Shown here: one piece after another, positions 1-53,269 of the stretch
Position numbering within the stretch: position 1 is the first letter of the stretch
Layout of the letters: the number at the start of each line of letters is the position of its first letter
IMG/VR virus record: IMGVR_UViG_3300022752_000099
Span: 1-53,269 of that record
Reading direction: 5' to 3' (one strand)
Length of the DNA stretch: 53,269 bases
From: a virus
Lineage: Duplodnaviria > Caudoviricetes
Notes under the pieces: model-generated
Told to the model about the DNA's origin: nothing
Database searches by the model: none
Seen by the model: only the letters and a program-made list of their open reading frames with translations
Program-made: the position numbers and the translations under genes

Positions 1-18
1 ACTTAACGTGTTACGATA

Positions 19-651
19 ATGAGTAGATTGAAAATTTATTATCCGGATTGGCAGATCACCAAAAATTTATATACGAATGGTGGGGAATATACTACTGAGG
101 ATGGTATTGAGTATGTAGGATACTATCATAAATACACGACCGGCGAAGTGTATTCAGAATCCAATTGGTCTCCGTTAAATTCAATCAAATTGAAGACCTT
201 GTCTGCAAATCGACCTGTAGTCAATACTGTATATGAAAACATCAAATCAATTTCAATAGACGAATTGAAAGCGCCACTTGCTTATTCACCTATATTATCA
301 ATTGATGATTATTACAACGGTGATTTTAACAGATATTTTGTAGTTAGAAGAAACAATCTCAATCAAATTGTAGAAGTGAATAAGACTGAATTTGATAAAC
401 TTTCAAATAGTAGAGGAGTTGATGGCAATTTGTATACAGGTCTAATAATCAATTGGAAATTAACCGGCCCTCGTAATGATGTTTATGAAAATTCAACTCT
501 TGTAGAGAAAGGTGTAATAGATCAAAATATCAGATCCATTCAAGCTACTAGAAAGTACGCTTCAAGTATGTTCACTTATTTGACGGATATGTTGGAGTAT
601 TCAATATATTGGCCGTTAACGTCTGAAGAAATCAAAAAGAAATTTGTATAA
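19..651 (+). CDS. hypothetical phage protein (210 aa)
   Basis: Long ORF from ATG; no recognisable motif. Confidence 0.7.
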   Translation: MSRLKIYYPDWQITKNLYTNGGEYTTEDGIEYVGYYHKYTTGEVYSESNWSPLNSIKLKTLSANRPVVNTVYENIKSISIDELKAPLAYSPILSIDDYYNGDFNRYFVVRRNNLNQIVEVNKTEFDKLSNSRGVDGNLYTGLIINWKLTGPRNDVYENSTLVEKGVIDQNIRSIQATRKYASSMFTYLTDMLEYSIYWPLTSEEIKKKFV

Positions 652-674
652 TTGAATCGTATTTGATATATTTA
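643..674 (+). promoter_or_regulatory. Bacteroidota-type promoter TTTG-N20-TATATTTA
   Basis: TTTG 643-646, TATATTTA 667-674, 10 nt before the PolA-like ATG; same spacing recurs elsewhere. Confidence 0.55.
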
Positions 675-684
675 CAGTGTAAAT

Positions 685-2028
685 ATGTTGATATTAGATA
701 CTCTAGAATCGTACAATCAATTTAAATCAGATTATTCAACTTATGATTGGTTCATATTACCGGTGTATGAAAGCGGTAATGTTCCAGTACATACTGATTC
801 AATTAGTATATTGTACGTTTACGTTATATTGAAAGATGTTACTGCAATAGTGGTAATCAATCATACTGAATCTATAAACAATATACCAATCAATCAAATT
901 GACTTTCCATTACTTAACAATTGTTATGTATATGAAATGAAAGCGTTCATGTCCAAGAAATATCAAAGCAATTTCATAGACATAGACCTCATCAAATACT
1001 TTAAAGAAAACACTATTTTCGAAGACAGTTACGATACCTCAGCTCATATATGGTTTTCCAAGACGTACGTCAATTTCAAGTACTTAAATACTATCATACC
1101 TATTTACAAACATGTTGAACGATGTGAATTGATTCGAAATGATTTTCTGGAATTGTGGAATGATCCGATTATCAATGACAATTCATTTAAATATTACAAT
1201 GCGTTAATGTTGCCTACATTATACAATATTGAACGCTCCGGTATAGCAGTCAATTCAAACGTATTCAATTCCTTTTTCCCGGGCAAGTCTACATTTGATG
1301 GATTGGTTTATTCAGAATACAATCCTTATACAACCACCTCGAGACCTAGTAACAATTATGATGGTGTAAACTTTGCAGCTTTAAACAAAGAATCGGGAGT
1401 TAGATCATCATTAATTAGTAGATTTGATAACGGGTATTTGGTGAATTTTGATTATGATGCTTATCACATACGATTGATGGCTGGCTTAGTAGGATATGAA
1501 TTTCCTGAAGATATATCAGTACATGAATATTTAGGTAGACTGTATTTCAATACCAATGAACTGACTGAAAGTCAATATGACAAGTCCAAACAAATGTCAT
1601 TCAAACTCATTTACGGTAGCGGTATTCATGAGTATTTGCATATCAATTTCTTTAAAAAGATACATGAATTTACAAAAGCCCTTTGGTCTGAATTCAATTC
1701 AAATTTGAAAATTGAAAGTGCTTTATTCAAACGGCCGTTATGTAAACGATTTTTCACTGACATGAACTCAACAAAGTTATTGAATTATTATCTTCAAAAT
1801 TTTGAAACTGAGAGAAACATGTTGGTATTGTCTAAACTGCTAACGTTGCCGGCAGCATCTAAAACGATTTTATATACTTACGATTCGGTGCTAGTTGATT
1901 TCAATGTAAATGATGGTGCTGAATTTTTGACTGAATACAAAAAAATATTGGAGACCGGTAATTATCCGGTTAAAATTGCTGTAGGTTCTGATTACAATAA
2001 CATGATAAAATATAGTTTACCGGTATAG
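685..2028 (+). CDS. compact family A DNA polymerase-like protein
   Basis: TTTSRPSN (cf. TGRLSS), motif A DYDAYHIRLMA, motif B KQMSFKLIYG, motif C-like YTYDSVLVD. Confidence 0.75.
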   Translation: MLILDTLESYNQFKSDYSTYDWFILPVYESGNVPVHTDSISILYVYVILKDVTAIVVINHTESINNIPINQIDFPLLNNCYVYEMKAFMSKKYQSNFIDIDLIKYFKENTIFEDSYDTSAHIWFSKTYVNFKYLNTIIPIYKHVERCELIRNDFLELWNDPIINDNSFKYYNALMLPTLYNIERSGIAVNSNVFNSFFPGKSTFDGLVYSEYNPYTTTSRPSNNYDGVNFAALNKESGVRSSLISRFDNGYLVNFDYDAYHIRLMAGLVGYEFPEDISVHEYLGRLYFNTNELTESQYDKSKQMSFKLIYGSGIHEYLHINFFKKIHEFTKALWSEFNSNLKIESALFKRPLCKRFFTDMNSTKLLNYYLQNFETERNMLVLSKLLTLPAASKTILYTYDSVLVDFNVNDGAEFLTEYKKILETGNYPVKIAVGSDYNNMIKYSLPV

Positions 2029-2057
2029 AGTCATATATATTTAAAATATATGAATAC

Positions 2058-2429
2058 GTGGTATTACTTGCAACATTTACAATGTTACCAAACTTAGAAA
2101 CTACTGTTGATTTGATTAAAAAATCATATCAGTTACCTAACAATTGTATATTTGTATTGAGTTTGAAAGATCAAGAAGAATTGATTTGTACGTATAATGT
2201 ATCTGATATTGAAATCAAATTGCAAAATACCGTCGCATTACATAGAAAAAAAGAATCCAACACATTATACACGATAAATGCATTGAACGCATTAATCAAA
2301 TCAAAAAATAATGGAATATTGGATATAAAGTACCCGATCAATTGGACCGAATACACAAACTGTTTGTTAGTAACATCAGGTAGTGGTTACAAATCTATTA
2401 CAACTTCTATACACAGCATAATTCGATAA
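2058..2429 (+). CDS. hypothetical phage protein
   Basis: 123-aa ORF with GTG start filling the gap; function unknown. Confidence 0.65.
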   Translation: MVLLATFTMLPNLETTVDLIKKSYQLPNNCIFVLSLKDQEELICTYNVSDIEIKLQNTVALHRKKESNTLYTINALNALIKSKNNGILDIKYPINWTEYTNCLLVTSGSGYKSITTSIHSIIR

Positions 2430-2430
2430 T

Positions 2431-2985
2431 ATGAAATCAATCAAATTGACTGATTTGTTGAAAGAATCACCGTTACATAATGATCCGGGTGAACGTATGG
2501 AACAGGACAACACATACATGTTCTTTCAAAATTTAAAGACTATTCATCATGCAATCGGCCATATGTTACAAATGCCGTCTGATAAAGTATCAAAAGCTTT
2601 AGCTGACGGACATGGTTGGGCACTAGATCACATATCCACTTCTGCTGATGATGTTTCAGAAGTATACAATTTTCTTCAGGCTATCATGTCAGTACATGAA
2701 TCCACTATTACAGAAAGTGAACGATATGGTACTTTATTCAAGGTGAAATTTAAACCTGAATATACCGATTCAACCAATAAACCGCATCCGCCTGTATTGG
2801 TGTATTTATCAAATTCAGATAGAACCAAAATAGGACAATATGCTGCGGTGGATAACATCTTAGGATTGGGTAACACATTGATATCCACACTACCTACTAA
2901 AATTTCTTTAGGGTCTGTGAAATTGGACTCAGTAGATTTATTTAAATTAGTGAAGAGTTTATCGAAAACTAAATTCTATAGGTAG
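2431..2985 (+). CDS. hypothetical protein with IKLTDLLKE N-terminal tag
   Basis: N-terminus resembles the ORFs at 33341 and 33716. Confidence 0.65.
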   Translation: MKSIKLTDLLKESPLHNDPGERMEQDNTYMFFQNLKTIHHAIGHMLQMPSDKVSKALADGHGWALDHISTSADDVSEVYNFLQAIMSVHESTITESERYGTLFKVKFKPEYTDSTNKPHPPVLVYLSNSDRTKIGQYAAVDNILGLGNTLISTLPTKISLGSVKLDSVDLFKLVKSLSKTKFYR

Positions 2986-3196
2986 AAAAAGTAGCACTTA
3001 AACTGCAATAAACTACATTTTACCGTTAGTTATATATATTTATTATAGTGATAAAAAAATATATGTAGCCGTTGAATTTTAATTTTGTTAATTCAATAGT
3101 TACTATTATATTTATCATAAATTAGTTATTAAGTAGTTATCCTAGGCCCAATTACTAAATGCTAATTATTAATTGTTAATTAAAAAATGAAAAACT

Positions 3197-3997
3197 ATGG
3201 CAATCGATTTAAACGCCGTCAAGGCAAAACTACAGGCACTACAATCAAAGACTACAAAACAGAACAATCTTTGGAAGCCTGAACCCGGTACTCATCAAAT
3301 TAGAATTGTACCGTATATTCATAACCCGGGTAATCCTTTTTTGGAACTTTATTTTCACTACAATTTTGTTGGTAAGAACATTCTTTCTCCGGTAACTTTC
3401 GGTAATGCAGATCCTATTGTAGAGTTTGCAGAAAAATTGAAATCAACCGGTAATAAGGATGATTGGAAGATGGGCAAGTCTCTAGAACCGAAAATGCGTT
3501 GTTATGTTCCAATTCTAGTAAGAGGGAAGGAATCAGAAGGTGTTAAATTTTGGGGATTTGGTAAGACTGTATATCAGGAACTTTTAGGATTTATCACTGA
3601 CCCAGATTACGGTGATATCACTGATCCTATGTCAGGACGCGATATTACAGTGGAATTCAAGTCAAAAGAGAATACCGGTAAAGATTATCCTGAAACCTCT
3701 ATTCGAGTTAAACCGAATACAACAGTATTGTCTGATAAGAAAGACATTTTAGCTTTGGTGAAGAATCAACCTAAAATTACTGAATTGTATAAGGAGTATA
3801 CATATGAAGAAATTGAGCAACTATTGGAACAGTGGTTGAATCCAGAAACCAATACTACTCAGGAAACTGCTAGTGCTGAAGTTGAAGCTGAAACTGAAAC
3901 TGCTAAGAAACAGCCTGCTAAAAAGATTGAAGCTCCGACTGCAACTGTCCCGTCAGATGTAGCCGCTGCATTCGATGATCTATTCAAGAAAAAATAA
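3197..3997 (+). CDS. single-stranded DNA-binding protein, T4 gp32-like
   Basis: WKP...IRIVP, GVKFWGFGKTVYQEL, DITDPMSGRDITV, acidic low-complexity tail ending AFDDLF; directly upstream of recA. Confidence 0.8.
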   Translation: MAIDLNAVKAKLQALQSKTTKQNNLWKPEPGTHQIRIVPYIHNPGNPFLELYFHYNFVGKNILSPVTFGNADPIVEFAEKLKSTGNKDDWKMGKSLEPKMRCYVPILVRGKESEGVKFWGFGKTVYQELLGFITDPDYGDITDPMSGRDITVEFKSKENTGKDYPETSIRVKPNTTVLSDKKDILALVKNQPKITELYKEYTYEEIEQLLEQWLNPETNTTQETASAEVEAETETAKKQPAKKIEAPTATVPSDVAAAFDDLFKKK

Positions 3998-4003
3998 GAT
4001 AAT

Positions 4004-5155
4004 ATGGCCAAAAAAGATAAAGAGCCTGGAGTATTACAGGATGAATTGGCGTCCACGTTGGCGACCAATTTAAATAAGAAGTTTAAAGAATCACATTCAA
4101 AAGTTGCTTACTTTCTAGATGGCGACTCTGATTCTCCTTCCGAAGTAACTGATTGGGTATCAACCGGCTCTACATCATTGGATTTGGCAGTATCTAATAG
4201 ACCTAACGGAGGTTGGCCGGTAGGCCGTATTGTAGAATTGACAGGGCTAGAAGCTGCCGGGAAATCACTCCTGGCGGCTCATGCCTTGGCTAATACTCAG
4301 AAAAAGAATGGTATCGGGGTGTATATTGACACTGAATCAGCAATTAACAGTGAATTTTTATCTGCTATTGGTGTTGATTTAAAGAAGATGTTGTATGTAC
4401 CGTTAGAAACTATTGAAGATATTTTTGAAAGTATTGAATCTATAATTGAAACCGTACGAAAAGGGAACAAAGATACTGTAATAACCATAGTAGTAGATTC
4501 TGTTGCAGGTGCATCCACTAAAGTAGAAATGGCCGCCGACTTTGATAAAGACGGTTACAATACCAGTAAAGCAATTCTATTATCTAAAGCAATGCGTAAG
4601 ATAACCAATTTGATTGCAAAAGAGAAAATTCTAGTTATTTTTACCAATCAGTTGAGATCGAAGATGAATGCTATGGCTTTTGCAGATCCTTATACGACTG
4701 CCGGTGGTAAAGCAATTGCATATCACTCTAGCGTTCGAATTCGATTAGCGCCTAATGGTCAAATTAAAGGAAAACGCAATGGTAAAGAAGACGTTTTAGG
4801 TATCAAGACTGTAGCAAAAGTAATTAAAAACAGAATGGGTCCGCCTCTTCGTACTGCTAAGTTTGATATCTATTTTGATAGAGGTATTGACGATGAAACT
4901 TCTTTATTGGAATTGTTGAAAGAATTACAGATTGCTGATAGTACCGGAGCATGGTATGTATTGGTAGATCCTTCAACCGGTGAAACTTTAGATTTGAAAT
5001 TTCAAGCGAAAACTTTCAAGTCTATTGTATTGGATAATCCGGAAATTTACTCAAAAGTGAAACAGTGGGTTTATGATCGATATATAGTCAAGTATAAAGA
5101 TTCGCTTGATTCTGATGTTGAAATTATTCACTCTGATTCTATAATAGAAGAATAG
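4004..5155 (+). CDS. recA: RecA/UvsX recombinase
   Basis: STGSTSLD, GRIVELTGLEAAGKS Walker A, YIDTE, VVDSVA, IFTNQLR, TAGGKAIAYHSSVRI, KVIKNR. Confidence 0.95.
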   Translation: MAKKDKEPGVLQDELASTLATNLNKKFKESHSKVAYFLDGDSDSPSEVTDWVSTGSTSLDLAVSNRPNGGWPVGRIVELTGLEAAGKSLLAAHALANTQKKNGIGVYIDTESAINSEFLSAIGVDLKKMLYVPLETIEDIFESIESIIETVRKGNKDTVITIVVDSVAGASTKVEMAADFDKDGYNTSKAILLSKAMRKITNLIAKEKILVIFTNQLRSKMNAMAFADPYTTAGGKAIAYHSSVRIRLAPNGQIKGKRNGKEDVLGIKTVAKVIKNRMGPPLRTAKFDIYFDRGIDDETSLLELLKELQIADSTGAWYVLVDPSTGETLDLKFQAKTFKSIVLDNPEIYSKVKQWVYDRYIVKYKDSLDSDVEIIHSDSIIEE

Positions 5156-5156
5156 T

Positions 5157-6236
5157 ATGATTAAACCTAAACATTACATTTCTTTACTTAAAGAAGTTAC
5201 AGATCAGAAACAACAAAACTCAATGGAAGGTGTTAATGATCGACCGTTGATAGTAGATGCATTGAACAGTTACATTCGAGTTTTTTCGGCAGTACCGGCA
5301 GTAAATGAACATGGTGATCACATTGGTGGAGTCTCCGGATTTCTTCGTTCAATTGCATGGGTTGTTAGAATGATCAAACCTACTCGATTGATATTGGTAT
5401 TTGACGGTAAAGGTGGATCAATCAGAAGAAAAGATTTGTATTCTGATTACAAGTCCGGTAGAACGGTCAATACCAAATTCAATAGACCAGATCACATTAC
5501 AATTGATGTGGATCAGGAACTTCGTAATATGAGTAAACAGTTGGTTAGATTAAGTGAATACCTAGACACACTGCCTATTACAGTTATTTCTATTGATAAT
5601 GTAGAAGCTGACGACGTAATTGCATACATGGTCACCAATGTGTTCAATGAATCTAAACATGTTACGGTAATGTCAGATGATAAAGACTTCTTGCAATTAA
5701 TCAAAGATAATGTATACGTGTGGAGACCGATTCAAAAAGTATTGTATACGCCTAAACACGTTTTAGATTCTTTCGGAGTACCTCCACACAATTACATTAT
5801 TTACAAGATAATGGCCGGAGACGCTTCAGACAATATTAAAGGAGTGTATGGTATCGGTAAAAATTCTTTAGTGAAATTGTACCCAGAACTTTTAAGTGAT
5901 ACTCCTATGAGTGTGGATGAATTGATAGAAATCACTAAAATTAAATCGCAGCATTCGAAAAGAGTCAAGTACAATAACATTTTGGAATCTATTGATCAAA
6001 TCAAACTCAATTTCAAATTGATGCAACTTTCTGATGTAGACATATCCGGTGCAATCAAATCCAATATTCGAGACATTTTGAATCGACCAATTCAATTGAT
6101 GGATCGACCTAAATTCAAGTTTCTATTGGCACAGGATGCAGCATTTAATGTGTTTACGAATCCGGACGGTTGGTTATTGGAAAGTTTCAATTACTTAAAT
6201 GCTAAGGCCGCAGAATTTAATTCCACGGTTTCATAG
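5157..6236 (+). CDS. 5'-3' exonuclease / flap endonuclease (T4 RNase H-like)
   Basis: LVFDG, EADDVIA, SDDKDFLQL, GDASDNIKGVYGIG helix-3-turn-helix. Confidence 0.92.
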   Translation: MIKPKHYISLLKEVTDQKQQNSMEGVNDRPLIVDALNSYIRVFSAVPAVNEHGDHIGGVSGFLRSIAWVVRMIKPTRLILVFDGKGGSIRRKDLYSDYKSGRTVNTKFNRPDHITIDVDQELRNMSKQLVRLSEYLDTLPITVISIDNVEADDVIAYMVTNVFNESKHVTVMSDDKDFLQLIKDNVYVWRPIQKVLYTPKHVLDSFGVPPHNYIIYKIMAGDASDNIKGVYGIGKNSLVKLYPELLSDTPMSVDELIEITKIKSQHSKRVKYNNILESIDQIKLNFKLMQLSDVDISGAIKSNIRDILNRPIQLMDRPKFKFLLAQDAAFNVFTNPDGWLLESFNYLNAKAAEFNSTVS

Positions 6237-6262
6237 TTTTTTAGTTTGGTTATGTTATATTT

Positions 6263-6293
6263 AATGCACGGGTATTAATCCGTGCATTTTTTT
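6263..6293 (+). terminator. intrinsic terminator-like hairpin
   Basis: AATGCACGG-8 nt loop-CCGTGCATT followed by a T run. Confidence 0.55.
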
Positions 6294-6311
6294 ACTAAAA
6301 GAGATGATGTT

Positions 6312-7676
6312 ATGACAGATAGATTGAGCGCATATGGTTCTAGTTTTCAATTGAAAATCATTTCGGCGATATTAGGTGATAGGTTGTATTTGCAACAAAT
6401 ATCTGATATCATGAAGCCGGAATATTTTGAAAGTGAAGCTACTAGTTGGATAGTGAAACAAACTCTAGAATATTTTGAGCAGTATAAAAGTCCACCTAGT
6501 ATAGACGTATTCAAGTCTAAAACAATGTCCATTTCCAGAGACGTATTGCAATTGGCTATTGTAGAAGCGTTACGTGAAGTGGTAAGATTTATGGATTCAG
6601 ATGATTTACAGTTCGTTAAAGATGAAACGTTGCGATTCTGTAAAAATCAATGCATTAAGAAAGCTATATTGGAATCAGTTGAAGATTTGAAATTGGGTAG
6701 ATATGATGATATCAAATTGAAGATTGACACTGCAATGAAAGCCGGTGAAGCAGTTTATACCGGATACGATTATGTGGATACAGTTGAAAGTAGATATACA
6801 GAGTTGGTTAGAAATTGCATTCCGACTCCTTGGCCTGTAGTTAATGATTTGTTAGGTGGCGGTGCTGCTAAAGGTGAACTCGTAGTATTTGTTGCCGGTC
6901 CTGGTGCCGGTAAGTCCACTTCATTGATTAATGTAGGCGCTGAAGCGTTGAGAAAAGGTAAGGTTGTAGTTCATTATACTTTGGAATTGTATGAGCCGTA
7001 TGTGGCTCAAAGATATGATGCTGTTATCAGTGGTATAGCAACTCAAGATTTAAAGTATCATATTTCTGATATCAAATCAGTTCTTAGTAAATTACCGGGT
7101 AAACTTGAACTACAATATTATCCTACAAAGACAGCCTCATGTAATACAATTCGAGCTCACTTAGGTAAATTGAAATTGGCAGGAGTCAATCCAGATTTAC
7201 TAATAGTAGATTATGCAGATTTGTTACGAGTTTCCGGTAGAGCTTCCGACTCCAAGCATATTGATTTGGAAAACATTTATGAAGATTTACGAGGTGTTGC
7301 TGGTGAATTTGAAGTGCCAATTTATACTGCGAGCCAAGCCGGTAGACAGAGTGCGGAATCGGATGTAGTTCAAGGTGAACACGTTGCCGGAGCATTTGCA
7401 AAAATCATGATTGCGGATGCAGTTATATCATTGTCTAGAAAAGTTTCTGATAAAATATCTGGAACCGGTAGATTCTTCTTTATTAAAAATAGATTCGGCC
7501 CGGACGGTATCACATTACCCAGTAGATTGAACATGTCGAATGGACAGTTTCAAATATTTGAAGAAACCTCAGTACAAGGAACTGAAACTAAAAAAGTGAT
7601 AGCAAATGGTGCTGATGTGGTTAGACAAACTTTGGCACAAAAATATAAAGAAATTAATGGGGGATCGTTAGGTTGA
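6312..7676 (+). CDS. replicative DnaB-family helicase (T4 gp41-like)
   Basis: AGPGAGKS Walker A, HYTLEL, IVDYADLL, YTASQ, IKNRFGPDG; ATG at 6312 preferred over the upstream GTG. Confidence 0.92.
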   Translation: MTDRLSAYGSSFQLKIISAILGDRLYLQQISDIMKPEYFESEATSWIVKQTLEYFEQYKSPPSIDVFKSKTMSISRDVLQLAIVEALREVVRFMDSDDLQFVKDETLRFCKNQCIKKAILESVEDLKLGRYDDIKLKIDTAMKAGEAVYTGYDYVDTVESRYTELVRNCIPTPWPVVNDLLGGGAAKGELVVFVAGPGAGKSTSLINVGAEALRKGKVVVHYTLELYEPYVAQRYDAVISGIATQDLKYHISDIKSVLSKLPGKLELQYYPTKTASCNTIRAHLGKLKLAGVNPDLLIVDYADLLRVSGRASDSKHIDLENIYEDLRGVAGEFEVPIYTASQAGRQSAESDVVQGEHVAGAFAKIMIADAVISLSRKVSDKISGTGRFFFIKNRFGPDGITLPSRLNMSNGQFQIFEETSVQGTETKKVIANGADVVRQTLAQKYKEINGGSLG

Positions 7677-7717
7677 CATATTTATCTATCCCTAATAATA
7701 TTAACATCATAAACTAT

Positions 7718-9580
7718 ATGGAACTATCAAACAAAATTTTAAGTGATCTTACGGTGTACATGAAGTATGCTAGATTTGTACCGGAGATAAACAGACGTGA
7801 ATCGTGGCATGAATTGGTAACTAGAAACAAGGAAATGCACTTGAAGCGTTACCCGAATTTAGAAGCGGAAATTGAAGCTGCTTATCAACTCGTATATGAT
7901 AGGAAGGTACTTCCTTCAATGCGAAGTCTTCAATTTGGAGGTAAACCAATTCAAATTTCTCCGAATAGAATTTACAATTGTGCTTATTTGCCGATTGACG
8001 ATTGGAGATCATTCAGTGAAATCATGTTTCTTCTTTTAGGTGGAACAGGTGTCGGCTACTCAGTACAAACGCATCACGTAGATCAACTACCGGAAATTCA
8101 TAAACCGAACCCTACAAAACATAGAAGGTATTTGATTGGAGATTCAATTGAAGGTTGGGCTGATGCAGTGAAAGTGTTGATGAAATCTTATTTTCAAGGA
8201 GGACCGACAGTAAATTTCGATTTTCAAGACATTCGACCGAAGGGAGCTCGATTAATTACTTCCGGCGGTAAAGCTCCTGGACCGCAACCGCTTAGAGAAT
8301 GTTTAATTAAAATTCAAGGAATTCTAGAAAACAAATCGAACGGCGACAAATTGAGTTCAATTGAAGTGCATGACATTGTATGTAACATTGCTGATGCTGT
8401 ATTAGCCGGTGGAATTCGTAGAGCTGCTTTGATTTGTCTGTTTAGTGCAGATGACAATGACATGATTTCCTGCAAGTCAGGTGCTTGGTGGGAAATGAAT
8501 CCACAAAGAGGTAGAGCGAACAATTCCGCAGTATTGTTACGTAATAAGATTACTAAAGAGTTTTTCATGGATCTTTGGGAGAAAATTAAAAATTCCGGAT
8601 CCGGTGAGCCTGGTATTTATTTTAACAATGATAAAGATTGGGGAACTAATCCTTGTTGTGAAATTGCTTTAAGACCATTTCAATTCTGTAATCTATGTGA
8701 AGTGAATGTGTCTGATGTGGAATCGCAGGAAGACCTGAATGCTAGAGTTCGTGCTGCAGCACTAATAGGAACCCTTCAGGCGGGCTATACTGATTTTCAT
8801 TACCTTAGACCTATTTGGAAGAGAACTACAGAGAAAGAAGCTCTAATAGGTGTTGGAATGACGGGTATTGGTTCTGATAAAGTACAGAAATTGAATTTGA
8901 AAGAAGCTGCTGAATGCGTAGTAGATGAAAATAAAAAGATTGCCGGTTTAATTGGTATCAATACGGCAGCAAGATGTACCACTATCAAACCATCAGGTAC
9001 CAGTTCATTGGTATTGGGTACATCATCAGGAATTCACGCGTGGCATAATGATTATTACATTCGTAGAATTAGAGTAGGTAAAAATGAATCTATTTACACT
9101 CATTTAGCAATTCATCATCCGGAACTCGTTAAAGATGAATATTTTAGACCTCACGATACTGCGGTTATTGAAATTCCTCAGAAATCACCTGAAGGTTCAA
9201 TATTAAGAACCGAGTCTGCTATGCAATTGTTAGAGCGAGTCAAATTCTTCTATCAAAATTGGATTTTACCTGGACATATATCCGGTCAAAATACTCATAA
9301 CATTTCTGCTACTATTTCAATTAAGCCGGAAGAATGGGACCTAGTAGGTGATTGGATGTTTGAAAACAGAAATTTCTATAATGGTTTGTCTGTACTACCT
9401 TATTCAGATCATACCTATATTCAAGCTCCCTTTGAAGATTGTACTGAAGAAGTGTACAATGATATGATGAAACAATTGACTCAATTGGATTTGAGTACTG
9501 TTATTGAGTTTGATGATATGACCGATCAAAAAGGTGAAGCTGCTTGTGCCGGAGGTGCTTGTACTGTTGAATCATTCTAA
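7718..9580 (+). CDS. nrdJ: class II (B12-dependent) ribonucleotide reductase
   Basis: PSMRSLQFGG, YNCAY, GGIRRAA, TNPCCEI, TTIKPSGT, C-terminal CAGGAC; no beta subunit adjacent. Confidence 0.88.
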   Translation: MELSNKILSDLTVYMKYARFVPEINRRESWHELVTRNKEMHLKRYPNLEAEIEAAYQLVYDRKVLPSMRSLQFGGKPIQISPNRIYNCAYLPIDDWRSFSEIMFLLLGGTGVGYSVQTHHVDQLPEIHKPNPTKHRRYLIGDSIEGWADAVKVLMKSYFQGGPTVNFDFQDIRPKGARLITSGGKAPGPQPLRECLIKIQGILENKSNGDKLSSIEVHDIVCNIADAVLAGGIRRAALICLFSADDNDMISCKSGAWWEMNPQRGRANNSAVLLRNKITKEFFMDLWEKIKNSGSGEPGIYFNNDKDWGTNPCCEIALRPFQFCNLCEVNVSDVESQEDLNARVRAAALIGTLQAGYTDFHYLRPIWKRTTEKEALIGVGMTGIGSDKVQKLNLKEAAECVVDENKKIAGLIGINTAARCTTIKPSGTSSLVLGTSSGIHAWHNDYYIRRIRVGKNESIYTHLAIHHPELVKDEYFRPHDTAVIEIPQKSPEGSILRTESAMQLLERVKFFYQNWILPGHISGQNTHNISATISIKPEEWDLVGDWMFENRNFYNGLSVLPYSDHTYIQAPFEDCTEEVYNDMMKQLTQLDLSTVIEFDDMTDQKGEAACAGGACTVESF

Positions 9581-9804
9581 TGAGCTCAAAATTGTATTAT
9601 TTCGAGAATGATAAGTTGGTATTCACACCAGAATATCACATTGAACGAGGTTACTGTTGCGGGTCAGGTTGTCGACATTGTCCGTATGACCCGCAGCATA
9701 CTCGTAACAATAAAAAATTGAATCAGTTCTATTTGAAATCCAATATTGAATCAACAATCAACTCCATAAACAATGACTCAATGGATGTCGACCAATTTAA
9801 TTGA
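9580..9804 (+). CDS. small Cys-rich protein (DUF5522-like)
   Basis: RGYCCGSGCRHCPY motif. Confidence 0.7.
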   Translation: MSSKLYYFENDKLVFTPEYHIERGYCCGSGCRHCPYDPQHTRNNKKLNQFYLKSNIESTINSINNDSMDVDQFN

Positions 9805-10015
9805 TTTGCACGGTGTAAAACATGCTGATGTGGAACCTGAACTGTTAAATTGGATTCATTTTCAACGATTGCCGGTAACAGTTATTACAGGTAACAGTGT
9901 AAAAATGAAAGACATTGTTAAGAAAATTTTAACTGAAGCCGGCTATTCCTACATTGAAGGTGACAATTACAATCAAGGATGTATAAAAGTAACTTGTTAC
10001 AATATCAAGTACTAA
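9773..10015 (+). CDS. stand-alone Smr-domain-like protein
   Basis: IDLHG...VITG...NQG pattern; start could be 9785. Confidence 0.6.
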   Translation: MTQWMSTNLIDLHGVKHADVEPELLNWIHFQRLPVTVITGNSVKMKDIVKKILTEAGYSYIEGDNYNQGCIKVTCYNIKY

Positions 10016-10063
10016 ATACTGTATTTATATTCGAAAATTAGATATTTATTAAAAAAGTATAAA

Positions 10064-10606
10064 ATGGCATTACCAAATTCAACTGTACAAAATGTAGTAG
10101 CAAATCAATCAGATGTATTGCTACCAAAAACTCTAGAACCTGAAATAGTAGATTATTTGAATGCAGCATTGGCCGAAGAATATACTGCGCACTACTTTTA
10201 TCGAGCAGCATCAAATTGGGCTCAAGGCGTTGCTTACACAAAAGCAGCAGCATTTTTTGCAGGAGAAGCAGCCGCGGAATTGGAACATGCTGAGAAACTG
10301 CAAAAGTATTTGGTAGATTGGAATTGCAGCCCAGTATTACCGACAGTTAAGTTCTCAGGTAAATTTGATAGTTTAATTGATGTTGTAAATAAAGCATACG
10401 CTATTGAATTTAAATTGGGAGACAAATACAATGAAATGTCTGCTGATATTTTCTCAAAGCATCTTCCTACATTTGATTTTTTACAGGAATTTAGAAACAT
10501 TCAGACAGAATCTATTGCAGAGTTTTCAGATAAGTTGAATGCTGCGCAGTTAATTGATGTTAATAGTAAACTGGATCTGCTTCATTATGAAGAACGATAC
10601 TTCTAA
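10064..10606 (+). CDS. ftn: ferritin-like protein
   Basis: EEYTAHYFY, ELEHAEKL, AYAIE, Q..SIAE ferroxidase-type four-helix pattern. Confidence 0.85.
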   Translation: MALPNSTVQNVVANQSDVLLPKTLEPEIVDYLNAALAEEYTAHYFYRAASNWAQGVAYTKAAAFFAGEAAAELEHAEKLQKYLVDWNCSPVLPTVKFSGKFDSLIDVVNKAYAIEFKLGDKYNEMSADIFSKHLPTFDFLQEFRNIQTESIAEFSDKLNAAQLIDVNSKLDLLHYEERYF

Positions 10607-12365
10607 TTTTATAGATTTAGATTCAATTTTAGAATCGAAATCTGAAACGAAACCGGAAATAATTTCCGAGTCCGCAATTGCAACTGCATCAGAAAGTACC
10701 ACACCTGATATTGAAATGATATTGACTGAATGGGCCTGGAGATGTGATAAAGGATATCCGGTATGGGGCGATGTCAACGACATGAAAGTTTTACAACAAT
10801 TGTTACATGAAATGAAAGTGGATATTCAGTTGATTGACATCAGTCAATTGAACGAGTCTACTGCATTAGCCGAATCCAATACACCGGACATGAAAGAAAG
10901 TTTAGCAATTTTCTTTGCAACGTTGTCATCAAAATCTTTAGATTCAATTCAAAATAAAATTATCAGTAAAAGTGATGTTAAACTTTCATTGAAGGTACCT
11001 AACTCAGCATCACCATATTACGGTTCTAAAGGATTCGCTTTATTGAATTCTGCAGTCGATTATTTGAATTTGAATGTAATTGATTCTGCTACCGGTAAAT
11101 TGTATTTGAATGCAATTTCAATTGCAAGAAAACTTCAAAAAACTTTTGGCGGTCCTGTATTGCAAAGTGTAATTGATAGAGGTAGAGATTACAATGTGAT
11201 TCGATCCAATGCTAAAAAAGTTTCCGGAGTATCGTATCCTGACAAATGGTGTCCAGCTGACATTTACATTTATAATGATAATAAGAGTAAAAAGATTGCG
11301 CAGTCTGCCAAGACATTGAATGTAGGTGAAAACAGTTTGAATGCAGCATTTAGTACTGAATTCGGGCCCGGCTCTGGAATTGTAGCAATTTCATTGAAAG
11401 AGCAGGAAGCTCAAGCCGGTAAGGCTACAGCATTTCGACAGATATTGAATAGAAATGAAAATTATCCTGCAGCCACTGAACTTTCTTCGGATGACAAGTA
11501 TACGATGGAATTGTTGTACAATTTAAATCAAAGTGTAACTCCAACGAAACCGACTCCGGATAAGTTGAAAATAGGTTACATAGCCGAAGCAGTTCGTTTA
11601 ATGGATGCATTGAAAATTGACTCATCAAACAAACTTAGAACTTCATTGCAGCGTACATTGGATGCAACATTCAATAACAAATCTAATGCATATAGAGGTC
11701 CGAAAGGAAACTACAATAAAGATGCTGCTAGAAAGTCGTTCGCAGATATGAATTTGAGTTCAATTAAATTTGATCCTAAATTGAAAAATAACATCGATGC
11801 GTTTGCAGAATCGATACACAATAAAGCTGAAACGGTATATAAAGATTCTAGAAAAACATTCCTATCAACTTTAAATAATTTCAAATTTAAAGTTACTGGA
11901 ACTAACGTGGCTCCAAGTAAAATGTCGGCGGAAGTTTTATATAAAAAAGCTTCATGTTATTTGGTTGCTGATTATCTTTTGAATGGATTGAATAGTAGCA
12001 ATTTGGTAGTACCAAAAGAATACGTTACATTAGCATCACAGAAAAATGCTTTTGTTGCTTTAACATCATATGCAATCGGCCAATCAGGTATATCACCCAC
12101 GTTTTTCAAATTAACCGGTAAGTCTAATGGAAGTGATGCTTCAGTTGAAGCGTTTTACGGATCCGGGTTCATGGATTTGGAAGCTGGTAGTATGAATGTG
12201 ATTGATTCACCGAACAATAAAGGATTTGACGTTCGATTCAATGCTATGGTTAGAAAGTCACCAAAAACTTCCTCAGAAATTTTAACTAGATATGCAGTGT
12301 TATTGTCATTCAGATATGCAGGTGACACTTTAAATATTGAAGTTTCCGAACTTAAGGAAGTTTAA
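10584..12365 (+). CDS. large hypothetical protein, possibly PD-(D/E)xK-like; start uncertain
   Basis: Long ORF; KWCPADIYIY...IVAISLK resembles a restriction-endonuclease-like core (weak). Confidence 0.6.
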   Translation: MMKNDTSNFIDLDSILESKSETKPEIISESAIATASESTTPDIEMILTEWAWRCDKGYPVWGDVNDMKVLQQLLHEMKVDIQLIDISQLNESTALAESNTPDMKESLAIFFATLSSKSLDSIQNKIISKSDVKLSLKVPNSASPYYGSKGFALLNSAVDYLNLNVIDSATGKLYLNAISIARKLQKTFGGPVLQSVIDRGRDYNVIRSNAKKVSGVSYPDKWCPADIYIYNDNKSKKIAQSAKTLNVGENSLNAAFSTEFGPGSGIVAISLKEQEAQAGKATAFRQILNRNENYPAATELSSDDKYTMELLYNLNQSVTPTKPTPDKLKIGYIAEAVRLMDALKIDSSNKLRTSLQRTLDATFNNKSNAYRGPKGNYNKDAARKSFADMNLSSIKFDPKLKNNIDAFAESIHNKAETVYKDSRKTFLSTLNNFKFKVTGTNVAPSKMSAEVLYKKASCYLVADYLLNGLNSSNLVVPKEYVTLASQKNAFVALTSYAIGQSGISPTFFKLTGKSNGSDASVEAFYGSGFMDLEAGSMNVIDSPNNKGFDVRFNAMVRKSPKTSSEILTRYAVLLSFRYAGDTLNIEVSELKEV

Positions 12366-12439
12366 TTGAATTTTTAATCGCTTAAACAAGATAGTTATAC
12401 CAAATTTCACCATATTTATATTAGATAACAAAAAAAACT

Positions 12440-12736
12440 ATGAAACTCACAGAATTCAAAAAATTAATCCGCGAAGAGGTTAAAAAAGTACTAAAGGAAG
12501 CCAAAAACGAAACCGTACTATTCTCAGGATATAAAAAATTTATGGATAGTAAGGCTGTTTTAAAGGTATTTGCAGACCATGGGGTAGATAAGTCAAAAAT
12601 GAAAAGAACGTATGATTGGGATAGTGATACGGTTGAATTGGTAGTGAATATTAATTTTAATACCGCAAAAAAAATTGGCGATGCGTTAGAAAAAATAGAT
12701 CGTAACGAAATGTATGGCGGTTGGATTGTTGATTGA
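12440..12736 (+). CDS. small protein with MKLTEFKKLIREEVKKVLKE tag
   Basis: Shares its N-terminus with the ORFs at 34278-35797; ATATTTAT upstream. Confidence 0.75.
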   Translation: MKLTEFKKLIREEVKKVLKEAKNETVLFSGYKKFMDSKAVLKVFADHGVDKSKMKRTYDWDSDTVELVVNINFNTAKKIGDALEKIDRNEMYGGWIVD

Positions 12737-12788
12737 AGTAAGTTAATTGAAGTAAGTTAATTGAAGTAAGTTAATTGAAGTAAGTTAA
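12733..12788. repeat. tandem repeat (TTGAAGTAAGTTAA)x4
   Basis: Four exact 14-bp copies. Confidence 0.97.
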
Positions 12789-12790
12789 TC

Positions 12791-12818
12791 GATGCCCCAT
12801 CCGGGGCATCCTACTTTT
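12791..12818 (+). terminator. GC-rich hairpin, probable terminator
   Basis: GATGCCCC-ATCC-GGGGCATC perfect 8-bp stem followed by CTACTTTT. Confidence 0.6.
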
Positions 12819-12829
12819 CGAATAAATAA

Positions 12830-12861
12830 TTTGTTGATTACGATTGTTTTTACTATATTTA
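12830..12861 (+). promoter_or_regulatory. Bacteroidota-type promoter TTTG-N20-TATATTTA
   Basis: Upstream of queD; same spacing as at 643, 38776 and 40051. Confidence 0.55.
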
Positions 12862-12877
12862 AAGAAATTAAGTTACA

Positions 12878-13354
12878 ATGGCACGTTACGTTTCTACAAA
12901 ACTATTTGACAACTTTTCGGTAGCATTGAGACAACATAAAGCAGCACATTCGCACTGTTGTTTGCTTCACGGTTACGCTTTTAAATTTAAAGTTTGGTTT
13001 GCTTCAATTGAATCTGATATTGATAAACAATTGGATTCTATGAATTGGATTGTGGATTTCGGAGGATTTAAGCCTCAGCCCGTAGGCAATGGGTTGAAAG
13101 ATTGGTTGAATCATATGTTTGATCATACAACTCTTATTGAAAAAGATGATCCATATTTAGATTTGTTTCAACAATTGGAGCAAATGGGACTATTACATTT
13201 ACGAGTAATGGACAAGATGGGTGCCGAGTCGATGGCTAAGTTGGTGTACGATAAATTTAATGATGTGCTGTCAAAAACTGATGCCGGTAGATGCAAGGTA
13301 ATTAAAGTAGAATGCTTTGAAAATGATAAGAATTCAGCGATTTATGAGGAATAA
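12878..13354 (+). CDS. queD: 6-carboxytetrahydropterin synthase
   Basis: CCLLHGY (CxxxHG), WIVDFG, FDH, AE, ECFE T-fold motifs. Confidence 0.9.
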   Translation: MARYVSTKLFDNFSVALRQHKAAHSHCCLLHGYAFKFKVWFASIESDIDKQLDSMNWIVDFGGFKPQPVGNGLKDWLNHMFDHTTLIEKDDPYLDLFQQLEQMGLLHLRVMDKMGAESMAKLVYDKFNDVLSKTDAGRCKVIKVECFENDKNSAIYEE

Positions 13355-13380
13355 ATCAATGACTTCAAATATTTATTGAT

Positions 13381-13935
13381 ATGAAATTGAAATCATTATT
13401 ACCTAAATTACTTACTGAACGATTCCTATCATTATTGTCAGTCGAAGATCGACGTAAATATATAGACGAAGTATGGGATATGTTACAGAAATCGTATGCA
13501 AAAGTGGGCGGATTTAAATCTGCACCTAATAAAGAGGAACTTTTAAAAGAAACTGATTTCTGGAAGTTGGTCAAAAAGAATGGTAAAATAGTTGCAATTG
13601 CTTTGTACAAGTTTAAACGAGGAAGAAAATCAATTGCAGGTGGTACGGATGGCACTGATTTAGGTAAAGAGTGGTTAATGAAAATATTTTTAGAAGACCT
13701 TCAACAAAACAGATCATGGTCTGAAGTATCAGATAAAGTTGAATTGATCAAAACAAAGATGGGTTATTTTAAAATACCGAACAAATTTGTTGAAGACATT
13801 TTAAATAAACCAATCATTTCATTGGACCCGGATGGATATCATTATACTAGAATGATTGCCGGTGAACCGCATACGAAAATGATGGTAGGTCATATTGACG
13901 GATTTCAAGTTCCAGAAGAATTTACAAATGATTAA
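13381..13935 (+). CDS. hypothetical protein with MKLKSLL..LLTE tag
   Basis: 184-aa ORF 4 nt after ATATTTAT. Confidence 0.7.
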   Translation: MKLKSLLPKLLTERFLSLLSVEDRRKYIDEVWDMLQKSYAKVGGFKSAPNKEELLKETDFWKLVKKNGKIVAIALYKFKRGRKSIAGGTDGTDLGKEWLMKIFLEDLQQNRSWSEVSDKVELIKTKMGYFKIPNKFVEDILNKPIISLDPDGYHYTRMIAGEPHTKMMVGHIDGFQVPEEFTND

Positions 13936-14509
13936 ATTGATATACATTCACGGATTTAAATCATCCGGTGAATCTGACAAATCTAGAATGCTTAAACAGG
14001 CATTTCCGAATGCAACGGTTGAAGCTCCTACATTGTCGCCTCGACCTGCTACTGCTATCAGTCAAATAGAATCTATAATTAAACGAAATCCTAGTAACAC
14101 TATATTGGTAGGTACTTCATTGGGAGGATTTTATTCACTGTATTTAGCTAGTAAGTTTGATATACCTGCATTCATTATCAATCCATCTTTGGAACCGAAT
14201 GTTACATTGATTTCAAAAGTAGGAACTCATACTAGATACGGTTCTGATGAAGAGTATGATTTCAAATTGCCGTATATTGATGAATTGGATGAAATGGTGA
14301 AACAGTTGGCTTCAATGCCGAAGCCGGGTAATTTACTGCATTTATATTTGTCAGAAGATGATGAACTATTATCATTTGAAAAATTGGACTCGGTGATACC
14401 GGTAAGAAAATTGACGCGATGGTTCAAATCAGCCGGGCATCGATTTACCAAGTTTTCAGAAGTTATACCAGATATTCAAGAAGTGATTAACGACTTTGAA
14501 AAATCATAA
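13928..14509 (+). CDS. YqiA/YcfP-family alpha/beta hydrolase
   Basis: YIHGFKSS, GTSLGG nucleophile elbow, INP, DELL, GHRF. Confidence 0.88.
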   Translation: MIKLIYIHGFKSSGESDKSRMLKQAFPNATVEAPTLSPRPATAISQIESIIKRNPSNTILVGTSLGGFYSLYLASKFDIPAFIINPSLEPNVTLISKVGTHTRYGSDEEYDFKLPYIDELDEMVKQLASMPKPGNLLHLYLSEDDELLSFEKLDSVIPVRKLTRWFKSAGHRFTKFSEVIPDIQEVINDFEKS

Positions 14510-14538
14510 GATTTCATTAAATTAATAAAAAATAAGTT

Positions 14539-14835
14539 ATGAGTAAATTAGCAAAGCCAATGGGCGATCGAGTATTGGTTAAACTTAAAAAATTCGATCA
14601 AAAGACGGCATCCGGAATCATTATACCTGATTCAGTAAATATTGATGATGTGCGAACTGCAGAAGTAGTTGCAGTAGGCGATGGTTTATTTTCAACATCT
14701 GGACAATTGGTACCGACTACAGTTAAAGTTGGTGATGAAGTTATATTCGGCCCGCATATTGGTATTGAAATAAAACTTTCAGGTGAAGATTATATATTAA
14801 TTCGTGAAGGTGACATTTATTTAATTTGTAGGTAA
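14539..14835 (+). CDS. groES: co-chaperonin GroES
   Basis: PMGDRVLVK, TASGIIIPD, VVAVGDG, VKVGDEV. Confidence 0.95.
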   Translation: MSKLAKPMGDRVLVKLKKFDQKTASGIIIPDSVNIDDVRTAEVVAVGDGLFSTSGQLVPTTVKVGDEVIFGPHIGIEIKLSGEDYILIREGDIYLICR

Positions 14836-14846
14836 TAAAAACAGTT

Positions 14847-15212
14847 ATGCATAAAATATATCATAAAACTATTGATCAAATTGAAGTAGGAGATATAGTG
14901 ACTACTGCCACTAAATGTACCGATTCTGCAATGTTACGAATCGGAGTTGTTTCAAATATTGTTTCAAATATTGTCGATAATATTATTACGATTAAGACAT
15001 TGATACCGACTTATGATAGAAACAATCAATTGATCAAGTATCGACTTAATCAAGTTACCAGAAGTAAACAATATAGACGATATTCTTATGTAATTTATAA
15101 AGGGGATTTATTGAACTCATTTTCACCTGAGGAAATCAACGTATTAAAATCTAGTTACACTAGAATTGGTGGAAATCATGAAACAATTTTTGATTACATT
15201 TCAAATTTATAA
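14847..15212 (+). CDS. hypothetical protein
   Basis: ORF with AGTTATG start context. Confidence 0.65.
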   Translation: MHKIYHKTIDQIEVGDIVTTATKCTDSAMLRIGVVSNIVSNIVDNIITIKTLIPTYDRNNQLIKYRLNQVTRSKQYRRYSYVIYKGDLLNSFSPEEINVLKSSYTRIGGNHETIFDYISNL

Positions 15213-15214
15213 TA

Positions 15215-15970
15215 ATGCCAGTAACTCTAATTTCATCCAATCCGACTTTCACAAAAGATCGAGTTGGTTCTAAAACAGATTGCATTGCAATTGCTGAATT
15301 GTTCGGTAATACTATTCAAGGTGAAGGCATTAACGCCGGAGTTCCTGCAACGTTTCTTCGAGTAAAAGACTGCACTCTCGATTGTGTTTGGTGTGATACT
15401 TTATCAGTATGGAAATTCGGTAACTGGTACACTCACGAAGAGGTATTTGAAATGTTTGAAAAATTCAATTTGATTGAAGCATTTCGAAATGGCCAACATT
15501 TAATTTTGACAGGCGGTTCTCCACTCAAGCAAAGTAAAACTTTAGTTACATTTATTGAAAAGTTTATTGAACGTTATTCATTTAAACCGTATATTGAAGT
15601 TGAAAATGAAGTGGTATTGATGCCGGGTGAATTGACTTTGTATGTAGATTGTTGGAACAATTCTCCGAAATTAGCAAATTCCGGTATGGAGAAATCCAAG
15701 CGATTGAAGCCGGAGTATTTGAAATACATGAGTAGACAAAACAATAGTTGGTTTAAGTTTGTTATTTCGAGTAGATCTGATTGGGATGAAATTGTAGAAG
15801 ACTTTCTACCGCATATCAAAAAAGAACAAATTATTTTGATGCCGTGTGGTGAAAATCAAATTGAACTAAATTCTAGTAGAGAATTGGTTGCAGAACTTGC
15901 AGTAGAACATGCAGTCCGAATGACAGATCGACTTCATGTAACGATTTGGGATAAGAAGACAGGCGTATAA
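15215..15970 (+). CDS. queE: 7-carboxy-7-deazaguanine synthase (radical SAM)
   Basis: TIQGEG, FLR..CTLDCVWCDT, LTGG, SPK, FKFV, RLH. Confidence 0.92.
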   Translation: MPVTLISSNPTFTKDRVGSKTDCIAIAELFGNTIQGEGINAGVPATFLRVKDCTLDCVWCDTLSVWKFGNWYTHEEVFEMFEKFNLIEAFRNGQHLILTGGSPLKQSKTLVTFIEKFIERYSFKPYIEVENEVVLMPGELTLYVDCWNNSPKLANSGMEKSKRLKPEYLKYMSRQNNSWFKFVISSRSDWDEIVEDFLPHIKKEQIILMPCGENQIELNSSRELVAELAVEHAVRMTDRLHVTIWDKKTGV

Positions 15971-15980
15971 TAAAATAGTT

Positions 15981-16616
15981 ATGAGATCATTAGTGTCTAT
16001 AGACTTTGAAACTACTGGACTTAACTTCGTTAACGACTACCCGGTGCAATGGGCCGTTACAAAAATTGATTCAGTACAAGGTAAAACTCAATTTAAAACT
16101 TTATCCGGTTACATTAAGACTGATATTGAAATATCAAGTACAGTGGAACAACTTACCGGTTTGAGTTATGAATTTCTAAATGAAAATGGTGTATCATATG
16201 ATGAAGGTATGTTGCAGTGTATTGAAGCAATAGGATTGTCTCAAGAAAAACCTACCGATTCAATCATATTAGTGGGACATAACGTGTTGAATTTTGACAT
16301 TCATTTTCTTGAAATGGCAGCGGCTAAGCTCGGATATTATATTCCGGATACAAAGTATTATTGGGATACTGCAGCTCATTATAAAGCTCAGCAACTCGGT
16401 CTTAAGAAAGATGTGAACGAGTCTATACGTGAATATCATCAAAGAGCTCTAGGTACTTATGCAAAAGGTATCAAATTTAAATTGCCGATTGTATGTGAAC
16501 ATTTAGGAATTCCGTTGACTGCTCACCATGATGCTGTACATGATGCAAATGCAGCTTTGATGATTGCTATTAAACAGATGTCTAGTTTCCCGGAAGCTAA
16601 AGAACTGTTTGAATAA
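15981..16616 (+). CDS. DEDDh 3'-5' exonuclease (DnaQ-like)
   Basis: DFETTG, GHNVLNFD, HDAVHD. Confidence 0.88.
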   Translation: MRSLVSIDFETTGLNFVNDYPVQWAVTKIDSVQGKTQFKTLSGYIKTDIEISSTVEQLTGLSYEFLNENGVSYDEGMLQCIEAIGLSQEKPTDSIILVGHNVLNFDIHFLEMAAAKLGYYIPDTKYYWDTAAHYKAQQLGLKKDVNESIREYHQRALGTYAKGIKFKLPIVCEHLGIPLTAHHDAVHDANAALMIAIKQMSSFPEAKELFE

Positions 16617-16661
16617 TTCAATTGATATCAATATATTAATATTTCAAAATAAAAAAAAGTT

Positions 16662-17897
16662 ATGATAGCGAAACGACCGATATTTTTCCCGAGCTTTAGT
16701 ACGGGTGAGTTTGCCAATGAATGTAAACAAAATAAAATTTTAGGCGGTAAAGTACCAGTTCGATTTTATTCTAAAGATTTTCCTGAAGAATACAGACATC
16801 CTTACTTTCTAATTACAGCCGGACATTTGTACAAGAAAAAAGACTTTAGAGCTCAATTAGGCTTGGAAGATGCATTTGTAATGGGTGACTCCGGTGGTTA
16901 TCAAATTGCAATGGGTGCTATTAAGTGGGACATGAATATTCGACATGAAATATTTGAATGGTTGGAAAACAATTCAGATCTTGCAATGAATATTGATATT
17001 CCGCCATACGGTGATATGGCCGGTAAGTTTGATCAATGTTTAACTATCAGTGTAGACAATTTCAAATATTTTGCAGACAAGCAGACCGGTAAAACCAAAT
17101 TTCTAAATGTACTTCAAGGTAACAATTACAAGCAAAGATTGAAGTGGTACAATGCTGTAAAAGACTTTGAATTTTCTGGTTGGTCACTAGGAGGTTGTAG
17201 AATTCCGTATCGCTTTTGTGCTGCTATCACTGCATTGGTTCAAGGTAAAGAACATCTAAATCCTAGAAATGAATACATTCACATTCTGGGTACTACAAAG
17301 ATCAATGATTTCTTTTATTTGTCTCAATTGCAAAAATCGCTTTCTGAAGTCGGTTCCAATATGACTGTAACCACAGACTCTAGTTCACCTAGTAGATCGG
17401 TGGCATTTGGTCTTTATTATATTGGTGCCAATTTGAATATTGATTCTTTCAAATCAATTCATATTCCTAAAGCCAATTCTGCAAATAAAAAGTTTGTAGT
17501 TCCTGAATGTATTCAAACGATTTTACCGCATCAATATGATATGCCGATGCCGGTAGTTACTGAATTTGACAAACTGTTATCGCCTCTATATACTTATGGT
17601 GATTGCGTGAACAATGTAAATGACAGTACGATGTACATGTCTATGCACAATTTCATGTTGTATCAGGATGTTATGAAGACGGTATCCAATTACGTTAATC
17701 ATCATGATTATCTGTTATCTCAAGTTTCATCGGCTACTACTAGAAAGGTGATGAAAATTATTGATGAAATTGTTAAGTCTGATGATCCTGAAAAAGTACT
17801 TCATGCAAATGAATCGTATTTGGTTTCATTGAGTACAGTCGTTAACAGATCCAATTCAACTGAATCTGTACATAATGAATTTTTCGATATCAAATGA
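16662..17897 (+). CDS. dpdA: TGT-like transglycosylase, putative DNA 7-deazaguanine insertase
   Basis: DSGGYQ, MNIDIPP, VLQG, GWSLGG, HILG, TDSSS; lies between queE and folE; no evident C-terminal Zn site of tRNA TGT. Confidence 0.75.
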   Translation: MIAKRPIFFPSFSTGEFANECKQNKILGGKVPVRFYSKDFPEEYRHPYFLITAGHLYKKKDFRAQLGLEDAFVMGDSGGYQIAMGAIKWDMNIRHEIFEWLENNSDLAMNIDIPPYGDMAGKFDQCLTISVDNFKYFADKQTGKTKFLNVLQGNNYKQRLKWYNAVKDFEFSGWSLGGCRIPYRFCAAITALVQGKEHLNPRNEYIHILGTTKINDFFYLSQLQKSLSEVGSNMTVTTDSSSPSRSVAFGLYYIGANLNIDSFKSIHIPKANSANKKFVVPECIQTILPHQYDMPMPVVTEFDKLLSPLYTYGDCVNNVNDSTMYMSMHNFMLYQDVMKTVSNYVNHHDYLLSQVSSATTRKVMKIIDEIVKSDDPEKVLHANESYLVSLSTVVNRSNSTESVHNEFFDIK

Positions 17898-17915
17898 TTT
17901 TAATATCTTTAAGTT

Positions 17916-18518
17916 ATGAATAGTAAAACAATACAATTAAAAGAAGGTCAATTAGAACAGGCCGCCGAACAGTTTGGTTTATTTTTGAAAGCGATTGGTT
18001 TTGAAGATTATGAAAACAATCCGCACATGGCTGATACTCCGATGCGAGTGACTAAAGCGTATGTAGAAGATCTTTTCAAAGGATTGTATACAGATGCTCC
18101 GAAAATTACTGCCTTTGAAAATACTAACGGATATGACGGTATAGTTTTTCAGGGTGATGTTGAAGTGAAAAGTTGCTGCTCGCATCACTTCCTACCGTTT
18201 GTCGGTAAGGCGCATGTAGCTTATATCCCGGGCCCGGACGGTAAAGTAATTGGTTTGTCAAAATTGAATAGAATTGTAGAATGGTTCGCGAGACGCCCTC
18301 AGGTTCAGGAAAACCTAACAATGGAAGTTCACAATTATATTGACACCGTATGTACTGGTAATAGAGGCGTTGCTGTTATGATTCAAGCTAAACATATGTG
18401 TGCTTCATGTAGAGGTGTAAATCATGATTCTACAATGATGACTGCAAAATTATCCGGAGCATTTGAAACTAATGATGCTACTAGAAATGAATTTTACAAA
18501 TTTGTGGAACGACTATGA
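17916..18518 (+). CDS. folE: GTP cyclohydrolase I
   Basis: [39 protein letters not shown]. Confidence 0.96.
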
Positions 18519-19462
18519 TTAATGATGATTCTATTTTGATTTTAGGCCTCGGCGGTATCGGTAAATTGTACAATCGAGTTTGCAATACTTTATTGGGTGA
18601 AGATCGAGTTTATACAGTAGATCCAAATCCTGCAGCAGATGCGATGTTCACAGAAATTCCTGAAGGTTGTAAATTTAAATTGGGTATCATCTGTACTCCG
18701 AATTATCTGCATGAAAGTCAAATCAAATTTCTGTTATCAAACAATATCTGTAAAATTGTAATGGTTGAAAAGCCCGGTGTTGTTGATGTAACTATATGGG
18801 AGGAATTGCAGCTTCGATATCCGGATCGACTGATAATGGCTAAAAACAACTGCTATCGACCGGAACTGTATGATGCAATATTGAATAGTCACGGTAAATC
18901 AATTACTTCAATCAATTTGAATTGGATTTGTAAAGATCGAGTCCCTTCACCAGGTTCTTGGTTTACCAATTCAAAACAAAGTTTAGGAGGTGTATCTGTA
19001 GATTTGATGCCACATTTAATTAATGTAGCGACGGAATTGTTAGAACTATTTCCATCCGGGTTCGATCAAGTAACTGACATTACTGCCATTAAACAGCAGT
19101 TATATACTTTATCAGATGTCAATTCCACTGAATACGGTACTATTAATAAAGACGGTATTTATGACGTAGACGATCAAGCTGTATTACAATTCAGATATGA
19201 AAACATTCCAATTACTTTGGTAGCAGCTTGGAAGTCAAATCTTGAAAGCGATTCAATTAAATGGTCAATTACATTTTCCGATGATTCTGTATATGAGATC
19301 GAATTAGGATTATGTCCAGAGACTGCATATGAAAGTATGATTGCAAATATACTGGAAAATCAACACACGGAATGGCATATAGATTTAGACATGTTCACTC
19401 ATAAACTGCTAAGTGCATTTAAAGTGGATTCATTCGACATTCACAATGATACTAGACCTTAA
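18515..19462 (+). CDS. Gfo/Idh/MocA-family oxidoreductase
   Basis: GLGGIG Rossmann, CTPNYLH, VEKP, GGV..DLMPH, VDD. Confidence 0.85.
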
Positions 19463-19488
19463 CATTAAAGTTACAATTGAAATTTTTC

Positions 19489-19516
19489 AAGAACCTTTTT
19501 GTTAAGGTTCTTTTTT
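19489..19516 (+). terminator. hairpin terminator next to a TATATTTA promoter element
   Basis: AAGAACCTT-6 nt-AAGGTTCTT then TTTT; TATATTTA at 19519-19526. Confidence 0.5.
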
Positions 19517-19546
19517 ACTATATTTAACAAAATAAAAAAGTTAGTT

Positions 19547-20524
19547 ATGACACAATTTGAACGAGTAGTCACGTTACATTCATTTAATACTGGAAGTATT
19601 GAAGAAGTGGTATGGGAAAGACCTCATATCAATCCTGATGAGGTAGTAGTAGAAACCAAATTATGCGGTTTCTGTAGAAGCGATGTAGGATCAGTTGCTA
19701 GATTTGAAGCAATGCCGTACAGTGATGCGGAGAATCCTAATGGTAAAATCGGAGGCCTCGGTCATGAAGGTTTAGGCGTTGTAGTAGAAGTAGGTGACAA
19801 TGTTACTGACATTAAAGTTGGTGATGTAGTATCTACATGGGGCGATCCGGCATTTGCCTACAAGTATAATGTAAAGGCGAATGAAGCAATAAAAGTACCT
19901 GAAGTGTCTCCGAAGTACATTTTACAGCCGACTGCCTGTTCAATCAATATTGCAATGAAAACTATTGATGCGTGCAGTAAAATAAATGCATGTAATTCTC
20001 CGAAAATTTTATTGTTAGGAACTGGATTCATGAGTTTGATTATCGGTCAATACTTTAAAAATTGTAACATACAATTTGATGTGGTAGGCTCGGCAAACAA
20101 ACGAGATTGGCATGAATTGTATATTCAATTGAAAACCATCGATCAAATAGCCGGTAATCAGTATGATGCAGTTATTGATTTGACTTCGAAAGCTGCAAAT
20201 TGGGACTTGATTGCAGATCTCAATCTGTTGAAGCCGGAAGGAATTTTGTGTTACGCTTCCACTCCATATACGCCGGTAACAACCAACTTCTTCAAACAAT
20301 GTTGGAATTGTTATACTATCATTATGCCGTCGCCTCGTAATTCAGACTTCGATCAAATTATGCGTAAGACTGCATTACTAATTCGACTTGGAGCAATCAA
20401 TCCAGCACCATATTGGACTAAAGGATATGCAAGGTCTTCAATGGATGAAGTACTTCAAGCATTCACTGATGGATTGAATAGAACCCCGGATTACATTCGC
20501 GGATATATTGATTACACCAAATGA
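19547..20524 (+). CDS. Zn-dependent medium-chain dehydrogenase
   Basis: CGFCRSD, GHEGLGVVVEVG..V..IKVGD, GTGFM Rossmann. Confidence 0.85.
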   Translation: MTQFERVVTLHSFNTGSIEEVVWERPHINPDEVVVETKLCGFCRSDVGSVARFEAMPYSDAENPNGKIGGLGHEGLGVVVEVGDNVTDIKVGDVVSTWGDPAFAYKYNVKANEAIKVPEVSPKYILQPTACSINIAMKTIDACSKINACNSPKILLLGTGFMSLIIGQYFKNCNIQFDVVGSANKRDWHELYIQLKTIDQIAGNQYDAVIDLTSKAANWDLIADLNLLKPEGILCYASTPYTPVTTNFFKQCWNCYTIIMPSPRNSDFDQIMRKTALLIRLGAINPAPYWTKGYARSSMDEVLQAFTDGLNRTPDYIRGYIDYTK

Positions 20525-20542
20525 TTTTATTATCTTTAATTT

Positions 20543-21583
20543 ATGAAAACAGTATACATAGTTGATTTAGAATCAATTGAAACTCGTTATACGAGTCAAT
20601 GGGCATGGCATATTCCGAATGTATTGAATGATTACATTCATTCTAACAATTTGCAAGATAAGTATCGAGTTCAAACCATATCCGGTACCAATGATATTCC
20701 GGAGGCCACTACTCCCGGCGCATTTTTAAATTTCGGTGGTACTAACATTTACAAGTCTTCTCAACTCATTGAAATTGGTAAAATGTTTTGCGATGGTACT
20801 GTAAAGGCAGGTGATGTGTTTCTATATACGGATGCATGGAATCCTACCATACTTCAATTGAAATACATGAGCACTCTGTTGAACATTCCAGTATCAATTG
20901 TCGGTATTTGGCACGCTGGTAGTTGGGATCCTAACGATTTTATTGGTAGAGTTGAAAACAAACAATGGATCAAACATTCTGAACTCGCTTTACTGACGTC
21001 AATCAATTACAATTTGGTTGCCACTGAGTATCATGCAGAATTGATTCACAATTACTTTGATCGCGATGCTATTATTGATTTATGGAAGACCGGATTTCCT
21101 TTTGAATATCTGCAGTCCATGATCACTCCGGGTACGAAACGTGATATGATTTTGTTCCCACATAGAATTGCGCCTGAAAAACAATTGTCAGTGTTTAAAC
21201 AATTGTCTGAAATGTTGCCTCAATATGAGTGGGTAGTATGTCAAGAAAAACAGTTGACTAAAAATGAATATCATCAGTTATTGAGTGAAGCGAAAATAGT
21301 ATTTTCTGCAAATCTTCAGGAAACCTTAGGTATTAGTATGTATGAAGGAGTATTAGCTGAAGCTATCCCGGTTGTACCTGATAGACTTTCATATACAGAA
21401 ATGTACTCTGATGAATTTAAATATACAGATTCAGCAAGTATTGATGAAATCGCAAAACACATAACTCACGTAATGGAAAATTATGAATCATATAAAAGTA
21501 AACTACCACTGTTAAAGCTCAAACTCGATGAGCAGTTTTTCTCCGGACACTCCATGTATGACATAATTTTTAAACTAGCATAA
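20543..21583 (+). CDS. GT-B fold glycosyltransferase
   Basis: HRIAPEKQ and QETLGISMYEG (E-x7-E) donor-binding motif. Confidence 0.8.
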   Translation: MKTVYIVDLESIETRYTSQWAWHIPNVLNDYIHSNNLQDKYRVQTISGTNDIPEATTPGAFLNFGGTNIYKSSQLIEIGKMFCDGTVKAGDVFLYTDAWNPTILQLKYMSTLLNIPVSIVGIWHAGSWDPNDFIGRVENKQWIKHSELALLTSINYNLVATEYHAELIHNYFDRDAIIDLWKTGFPFEYLQSMITPGTKRDMILFPHRIAPEKQLSVFKQLSEMLPQYEWVVCQEKQLTKNEYHQLLSEAKIVFSANLQETLGISMYEGVLAEAIPVVPDRLSYTEMYSDEFKYTDSASIDEIAKHITHVMENYESYKSKLPLLKLKLDEQFFSGHSMYDIIFKLA

Positions 21584-24132
21584 TGTATCAAAACATATAT
21601 TACGATCGAAATACCAATTTAATTCACCTTTGGGATGACACTAGAGGTTATTTGAAATTCGCATACAACCGTTACGGATATAAAAAGGCTGATAACGGTA
21701 AATTTACAGCTCTAGACGGAACTAGACTACAGAAAGTTCAACGCTGGTCAAAGGAAGATGAAGCTGCAGGCAGCATGTATGAATCGGATCTTAGACCGGA
21801 AATGCGAACTCTGATAGACATGTATTTGGATTCTGATGACATTTCTACCAATCATAGAAATCTTTTTATAGATATTGAAGTTTCATCGGAAGGAGGTCAC
21901 GCTACTACCAAAAACGTGAAAAATGAAATTACTGCAATTTCAATGTATCAGCAGGCTGATGACAAGTTTTACACATTACTACTCAACCCGGAAGGAAACT
22001 TAAAAGACTTCAAGAAAGATAAAGTTCAAGTATTGGTTTATGAAACTGAAGATGAACTGCTTCAATCATTTTATTCATTGTATACCAATTATCAGCCCAC
22101 TATTATTACTGGTTGGAATATAGACGGTTACGATATACCGTACATATACAATCGAACCAACATGGTTTTAGGTGAAACGTATGCTAATCTTCTTTCTCCG
22201 ATTGAAATAGTTGAAACTGACAAATTCGGTATAGTAAAGATTGCCGGTGTAGCTTGTCTCGATTATTTGGCATTGTACAAGTTGTATACTTATTCAGAAG
22301 AATCTTCATACAGATTGGAAGCTATTGCAAGAAAAGAATTGGGTAGAGGTAAAGTGGAATATGAAGGCTCATTGGATCAATTGTATAAAACGGATATTGA
22401 CAAGTTTATTGATTACAATGTTTGCGACGTTCAACTCATTATTGATTTGGATAAAAAGCTGCAATTCATACAGCAAGCAATGGGTGTAGCTCATAAAGGT
22501 CATGTCCCATACGGGGACGTATACAAGTCGACTAGATTTCTAGATGGAGCTTGTATCACGTTTATTAAGCGTCGAGGTCTCGTAGTACCCAATATTAATA
22601 GAACTGTTACAGCGGTATCTGAAGAAGATCAATCTGAATCCGGTGGTGATTTTGAAGGTGCATATGTAAAAATTCCTGTACCCGGTAGATATGTATGGGT
22701 TTATGATATAGATATGTCTGCTCTGTATCCTTCAGTGATTAGATTGTTGAACATATCACCGGAGACAAAGGTAGGTAGAGTTTCAAATTGGGATTCAATT
22801 AAAACGCATTTCGTAAATGGTACGACTTCCACAGAACGCGTTATAATACCTGGAATATCTTTGAATATCAAAGTCCATGAATTACGAGACTGGTTGATAT
22901 CGAATACCTATAGCATTTCTAGTATAGGTGTTATATATGATATGAAGAAACCCGGTATAGTACCTACCATATTGACTACATGGATGCAGGAACGAGATGA
23001 TTATCGAGCTTTATCCAAACAATTTGGTAAGTCCGGTGATATAGATAAAAGAAATTTCTACGAGTCAAGACAGTTGACAATGAAGATTATCAACAATTCA
23101 TTGTACGGTGTATTGGGTAACAGAGGATTTAGATTTTATGACTTGGATAATGCTGAATCAATTACTACTACCGGTAAGAGTGCATTGATGAATCATGCTG
23201 AACCTAGAGCCAATAGATGGTATTTGGAAAAGTTAGGAATAACCGGAGACAATGTTATTTACGTTGATACAGATTCGGTATTTTGTTCAGCATTACCGGT
23301 GATAAATCATATGGAGTCGGTAATGAACAGAGAGTTGTCGTATGAAGAGAAACGAGATGCCACGTACAAGACTGCCATATCAGTGGAACAGTATATCAAC
23401 GATACATTCACTGAACATACAATGTTACATCATAATGTGAAGAACAATATATTGACTATCAAACAGGAATATGTGTCAGAAGCAGCTTTCTGGGTGACAA
23501 AGAAACGATATGCTCAAAAAATTGTATTGGAAAAAGGCGTTTCAATTGAAAACATCACTAACGGTAAATCTAAATGGAAGCTGGATGTAAAAGGTATGGA
23601 TTCAGTTCGATCAGACTTTCCGAAAGCATTTCGTAAGTTCATGTCTGAAATGTTGATTTTGATTTTAGATGGAGTTGATAGAAATGTATTGGATACCAAG
23701 ATCAATGAAATGTATGAAGCCATGAATTCAGTGGAACTGTTTGATATCATGTTCCCGACAGGAGTAAAAGAAATTAGCAAATATCCATCGCTCGGCCTGT
23801 TTCAAAGATCAAAAGGTACTCCGGCTCACGTGAAAGCTGCATTAAATTACAATGATTTCATTACAATGATTCAAAGTACTGCATTGCCATTCAATGACGG
23901 TGACAAGATTATGTGGTGTTATTTGAAACCCAATAAATTTGGTTTGCAAAATATTGCTTTACGAGGCTATGAAGATCCAATCGAAATCGTTAAATTTGTG
24001 AATGATTTTATTGATCGAGAATCAATATTTGAGAGTGCCTTATTCAATAAGTTAAATGATTTCTATTCCGCATTAAAGTTCGGTGAAATCACATTAAATA
24101 ACAATGTTAATGAATTTTTCTCATTCAATTGA
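21583..24132 (+). CDS. polB: family B DNA polymerase (gp43-like)
   Basis: DIE, GWNIDGYD, YNVCD, DMSALYPS, KIINNSLYG, YVDTDS, KKRY. Confidence 0.97.
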   Translation: MYQNIYYDRNTNLIHLWDDTRGYLKFAYNRYGYKKADNGKFTALDGTRLQKVQRWSKEDEAAGSMYESDLRPEMRTLIDMYLDSDDISTNHRNLFIDIEVSSEGGHATTKNVKNEITAISMYQQADDKFYTLLLNPEGNLKDFKKDKVQVLVYETEDELLQSFYSLYTNYQPTIITGWNIDGYDIPYIYNRTNMVLGETYANLLSPIEIVETDKFGIVKIAGVACLDYLALYKLYTYSEESSYRLEAIARKELGRGKVEYEGSLDQLYKTDIDKFIDYNVCDVQLIIDLDKKLQFIQQAMGVAHKGHVPYGDVYKSTRFLDGACITFIKRRGLVVPNINRTVTAVSEEDQSESGGDFEGAYVKIPVPGRYVWVYDIDMSALYPSVIRLLNISPETKVGRVSNWDSIKTHFVNGTTSTERVIIPGISLNIKVHELRDWLISNTYSISSIGVIYDMKKPGIVPTILTTWMQERDDYRALSKQFGKSGDIDKRNFYESRQLTMKIINNSLYGVLGNRGFRFYDLDNAESITTTGKSALMNHAEPRANRWYLEKLGITGDNVIYVDTDSVFCSALPVINHMESVMNRELSYEEKRDATYKTAISVEQYINDTFTEHTMLHHNVKNNILTIKQEYVSEAAFWVTKKRYAQKIVLEKGVSIENITNGKSKWKLDVKGMDSVRSDFPKAFRKFMSEMLILILDGVDRNVLDTKINEMYEAMNSVELFDIMFPTGVKEISKYPSLGLFQRSKGTPAHVKAALNYNDFITMIQSTALPFNDGDKIMWCYLKPNKFGLQNIALRGYEDPIEIVKFVNDFIDRESIFESALFNKLNDFYSALKFGEITLNNNVNEFFSFN

Positions 24133-24133
24133 T

Positions 24134-24478
24134 ATGAAAACAGAAATTATAGTTACACTTGCAGTAGACGGTATTCATAAGTTCCCAGCTGCTCATCAAC
24201 TGTTTCCGGAAGTTGCATTTCTTTCCTATGATCACAGACATGCATTTCACTTCAAGATTTACAAATTGGTTCAACATGATGATCGAGATGTAGAGTTTAT
24301 CATGTTTAAACGAGATGTTTTGCAATACTTGAACAAGTATTATGATACTGAACTTAGAAGTTTAAACTTCGGTGCTAGGTCCTGCGAAATGTTAGCCAAA
24401 GAAATTTTGTTGCAATTCGACTGTACTCAAGTTGAAGTATGGGAAGATCTGGAAAATGGTGCTAGAGTTACTAAATGA
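24134..24478 (+). CDS. dpdL: QueD-paralogous T-fold protein, DpdL-like (putative CDG decarboxylase)
   Basis: LSYDHRHAF (LxxxHRHxF in place of CxxxHGH), DVEF, SCEMLA, VEVWED; motif recalled from the literature, not searched. Confidence 0.65.
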   Translation: MKTEIIVTLAVDGIHKFPAAHQLFPEVAFLSYDHRHAFHFKIYKLVQHDDRDVEFIMFKRDVLQYLNKYYDTELRSLNFGARSCEMLAKEILLQFDCTQVEVWEDLENGARVTK

Positions 24479-25413
24479 AATTGATAGTAGTATTCGAAGA
24501 TCAACTTCGAACTATTTATTGGATTGATAATCTGATTGATCGACTTTCCAATGAAAAGACGCAAGTAATTAGATGCAGTTCTCAAACTGAATTGAATTCA
24601 ATATACAGGCAGCATGGTAAAAAAATGAACTATGCTAAAATTATTGTATTGAATTCAATGAGTGAAGCGCCTATTTCAATAGTCAGATTGAACGATTACT
24701 TTCAAGTGAATCCGAAGACTGTATTACTTTGGCCATACATGGAACAGTTTGATTCGAGTTGGTGGCTTCATATAAGTAGAGCTGTATACAAATTGTCCGG
24801 GCTATGTAGTGTTGTATTGAATGAACCGTATATCATTGACAAGTTCTATTCAAGTATACCGAAGAACAGTATGATGAATGTGATATTCACTTCATATCCG
24901 GTGATATATCCGAATACAGGACTGAAAGTGAACAAATCAAACTCAATAGCAATTCATGCGCCTGAGTACATGTTACATGATATAGAACAGATTTCTATCA
25001 TCTTGTCTAAAGAAACCGGATACACTGTAACGCCATTATCTATACCAGGTAAACTATGTGACGGTAACAAGTTCATGCAATTCGTGAATGAATGTAAAAT
25101 TTTAATTGATTTACATCCGGTATCATGGTTAGGTGAATCGTTGATTCAGGTGTCAAACAGAGATTGCATTGCAGTTACTGAGAAAATTGGTTACGGGTAT
25201 TTCGCTCGAAACTGCGTGCATGATTTGAAATATCATATTGATGTAAAATCATTCAACTCAATACCTGATTTTGTTACTGCATTGCCATCGATAAAGCACA
25301 TGGTCCATGAAATTATACAATCGTATGATTCTATCATATCAGAAAACAAAAGCAGGATTGATCGAATTGTAGAAACCTGTTTTAATCCTGATAAATTTAT
25401 TGAAACTTTATAA
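24475..25413 (+). CDS. hypothetical protein, probable degenerate GT-B paralog
   Basis: C-terminal half aligns by eye with the 20543 glycosyltransferase but lacks its E-x7-E residues. Confidence 0.55.
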   Translation: MKLIVVFEDQLRTIYWIDNLIDRLSNEKTQVIRCSSQTELNSIYRQHGKKMNYAKIIVLNSMSEAPISIVRLNDYFQVNPKTVLLWPYMEQFDSSWWLHISRAVYKLSGLCSVVLNEPYIIDKFYSSIPKNSMMNVIFTSYPVIYPNTGLKVNKSNSIAIHAPEYMLHDIEQISIILSKETGYTVTPLSIPGKLCDGNKFMQFVNECKILIDLHPVSWLGESLIQVSNRDCIAVTEKIGYGYFARNCVHDLKYHIDVKSFNSIPDFVTALPSIKHMVHEIIQSYDSIISENKSRIDRIVETCFNPDKFIETL

Positions 25414-25446
25414 CGATTTACTTATATTAATCAAAAATTAAATAGT

Positions 25447-26163
25447 ATGAAAAAAGAACACTTACTGTCATTTATTGACAAGTATCATTTGTCAGGCAAT
25501 TGCGAGTCTGCTAAATGGGTTGTAACTGCAAACACTTTGCAAACTTCATTTTTAACTTCTGACAGAAATGTGATCGGATCAGTATCATATGCAAGTCCAG
25601 AGCTTCCGGATATTGAGCTAGGTGTATATAATACCGGTCAATTGATCAAATTGATGTCGGCTCTAGATTCAGATGTGAATGTCAATTTCAAGAAAGCAGA
25701 CAAACAAGTGTATGCAATGGAACTTTCAGATTCAAATACTACAGCTTCATACATGTTGTCTGATTTGTCTGTAATTCCTGATGCTCCTAGTTTGAAGAAG
25801 CTTCCAGATTTTGATATCAAAGTTGAACTTTCAAAAGAGTTTACAAGTAGATTCATCAAATCTAAAAACGCTTTGCCTGAGTCTGATAATTTTGCAGTAG
25901 AAAGTGATGGTAGTACTTGCACATTGACAATCAATTATGCAAACATCAATACCAATAAAATCACGTATGCTGTAAAGAGTGTAGAAACTCCGAACAAAAT
26001 GTCTCCGGTATGTTTTTCTGCGAAATTGTTCAAGGAAATTCTAGAAGCAAATAAAGATTGTACTGGATGGTTGGAAGTTTCATCAGCCGGTTTAGGTCGA
26101 GTTACTTTGAAAAATGATTCTTTTACAGCAGTATATTATTTAGTTAAACTTACAATTAATTGA
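25447..26163 (+). CDS. DNA sliding clamp (gp45/PCNA-like)
   Basis: 238 aa, two-domain beta-rich pattern, LGVYNTGQLIKLMS, position between PolB and clamp loader. Confidence 0.75.
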   Translation: MKKEHLLSFIDKYHLSGNCESAKWVVTANTLQTSFLTSDRNVIGSVSYASPELPDIELGVYNTGQLIKLMSALDSDVNVNFKKADKQVYAMELSDSNTTASYMLSDLSVIPDAPSLKKLPDFDIKVELSKEFTSRFIKSKNALPESDNFAVESDGSTCTLTINYANINTNKITYAVKSVETPNKMSPVCFSAKLFKEILEANKDCTGWLEVSSAGLGRVTLKNDSFTAVYYLVKLTIN

Positions 26164-26165
26164 TA

Positions 26166-27095
26166 ATGTTCAATCAAAATCAAGAACATTCATTATGGAC
26201 TGAAAAGTATCGTCCTAATCAACTAGAAGACTACGTTGGTAATGATCACATCAAGAAAAATGTTAAACATTATCTTGAAACTGATGATGTGCCGAATCTT
26301 CTATTAGTGGGTACAGCTGGTACCGGAAAAACGACTATTGCAAAATTGATTGCCAATAACATTGATTGCGATCTGCTTTATTTGAATGCTTCAGATACCA
26401 ACTCAGTGGATACGGTTCGAGAGCAAATCAAATCGTTTGCTAGTAGCATTGGTTTCAAGAAATGGAGATTAGTGATATGCGATGAGTTTGACTTCATGAC
26501 ACCTAATGCACAAGCTGCATTGCGTAATTTGATGGAAACTTTCAGTAAAACCTGCAGGTTCATTTTAACCGGTAATTACATTGAGAAGATCATTGAACCA
26601 ATTCAATCTAGATGTCAGGTATATTACGTTACTCCTCCTTCCAAGAAAGATGTTGCCATTCGAATGGCTAACATATTGAATCAGGAATCAATTCAATATA
26701 CACCTGAAGATTTGGTTGCAGTAGTTAATACAGGTTATCCGGATATTAGAAAAGTGATAAATGCCTGTCAGCGTCAATCTACTACAGGTACATTGATTGT
26801 TGATACTGCCACTAAAATTGAAATGGACTACATGACTTCAATTTTGGAACAATTGAAAAATCTGAAAGATAAAAAATCTGCATTTGCCAATATTCGACAA
26901 ATTCTAGCAGACAGTAAGGTTAGAGATTTTACTGGATTGTATTCCTACTTGTATGAAAAATTGGATGAATTTGCAGTAGGTCATATTGGAGCTGTAATAT
27001 TGATTATTGCTGAACATCAAGCATTGGAAAATCAGGTAGTAGATCGGGAAATCAATGTGGCGGCTATGATGGTTAAATTGATCAATGAACTGTAG
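26166..27095 (+). CDS. clamp loader ATPase (RFC/gp44-like)
   Basis: WTEKYRP, GTAGTGKTT, LNASD, DEFD, AQAALRN, SRC. Confidence 0.95.
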   Translation: MFNQNQEHSLWTEKYRPNQLEDYVGNDHIKKNVKHYLETDDVPNLLLVGTAGTGKTTIAKLIANNIDCDLLYLNASDTNSVDTVREQIKSFASSIGFKKWRLVICDEFDFMTPNAQAALRNLMETFSKTCRFILTGNYIEKIIEPIQSRCQVYYVTPPSKKDVAIRMANILNQESIQYTPEDLVAVVNTGYPDIRKVINACQRQSTTGTLIVDTATKIEMDYMTSILEQLKNLKDKKSAFANIRQILADSKVRDFTGLYSYLYEKLDEFAVGHIGAVILIIAEHQALENQVVDREINVAAMMVKLINEL

Positions 27096-27096
27096 T

Positions 27097-27513
27097 TCAT
27101 TTTAAAAATTCAATTTCATATACCGGATGCAATTCATTCCATCGATGAATTTTATCGAAAACAAATCGACCGGTTACTGCTATTGAATCACCGACTTTAG
27201 GAATTTGAATTTGATTCTTATAACTAACACAAGCCGGTATTGGAGCAGACTCTACACATACAATTTCCAAAACCATACATGAATCCTGTTTGGTAAAGTT
27301 TCGTTTATGAAGTAAATGCAACTCAGAAATTTTCATTCGAATGTGAATGTCGCCATCAAAGCAAGATTCAATTGAATGAATTTCACCAATCAATTGCATC
27401 GTGTCTTGCAATGTTTCCAATCGATACGAGTTATGTACTTTAGAATTTAAATCAAACTTTGAATTGCTGCAACAAATCAACATGGTGTACATGAAAAAGA
27501 GAACAACTCGCAT
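27097..27513 (-). CDS. putative exported/lipoprotein with OB-fold-like domain
   Basis: Hydrophobic N-terminus ending in CC; DGDIHI...VGDSIAVTG...WNELHPV; own ATATTTAT on the minus strand at 27525-27532. Confidence 0.7.
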   Translation of the reverse strand: MRVVLFFMYTMLICCSNSKFDLNSKVHNSYRLETLQDTMQLIGEIHSIESCFDGDIHIRMKISELHLLHKRNFTKQDSCMVLEIVCVESAPIPACVSYKNQIQIPKVGDSIAVTGRFVFDKIHRWNELHPVYEIEFLK

Positions 27514-27577
27514 AATATTTTTTGATAAATATTGATCGTTTATTTGAACTTTAGTTTGATTATATTAAATTTACATT

Positions 27578-27799
27578 ATGAATTGGATTGAATTGTTAGG
27601 TTGGCTGGCTACCATTATGGTAGTTTCAGGTTTCATATTGAATGCATACAAACATCATTCGATATCTATTGCATTATGGATTTTAGGTGACTCAATTTGG
27701 ATTGCTTATGACGTGGTTCGAGGCATTTATCCGCATCTATTTCTGAGTGTCGTTATTATTTTAATTAACATTTTCGGTTTAATCAAATTGAATAAATGA
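27578..27799 (+). CDS. small three-helix membrane protein
   Basis: Three hydrophobic segments. Confidence 0.7.
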   Translation: MNWIELLGWLATIMVVSGFILNAYKHHSISIALWILGDSIWIAYDVVRGIYPHLFLSVVIILINIFGLIKLNK

Positions 27800-27957
27800 T
27801 TCACTTTCTGTTTCACGCAATCGGCCTTTGCCCGGATTCCATGCTACATGTAGACTTGATGGATATACTACCTTATTACGCTCACACTCTACATGTATGT
27901 TCTTCTTTTCTTTTTCAAATATCAAATTATATTAAATCATTAAAAGCACTTATATGA
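27796..27957 (+). CDS. small hypothetical protein (53 aa, not in ORF track)
   Basis: MIHFLFHAIGLCPDS...; start and stop overlap both neighbours. Confidence 0.5.
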   Translation: MIHFLFHAIGLCPDSMLHVDLMDILPYYAHTLHVCSSFLFQISNYIKSLKALI

Positions 27958-28202
27958 GCTTAATTTCACCCAACGGGGCACCAATGTCGTCCGGTAAAGC
28001 AGTTACTACAAAACCGGGTATCGATTTGTCAGTAGCAATCGACATTCTTTGCGAATGCGGTAATAAACTGTTCATGCCACTGATGCGATTTAAAAAGATT
28101 CCGGCAGTAGCATCACCAACCGGTCAAGAAGCAATTATACCGGCTCAAGTTTTTGCATGCAGTAGTTGCGGTGCAGTACCTGAAATGTTAGATATCGATT
28201 AA
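27954..28202 (+). CDS. small zinc-ribbon protein
   Basis: CECG...CSSCG. Confidence 0.7.
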   Translation: MSLISPNGAPMSSGKAVTTKPGIDLSVAIDILCECGNKLFMPLMRFKKIPAVASPTGQEAIIPAQVFACSSCGAVPEMLDID

Positions 28203-28203
28203 T

Positions 28204-28680
28204 ATGGCTAAAAAAGTATCGAAATCACCGGATACTATCACCAAGCCGGCCACTCTATTTGATCATTTAGAGTTTATTCAGCACAAGAAACGTGGGTGGG
28301 ACGAGTTGACAGAATCTGATAAAAAGACTTGGTCCACTTACATGATCAATCGATATCTTTCAATGAGTACCGAATACATTGACTTGGTAAACATGTTGCA
28401 ACGATATACGATTGGTATGAATAACAGAGATGTTTACAAATTGTATTTGGATCTGCTACCGGCTAAAAAACAGTTTCTGAAATACGTGAAAGGTAAATCG
28501 GAAGACAAATATTCGCAACCATTAATTGACTTGATTTCAAATCATTTCAAGTGTAGTAGTGCTGAGGCCATCGAAAACATTGAATTGATGTCAATTATTG
28601 ACAACAATGAACTGCCTAGCATTCTCAAGAAGTACGGTAAAAGTGATAAGGAAATTGCAAAATTGTTGAAGGATGTTTGA
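28204..28680 (+). CDS. clamp loader small subunit (gp62-like), putative
   Basis: YMINRYLSM, KKQFLKYVK, ISNHFKCS..EA pattern; near the gp44-like gene. Confidence 0.65.
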   Translation: MAKKVSKSPDTITKPATLFDHLEFIQHKKRGWDELTESDKKTWSTYMINRYLSMSTEYIDLVNMLQRYTIGMNNRDVYKLYLDLLPAKKQFLKYVKGKSEDKYSQPLIDLISNHFKCSSAEAIENIELMSIIDNNELPSILKKYGKSDKEIAKLLKDV

Positions 28681-28984
28681 TTCATTCAAAGTTTTGGATT
28701 CAAATTATCGAAAATTTCATCCGAATAATCTCATCGTACGAGGTGCAGTTATAACCGATGATGAATGGAACTTATTGTGGTCTGGAGATTTGGATTGCAC
28801 ATTAGATATTACTATACTTAAGAATGCATCGAAGATACTAAACAAACAACTATTTGTATTGTGGTCTTTAAAAGATTATCAAATTAAAAGTAGAATGTTT
28901 GTACTTCGAATTAATTTTGACTTCATTGAATTGGGATATGAAGTTGAAAGGTACATTGATTTAAAAACTTTAAAATACCATTAA
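28673..28984 (+). CDS. hypothetical protein
   Basis: ORF overlapping the upstream stop. Confidence 0.6.
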   Translation: MFDSFKVLDSNYRKFHPNNLIVRGAVITDDEWNLLWSGDLDCTLDITILKNASKILNKQLFVLWSLKDYQIKSRMFVLRINFDFIELGYEVERYIDLKTLKYH

Positions 28985-28988
28985 CATT

Positions 28989-29258
28989 ATGTACGTTGAC
29001 ATCGACATTGACGGCTTTCTATCAGGTTGTTCTAAACATGACATTGAGGATATCATAGAATCATTAATAGCAGACGGTTGGCTACCTGCAAAATCTGCTA
29101 AACCATCAGGTACATATTCAGACTGGTCTAATGAAATTTCATGTACAGATTCTGATTGGTCTAAAACTTTAACATGTTTATCAGAACCATGGAGATTGAC
29201 GACTGAAGAACTGAACACTATTAAATCAATTGCAAGTAAGTATGAATACCTTGTTTGA
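28989..29258 (+). CDS. hypothetical protein
   Basis: ORF in operon orientation. Confidence 0.6.
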   Translation: MYVDIDIDGFLSGCSKHDIEDIIESLIADGWLPAKSAKPSGTYSDWSNEISCTDSDWSKTLTCLSEPWRLTTEELNTIKSIASKYEYLV

Positions 29259-29775
29259 TTCAATAAATGAAATGATCAAATCAATTCGAGTAGAAATCAA
29301 ATCAATTCGAGTTGGTTTGATCAATCTGTATCGATGGTTCCCGGTAATATGGAAAGATCGAGATTGGGATGATCATTACATTGTTGAAATTTTGATCAAA
29401 AAACTGGAACATCAGCGCGATTTCTTCAAATCAAATAAAGCTTATAGTGCAAATGCAAATGAAGTTGCATCAGAAATTCAATATGCAATTGATATGCTAC
29501 GTAAAACGCAAGATTCATTTGATCATTATGAACTACCGGCCACAGAAGCTTTAGATTTGAAATGGGGCGTACGAGACATATCATTTGTTCCAATTGAGGG
29601 TACTAATTTGACAGAAATGAAATCGAATATACCGAATGTCAAGAACGAAGAGGATAAGAAACAATATTCAAAAGAATTTAGAGAATCATTGCAGTCTGCT
29701 CGAAATCAATATATGGAAGATAAAAGAAAGGTGTATACATTTATTGCGGAAAATATAGATAAGTGGTGGGATTAA
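29242..29775 (+). CDS. hypothetical phage protein
   Basis: WFPVIWKDRDWD...WWD; start uncertain. Confidence 0.65.
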   Translation: MNTLFDSINEMIKSIRVEIKSIRVGLINLYRWFPVIWKDRDWDDHYIVEILIKKLEHQRDFFKSNKAYSANANEVASEIQYAIDMLRKTQDSFDHYELPATEALDLKWGVRDISFVPIEGTNLTEMKSNIPNVKNEEDKKQYSKEFRESLQSARNQYMEDKRKVYTFIAENIDKWWD

Positions 29776-29796
29776 CTAACAAAACAATAGAAAGTT

Positions 29797-30051
29797 ATGA
29801 GTAATAAGATTATAAAACACAAAGACCCCTTCTTGGGTGAAATAGAACTCAAAGAAGTTGGTAGAGTTGTTATGGACGCTTTCTTTAATGAAAATGTTTA
29901 TTATGTAATGGAATCTGAAAAATATAAACATAAAGGTATTGATTGTGGAATATGGTATACAAATACTTTAAACGAAATGAAATGGATGAGGAAAGAAGAA
30001 ATGTCCATGATTAAAGGGATTTATGAAGCTCTAACTAAAATAGAAATATGA
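29797..30051 (+). CDS. hypothetical protein
   Basis: ORF with AAAGTTATG start. Confidence 0.6.
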   Translation: MSNKIIKHKDPFLGEIELKEVGRVVMDAFFNENVYYVMESEKYKHKGIDCGIWYTNTLNEMKWMRKEEMSMIKGIYEALTKIEI

Positions 30052-30239
30052 ATAAAGAAAAAATACAACAAGAATTAATATCCAAATTACTAAAGGTGTC
30101 TCAGGAAATTGACAAAACACCTAAAGCTAATTATATACACCTTTCAGAAAAATACATCCAAAGTAAGGCTGACGAAAATGGTATTACATTTGATGAGATG
30201 GTAGATATTATTGAAAACGAACTAAACCCAAAACAATAG
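30048..30239 (+). CDS. hypothetical protein
   Basis: ATGA overlap with upstream ORF. Confidence 0.6.
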   Translation: MNKEKIQQELISKLLKVSQEIDKTPKANYIHLSEKYIQSKADENGITFDEMVDIIENELNPKQ

Positions 30240-30245
30240 AAAGTT

Positions 30246-30386
30246 ATGAATAAGGAACAAGCAAAAGACGAACTAATCAGAGTACTAGAAGGTCAAGTGA
30301 TGGACTTATCAATGATGTCTAAAATTGAATTAGGTGATGATGTAATTGCTAAGATTAAAAAATTAAAAGCTATTATCAATGAATAA
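30246..30386 (+). CDS. hypothetical protein (46 aa, not in ORF track)
   Basis: MNKEQAKDELIRVLE...IINE*; AAAGTTATG start; stop overlaps the next ATG. Confidence 0.6.
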   Translation: MNKEQAKDELIRVLEGQVMDLSMMSKIELGDDVIAKIKKLKAIINE

Positions 30387-30600
30387 TTTAATCATATTAA
30401 CAAAAGAGAATATCAACGACTATCAACTCACAGAATCATTTCGTAATGATGTGTTAGTATATGATGATCAAAATATAATCAATGCATATACCCGATTTGA
30501 GTTTGCAATCGATCCTAATACAAAACAACTATATTCAAGACATATAGTTTTAGGTAGATTTAAAGAATGGAAAGAATACTCTTTATCAAAATCAAATTAA
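30379..30600 (+). CDS. hypothetical protein starting MNNL
   Basis: ORF coupled to the upstream gene. Confidence 0.6.
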   Translation: MNNLIILTKENINDYQLTESFRNDVLVYDDQNIINAYTRFEFAIDPNTKQLYSRHIVLGRFKEWKEYSLSKSN

Positions 30601-30602
30601 AA

Positions 30603-30818
30603 ATGAACAACCTAGATAAAGCATATATCGTTGACGGAATCACGATTAATAAAACTGACAAAGGATATAGGGTATTTACAATTCCAACCCAACATTTTGA
30701 TATAGTTGATTTGGATGAATTAACCAATGATAGATTTGACCGTGAAATCAAAAGACAGGAACGATATGAAAAAGATAGTTCTGAATTAATTAATTTATAT
30801 TTGAGTGAAAATGAATAA
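30603..30818 (+). CDS. hypothetical protein starting MNNLDKAY
   Basis: First 8 codons resemble the thyA start (MNNLDKQY). Confidence 0.6.
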
Positions 30819-31131
30819 CTTAGACAAACAATACACCAACCTCCTTCAAGACATACTTGATAACGGTGTAAAAAAAGGTGACCGTACAGGTACAGGAACA
30901 CTATCAGTATTCGGTAGACAAATCAGACACAAAATGTCAGAAGGCTTTCCGTTGCTTACCACCAAGAAAATGTATTGGAAAGGAATTGTGACGGAGTTGC
31001 TCTGGTTCCTACGTGGTGATACAAATATCAAATACCTTGTTGATAATGATTGTCATATATGGGATGGTGACTGCTACCAAGCCTATTTAAGAGAATGTGA
31101 GAAGATGAAAAAAGATGAAAATAATTTATAG
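30811..31131 (+). CDS. thyA: thymidylate synthase, N-terminal fragment
   Basis: [36 protein letters not shown]. Confidence 0.92.
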
Positions 31132-31169
31132 TTTTTGTAATCATCACCATATTTATAATAAAAGAAAAT

Positions 31170-31883
31170 ATGGAAACAAAATACTATTTGTACATCAAAA
31201 CTAGTCCATTTGGATTGAAATACTTAGGTAAAACAACTAAGAATCCATTTACCTATTTGGGTAGTGGCAAGATTTGGAAACGTCACATTGCCAAGCATTC
31301 TTTAACATTTGAAGATATTGAGACTGAAGTTGTTTTTGAGACAGATGATATAAATCAATTAATTAAAAAAGGTATAGAACTTAGCCTTTTATATAACATA
31401 GTTGAATCAAAAGAGTGGGCCAATTTACGTGAGGAAAGAGGTGATGGTGGAGATACTTCTAAGTTTATAGATTTTTCAAATCCAATATTTCACAACCCAG
31501 AGCGTAGTAGGCATTTGAATAGTTTTATTGATGAGGAAGATAAAAAACAGAAACTAAAAGAAAGAGCCTCTAAAATAGATTATAAAAACCCAGAACGTAT
31601 TAGAAAAATAAAAGAAAATACAGATTGGGAAGAAAAAGAAAAGAAAAGATTAGAGAACACCGATTACTCAACTTTTTTATGGAAAACTCACGAAAAGAAT
31701 AAAAAACCAGTTTTACAGTTTGATATGGATGGTAATTTTTTAAATGAGTTTGATTGTGCAGCAAACGCTGCAAGGTCCTTAGGATTTAATAACGGTGGAA
31801 ATATAACAAATTGCTGTAAAGGTAGATGTAAATCATCTATGGGTTACACATGGAAATATAAAGATAAAAATGAAAGCAACTAA
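31170..31883 (+). mobile_element. GIY-YIG-type homing endonuclease with NUMOD1-like C-terminal domain, inserted in thyA
   Basis: YYLY...KYLGKT...YLGSG...AN; C-terminal KPVLQFDMDG...AARSLG...ITNCCKG...GYTWKY. Confidence 0.85.
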
Positions 31884-32892
31884 AAAAGATTTACACGAAA
31901 GTGGTAGAGTATTATCTAAAGAAGAATTCATCAACAAAATTAAAACCGACGATGAGTTTGCTAAGAAGTGGGGGTCACTCGGGCCCGTGTATGGCAAGCA
32001 GTGGCGAAGTTGGGGAACAAGAGAATGGGTACATTTATCAGCTACTGATGAACGTCCTGAAATGGATGCTTTAATGCCTGCTTATATAGACCAAATCGCA
32101 AACTCAATCAATCTACTTAAAACAGACCCAGACTCAAGACGAAATAAAGTTTCAGCGTGGAATGTTGGAGAATTGGATGAAATGGTACTTCCACCTTGTC
32201 ATTATGGATTTCAAGTTTATACAAGAGAGTTGAGTATAGAAGAACGTTGTAATATAGCAAATTTTGCACCTTTTGACGATAGATTCCCAGATGGAAATGG
32301 TTTTAAATGGGATGAACATACAATCAATATTGCCGAAGATTGGTTAAAACAACATCATCCAAATCTACCAACCCGAGCAATCTCCCTAATGTGGAATCAA
32401 CGCTCCGTGGATACGCCACTCGGTCTCCCCTTCAACATCGCTTCTTATGGTCTACTATTAGAAATCATTGCCAAAGCAGTAAACATGGTTCCTGATGAAC
32501 TAATAGGTAATTTGGGTGATACACACATTTATTTAAATCAAATTGAGGGTGTAAAAGAACAGATTGGTAGAGATTTAACATTAAAAGAAAGATTTGAGTT
32601 ATGGGAACAGCTTCCAGATAGAGATGTTATGGATTTTCCAATAGGCCCACTAACGGATGGACAATATCATGATGTACTTAATCAATTAGGCGTTCCCACG
32701 ACAACTAGAAATCCGTATCCACTTTCAACATTAAACATCAACACAGAATTTTGGCCTACTCAATCAGGTGAATGTGGTGTGGGTGAATTGACAGATAATA
32801 TTGATTTTCTTATTAAAGAAATGAGAATTGAAGATTTTCAAATAGAAAATTATCAATCGCATCCAGCAATAAAGATGCCGTTATCAAATTAA
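31870..32892 (+). CDS. thyA: thymidylate synthase, C-terminal catalytic fragment
   Basis: LGPVYGKQWR, PDSRR, LPPCH, QRSVD..LGLPFNIASY, GDTHIYLN. Confidence 0.93.
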   Translation: MKATKKDLHESGRVLSKEEFINKIKTDDEFAKKWGSLGPVYGKQWRSWGTREWVHLSATDERPEMDALMPAYIDQIANSINLLKTDPDSRRNKVSAWNVGELDEMVLPPCHYGFQVYTRELSIEERCNIANFAPFDDRFPDGNGFKWDEHTINIAEDWLKQHHPNLPTRAISLMWNQRSVDTPLGLPFNIASYGLLLEIIAKAVNMVPDELIGNLGDTHIYLNQIEGVKEQIGRDLTLKERFELWEQLPDRDVMDFPIGPLTDGQYHDVLNQLGVPTTTRNPYPLSTLNINTEFWPTQSGECGVGELTDNIDFLIKEMRIEDFQIENYQSHPAIKMPLSN

Positions 32893-32904
32893 AAATTATA
32901 AGTT

Positions 32905-33282
32905 ATGGGTTCAGTAATAGATTATCCGGAATGTCCTAATTGCAAACACGAAGCATACAGCGACTTCTACTACAAAACAGGTGAAGAATACATTAACTGC
33001 AACAATTGCGGTTATCATTATTCAGCAACTATTAAAAATAGAAACAAAAAATTATCAGAATTGACGGAGACGGATTGGAAAATTACGGAGCTAAAAAACC
33101 CATATGGTGCATTCCGATACAAAATGGCCGGGGATGTCAGTACATGTTGTGGTTCATTAGCAACAGCAGAAGATGCTGATAGGTTTCGGATAGAAATGAA
33201 ACTTGAGTATCAAGGCCATGTTGAATTTGCACAAATAAGTAGATTAGTTGACGGTGACATTGTTGTAGAAAATGTTGTATAA
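32905..33282 (+). CDS. zinc-ribbon protein
   Basis: CPNC...CNNCG. Confidence 0.7.
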   Translation: MGSVIDYPECPNCKHEAYSDFYYKTGEEYINCNNCGYHYSATIKNRNKKLSELTETDWKITELKNPYGAFRYKMAGDVSTCCGSLATAEDADRFRIEMKLEYQGHVEFAQISRLVDGDIVVENVV

Positions 33283-33292
33283 AGACTATTAA

Positions 33293-33325
33293 CACCCAAC
33301 AATTAAAGCCGTTTTATCGAATTGA
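33293..33325 (+). repeat. non-coding remnant of the thyA 3' end
   Basis: Translates HPTIKAVLSN* versus thyA HPAIKMPLSN*. Confidence 0.8.
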
Positions 33326-33340
33326 TCGATATTTATTAAT

Positions 33341-33706
33341 ATGATACGATTAATTGATTTATTAGTAGAAGCTTCAAATAATCCTATTACGGCATATCGA
33401 TTAGAAGATGATAATGGATTAGGGCCTTTTCGTGAAGAAATTGCTAAAAAGATAAAAAGTCAAAGCAAAGAAGATTATTCTGCATATAAAAAATTATATA
33501 ATCGTATATCTAAATTACATAAAGCCGTTATAGTTAAAGTACCAAAAGGATATGTATTTGGATTTAGATCAAAAGATCAATTAAATAATTGGTTTACTAA
33601 AGAAGATTTGACATTACTTGGTAAGTATAAATTTTCTATTAAACGATATACAAACGTATTTAACTATTATGGTATCATGGATAGAGAGATAATCTTTAAA
33701 AAATAA
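33341..33706 (+). CDS. hypothetical protein with IRLIDLLVE tag; possible ADP-ribosyltransferase fold
   Basis: AYRLE...FGFRS...EIIF; fold call is inference. Confidence 0.65.
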   Translation: MIRLIDLLVEASNNPITAYRLEDDNGLGPFREEIAKKIKSQSKEDYSAYKKLYNRISKLHKAVIVKVPKGYVFGFRSKDQLNNWFTKEDLTLLGKYKFSIKRYTNVFNYYGIMDREIIFKK

Positions 33707-33715
33707 TTTATTAAT

Positions 33716-34231
33716 ATGACACGATTAAAGGATTTATTGAAAGAGGTATATTATGCTCCCCTATATCATTCTACTACTTACTCGAGATTTTTATCTATTA
33801 TGAATGACGAACTAATAAAACCTAATTCATTGGGATATATATTTCTGACAAGAGATAAAAATTATAAAGTAGGTGGTGAAACAACACCTATAGTGTTTAA
33901 AGTAGATCAAGAAAAAATCAGACAACGTTATAAAATTTTTCCTAGAGTAGGAGATATATCTAATACTAATAAGAGAGTTGAAGCCGAAGAAGTTGTTAAA
34001 GGCCAAATACTATTAGAATGGGTTGAAAAAATTCAAGTACCTAAATCTATAATTAATCGAATAATTGAAAGCATACAAACCGCTGAAGAAGGATTGGAGT
34101 GGGCTGAACAGCAATATTCTAAAACAAAAAATGAAAGATTTAAGAAAGGAATAGAAAGTCGGCAAAAAGATATAGAAATATATAAAAAAATACTCAACCA
34201 TCCTAAATTATCAATCACACCCAACAATTAA
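33716..34231 (+). CDS. hypothetical protein with TRLKDLLKE tag; possible ADP-ribosyltransferase fold
   Basis: LYHST...IFLTR...EAEE; fold call is inference. Confidence 0.65.
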   Translation: MTRLKDLLKEVYYAPLYHSTTYSRFLSIMNDELIKPNSLGYIFLTRDKNYKVGGETTPIVFKVDQEKIRQRYKIFPRVGDISNTNKRVEAEEVVKGQILLEWVEKIQVPKSIINRIIESIQTAEEGLEWAEQQYSKTKNERFKKGIESRQKDIEIYKKILNHPKLSITPNN

Positions 34232-34250
34232 AGCACCTTTATCAAATTAA
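34206..34250 (+). repeat. remnant of the thyA 3' end
   Basis: Translates NYQSHPTIKAPLSN* versus thyA NYQSHPAIKMPLSN* (32848-32892); out of frame with the overlapping ORF. Confidence 0.9.
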
Positions 34251-34277
34251 TCATATTTATTATTGAAATTACAAATC

Positions 34278-34691
34278 ATGAAACTAGAACAATTCAAACA
34301 AATTATTAGAGAGGAAATCAATAAGGTATTAAACGAAGCTAATACTCCTACTTGGTATCCGAAAAAAATCTCTGTATTAAAGGACATTTACGTCGGTGAA
34401 GACATGAGTTGGACTTCCGTCGGTACAAATTCCGACGATTTTGTAGTATCTAAAGGAGAGGTAATCAATTTGTACAAAGACGGTTCCTCCAGTAAATCTA
34501 AACCTGCATTCTACGAAGTGAATGTACTGCAAAGTAATAAAAATCGAAGATCTCCGAAATCTAATAGTAAGGACATTATGGAATTTCCATTAAAAGAAAT
34601 TGCACAATTACTCAAGCAGAAAGCTATAAAGATTCTAGATAAAGGCATGTACGGTCATGACATCACGTTGAATGCATTAATTAAAAAATAA
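34278..34691 (+). CDS. small protein with MKLEQFKQIIREEINKVLNE tag
   Basis: Shared N-terminal tag; ATATTTAT upstream. Confidence 0.75.
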   Translation: MKLEQFKQIIREEINKVLNEANTPTWYPKKISVLKDIYVGEDMSWTSVGTNSDDFVVSKGEVINLYKDGSSSKSKPAFYEVNVLQSNKNRRSPKSNSKDIMEFPLKEIAQLLKQKAIKILDKGMYGHDITLNALIKK

Positions 34692-34695
34692 TATC

Positions 34696-35010
34696 ATGAA
34701 AAAATCAGAATTACAACAAATAATTCGCGAAGAGATTCGAAAAGTTTTAATTGAATCTACCGATGATCAATTAATTAAATCATTGGAACAGAAAAAATTG
34801 ATTGATCACTCTAAAAAAACAATCAATTTAGGTTTAGTAAACAGTTGGAATACTACATATAGTAAATTTCACGAAGATTTATCGAAATTGACAATTCCTA
34901 AAACTTACAAGGCCACACAACAAGGTAGAAGTTATACAAAGTATCAGTATGATGTAACATTAAATGGTGAAACGTATACGGTATTTTATTCAGCTGATTC
35001 AAGCGACTAA
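34696..35010 (+). CDS. small protein with MKKSELQQIIREEIRKVLIE tag
   Basis: Shared N-terminal tag. Confidence 0.75.
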   Translation: MKKSELQQIIREEIRKVLIESTDDQLIKSLEQKKLIDHSKKTINLGLVNSWNTTYSKFHEDLSKLTIPKTYKATQQGRSYTKYQYDVTLNGETYTVFYSADSSD

Positions 35011-35013
35011 ATC

Positions 35014-35298
35014 ATGAAAAAATCAGAACTAAAACAGATAATTAGAGAAGAAGTTCGCAAGACACTTCATGAAGTGAACAAGTATGATATAATGGCAGTC
35101 GTGTCCGATATCAAACGATTCAATCGAAATGAATTTGATATGAGTGATTTGGTTTCAAGGACTTTAGTGAATTTGGAATTTAAAGAAACTCCGTACAACG
35201 TTAAAGTGATCAAATCGCATTTCATCAGTTCTATAGAAAATGATAAATTGCCGGCAGATGCTACAATGGTTAAAGAACTGTATGCTATGTTGAAATAA
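35014..35298 (+). CDS. small protein with MKKSELKQIIREEVRKTLHE tag
   Basis: Shared N-terminal tag. Confidence 0.75.
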   Translation: MKKSELKQIIREEVRKTLHEVNKYDIMAVVSDIKRFNRNEFDMSDLVSRTLVNLEFKETPYNVKVIKSHFISSIENDKLPADATMVKELYAMLK

Positions 35299-35374
35299 TG
35301 GAATACATTAAAGGCGCTACAAAATTTACCGTTATCGGCAGGGATACTAATAACTTAAAACACACTGAATAAAT

Positions 35375-35797
35375 ATGAAGAGATCAGAATTAAAACAAAT
35401 AATTCGCGAAGAGATTCACAATGTATTGAAATCATCGCGTAAACAAACATTCGAAAGTTTTTTGAATGAAAATTCTTCATATGCAGGTACACGATTCAAA
35501 ACGCCTGAAGATGAACACGAGTATCTGGTTTCGACTAAACCAAAAAATACTTTTAAGCAGTTGATGCAAATATCAAAACCAATGCTCAAAAGATTTGTGC
35601 AACTTAAAGCTGAAGACATAATCGCATACGCTGCTGAAAAGAAAGATCCTAGCAAAACAAAACAGGTCAAAGAAGAGTTCAAAAAGGCTTTAATGCAAGA
35701 TTCAGAGTTTTGGAATCTGTGGTCCAGCAAATGGCAAAACCCAGAAAGTGCACTGTCAAATCTTTTTCATACATTGTACTGGTATCACTTCGGATAA
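35375..35797 (+). CDS. small protein with MKRSELKQIIREEI tag plus TFESFLNE
   Basis: Shared N-terminal tag. Confidence 0.75.
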   Translation: MKRSELKQIIREEIHNVLKSSRKQTFESFLNENSSYAGTRFKTPEDEHEYLVSTKPKNTFKQLMQISKPMLKRFVQLKAEDIIAYAAEKKDPSKTKQVKEEFKKALMQDSEFWNLWSSKWQNPESALSNLFHTLYWYHFG

Positions 35798-35830
35798 TTT
35801 TAAATGATATTTTACCAATTAAATTAAGTT

Positions 35831-37300
35831 ATGAAAAAATATTTATCGTTACTTTTGATATTAAGTAGTTATTTATCATTAGCTCAAACTGCTATTTATT
35901 CTGAGAATTGCGGGAATCCTGCAGCAACTACATCAGTAAATACTTACACCGGTTGGCAGAGGTATGGATCGCAAGTATATACAGGTAATGCCGATGTAAG
36001 AACTACGTTACCGTCTACGACTTACACCGGAGCTTCTGGATTAGGTAACATATTTGTAACTAGTACATTAAATACAAATGTCGTTATATCAAATATCAAT
36101 ACAACCGGATACACGAACTTAACATTATCGTTCGGACATTTAAAAACTACAAGTGCTTCAAACGGATCTCAATTGGCAGTAGAAGTTAGTACGGACGGTT
36201 CTACATGGACCACTTTAAGTTACTCAGTACCTACGGGTACTTCAACTTCAAATATTTGGAGATTAGTTACTCCGATCGGTACTATACCCAGTACAAGTAA
36301 TTTAAGAATTAGATTTAGAATGATTGCAGTCGTCACAGGTTTGCAATTTAGAATTGATGACATCAAGTTGGTAGGCTGTGCAATACCGTCAGCTCCTACC
36401 TATACTATCAATACACCATCATGTCAATCTGCCACATTGACGTACGGTTCCAATACATATTTACAAACTTTAGAAACGGATACTAATAGAACGTTAAACT
36501 CTCCGCAGGCGTTCACGACTTCAGGTACTAGATATTTAAGAACTGTATCATCAGTTACCGGATGCACCTCAGTATGGTCAAATGCCACAAGCGTGCCGGT
36601 CAATGTAATACCGTTACCTACAATTACTCAGAACCCTAATAATGTTGAAACTTCAAATAGTTTAAATGCCACGTTTATTGCAAAGTCATCAAATGCTTTT
36701 TATTGGCAGACTTCAGTGGATTCAATAAATTGGACTATTGTAGATTCAATACAACGAGATACTTTAATGTTGCTTGAAGTCAATACCACAATGAACGGCA
36801 GGTTTTATAGAATAGCTGCCAATAATACTCCGTGCAGTGATACCGTGTATTCAACGCCAGCAAAACTTACAGTTCATTTATGGCCACTACCTGTTAAAAT
36901 GATTTATTTTGAAGCAAATCAAATAAATGATATGGTCTCATTGAAATGGGCGACGGCTGTTGAATTGAACAATGATAAGTTTATTGTTGAAAGATCAGAG
37001 AATTGCAATTCATGGACAGAACTGGGACAAGTACGCGGAGTCGGTAATAACAATTCCAACTCATTTTATTCATTTGAAGATTACAATCCAAATCGCGGCG
37101 TGAATTATTATAGATTGAAACAAGTGGATTACAACGGAGTTCATGAATATTTCAATATAGTTTCTCTGTTTGTTAAAAATTCATTTGCTTCAAAAAAATA
37201 TTATAACATTCATGGTATTGAAGTTGATAAACTAGAATTGAATAAAGTGTACATTGAGTTTGACCGGAACAGTTCTAGAAAAATAATGATGATAGACTGA
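35831..37300 (+). CDS. secreted Thr/Ser-rich beta-sandwich protein resembling Bacteroidota T9SS cargo
   Basis: Signal peptide MKKYLSLLLILSSYLSLA-Q; LPVKMIYF...W.T..E.NNDKF.VERS...YYRLKQVD domain. Confidence 0.75.
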   Translation: MKKYLSLLLILSSYLSLAQTAIYSENCGNPAATTSVNTYTGWQRYGSQVYTGNADVRTTLPSTTYTGASGLGNIFVTSTLNTNVVISNINTTGYTNLTLSFGHLKTTSASNGSQLAVEVSTDGSTWTTLSYSVPTGTSTSNIWRLVTPIGTIPSTSNLRIRFRMIAVVTGLQFRIDDIKLVGCAIPSAPTYTINTPSCQSATLTYGSNTYLQTLETDTNRTLNSPQAFTTSGTRYLRTVSSVTGCTSVWSNATSVPVNVIPLPTITQNPNNVETSNSLNATFIAKSSNAFYWQTSVDSINWTIVDSIQRDTLMLLEVNTTMNGRFYRIAANNTPCSDTVYSTPAKLTVHLWPLPVKMIYFEANQINDMVSLKWATAVELNNDKFIVERSENCNSWTELGQVRGVGNNNSNSFYSFEDYNPNRGVNYYRLKQVDYNGVHEYFNIVSLFVKNSFASKKYYNIHGIEVDKLELNKVYIEFDRNSSRKIMMID

Positions 37301-37329
37301 AAACTAACGACTTGAAAATTTCTTTGTAG

Positions 37330-37356
37330 AAAGCTTGGTTATTCCAAGCTTTTTTC
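37330..37356 (+). terminator. intrinsic terminator
   Basis: AAAGCTTGG-TTATT-CCAAGCTTT then T run. Confidence 0.7.
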
Positions 37357-37398
37357 TTATATTAATATTCATTAATTAAGTATCAACCAAATCAATTC

Positions 37399-37881
37399 AT
37401 GTCGATTCTAGAAAACAAGTTCGGGCAATCCGGTAGAAAGGGTCATTTCGGTGAAGTGGCTTTATATTCACTGCTCAAATCAAAATATTCAGAAGTTGTA
37501 GATCATCGACAAAATTTGTCTGTTCAATCGGATGGAGTTGATTTTTCAGTGAAACAAGACAATTGGCGTAAATTTATCACATTGGATTGTAAAAACAATT
37601 TGTTTGTTTCAGATAACTACTATTCACTTAAAATTGAATTGGAATCGAATGGTCAGCCCGGTTGGTTTTTCACTTCAAAAGCTGATAGAATTTATCATAC
37701 CTCCACATACACCAAACAGTATGTGTACTACGATTTAAGTGTTGCAAGATACATGATAACGAAAGCTTTACTTACCGGAGTTAAATTCAATCCAATTCAA
37801 TATCAAAATGATTTGTTGATTCAAATCAAATGGTCAGATAAAATGCCTCCCGGAATAAATGGTCCATTTAAATTCAATTGA
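37399..37881 (+). CDS. hypothetical protein, PD-(D/E)xK nuclease-like
   Basis: GE...GVDF...LDCK...IE...GW...SKAD. Confidence 0.6.
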   Translation: MSILENKFGQSGRKGHFGEVALYSLLKSKYSEVVDHRQNLSVQSDGVDFSVKQDNWRKFITLDCKNNLFVSDNYYSLKIELESNGQPGWFFTSKADRIYHTSTYTKQYVYYDLSVARYMITKALLTGVKFNPIQYQNDLLIQIKWSDKMPPGINGPFKFN

Positions 37882-37899
37882 TTTTATTAATTTAAGAAT

Positions 37900-38637
37900 A
37901 TGAGAAGATTCGTAGTCGGTGATATTCACGGAGCCAATAAAGCGTTGCTTCAAGTGTTGGAGCGATGCAAGTTCAACAATGATACTGATCAATTGATTAG
38001 TTTAGGAGACGTTGTAGACGGCTGGCCGGAATCGTATGAAGTAGTTGAAACTTTGTTATCAATCAAAAATTTAATTGCCATTCGAGGCAATCATGATGAA
38101 ATCTTTTTGAATTATTTGAAAACGGGTGTTGATGAGTTTGAAGGATCTCACGGTTCTAAGTATACGCATCAATCTTATAAGAATGCCGGTGGCGTACCGA
38201 ACGAACATGTAAACTTCTTTGAATTGCAATTATCGTATTTTAAAGATCATCAGAACAATTGCTTCGTACATGGTGGATTCAATCGACATTATGAAATTGA
38301 TAATCAATCGGATATAGTATATTCTTGGGATCGAGATTTATTTTTACAAGCGTTATCTGCTGCTAAAATCAACAATAACGAGTTCAATTTGCGATTTAAA
38401 GAGAATGTAAATCGAGTATTTATCGGCCATACACCTACTATCAATTGGAACGGTGCCGGTAACAAACCAATCGATACGCCTATATTTGCAGATCGAGTTA
38501 TCAATTTAGATACTGGAGCAGCATTTACCGGTAAATTGACTATTATGGATGTTGATACTTTAGAATATTGGCAATCAGATATCGTTCGAGAATTGTATCC
38601 GTTTGATTATGGTAGAAATAAAACGACTTTCAAATGA
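37900..38637 (+). CDS. calcineurin-like metallophosphoesterase
   Basis: GDIHG, LGDVVD, RGNHD, VHGG, GHTP, DTGA. Confidence 0.92.
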   Translation: MRRFVVGDIHGANKALLQVLERCKFNNDTDQLISLGDVVDGWPESYEVVETLLSIKNLIAIRGNHDEIFLNYLKTGVDEFEGSHGSKYTHQSYKNAGGVPNEHVNFFELQLSYFKDHQNNCFVHGGFNRHYEIDNQSDIVYSWDRDLFLQALSAAKINNNEFNLRFKENVNRVFIGHTPTINWNGAGNKPIDTPIFADRVINLDTGAAFTGKLTIMDVDTLEYWQSDIVRELYPFDYGRNKTTFK

Positions 38638-38775
38638 ATATCGAATTGAAGAAACTCACTGTAAAGAAACTACTCGACAATCAAAAGTGGTTACTTGAAC
38701 AGCTATCGAGTAAAGATAGATAAAGAGGAGTTGAAACGTCGTGATATAACTTCTGTAAAAATTAATTTGAAATAA

Positions 38776-38807
38776 TTTGACAGTTTCAATTGATATTCAT
38801 ATCTTTA
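38776..38807 (+). promoter_or_regulatory. Bacteroidota-type promoter TTTG-N20-TATCTTTA
   Basis: Upstream of the small-ORF/tRNA-like cluster. Confidence 0.55.
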
Positions 38808-38989
38808 AGATTATGAAAGCTATTATAGATATTGATAACAATTCATGATATTGTTTGCGAATGTGCAATTTTGGTTTTACACCAAACTCATCAATCACTA
38901 TATTAGAAAGAATGATTTTGATCAAGTCGCAATTTACCTTGAAAAAAAGAAACAGTTAGCAAAAATTATTCGTAAAACATTGACAAGAA

Positions 38990-53269: not shown

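Follow-up and report, generated by a model that had tools for sequence, protein, structure and literature searches.

Gene content and CCGG counts of the window

The window, i.e. the whole analysed stretch of 53,269 bp, comes from an uncultured freshwater T4-like phage and covers about 26% of its genome, with nearly all genes on one strand. Its first part (1..29540) is a block of replication and nucleotide-metabolism genes, within which lies a 7-deazaguanine cluster (12878..21583, plus strand) comprising QueD (12878-13354), QueE (15215-15970), a DpdA-like transglycosylase (16662-17897), FolE (17916-18518) and GT1 (20543-21583), all on the plus strand, together with two dehydrogenases. The same block contains, at 10554..12365 (plus strand), the gene of a 603-aa protein family with no assigned function, a candidate reader of CCGG. 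The next segment (29541..35250) carries small ORFs and a thyA-like gene interrupted by a NUMOD1 endonuclease, and the last one (35251..53269) encodes a dNMP kinase, a dUTPase, a PD-(D/E)XK nuclease and a sugar/glycosyltransferase cluster.

The tetranucleotide CCGG occurs 212 times in the window, against 45.2 occurrences expected from base composition (4.7x), 43.9 under a first-order and 134.8 under a maximal-order Markov model; both the observed/expected ratio (O/E) of 4.7 and the maximal-order z of 9.5 rank first among the 256 tetranucleotides. GGCC, a word of equal composition, occurs 55 times (1.2x). The strong over-representation proposed in the sequence-only reading is thus borne out, as are the first ten positions that it listed (43, 140, 464, 760, 1238, 1279, 1849, 1955, 1966 and 2020) and its estimate of about ten sites in 6740-7505, where exactly ten were counted. 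Its baseline has to be corrected: the GC content is 34.4% rather than about 30%, so that base composition predicts one CCGG per 1.2 kb and not per roughly 2 kb, the observed spacing being one per 251 bp. The excess that it placed at 1-29540 is indeed found there (143 sites vs 25.9 expected, 5.5x), but does not end at this coordinate: beyond a CCGG-poor island at 29541..35250 (2 sites vs 3.3 expected from base composition) it resumes in a second CCGG-rich block at 35251..53269 (67 sites vs 16.1 expected, 4.2x).

Synonymous opportunities for CCGG are filled in 197 of 415 cases outside the island and in 3 of 19 inside it (Fisher p 0.008), and in 126 of 233 cases in genes with homologues in related phages vs 71 of 182 in genes without them. 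Both contrasts support the conclusion that the excess is cumulative and genome-resident. The phage writes CCGG at about half of the places that its proteins allow.

A force acting on DNA and on the whole CCGG word

Shuffling of synonymous codons within each gene (300 shuffles) yielded 114.2 ± 7.1 CCGG in the ORFs, with a maximum of 134, against 201 observed (z 12.2), and when all codon-junction dinucleotides were preserved as well (500 shuffles), frame-1 CCGG was expected 37.2 ± 4.9 times, at most 52, and observed 108 times (z 14.6). The excess therefore does not disappear after control for amino-acid and codon usage, as the sequence-only reading had allowed that it might. It arises from context-specific synonymous choice (NCC-GGN and CCG-Gnn, with the hyphen at the codon junction): NCC codons for Ser, Thr and Ala generally make up 6-14% and reach 44-58% only when preceding GGN, and CCG for Pro rises to 43% when G follows. 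C rather than T is chosen before GG at a frequency of 0.44-0.54 for any preceding base (baseline about 0.2) and of 0.77 when the preceding base is C. The words CTGG (65 vs 122 expected, z -6.5) and CCAG (57 vs 87 expected, z -4.6) are depleted.

Could CCGG be a mere by-product, without a role of its own, of translation-level codon-pair bias or of the avoidance of CTGG, CCAG and CAGG? Codon-context effects are rich throughout the window, where an NNC codon is preferred if AA or AT follows and strongly disfavoured if the next codon starts with C (only 10 of 491 Gln codons are preceded by NNC), and in Mel-JY01, a Microcystis phage and the closest cultured relative of the window phage, many words are absent or rare (GATC 0, CTAG 0, GCCGGC 0, CCAG 0.12), which would funnel synonymous choice into the remaining ones. 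However, CTGG and CCAG are reverse complements of each other and both are depleted despite coding almost wholly on one strand, which argues against a cause at the level of mRNA, since such a cause would not be strand-symmetric. Against the by-product interpretation stand also the persistence of the excess in shuffles that preserve junction dinucleotides, the CCGG-specific boost (0.77 vs about 0.47) left over beyond the general preference for C before GG, the enrichment in all three reading frames in CCGG-rich relatives, and the lack of general palindrome avoidance in the window (O/E of GATC 1.18, TCGA 1.27, GGCC 1.22). It is already largely contradicted and we consider it improbable. The force behind CCGG acts on the DNA itself and not on the protein sequence.

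That this force favours CCGG as a whole is shown further by the reading frames. Where CCGG falls in frame 2, only its outer bases can change synonymously, and CGG is enriched there after NNC both in a pool of 19 relatives rich in CCGG (39/268 vs 97/1468, OR 2.4, p 4e-5) and in Mel-JY01 (129/335 vs 253/1236, OR 2.4, p 6e-11); in the window, frames 0 and 1 are enriched, while frame 2 is uninformative (1/11 vs 6/269). The alternative codon depleted before GG is the one with T in the window, with A in the deep relative L032, and both in Mel-JY01; substitutions thus do not follow one common direction, which counts against the explanation favoured below.

Another possibility is direct selection, with no modification involved, for many recognition sites of a replication, recombination or packaging protein, for instance a primase that starts at CCG/CGG, for which CCGG would be the cheapest word serving both strands. 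It agrees with the partly trinucleotide-level preference in the window, i.e. C before GG in any context and CCG accounting for 36% of Pro codons vs 8-12% for other NCG codons, and with the spread of the sites, which show no clustering (12 pairs within 25 bp vs 20.8 ± 4.0 expected). There is also interference over short range: adjacent opportunities 4-30 bp apart are both filled 14 times in the window (21.7 ± 4.1 expected) and 86 times in Mel-JY01 (106.8 ± 9.4 expected), which fits one CCGG per neighbourhood being enough and also speaks for the explanation favoured below. On the other hand, the effect in L032 is confined to CCGG, without a general preference for C before GG; selection on each single one of the more than 200 sites in 53 kb would be extremely weak; and the window encodes neither a primase nor any protein linked to CCGG. 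We therefore regard such selection as rather improbable.

Distribution among phages, DpdA and hosts

Enrichment of this kind is unusual for a phage, as had been claimed: 35 of 41 relatives identified by PolB have a CCGG O/E below 1, and T4 and S-CRM01 are close to 1 (1.05 and 1.06, respectively). Mel-JY01 shares the signature, with CCGG as its top-ranked word (942 vs 160 expected, 5.9x), so that a viral CCGG excess can be studied in culture. Among deep relatives the O/E is 3.9-4.2 in L032/L033, 0.9 in L031 and 1.0 in G001; among ribonucleotide reductase (RNR) relatives it ranges from 0 to 3.4, with 9 of 80 lacking CCGG altogether, some of them in loci where 13-19 sites are expected; and related freshwater T4-like contigs span zero counts up to 5x. 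The trait is thus patchy. It is also graded rather than present or absent, which is not predicted by simple gain or loss of a single gene and counts against the explanation that we favour below. With words of the CCGG family removed, the tetranucleotide profile of the window correlates with that of CCGG-rich relatives at r 0.61 and with that of CCGG-poor ones at r 0.36.

The sequence-only reading had suggested a link of the excess to the dpdA/glycosyltransferase cluster, so that CCGG would be the target motif of the DpdA/7-deazaguanine system of the phage, together with glycosyltransferase, and its modification would be beneficial or would lower the local mutation rate. Phage DpdA systems reportedly modify DNA with 7-deazaguanines, and DpdA enzymes are context-selective in some phages. 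The window resembles these systems in encoding QueD, QueE, FolE and the DpdA-like enzyme beside dehydrogenases and GT1, and it has the strongest CCGG excess among the DpdA-bearing genomes examined. Unlike what this link requires, a strong excess and the presence of DpdA do not go together among relatives. The complete 171.9-kb relative G001, with a DpdA of 45% identity, has a CCGG O/E of 1.02, NCC before GG at 4% and no codon-context effect; two further DpdA-positive relatives (G002 and L063) lack the NCC-GGN signature, and five DpdA-positive RNR relatives reach just 1.3-2.4. Conversely, the whole record of Mel-JY01 gave no DpdA homologue and no FolE or QueE match, yet its CCGG excess is the strongest of all, at 5.9x, and the L032 locus, in whose 22.5 kb examined DpdA is missing, reaches 3.9x. 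The glycosyltransferase cluster adjoining the PD-(D/E)XK nuclease is common to CCGG-rich and CCGG-poor relatives. The excess is independent of DpdA, and a causal role for the cluster is very improbable.

The signature could also be imposed by the host, if the phage drifted toward the word usage of a bacterium whose mutation or repair enriches CCGG, e.g. by T:G correction in C[T/C]GG; very-short-patch repair of the host does act on phage heteroduplexes, as in lambda crosses. Bacteria can show the same codon pattern (NCC-GG up, NCT-GG down, CCA-G down) and likewise have CCGG as their highest-ranking word, with a CCGG O/E of 2.7-3.1 in four non-photosynthetic 1.8-Mb genomes of the phylum Cyanobacteriota. 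In Cytophagales-type Bacteroidota the O/E is 1-3 per locus (maximal-order z of +23 across 72 loci taken without selection), and the cellular enzymes most closely related to the ribonucleotide reductase of the phage (60-63% identity) are found in these Bacteroidota. Where it can be tested, this explanation fails, since Mel-JY01 at 5.9x does not mirror two Microcystis-like genomes (G213 and G389: 0.92 and 1.23, with no NCC-GG preference), and another Microcystis phage, LMM01, has an O/E of 0.47. Moreover, no bacterial sample reaches the 4.7x of the window, the tetranucleotide profile of the window is no closer to that of the Bacteroidota loci (r 0.32) than to that of T4 (r 0.40), and of the 151 genomes sampled from the phylum just 14 contained Vsr, as did one of the four CCGG-rich genomes analysed. 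The host test, which covered the cultured relative Mel-JY01 only, points to a trait of the phage lineage and not of its host, and we consider a host origin unlikely.

Candidate enzymes and likeness to iterated palindromes

Searches of the window (about 26% of the genome) for DNA methyltransferase, Vsr and TET/JBP genes, including PF00145 and PF01555, found none; this counts against our preferred explanation, and the putative responsible enzyme is not in the window. In favour of that explanation, Mel-JY01 encodes many DNA methyltransferases, one of the C5 type, adjoining SAM synthetase, and at least four of the N4/N6 type. Against it, no C5 enzyme was found in the five other CCGG-rich fragments (21-39% complete), and two of them gave weak N4/N6 matches and nothing stronger. 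Carriers of the Mel-type C5 enzyme (57 loci with a length of 8 kb or more) have a median CCGG O/E of 0.62, with 26 below 0.5 and only one above 2; as they mostly avoid CCGG, this enzyme is probably not CCGG-specific. In E. coli, very-short-patch repair by Dcm/Vsr leaves a footprint of increased CCWGG and decreased CTWGG, and the window is similar in its surplus of CCGG at synonymous sites and its shortage of the transition neighbours CTGG and CCAG. It differs in that Vsr (PF03852) is absent from the incomplete window, the whole Mel-JY01 record and the complete G001, and also from G003 and G004. Furthermore, the outer-position frame-2 enrichment in relatives and the depletion of A in L032 and Mel-JY01 led us to reject CTGG and CCAG as sole feeders of CCGG. 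The presence of Vsr, TET and C5-methyltransferase genes does not track the trait.

The 603-aa protein contains invariant D-K-W-C-P-A-D and S-L-K-E blocks. A language-model (Atlas) feature score of 0.86, below the lead threshold of the tool, relates it weakly to an RE_HpaII cluster of HpaII-type restriction endonucleases, a lead that other searches did not confirm; it has no Pfam match at E up to 10 and no PDB sequence match, the best Foldseek E is 0.11, and VIA-wide structural matches are limited to helical bundles (Z at most 6, residues 295-423). A putative nuclease core lies at about 195-290 and entered the searches only as part of the longer protein.

A close likeness is found in cyanobacteria, in their highly iterated palindromes (HIPs), namely HIP1 (GCGATCGC) and the alternate HIPs (Elhai 2015, PMC4390886). 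These are short GC-rich palindromes that belong to particular lineages, occur much more often than expected throughout coding DNA and are unexplained in function; one of them, rCCGGy of Oscillatoria PCC 10802, has the same core word as the phage and a cognate methyltransferase, and a methylation-linked repair ratchet has been proposed for it. CCGG behaves like a HIP in being the top-ranked word in the window and Mel-JY01 and in its coding-independent excess. It differs in occurring in viruses, in being only 4 bp long with no requirement for R/Y flanks (RCCGGY accounts for 65 of the 212 sites), and in that a cognate methyltransferase has yet to be found. Nor does it follow HIP1: the known host genus, Microcystis, is HIP1-rich but not CCGG-rich, and Mel-JY01, having no GATC, has no HIP1. 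In Helicobacter genomes CCGG, a sequence commonly targeted by restriction-modification systems, is likewise enriched instead of avoided, for which Rusinov et al. (2015, PMC4687349) say that they can offer no biological explanation; there the ratio is a modest 1.4-1.5 or so in the measure of those authors, alongside annotated CCGG restriction-modification genes, while in the phages, where no such genes were seen, CCGG reaches 4.7-5.9x its base-composition expectation. Phages, according to Rusinov et al. (2018, PMC6286503), avoid restriction sites, and selection clearly acts on CCGG in the present phage group too, given the relatives devoid of it, but in the window the sign is opposite.

Since the enrichment is real, acts at the DNA level and is unusual for a phage, the proposal that CCGG is selected for, mutationally protected or a genome-wide self-mark stays live. 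Our preferred reading, with a probability of roughly 0.35, is that a force of the phage lineage acts on duplex DNA and favours the whole CCGG word in a HIP-like manner, its likeliest source being site-specific modification combined with biased repair or with selection for site density. We infer that some factor recognises CCGG; the most plausible candidate is a site-specific DNA-modifying enzyme whose gene would lie outside the 26%-complete fragment. T4-like phages replicate in a heavily recombination-dependent manner, and recognition of CCGG by this factor may bias the outcome of the mismatches that arise in the process; alternatively, each CCGG may give a small advantage as a self-mark. Site-creating changes would then be fixed more often than site-destroying ones, and CCGG would build up slowly in resident genes and still be lacking in recently imported DNA. 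A more specific form of this reading, which is tentative and on present evidence unlikely, is that CCGG is a viral highly iterated palindrome of a freshwater T4-like clade that includes Mel-JY01, the substrate of a phage-encoded site-specific mark multiplied by biased mismatch correction or mark-density selection to about half of the coding opportunities. If true, it would mean that these phages carry a self-identity system written into synonymous sites.

CCGG in the window and coding-preserving null models

The palindrome CCGG occurs 212 times in the window, where base composition predicts 45.2 copies and a first-order Markov chain 43.9. A sequence-only reading had seen this word as strongly over-represented, and all of its 20 CCGG positions proved correct on recount; the tetranucleotide test that it proposed identified CCGG as the most deviant of all 256 words (maximal-order Markov expectation 134.8, z 9.5). 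GGCC, which has the same composition, is present in 55 copies. The excess is found at 1–29540 (143 copies, 25.9 expected) and at 35251–53269 (67 copies, 16.1 expected), and is gone from the island at 29541–35250 (2 copies, 3.3 expected). By reading frame, 92 sites fall in frame 0 (CCG Gnn), 107–108 in frame 1 (nCC GGn) and 1 in frame 2. NCC codons make up 6–14% of the overall usage for Ser, Thr and Ala, rising to 44%, 49% and 58% when GGN comes next, while CCG accounts for 36% of Pro codons (43% before G) and the other NCG codons stay at 8–12%. A strong general codon-context dependence is also seen in the ORFs of the window: C-ending codons almost never stand before C-starting codons (NNC precedes 10 of 491 Gln codons and 11 of 280 CGN Arg codons) and are favoured before AA, AT and GG.

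Two null models were used, both of which preserve every protein sequence and the codon usage. Per-gene synonymous shuffles yielded 114.2 +/- 7.1 CCGG against 201 observed, and the stricter shuffles, in which the codon-junction dinucleotides are also fixed, yielded 37.2 +/- 4.9 frame-1 sites against 108 observed. Neither shuffle reproduces the count, so amino-acid content, codon usage and junction dinucleotides do not account for the enrichment. A cause at the level of dipeptides was rejected, as CCGG-compatible dipeptides are barely above expectation in the window (1.28 and 1.26) and alike in the CCGG-poor phage genome G001 (1.19 and 1.15). We regard it as very improbable that the excess is a by-product of codon-pair bias or of word avoidance. 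True intergenic DNA in the window is too short for a non-coding check, the "non-coding" CCGG lying mostly within minus-strand or partial ORFs.

Compared with the shuffles, both CTGG (65 observed, 122 in shuffles) and its reverse complement CCAG (57 observed, 87 in shuffles) are depleted; because this depletion is symmetric though coding is almost all on one strand, it points to duplex DNA rather than mRNA. C is generally preferred over T before GG in the window (0.44–0.54, against a baseline of ~0.2), and an extra boost specific to CCGG lifts the preference to 0.77. Frame 2 leaves just the first and last letters of CCGG free to vary synonymously and is uninformative in the window (1/11 vs 6/269), as CGG codons are rare there; it is enriched in the cultured Microcystis phage Mel-JY01 (129/335 vs 253/1236) and in 19 pooled CCGG-rich relatives (39/268 vs 97/1468), which argues that the force favours the entire word and not merely the inner C/T choice.

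Outside the island, 197 of the 415 frame-0/1 opportunities (places where the protein permits a synonymous CCGG) carry the word, a saturation of 47%, with 126/233 realised in genes that have homologues in relatives and 71/182 in other genes. The island has 3 of 19 realised (Fisher p 0.008 vs the rest), and its thyA (thymidylate-synthase)-like gene (30805–32892), encoded in two ORFs (30805–31131 and 31870–32892) split by a NUMOD1-domain endonuclease ORF (31170–31883), has 0 of 14. These saturation figures fit a pressure that builds up slowly on resident DNA, the thyA/endonuclease island having been imported recently. The sites are not clustered, and opportunities 4–30 bp apart are both realised somewhat below expectation, a weak effect (z -1.9 in the window, -2.2 in Mel-JY01). 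Among the 40 strain variants listed, of 467 places, a single one falls within a CCGG (at 2022, where runs X2–X4 have CCAG and the window CCGG), too few to polarise gains and losses.

The window is a linear IMG/VR virus record of 53,269 bp (estimated completeness ~26%, GC 34.4%), with ORFs nearly all on the plus strand. Pfam and PHROG scans identified a T4-like replication module (gp32-like SSB, RecA/UvsX, FEN-type 5'-3' exonuclease, DnaB-type helicase, class II ribonucleotide reductase (RNR), PolB, clamp and clamp loader), a 7-deazaguanine set at 12878–21583 (QueD, QueE, a TGT-like DpdA with a weak match and FolE, with two dehydrogenases and GT1), dNMP kinase, dUTPase, a PD-(D/E)XK nuclease and a sugar/glycosyltransferase cluster. 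The ORF between PolB and the clamp gene (24475–25413), which has no Pfam match, is predicted to adopt a GT4-type glycosyltransferase fold (Atlas structure TM 0.68–0.80) and would be a further glycosyltransferase inside the replication module. No tRNA genes were found in the window, and megablast of 8 kb of it against the phage collection gave no match. The sequence is present in public runs labelled freshwater or lake metagenomes, with no RNA dataset among the runs listed, and two further studies contain contigs ~99% identical to it; strains at about this identity are present in at least three independent freshwater studies. Contig depth rises 2- to 10-fold across the conserved portion of the RNR gene (8005–9338) in all four runs compared, with many partial contigs and joints, which suggests that numerous related phages inhabit these lakes.

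Relatives, hosts and the dpdA cluster

The PolB relatives (41 IMG/VR loci, ~40% identity) mostly avoid CCGG: the ratio of observed copies to the base-composition expectation (O/E) is <1 in 35/41 and at least 2 in 4/41, one of the four having just 7 sites. Two related loci, L032 and L033, are like the window in both O/E (3.9–4.2) and codon pattern (NCC before GG 40–41% vs 14–15%). The closest cultured relative is Mel-JY01 (PP395634.1, L064–L067), with syntenic gene order and a PolB 38% identical over the full length (next records 28–31%); its GC content is 34.4% and CCGG is its top word (942 copies, 160 expected). GATC and CTAG are absent from its ~187 kb (583 of each expected), as is GCCGGC, and CCAG and CCTG are reduced to 0.12x and 0.16x; extreme multi-site restriction avoidance exists in this phage alongside the CCGG excess. 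In the PolB tree the window, Mel-JY01 with L031, G001, and L032/L033 lie on deep, long branches outside a compact crown clade that is poor in CCGG, and the excess is present in three of these five lineages, the exact branching order being unsafe because of the long branches.

The RNR relatives (80 contigs, RNR 72–79% identical) form a continuum from 0 CCGG (9/80) to O/E 3.4, with values of at least 2 in 20/80 and mostly >1 in the T4-like members (helicase at least 40% identical). Some of the zero-CCGG loci (L226, L206, L204, L227 and others from IMG/VR, RNR 73–75% identical for these) had 13–19 copies expected, and one comes from a complete 317-kb record; in neighbouring phage groups strong negative selection acts against CCGG. 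O/E is 1.05 in T4 and 1.06 in the freshwater cyanophage S-CRM01. Tetranucleotide usage, with CCGG and its 12 one-letter neighbours removed, correlates with that of the window at r 0.61 for the rich and 0.36 for the poor relatives. A gene private to CCGG-rich genomes was rejected, as no window ORF matched Mel-JY01 and L032 yet missed the related records G001, G003 and G004. Contigs with a phage-type RNR 69–74% identical (L068–L074) are binned in MAGs labelled Flavobacteriia, Saprospirales, Ilumatobacteraceae, Legionellales, Sphingobacteriales, Rickettsiales and Melainabacteria, and are probably of phage origin, wrongly binned with bacterial genomes.

A phage might simply mirror the CCGG usage of its host, and bacterial genomes with a comparable signature exist: four of the phylum Cyanobacteriota (1.8–1.9 Mb, no photosystem reaction-centre match) exhibit O/E of 2.7–3.1 and NCT before GG at 2–9% vs 27–31% elsewhere, and Cytophagales-type Bacteroidota, whose RNRs are the cellular ones closest to that of the phage, exhibit 1–3 per locus (z +23 over 72 loci). 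However, mirroring fails for the one phage with a known host, since Mel-JY01 is rich while two Microcystis-like genomes, so labelled from 84% identity to the transposase region of the Microcystis phage LMM01, GC of 42–43% and a 50-fold enrichment of HIP1, have O/E of 0.92 and 1.23 and no codon effect; LMM01 itself has 0.47. A host-imposed bias is an unlikely explanation, though the window's own host may contribute to its excess. The small non-photosynthetic Cyanobacteriota-phylum genomes G111, G072, G138 and G078 (L148–L166), with CCGG at 2.7–3.1x, have GGCC near-absent (0.05–0.6x), and likewise CTAG and GATC. Counts of ACCGGT vs TGGCCA in 101 Cytophagales genomes were too noisy, as the GC content is not known and 6-mer-specific avoidance interferes.

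The sequence-only reading had further suggested that CCGG may be the target of the phage's own modification system, with the dpdA/glycosyltransferase cluster as the link to check, and this link is not supported: the excess does not track the cluster across relatives. DpdA homologues are present in the complete 171.9-kb genome G001 (O/E 1.02, NCC before GG 4%), in L063 (O/E 1.05) and in G002, where O/E is 2.7 but GGCC, CTGG and CCAG are equally raised and NCC before GG is just 6%; five DpdA-positive RNR relatives have O/E of 1.3–2.4. The glycosyltransferase cluster is common to CCGG-rich and CCGG-poor genomes. Context selectivity is known for DpdA enzymes of some phages. With G001, G002 and L063 possessing DpdA without the codon signature of the window, and Mel-JY01, the strongest excess, showing the reverse (no DpdA match across the whole record, and no FolE or QueE match), it is extremely unlikely that DpdA specifically causes the excess. 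The homologue in G002, a phage fragment with a GC content of 26.7%, has 4 TGA codons in frame (L043, G002:C1:20354-21166) and is open if TGA is read through, so TGA may be recoded there.

Enzyme candidates

Dcm and Vsr are known for their word footprints, and very-short-patch repair from lambda crosses. Vsr was rejected as the cause: it was not found in the window, Mel-JY01, G001, G003 or G004, and in the Cyanobacteriota-phylum sample it occurs in 14/151 genomes and in 1/4 of the CCGG-rich genomes analysed. TET/JBP gave no match in 5 records, a search that says little, as the control genomes are silent as well. The Mel-JY01 ORF L167:1480-2358 (PP395634.1 80500–81378), annotated as "hypothetical protein", encodes a cytosine DNA methyltransferase of the C5 type (PF00145, E 1.4e-38) and is located two genes downstream of SAM synthetase and adjoining a PD-(D/E)XK nuclease and glycosyltransferase cluster. 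In Anabaena, M.AvaIX/DmtD recognises rCCGGy; the names on homologues of the Mel-JY01 enzyme indicate no specificity. C5 methyltransferases were found in 0/5 other CCGG-rich fragments and 0/5 CCGG-poor records, and an association of the excess with this type was rejected, 57 viral loci with homologues of the Mel-JY01 enzyme mostly avoiding CCGG (median O/E 0.62). N4/N6 methyltransferases have at least 4 matches in Mel-JY01 (near 107.9, 110.5, 117.6 and 186.4 kb), and are present in 3/7 rich records (two weak matches) and 1/8 poor ones.

The window ORF at 10554–12365 represents a conserved viral family (603 aa, 64 homologues, no Pfam match) with invariant D-K-W-C-P-A-D and S-L-K-E blocks that fall on neighbouring predicted strands, an arrangement reminiscent of a PD-(D/E)XK-type core; a PD...SxK...E variant of the active site is known in Cfr10I/NgoMIV. 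A language-model lead to HpaII-type endonucleases was below the lead threshold and was not confirmed, with no support from Pfam, PDB sequences, Foldseek or VIA-align. Loci with homologues are mixed, CCGG being at rank 1–2 in 6/36 and many having O/E <0.6. Primases recognise triplets, and a density of sites serving a replication or recombination protein is a further explanation, which we consider improbable.

Proposed mechanism and its meaning

What the data demand is a pressure on double-stranded DNA that works in favour of the full word, is intrinsic to particular phage lineages and slow, and coexists with strong CCGG avoidance in sister lineages. In the model that Elhai proposed for highly iterated palindromes (PMC4390886), recognition of a word via methylation biases mismatch correction toward the site-bearing strand. 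By analogy, CCGG might be recognised in phage DNA like the methylated palindromes of that model, and recognition would bias mismatch correction in favour of the strand bearing CCGG; a close alternative would be weak selection for the density of a self-mark. Tentatively, and with a probability of roughly 35%, we regard recognition-biased repair or weak selection for self-mark density as the best available model. Its main weakness is that there is no cognate enzyme among the material examined, the window being ~26% complete.

The closest known cases are rCCGGy, over-represented in one cyanobacterium (Elhai 2015, PMC4390886), and the CCGG excess of Helicobacter, for which its authors offer no explanation (Rusinov 2015, PMC4687349). 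No description of CCGG over-representation in phages was found in the literature searched, including PMC6286503. Nor was any literature found that names Mel-JY01. To our knowledge, HIP1 and the Helicobacter excess have been known for decades with no accepted mechanism. New here are the cultured carrier Mel-JY01, the failed host mirroring, the all-frame enrichment, the 47% saturation with the island contrast, and the negative tests for Vsr, TET (controls silent too) and the Mel-type C5 methyltransferase family.

The phage group is an unusually clean system, with small genomes and one-strand coding, relatives that form a natural series from total CCGG avoidance up to 5–6x enrichment, an internal control in recently imported DNA without the word, and a cultured member, Mel-JY01, open to digestion, methylome typing and genetic dissection. 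For binning, the signature offers a strong compositional marker, and it flags horizontally acquired islands within these phage genomes. Host prediction based on k-mers can be misled by it; several phage-like contigs from relatives are found in MAGs of unrelated phyla. Should a site-specific mark with biased repair lie behind the excess, it would show how a modification enzyme can rewrite synonymous positions across a whole genome; selection for site density would amount to a new way for phages to mark their own DNA in the conflict with their hosts.

Follow-up and report, generated by a model that had tools for sequence, protein, structure and literature searches.

A glycosyltransferase and a dehydrogenase pair accompany a QueC-less 7-deazaguanine gene cluster in a tailed virus

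The 53,269-nucleotide stretch of viral DNA analyzed here (the window), which derives from a large uncultured phage and is the entire IMG/VR record IMGVR_UViG_3300022752_000099 (CheckV completeness 26%), very probably encodes a 7-deazaguanine DNA-modification system of the QueC-less, DpdL type. Embedded among its genes are a glycosyltransferase (GT), whose family is specific to DpdL-type deazaguanine clusters, and two dehydrogenases, one of the Gfo/Idh/MocA type and one of the MDR family, which form a fixed pair. We see about an even chance that the virion DNA holds a sugar-bearing 7-deazaguanine that protects it against restriction. The window DNA may, in other words, contain an undescribed sugar-bearing purine, and the GT and dehydrogenases accompany deazaguanine genes in hundreds of phages.

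The 7-deazaguanine pathway genes

All of the genes listed by the earlier note are present where it placed them, as open frames on the plus strand. Three of them, encoding FolE (GTP cyclohydrolase I, positions 17916–18518; Pfam GTP_cyclohydroI, E 9.2e-54), a QueD-like 6-carboxytetrahydropterin synthase (12878–13354) and the radical-SAM 7-carboxy-7-deazaguanine synthase QueE (15215–15970), would, judging from their families, convert GTP to 7-carboxy-7-deazaguanine (CDG). The QueD-like protein is matched by Pfam PTPS (E 2.7e-12) and by a QueD-like PHROG (E 2.5e-32), and its alignment with ACP17 and related loci gives the motif CxxxHGY, not CxxxHGH, a form also found in the annotated QueD of ACP17. 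QueE matches a QueE-like PHROG (E 9.6e-48) as well as the NCBIfam QueE models (E 2.9e-18 to 3.6e-13, all under the equivalog cut-offs). The cluster is non-contiguous: its stretch from QueD to DpdA includes five genes that are mostly absent from related loci, namely two frames of 184 and 121 aa and the genes for a UPF0227 esterase, GroES and a DEDDh exonuclease. Genes for a ribonucleotide reductase and for a dNMP kinase are also present in the window, and a second, separate sugar cluster, with GT4, GT2, PseC-like aminotransferase and PseH-like acetyltransferase genes, is located at 45944–53267.

The DpdA-like guanine transglycosylase (16662–17897) is a distant relative of DpdA3, with weak matches by sequence (Pfam TGT, E 0.008; NCBIfam TgtA, E 2e-5). 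Its structural model (mean pLDDT 79.4) has the TIM-barrel fold of TGT, and its best 50 Foldseek matches in the PDB are all to the Zymomonas mobilis TGT (E about 1e-10, TM 0.48–0.62). Pairwise BLASTP with the DpdA3 of ACP17 gave E 9e-6, with 20% identity over 207 residues and a common DSGGxQ motif; a tblastn search of phiST and ACP17 with the window protein yielded zero matches at E <= 1e-5, and a profile of 18 DpdA-like relatives matched nothing among the PDB sequences. Thus compared by sequence, the window protein may represent a branch separate from the DpdA3 subfamily. As a member of the TGT-fold family, it would swap guanine in DNA for a deazaguanine base.

The QueD paralogue that the earlier note had singled out for its LxxxHRHxF motif is DpdL, the proposed CDG decarboxylase (24104–24478; the alignment suggests the ATG at 24134 as the true start). 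Residues 40–48 read L-S-Y-D-H-R-H-A-F, and L40, H44, R45, H46 and F48 are invariant across 14 sequences; this signature is described as replacing the CxxxHGH of QueD (PMC10516641). Homology to known DpdL proteins is evident from tblastn matches in phiST (38.7% identity over 95% of the query, E 2e-20) and ACP17 (40% identity, E 4e-12) and from PHROG 17812 (E 2.7e-29). DpdL would strip the carboxyl group from CDG to give 7-deazaguanine; this decarboxylation is a published proposal, and expression in E. coli is reported to have yielded no dDG (PMC10516641).

In the window, DpdL is accompanied by DpdA, FolE, QueD and QueE and by neither QueC nor QueF, as is expected of DpdL. The absence of queC and queF, also recorded in the earlier note, was borne out by empty searches with PF06508 and PF14489 in the window, which represents 26% of the genome. 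QueC is likewise missing from five larger related records, among which is one with a completeness rating of 100%; the search of these gave a single sub-threshold match of 15.4 bits. The pathway without QueC is of the DpdL type, as had been supposed, although it is not in itself new, being the published phiST/ACP17 type (PMC10516641).

The glycosyltransferase and its genomic context

The GT (20543–21583) is a GT-B enzyme of the GT4 (retaining) type. The final base of its gene also begins the gene for a family B DNA polymerase (PolB, 21583–24132; Pfam DNA_pol_B, E 1.1e-33), which we mention as context: PolB separates the GT from DpdL in the window and, to judge from gene orders, flanks the cluster in most related loci. 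The structural model of the GT (pLDDT 87.3) shows the two Rossmann domains of the GT-B fold, and E260 and E268, at a spacing of seven residues, do not vary across 24 sequences. Such an E-x7-E glutamate pair in the C-terminal domain is a motif of GT4-like, retaining enzymes. Because the protein scores under the gathering cut-off of Pfam Glycos_transf_1 (23.4 versus 26.4 bits; the homologue in locus L001 scores exactly 26.4), we class it as GT4-like by fold and motif, and not as a curated family member.

Among solved structures, the GT model best matches sucrose-phosphate synthase (6kih; VIA Z 25.8, rmsd 3.2, 318 residues aligned), BshA (6n1x; VIA Z 24.6) and, further, MshA and GlgM, all GT4 enzymes with small-molecule acceptors. 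A tetrahydrobiopterin glucosyltransferase ranks 18th (Z 20.7) and the T4 alpha-glucosyltransferase 40th (1y6f; Z 17.3, rmsd 4.2 over 294 residues), so that the modeled fold is no nearer to the T4 DNA glucosyltransferase than to many small-molecule GT4 enzymes. Members of the family have a median pI of 5.8; this mild acidity speaks only slightly against DNA binding.

At the end of the cluster lies a 312-aa frame (24475–25413) that had been described as a degenerate GT, and it is indeed a diverged paralogue of the cluster GT. The link runs through a relative: the frame matches the protein L005:13962-14966 over its full length (BLASTP, E 4e-9), and that protein in turn matches the window GT (E 6e-12). 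Direct profile comparison of the frame with the GT is non-significant (probability 0.5%, E 0.11), and in this alignment both E-x7-E glutamates are replaced. No family match was found for the frame in Pfam, PHROG or NCBIfam, and none in the phage collection. With its catalytic glutamates lost, the paralogue is probably inactive and would be accessory at most.

The association of the GT with deazaguanine genes is pervasive. Of 8000 proteins scored for membership in the GT family, 7999 reach E <= 1e-5, and 578 of 600 IMG/VR stretches were confirmed to contain one. Co-occurrence with dpdA and dpdL, which the earlier note had named as a check on its proposal, proved strong: the best 80 IMG/VR GT loci contain DpdA in 67 cases, DpdL in 64, FolE in 51 and QueE in 40, and every one of the 80 holds at least one of the four. 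Where DpdL is present in these loci, it ends less than 700 nt upstream of the GT in 62 out of 64. Species-representative genomes contain only 12 GT loci, 11 of which have DpdA and/or DpdL. Cultured phages yielded 23 records with a GT match, of which 18 also match DpdL, and 29 DpdL-bearing records, of which 11 have no GT match. PA5oct, ACP17 and Phosso are among the cultured phages in which the GT stands beside DpdL, and gene orders vary among PA5oct, ACP17, Phosso, X1/BUDD, BUCT-ZZ01 and BCSR5; the frames of the GT and dpdA adjoin or overlap in several lineages, and in Phosso the GT adjoins DpdL though the DpdA-like gene is ~170 kb away. phiST has no match to the window GT, and since its guanine is completely replaced by dDG with DpdL and without the GT, the GT is dispensable for the base itself.

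These observations are best accommodated if the GT4-like enzyme uses a nucleotide sugar to glycosylate the deazaguanine, whether as the free base, ahead of insertion, or once it is in the DNA. It counts against this reading that 7-deazaguanine lacks an obvious hydroxyl which a retaining GT4 enzyme could use as acceptor. The most serious competitor of a glycosylated DNA base is a soluble target: the base would be plain dDG or dCDG, as in phiST, and the GT and dehydrogenases would act on a soluble pathway molecule, which could be a pterin, giving a glycoside from FolE/PTPS-type intermediates, or surplus deazaguanine, glycosylated and so kept from host tRNA. We regard this as unlikely. It draws on the small-molecule acceptors of the top structural matches, on the rank of the tetrahydrobiopterin glucosyltransferase, on the nature of DpdL as a PTPS/QueD paralogue with a reaction that is only proposed, on the synthesis of dDG by phiST without a GT, and on HuiG, which is described as glycosylating a free 7-deazapurine base (bioRxiv 10.64898/2026.04.15.718813). 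It is opposed by the confinement of the GT to loci with DpdA, DpdL or CDG genes and by the contact of its frame with dpdA in several lineages; moreover, a glycosylated free base could be a substrate of DpdA, in which case the soluble target would merge with the sugar-bearing DNA base that we favor. To our knowledge, pterin glycosides have no reported role in phage infection, which also counts against it.

Two further alternatives are both quite improbable. According to the first, the GT and dehydrogenases have nothing to do with DNA but modify host or virion glycans, their position in the replication module reflecting early expression. Phages often carry glycosyltransferases for other purposes, and the window has its separate sugar cluster; however, across lineages that differ in gene order and host, the co-occurrence is exclusively with DpdL/DpdA, and in Phosso the GT has stayed by DpdL at a great distance from the DpdA-like gene. 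The second takes a nucleotide-level route, in which the deazaguanine is made into a nucleotide that the polymerase incorporates into DNA, and the GT-fold protein has a nucleotide or nucleoside as its substrate. It finds some support in related clusters, where a phosphoribosyltransferase (52 of 82 loci) and an HIT protein (28 of 82) occur, in the ribonucleotide reductase and dNMP kinase of the window, and in the toyocamycin and tubercidin pathways, in which phosphoribosyl transfer to 7-deazapurine bases is known. Nevertheless, the TGT-fold DpdA is kept in 67 of the best 80 GT-side and 77 of the best 80 MDR-side loci, and the phosphoribosyltransferase could equally salvage the guanine released by DpdA. 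The window itself (53 kb, approximately a quarter of the genome) is without genes for a phosphoribosyltransferase, an HIT protein or the uncharacterized protein f4/f37, which most relatives have together with the GT; this also counts against a sugar-bearing base.

The dehydrogenase pair

The first member of the pair, a Gfo/Idh/MocA-type NAD(P) oxidoreductase (18515–19462) whose start overlaps the FolE stop by 4 nt, falls barely below two Pfam cut-offs (26.9 versus 27 bits and 23 versus 24 bits). EKP and Asp-x3-His are the catalytic motifs of Gfo/Idh/MocA enzymes, and E85-K86-P87, D163 and H167 are invariant across 11 sequences. A profile of 11 sequences matches 35 solved proteins of the Gfo/Idh/MocA type, the best being DgpA (7xr9; E 2.9e-11, profile positions 42–239), followed by uncharacterized Gfo/Idh/MocA proteins at E 1e-8 and, below them, by DgpA1 and DgpA2; glucuronide 3-dehydrogenase is also among the lower matches. 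The second member belongs to the MDR (zinc alcohol/polyol dehydrogenase) family (19499–20524; true start suggested by alignment to be the ATG at 19547) and scores 41.4 bits with Pfam ADH_N (cut-off 23.5). Its C59, H89, E90 and C147, which we take to be the catalytic zinc ligands, are invariant across 12 sequences. The best NCBIfam match, IolM, covers only the N-terminal part, and the top PDB matches of the MDR profile are zinc alcohol dehydrogenases, with similarity to known families limited to the N-terminal domain.

MDR relatives were confirmed in 471 of 508 IMG/VR stretches. The best 80 MDR-side loci contain Gfo in all 80 cases, DpdA in 77, DpdL in 75 and GT in 69; Gfo is directly upstream of MDR in 76 of them, and the usual order is DpdA-Gfo-MDR-f4-DpdL-GT. 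The association with deazaguanine genes thus extends to the dehydrogenases, with GT, DpdL or DpdA present in 78 of these 80 loci and the pair inside or beside a deazaguanine cluster in every one. The reverse does not hold: 69 of the best 80 GT loci, as well as the cultured phages outside the PA5oct group, ACP17, Phosso, X1, BUDD, BUCT-ZZ01 and BCSR5 among them, have GT and DpdL without the pair.

The earlier note had offered two roles for these enzymes, the making of an unusual sugar donor and the reduction of the C7 substituent to a hydroxymethyl handle. The former, or more generally sugar tailoring, is the better fit, because the corresponding places in related clusters are occupied by other sugar-nucleotide genes (phosphomannomutase, cytidylyltransferase-like, NAD epimerase/dehydratase and UDP-Glc/GDP-Man dehydrogenase) and because the Gfo profile is nearest to glycoside 3-oxidoreductases. 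Gfo and MDR would accordingly remodel the sugar or its donor by oxidizing it to a keto sugar and reducing it again, for example in an epimerization. The handle, glycosylated by the GT as T4 does with hydroxymethylcytosine, is the least probable of the alternatives: MDR enzymes do reduce aldehydes to alcohols, the pair keeps to the deazaguanine cluster and the T4 alpha-glucosyltransferase has a related fold, but the Gfo profile looks like that of a sugar-ring oxidoreductase, a pair that most GT loci lack cannot be needed for the GT acceptor, nothing would be left at C7 to reduce if DpdL removes the carboxyl carbon, and reduction of a carboxylate needs prior activation, for which no enzyme was seen among the cluster genes scanned with Pfam and NCBIfam. 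We know of no free-carboxylate reduction by either dehydrogenase family.

A more specific form of the sugar-bearing base, and an improbable one, is a C-glycoside, in which the GT would link C7 of 7-deazaguanine to the sugar through a carbon-carbon bond, and Gfo and MDR would remodel it through a 3-keto intermediate. C7 would be an electron-rich pyrrole carbon freed by DpdL decarboxylation, and the f4/f37 protein may assist in relatives. C-glycosylation at this position would account for the restriction of the GT to DpdL-type clusters and its absence from QueC-type ones. If true, this would be the first case in natural DNA of a C-glycosylated base and also of a sugar-bearing purine analogue.

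Comparison with known systems

Our literature search found no paper describing a module of deazaguanine, GT and dehydrogenase genes, and its parts are best compared with separate systems. In gut bacteria, DgpA initiates the degradation of plant C-glycosides. DgpA-type glycoside 3-oxidoreductases (7xr9, 9m3d and 9m37) provide the best solved match to the window Gfo, which keeps the Gfo/Idh/MocA catalytic motifs, but the similarity is distant and the biological setting different. The alpha- and beta-glucosyltransferases of T4 are likewise phage GT-B enzymes that add sugar to a non-canonical DNA base against restriction, the window acceptor being a predicted one. Their acceptor, however, is a hydroxymethyl pyrimidine (5-hydroxymethylcytosine), and many GT4 enzymes are structurally nearer to the window GT. 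Hydroxymethylases are homologues of the thymidylate synthase family; no dCMP or dUMP hydroxymethylase was seen in the window (26% of the genome), where the sole gene with the thymidylate-synthase fold is a split thyA, both fragments of which score above the TIGR03284 thymidylate synthase cut-off.

Sugar-bearing 7-deazapurines are described from two other settings. HuiG of the huimycin pathway is reported to transfer the sugar of UDP-GlcNAc onto a free 7-deazapurine base derived from the FolE/QueD/QueE route; likened here by its description, it differs in belonging to a bacterial secondary-metabolite cluster, in acting on a free O-methylated preQ0 derivative and in having no DNA insertion enzyme alongside (bioRxiv 10.64898/2026.04.15.718813). 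Mannosyl- and galactosyl-queuosine of animal tRNA are sugar-bearing 7-deazaguanine derivatives within a nucleic acid, but one that is RNA, and their sugar is described as sitting on the cyclopentene-ring hydroxyls of queuosine (PMC12518689), which is out of reach of the window pathway without QueC, QueF and QueA.

As a whole, the base pathway is closest in kind to the DpdL/DpdA3 system of the Cellulophaga phage phiST, which is described as comprising FolE, QueD, QueE, a DpdL with LxxxHRHxF and a distant TGT-like DpdA, without QueC, its pathway genes adjoining a DNA polymerase (PMC10516641). Unlike what we propose for the window, phiST DNA is reported to carry plain dDG, seen as an [M+H]+ 267 species (PMC10516641), and phiST has no match to the GT or to either dehydrogenase. 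The closest cultured carriers are the Pseudomonas jumbo phage PA5oct, with DpdA-GT-DpdL in a row and Gfo-MDR-f4 together elsewhere, and the Acidovorax phage ACP17, with FolE-f4-DpdA3-GT-DpdL-QueE; the window GT is 44% and 35.5% identical to their respective GTs. Both have another gene order than the window, in which PolB separates GT from DpdL, a degenerate GT is present in addition and f4 is missing from the 53 kb. The virion DNA of PA5oct is reported to resist five restriction enzymes with G-containing sites (PMC12191111).

Gene content of the cluster and its phage

The window, rated 26% complete by CheckV, encodes a T4-like replication set (SSB, UvsX, DnaB-like helicase, ribonucleotide reductase, family B polymerase, clamp loader, dNMP kinase and a split thymidylate synthase) and therefore derives from a large tailed phage, whose genome it covers only in part. 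Its G+C content is ~34%, and the + strand carries almost all of the genes. The cluster under study (12878-25413), for which megablast found no near-identical DNA in the phage collection, encodes, in order, a QueD-like protein, QueE interspersed with five extra genes, a DpdA-like protein (predicted TGT-fold DNA guanine transglycosylase), FolE, a Gfo/Idh/MocA oxidoreductase (Gfo), an MDR dehydrogenase, a glycosyltransferase (GT; 20543-21583), PolB, the QueD paralogue DpdL and a 312-aa frame. The Gfo start overlaps the FolE stop, and the last base of the GT gene is the first of PolB. All genes listed for this region in the earlier note are present in the order given there. The five genes missing from most relatives encode a 184-aa frame, a UPF0227 esterase, GroES, a 121-aa frame and a DEDDh exonuclease, the last being placed after QueE, unlike the other four. 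Overall, the gene order is intermediate between the arrangement typical of Pseudomonas phage PA5oct and its kin and a GT-DpdA-clamp arrangement.

The DpdA-like protein has only weak sequence matches to TGT, and no PDB sequence was matched by it or by a profile built from 18 relatives. Its TGT fold was settled by fold search, in which all 50 best PDB matches of the model (pLDDT 79) were tRNA-guanine transglycosylases; it also matches DpdA3 of Acidovorax phage ACP17 (E 9e-6), with DSGGxQ common to both. DpdL carries the published LxxxHRHxF motif and matches its counterparts in Cellulophaga phage phiST (E 2e-20) and ACP17 (E 4e-12). QueD, like the annotated ACP17 protein, has CxxxHGY in place of CxxxHGH. 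Neither QueC nor QueF is encoded in the 53,269-nt window (26% complete), and a search for QueC in the larger records of five relatives, including one with a rated completeness of 100%, returned nothing except one sub-threshold match. A deazaguanine pathway without QueC is not in itself new, since one is already described for phiST, which, according to the main text of PMC10516641, encodes FolE, QueD, QueE, DpdL and a distant DpdA and has its guanines fully replaced by 7-deazaguanine. In the same text, decarboxylation of 7-carboxy-7-deazaguanine (CDG) by DpdL is proposed, not proven, and DpdL with DpdA alone did not yield the 7-deazaguanine deoxynucleoside (dDG) in Escherichia coli, where a further factor is suspected to be missing.

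Several other features of the window deserve mention. A GOLLD RNA at 40596-41012 (+) spans all 416 positions of its Rfam model (RF02032, 251 bits) and is thus full-length, in agreement with a separate earlier note on this stretch. A 124-nt element at 39218-39341 (+) weakly matches the Rfam tRNA model (37.5 bits) and could represent a tRNA that carries an insert; ARAGORN calls no tRNA in the whole window. The tetranucleotide CCGG, the most over-represented 4-base palindrome, occurs 212 times (a second-order Markov model predicts 135 copies, base composition 45), with only 2 copies within 30001-35000. Thymidylate synthase (30805-32892) is encoded by two frames split by an HNH/homing endonuclease gene (31170-31883); both fragments exceed the TIGR03284 thymidylate synthase cut-off. 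For the genes of this 26%-complete window, a T4-like hmC route was considered and set aside. A second, separate sugar cluster at 45944-53267 (+), extending past the 3' end, encodes two GT4-type glycosyltransferases (one also matching the Pfam 'GT4 in conflict systems' model), two GT2 proteins, a DegT-type aminotransferase nearest PseC, a GNAT protein nearest PseH and an FAD oxidoreductase, every match being below the equivalog cut-off.

The glycosyltransferase and its genomic company

The model of the cluster glycosyltransferase (pLDDT 87.3) is that of a GT-B enzyme of the GT4 kind, with Z 25.8 to sucrose-phosphate synthase and Z 24.6 to BshA, and a pair of glutamates seven residues apart is invariant. 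The best-conserved stretch, residues 53-71, is a near-invariant loop enriched in Thr, Pro, Gly and Phe and a candidate acceptor-binding loop; nowhere else is the model less confident (pLDDT < 50 at residues 56-63).

The 312-aa frame, which the earlier note had regarded as a degenerate glycosyltransferase, matches over its full length a protein of 334 aa that occupies the corresponding position in locus L005, the closest relative (BLASTP, E 4e-9), and the L005 protein in turn matches the window GT (BLASTP, E 6e-12). Compared directly with the GT alignment, the frame gave no significant match (probability 0.5%, E 0.11), so that homology is drawn from this two-step chain; in that same non-significant alignment, both motif glutamates are replaced. 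We call the frame a degenerate GT paralogue, seen among the related loci and the phage collection only in the window and L005.

The GT family is very large in metagenomes (E <= 1e-5 for 7999 of 8000 scored proteins), with at least 578 relatives confirmed in IMG/VR among 600 matches listed. Neighbours were sought by tblastn around the 80 best of these at least 578 loci (49-60% identity), all 80 of which hold DpdA, DpdL, FolE or QueE, in agreement with the co-occurrence proposed in the earlier note. Individually, DpdA was found in 67/80, DpdL in 64/80, FolE in 51/80 and QueE in 40/80. Where at least 1.5 kb of sequence precedes GT (69 of the same 80 loci), DpdL is present in 60, and in 62 of the 64 DpdL-holding loci its end lies within 700 nt upstream of the GT start. 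Prokaryotic genomes, one for each of 185,579 species, contain only 12 GT loci, mostly on metagenome-bin contigs of unrelated phyla, and 11 of these hold DpdA and/or DpdL. Of 23 cultured-phage records that match GT, 18 also match DpdL, the other five being partial GT matches at 26% identity; the PA5oct group, ACP17, Phosso, X1/BUDD, BUCT-ZZ01 and BCSR5 all have the two genes side by side, although the gene order varies. Given that 11 of the 29 cultured DpdL records, phiST included, have no GT match, GT looks like an add-on downstream of DpdL.

Nine loci with the order PolB-f37-GT-DpdA-clamp and at least 1.5 kb upstream of GT have no DpdL nearby. We do not claim GT-bearing phages devoid of DpdL, because DpdL lies ~30 kb away in one of five partial records of this group and the other four are 13-37% complete. 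Separately, a 285-kb record rated 100% complete (L001) carries QueD, QueE, FolE, DpdL, f37, GT and DpdA at 5716-14966, followed by a second radical-SAM protein and, just downstream, a Cas12f1-like TNB-domain protein.

The dehydrogenase pair and other accessory genes

Gfo keeps EKP and D163/H167, and MDR keeps C59, H89, E90 and C147, so both are predicted to retain their catalytic residues. Relatives of MDR were confirmed in 471 of 508 IMG/VR stretches. At the best 80 of these 471 loci, Gfo is always present (80/80) and directly upstream of MDR in 76, with DpdA in 77, DpdL in 75 and GT in 69, usually in the order DpdA-Gfo-MDR-f4-DpdL-GT. The expectation that the dehydrogenases would accompany such clusters was borne out, with GT, DpdL or DpdA in 78 of the 80; the remaining two are a 5.4-kb contig and a locus in a 245-kb contig. 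Gfo and MDR are thus a dedicated pair. From the GT side, the pair occurs in only 11 of the best 80 of at least 578 loci; ACP17, for example, has GT and f4 without a Gfo-MDR match. Other GT loci have, in the same places, phosphomannomutase, a cytidylyltransferase-like protein, an NAD epimerase/dehydratase or a UDP-Glc/GDP-Man dehydrogenase. None of the three sugar modules was found in 40 of 82 related loci, within the stretch covered.

The nearest match of the Gfo profile is DgpA, a glycoside 3-oxidoreductase (E 2.9e-11), with DgpA1, DgpA2 and glucuronide 3-dehydrogenase lower in the list, below uncharacterised family members at E 1e-8; the likeness of MDR to zinc alcohol and polyol dehydrogenases is confined to the N-terminal domain. 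Of the two mechanisms offered in the earlier note, reduction of the C7 carboxyl group is disfavoured: together, these findings point to sugar tailoring.

Related clusters contain further genes. A protein of ~140-175 aa (f4/f37, working labels) lies beside DpdL or GT in 71 of 82 loci (e.g., L080:8511-9038, L017:9559-9999, ACP17 L003:7239-7724 and PA5oct 252688-253128); in PA5oct, f4 adjoins Gfo-MDR, ~25 kb from DpdA-GT-DpdL. It has no Pfam or PDB profile match, no copy in the 53-kb window and no match in phiST-type phages. The f4 profile reaches only 1 of 11 f37 sequences at E <= 0.01, although a joint alignment has ten invariant columns, including a G-x-E-x-E stretch. A purine-type phosphoribosyltransferase (52/82 loci), which might salvage DpdA-released guanine or make a deazapurine nucleotide, and a HIT-domain protein (28/82) are also incorporated (e.g., L032:10541-11089, L012:6528-7034 and L026:9082-9462).

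A putative sugar-bearing deazaguanine

Judging from the protein families, FolE, QueD and QueE would convert GTP to CDG, which DpdL would decarboxylate to 7-deazaguanine, as proposed in print, and the TGT-fold DpdA would swap the base in DNA. In the likeliest course, GT would place a sugar on the deazaguanine, as free base or in DNA, and Gfo and MDR would remodel the sugar through a keto intermediate. The strict linkage of GT to DpdL-type rather than QueC-type clusters suggests that the freed C7 position may matter. A soluble acceptor is possible, because many GT4 enzymes with small-molecule acceptors resemble GT at least as closely as T4 DNA glucosyltransferase does (Z 17.3), among them tetrahydrobiopterin glucosyltransferase (Z 20.7). 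Against a sugar on deazaguanine stand the production of dDG by phiST without GT and the lack, in the window, of its relatives' f4/f37, phosphoribosyltransferase and HIT genes. A sugar branch may also account for the failure of DpdL and DpdA alone to yield dDG in E. coli.

To our knowledge, every sugar described so far in natural DNA sits on a pyrimidine (glucosyl- and arabinosyl-hmC, base J and glycosylated 5-hydroxycytosine). If confirmed, a deazapurine bearing a sugar would add a new chemical class to the DNA hypermodifications, one found across a very large group of environmental phages and in PA5oct, a phage relevant to therapy. It would bear on resistance to restriction enzymes, CRISPR nucleases and modification-dependent nucleases, as well as on sequencing artefacts and new DNA-labelling enzymes, and the cultured phages allow a direct test. 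We found no description of a glycosylated deazaguanine in DNA, or of a role for GT, in openly available main texts and abstracts; "glycosyl" and "sugar" are absent from the main text of PMC10516641, and its supplementary Data S1 and S12 (DpdL phages and neighbouring genes) may mention the gene. The window contributes a dehydrogenase-side view with the DgpA likeness, a degenerate second GT and an intermediate gene order. There are two precedents: HuiG of the huimycin pathway glycosylates a free 7-deazapurine (bioRxiv 10.64898/2026.04.15.718813), and mannosyl- and galactosyl-queuosine in tRNA are sugar-bearing deazaguanines within a nucleic acid (PMC12518689).
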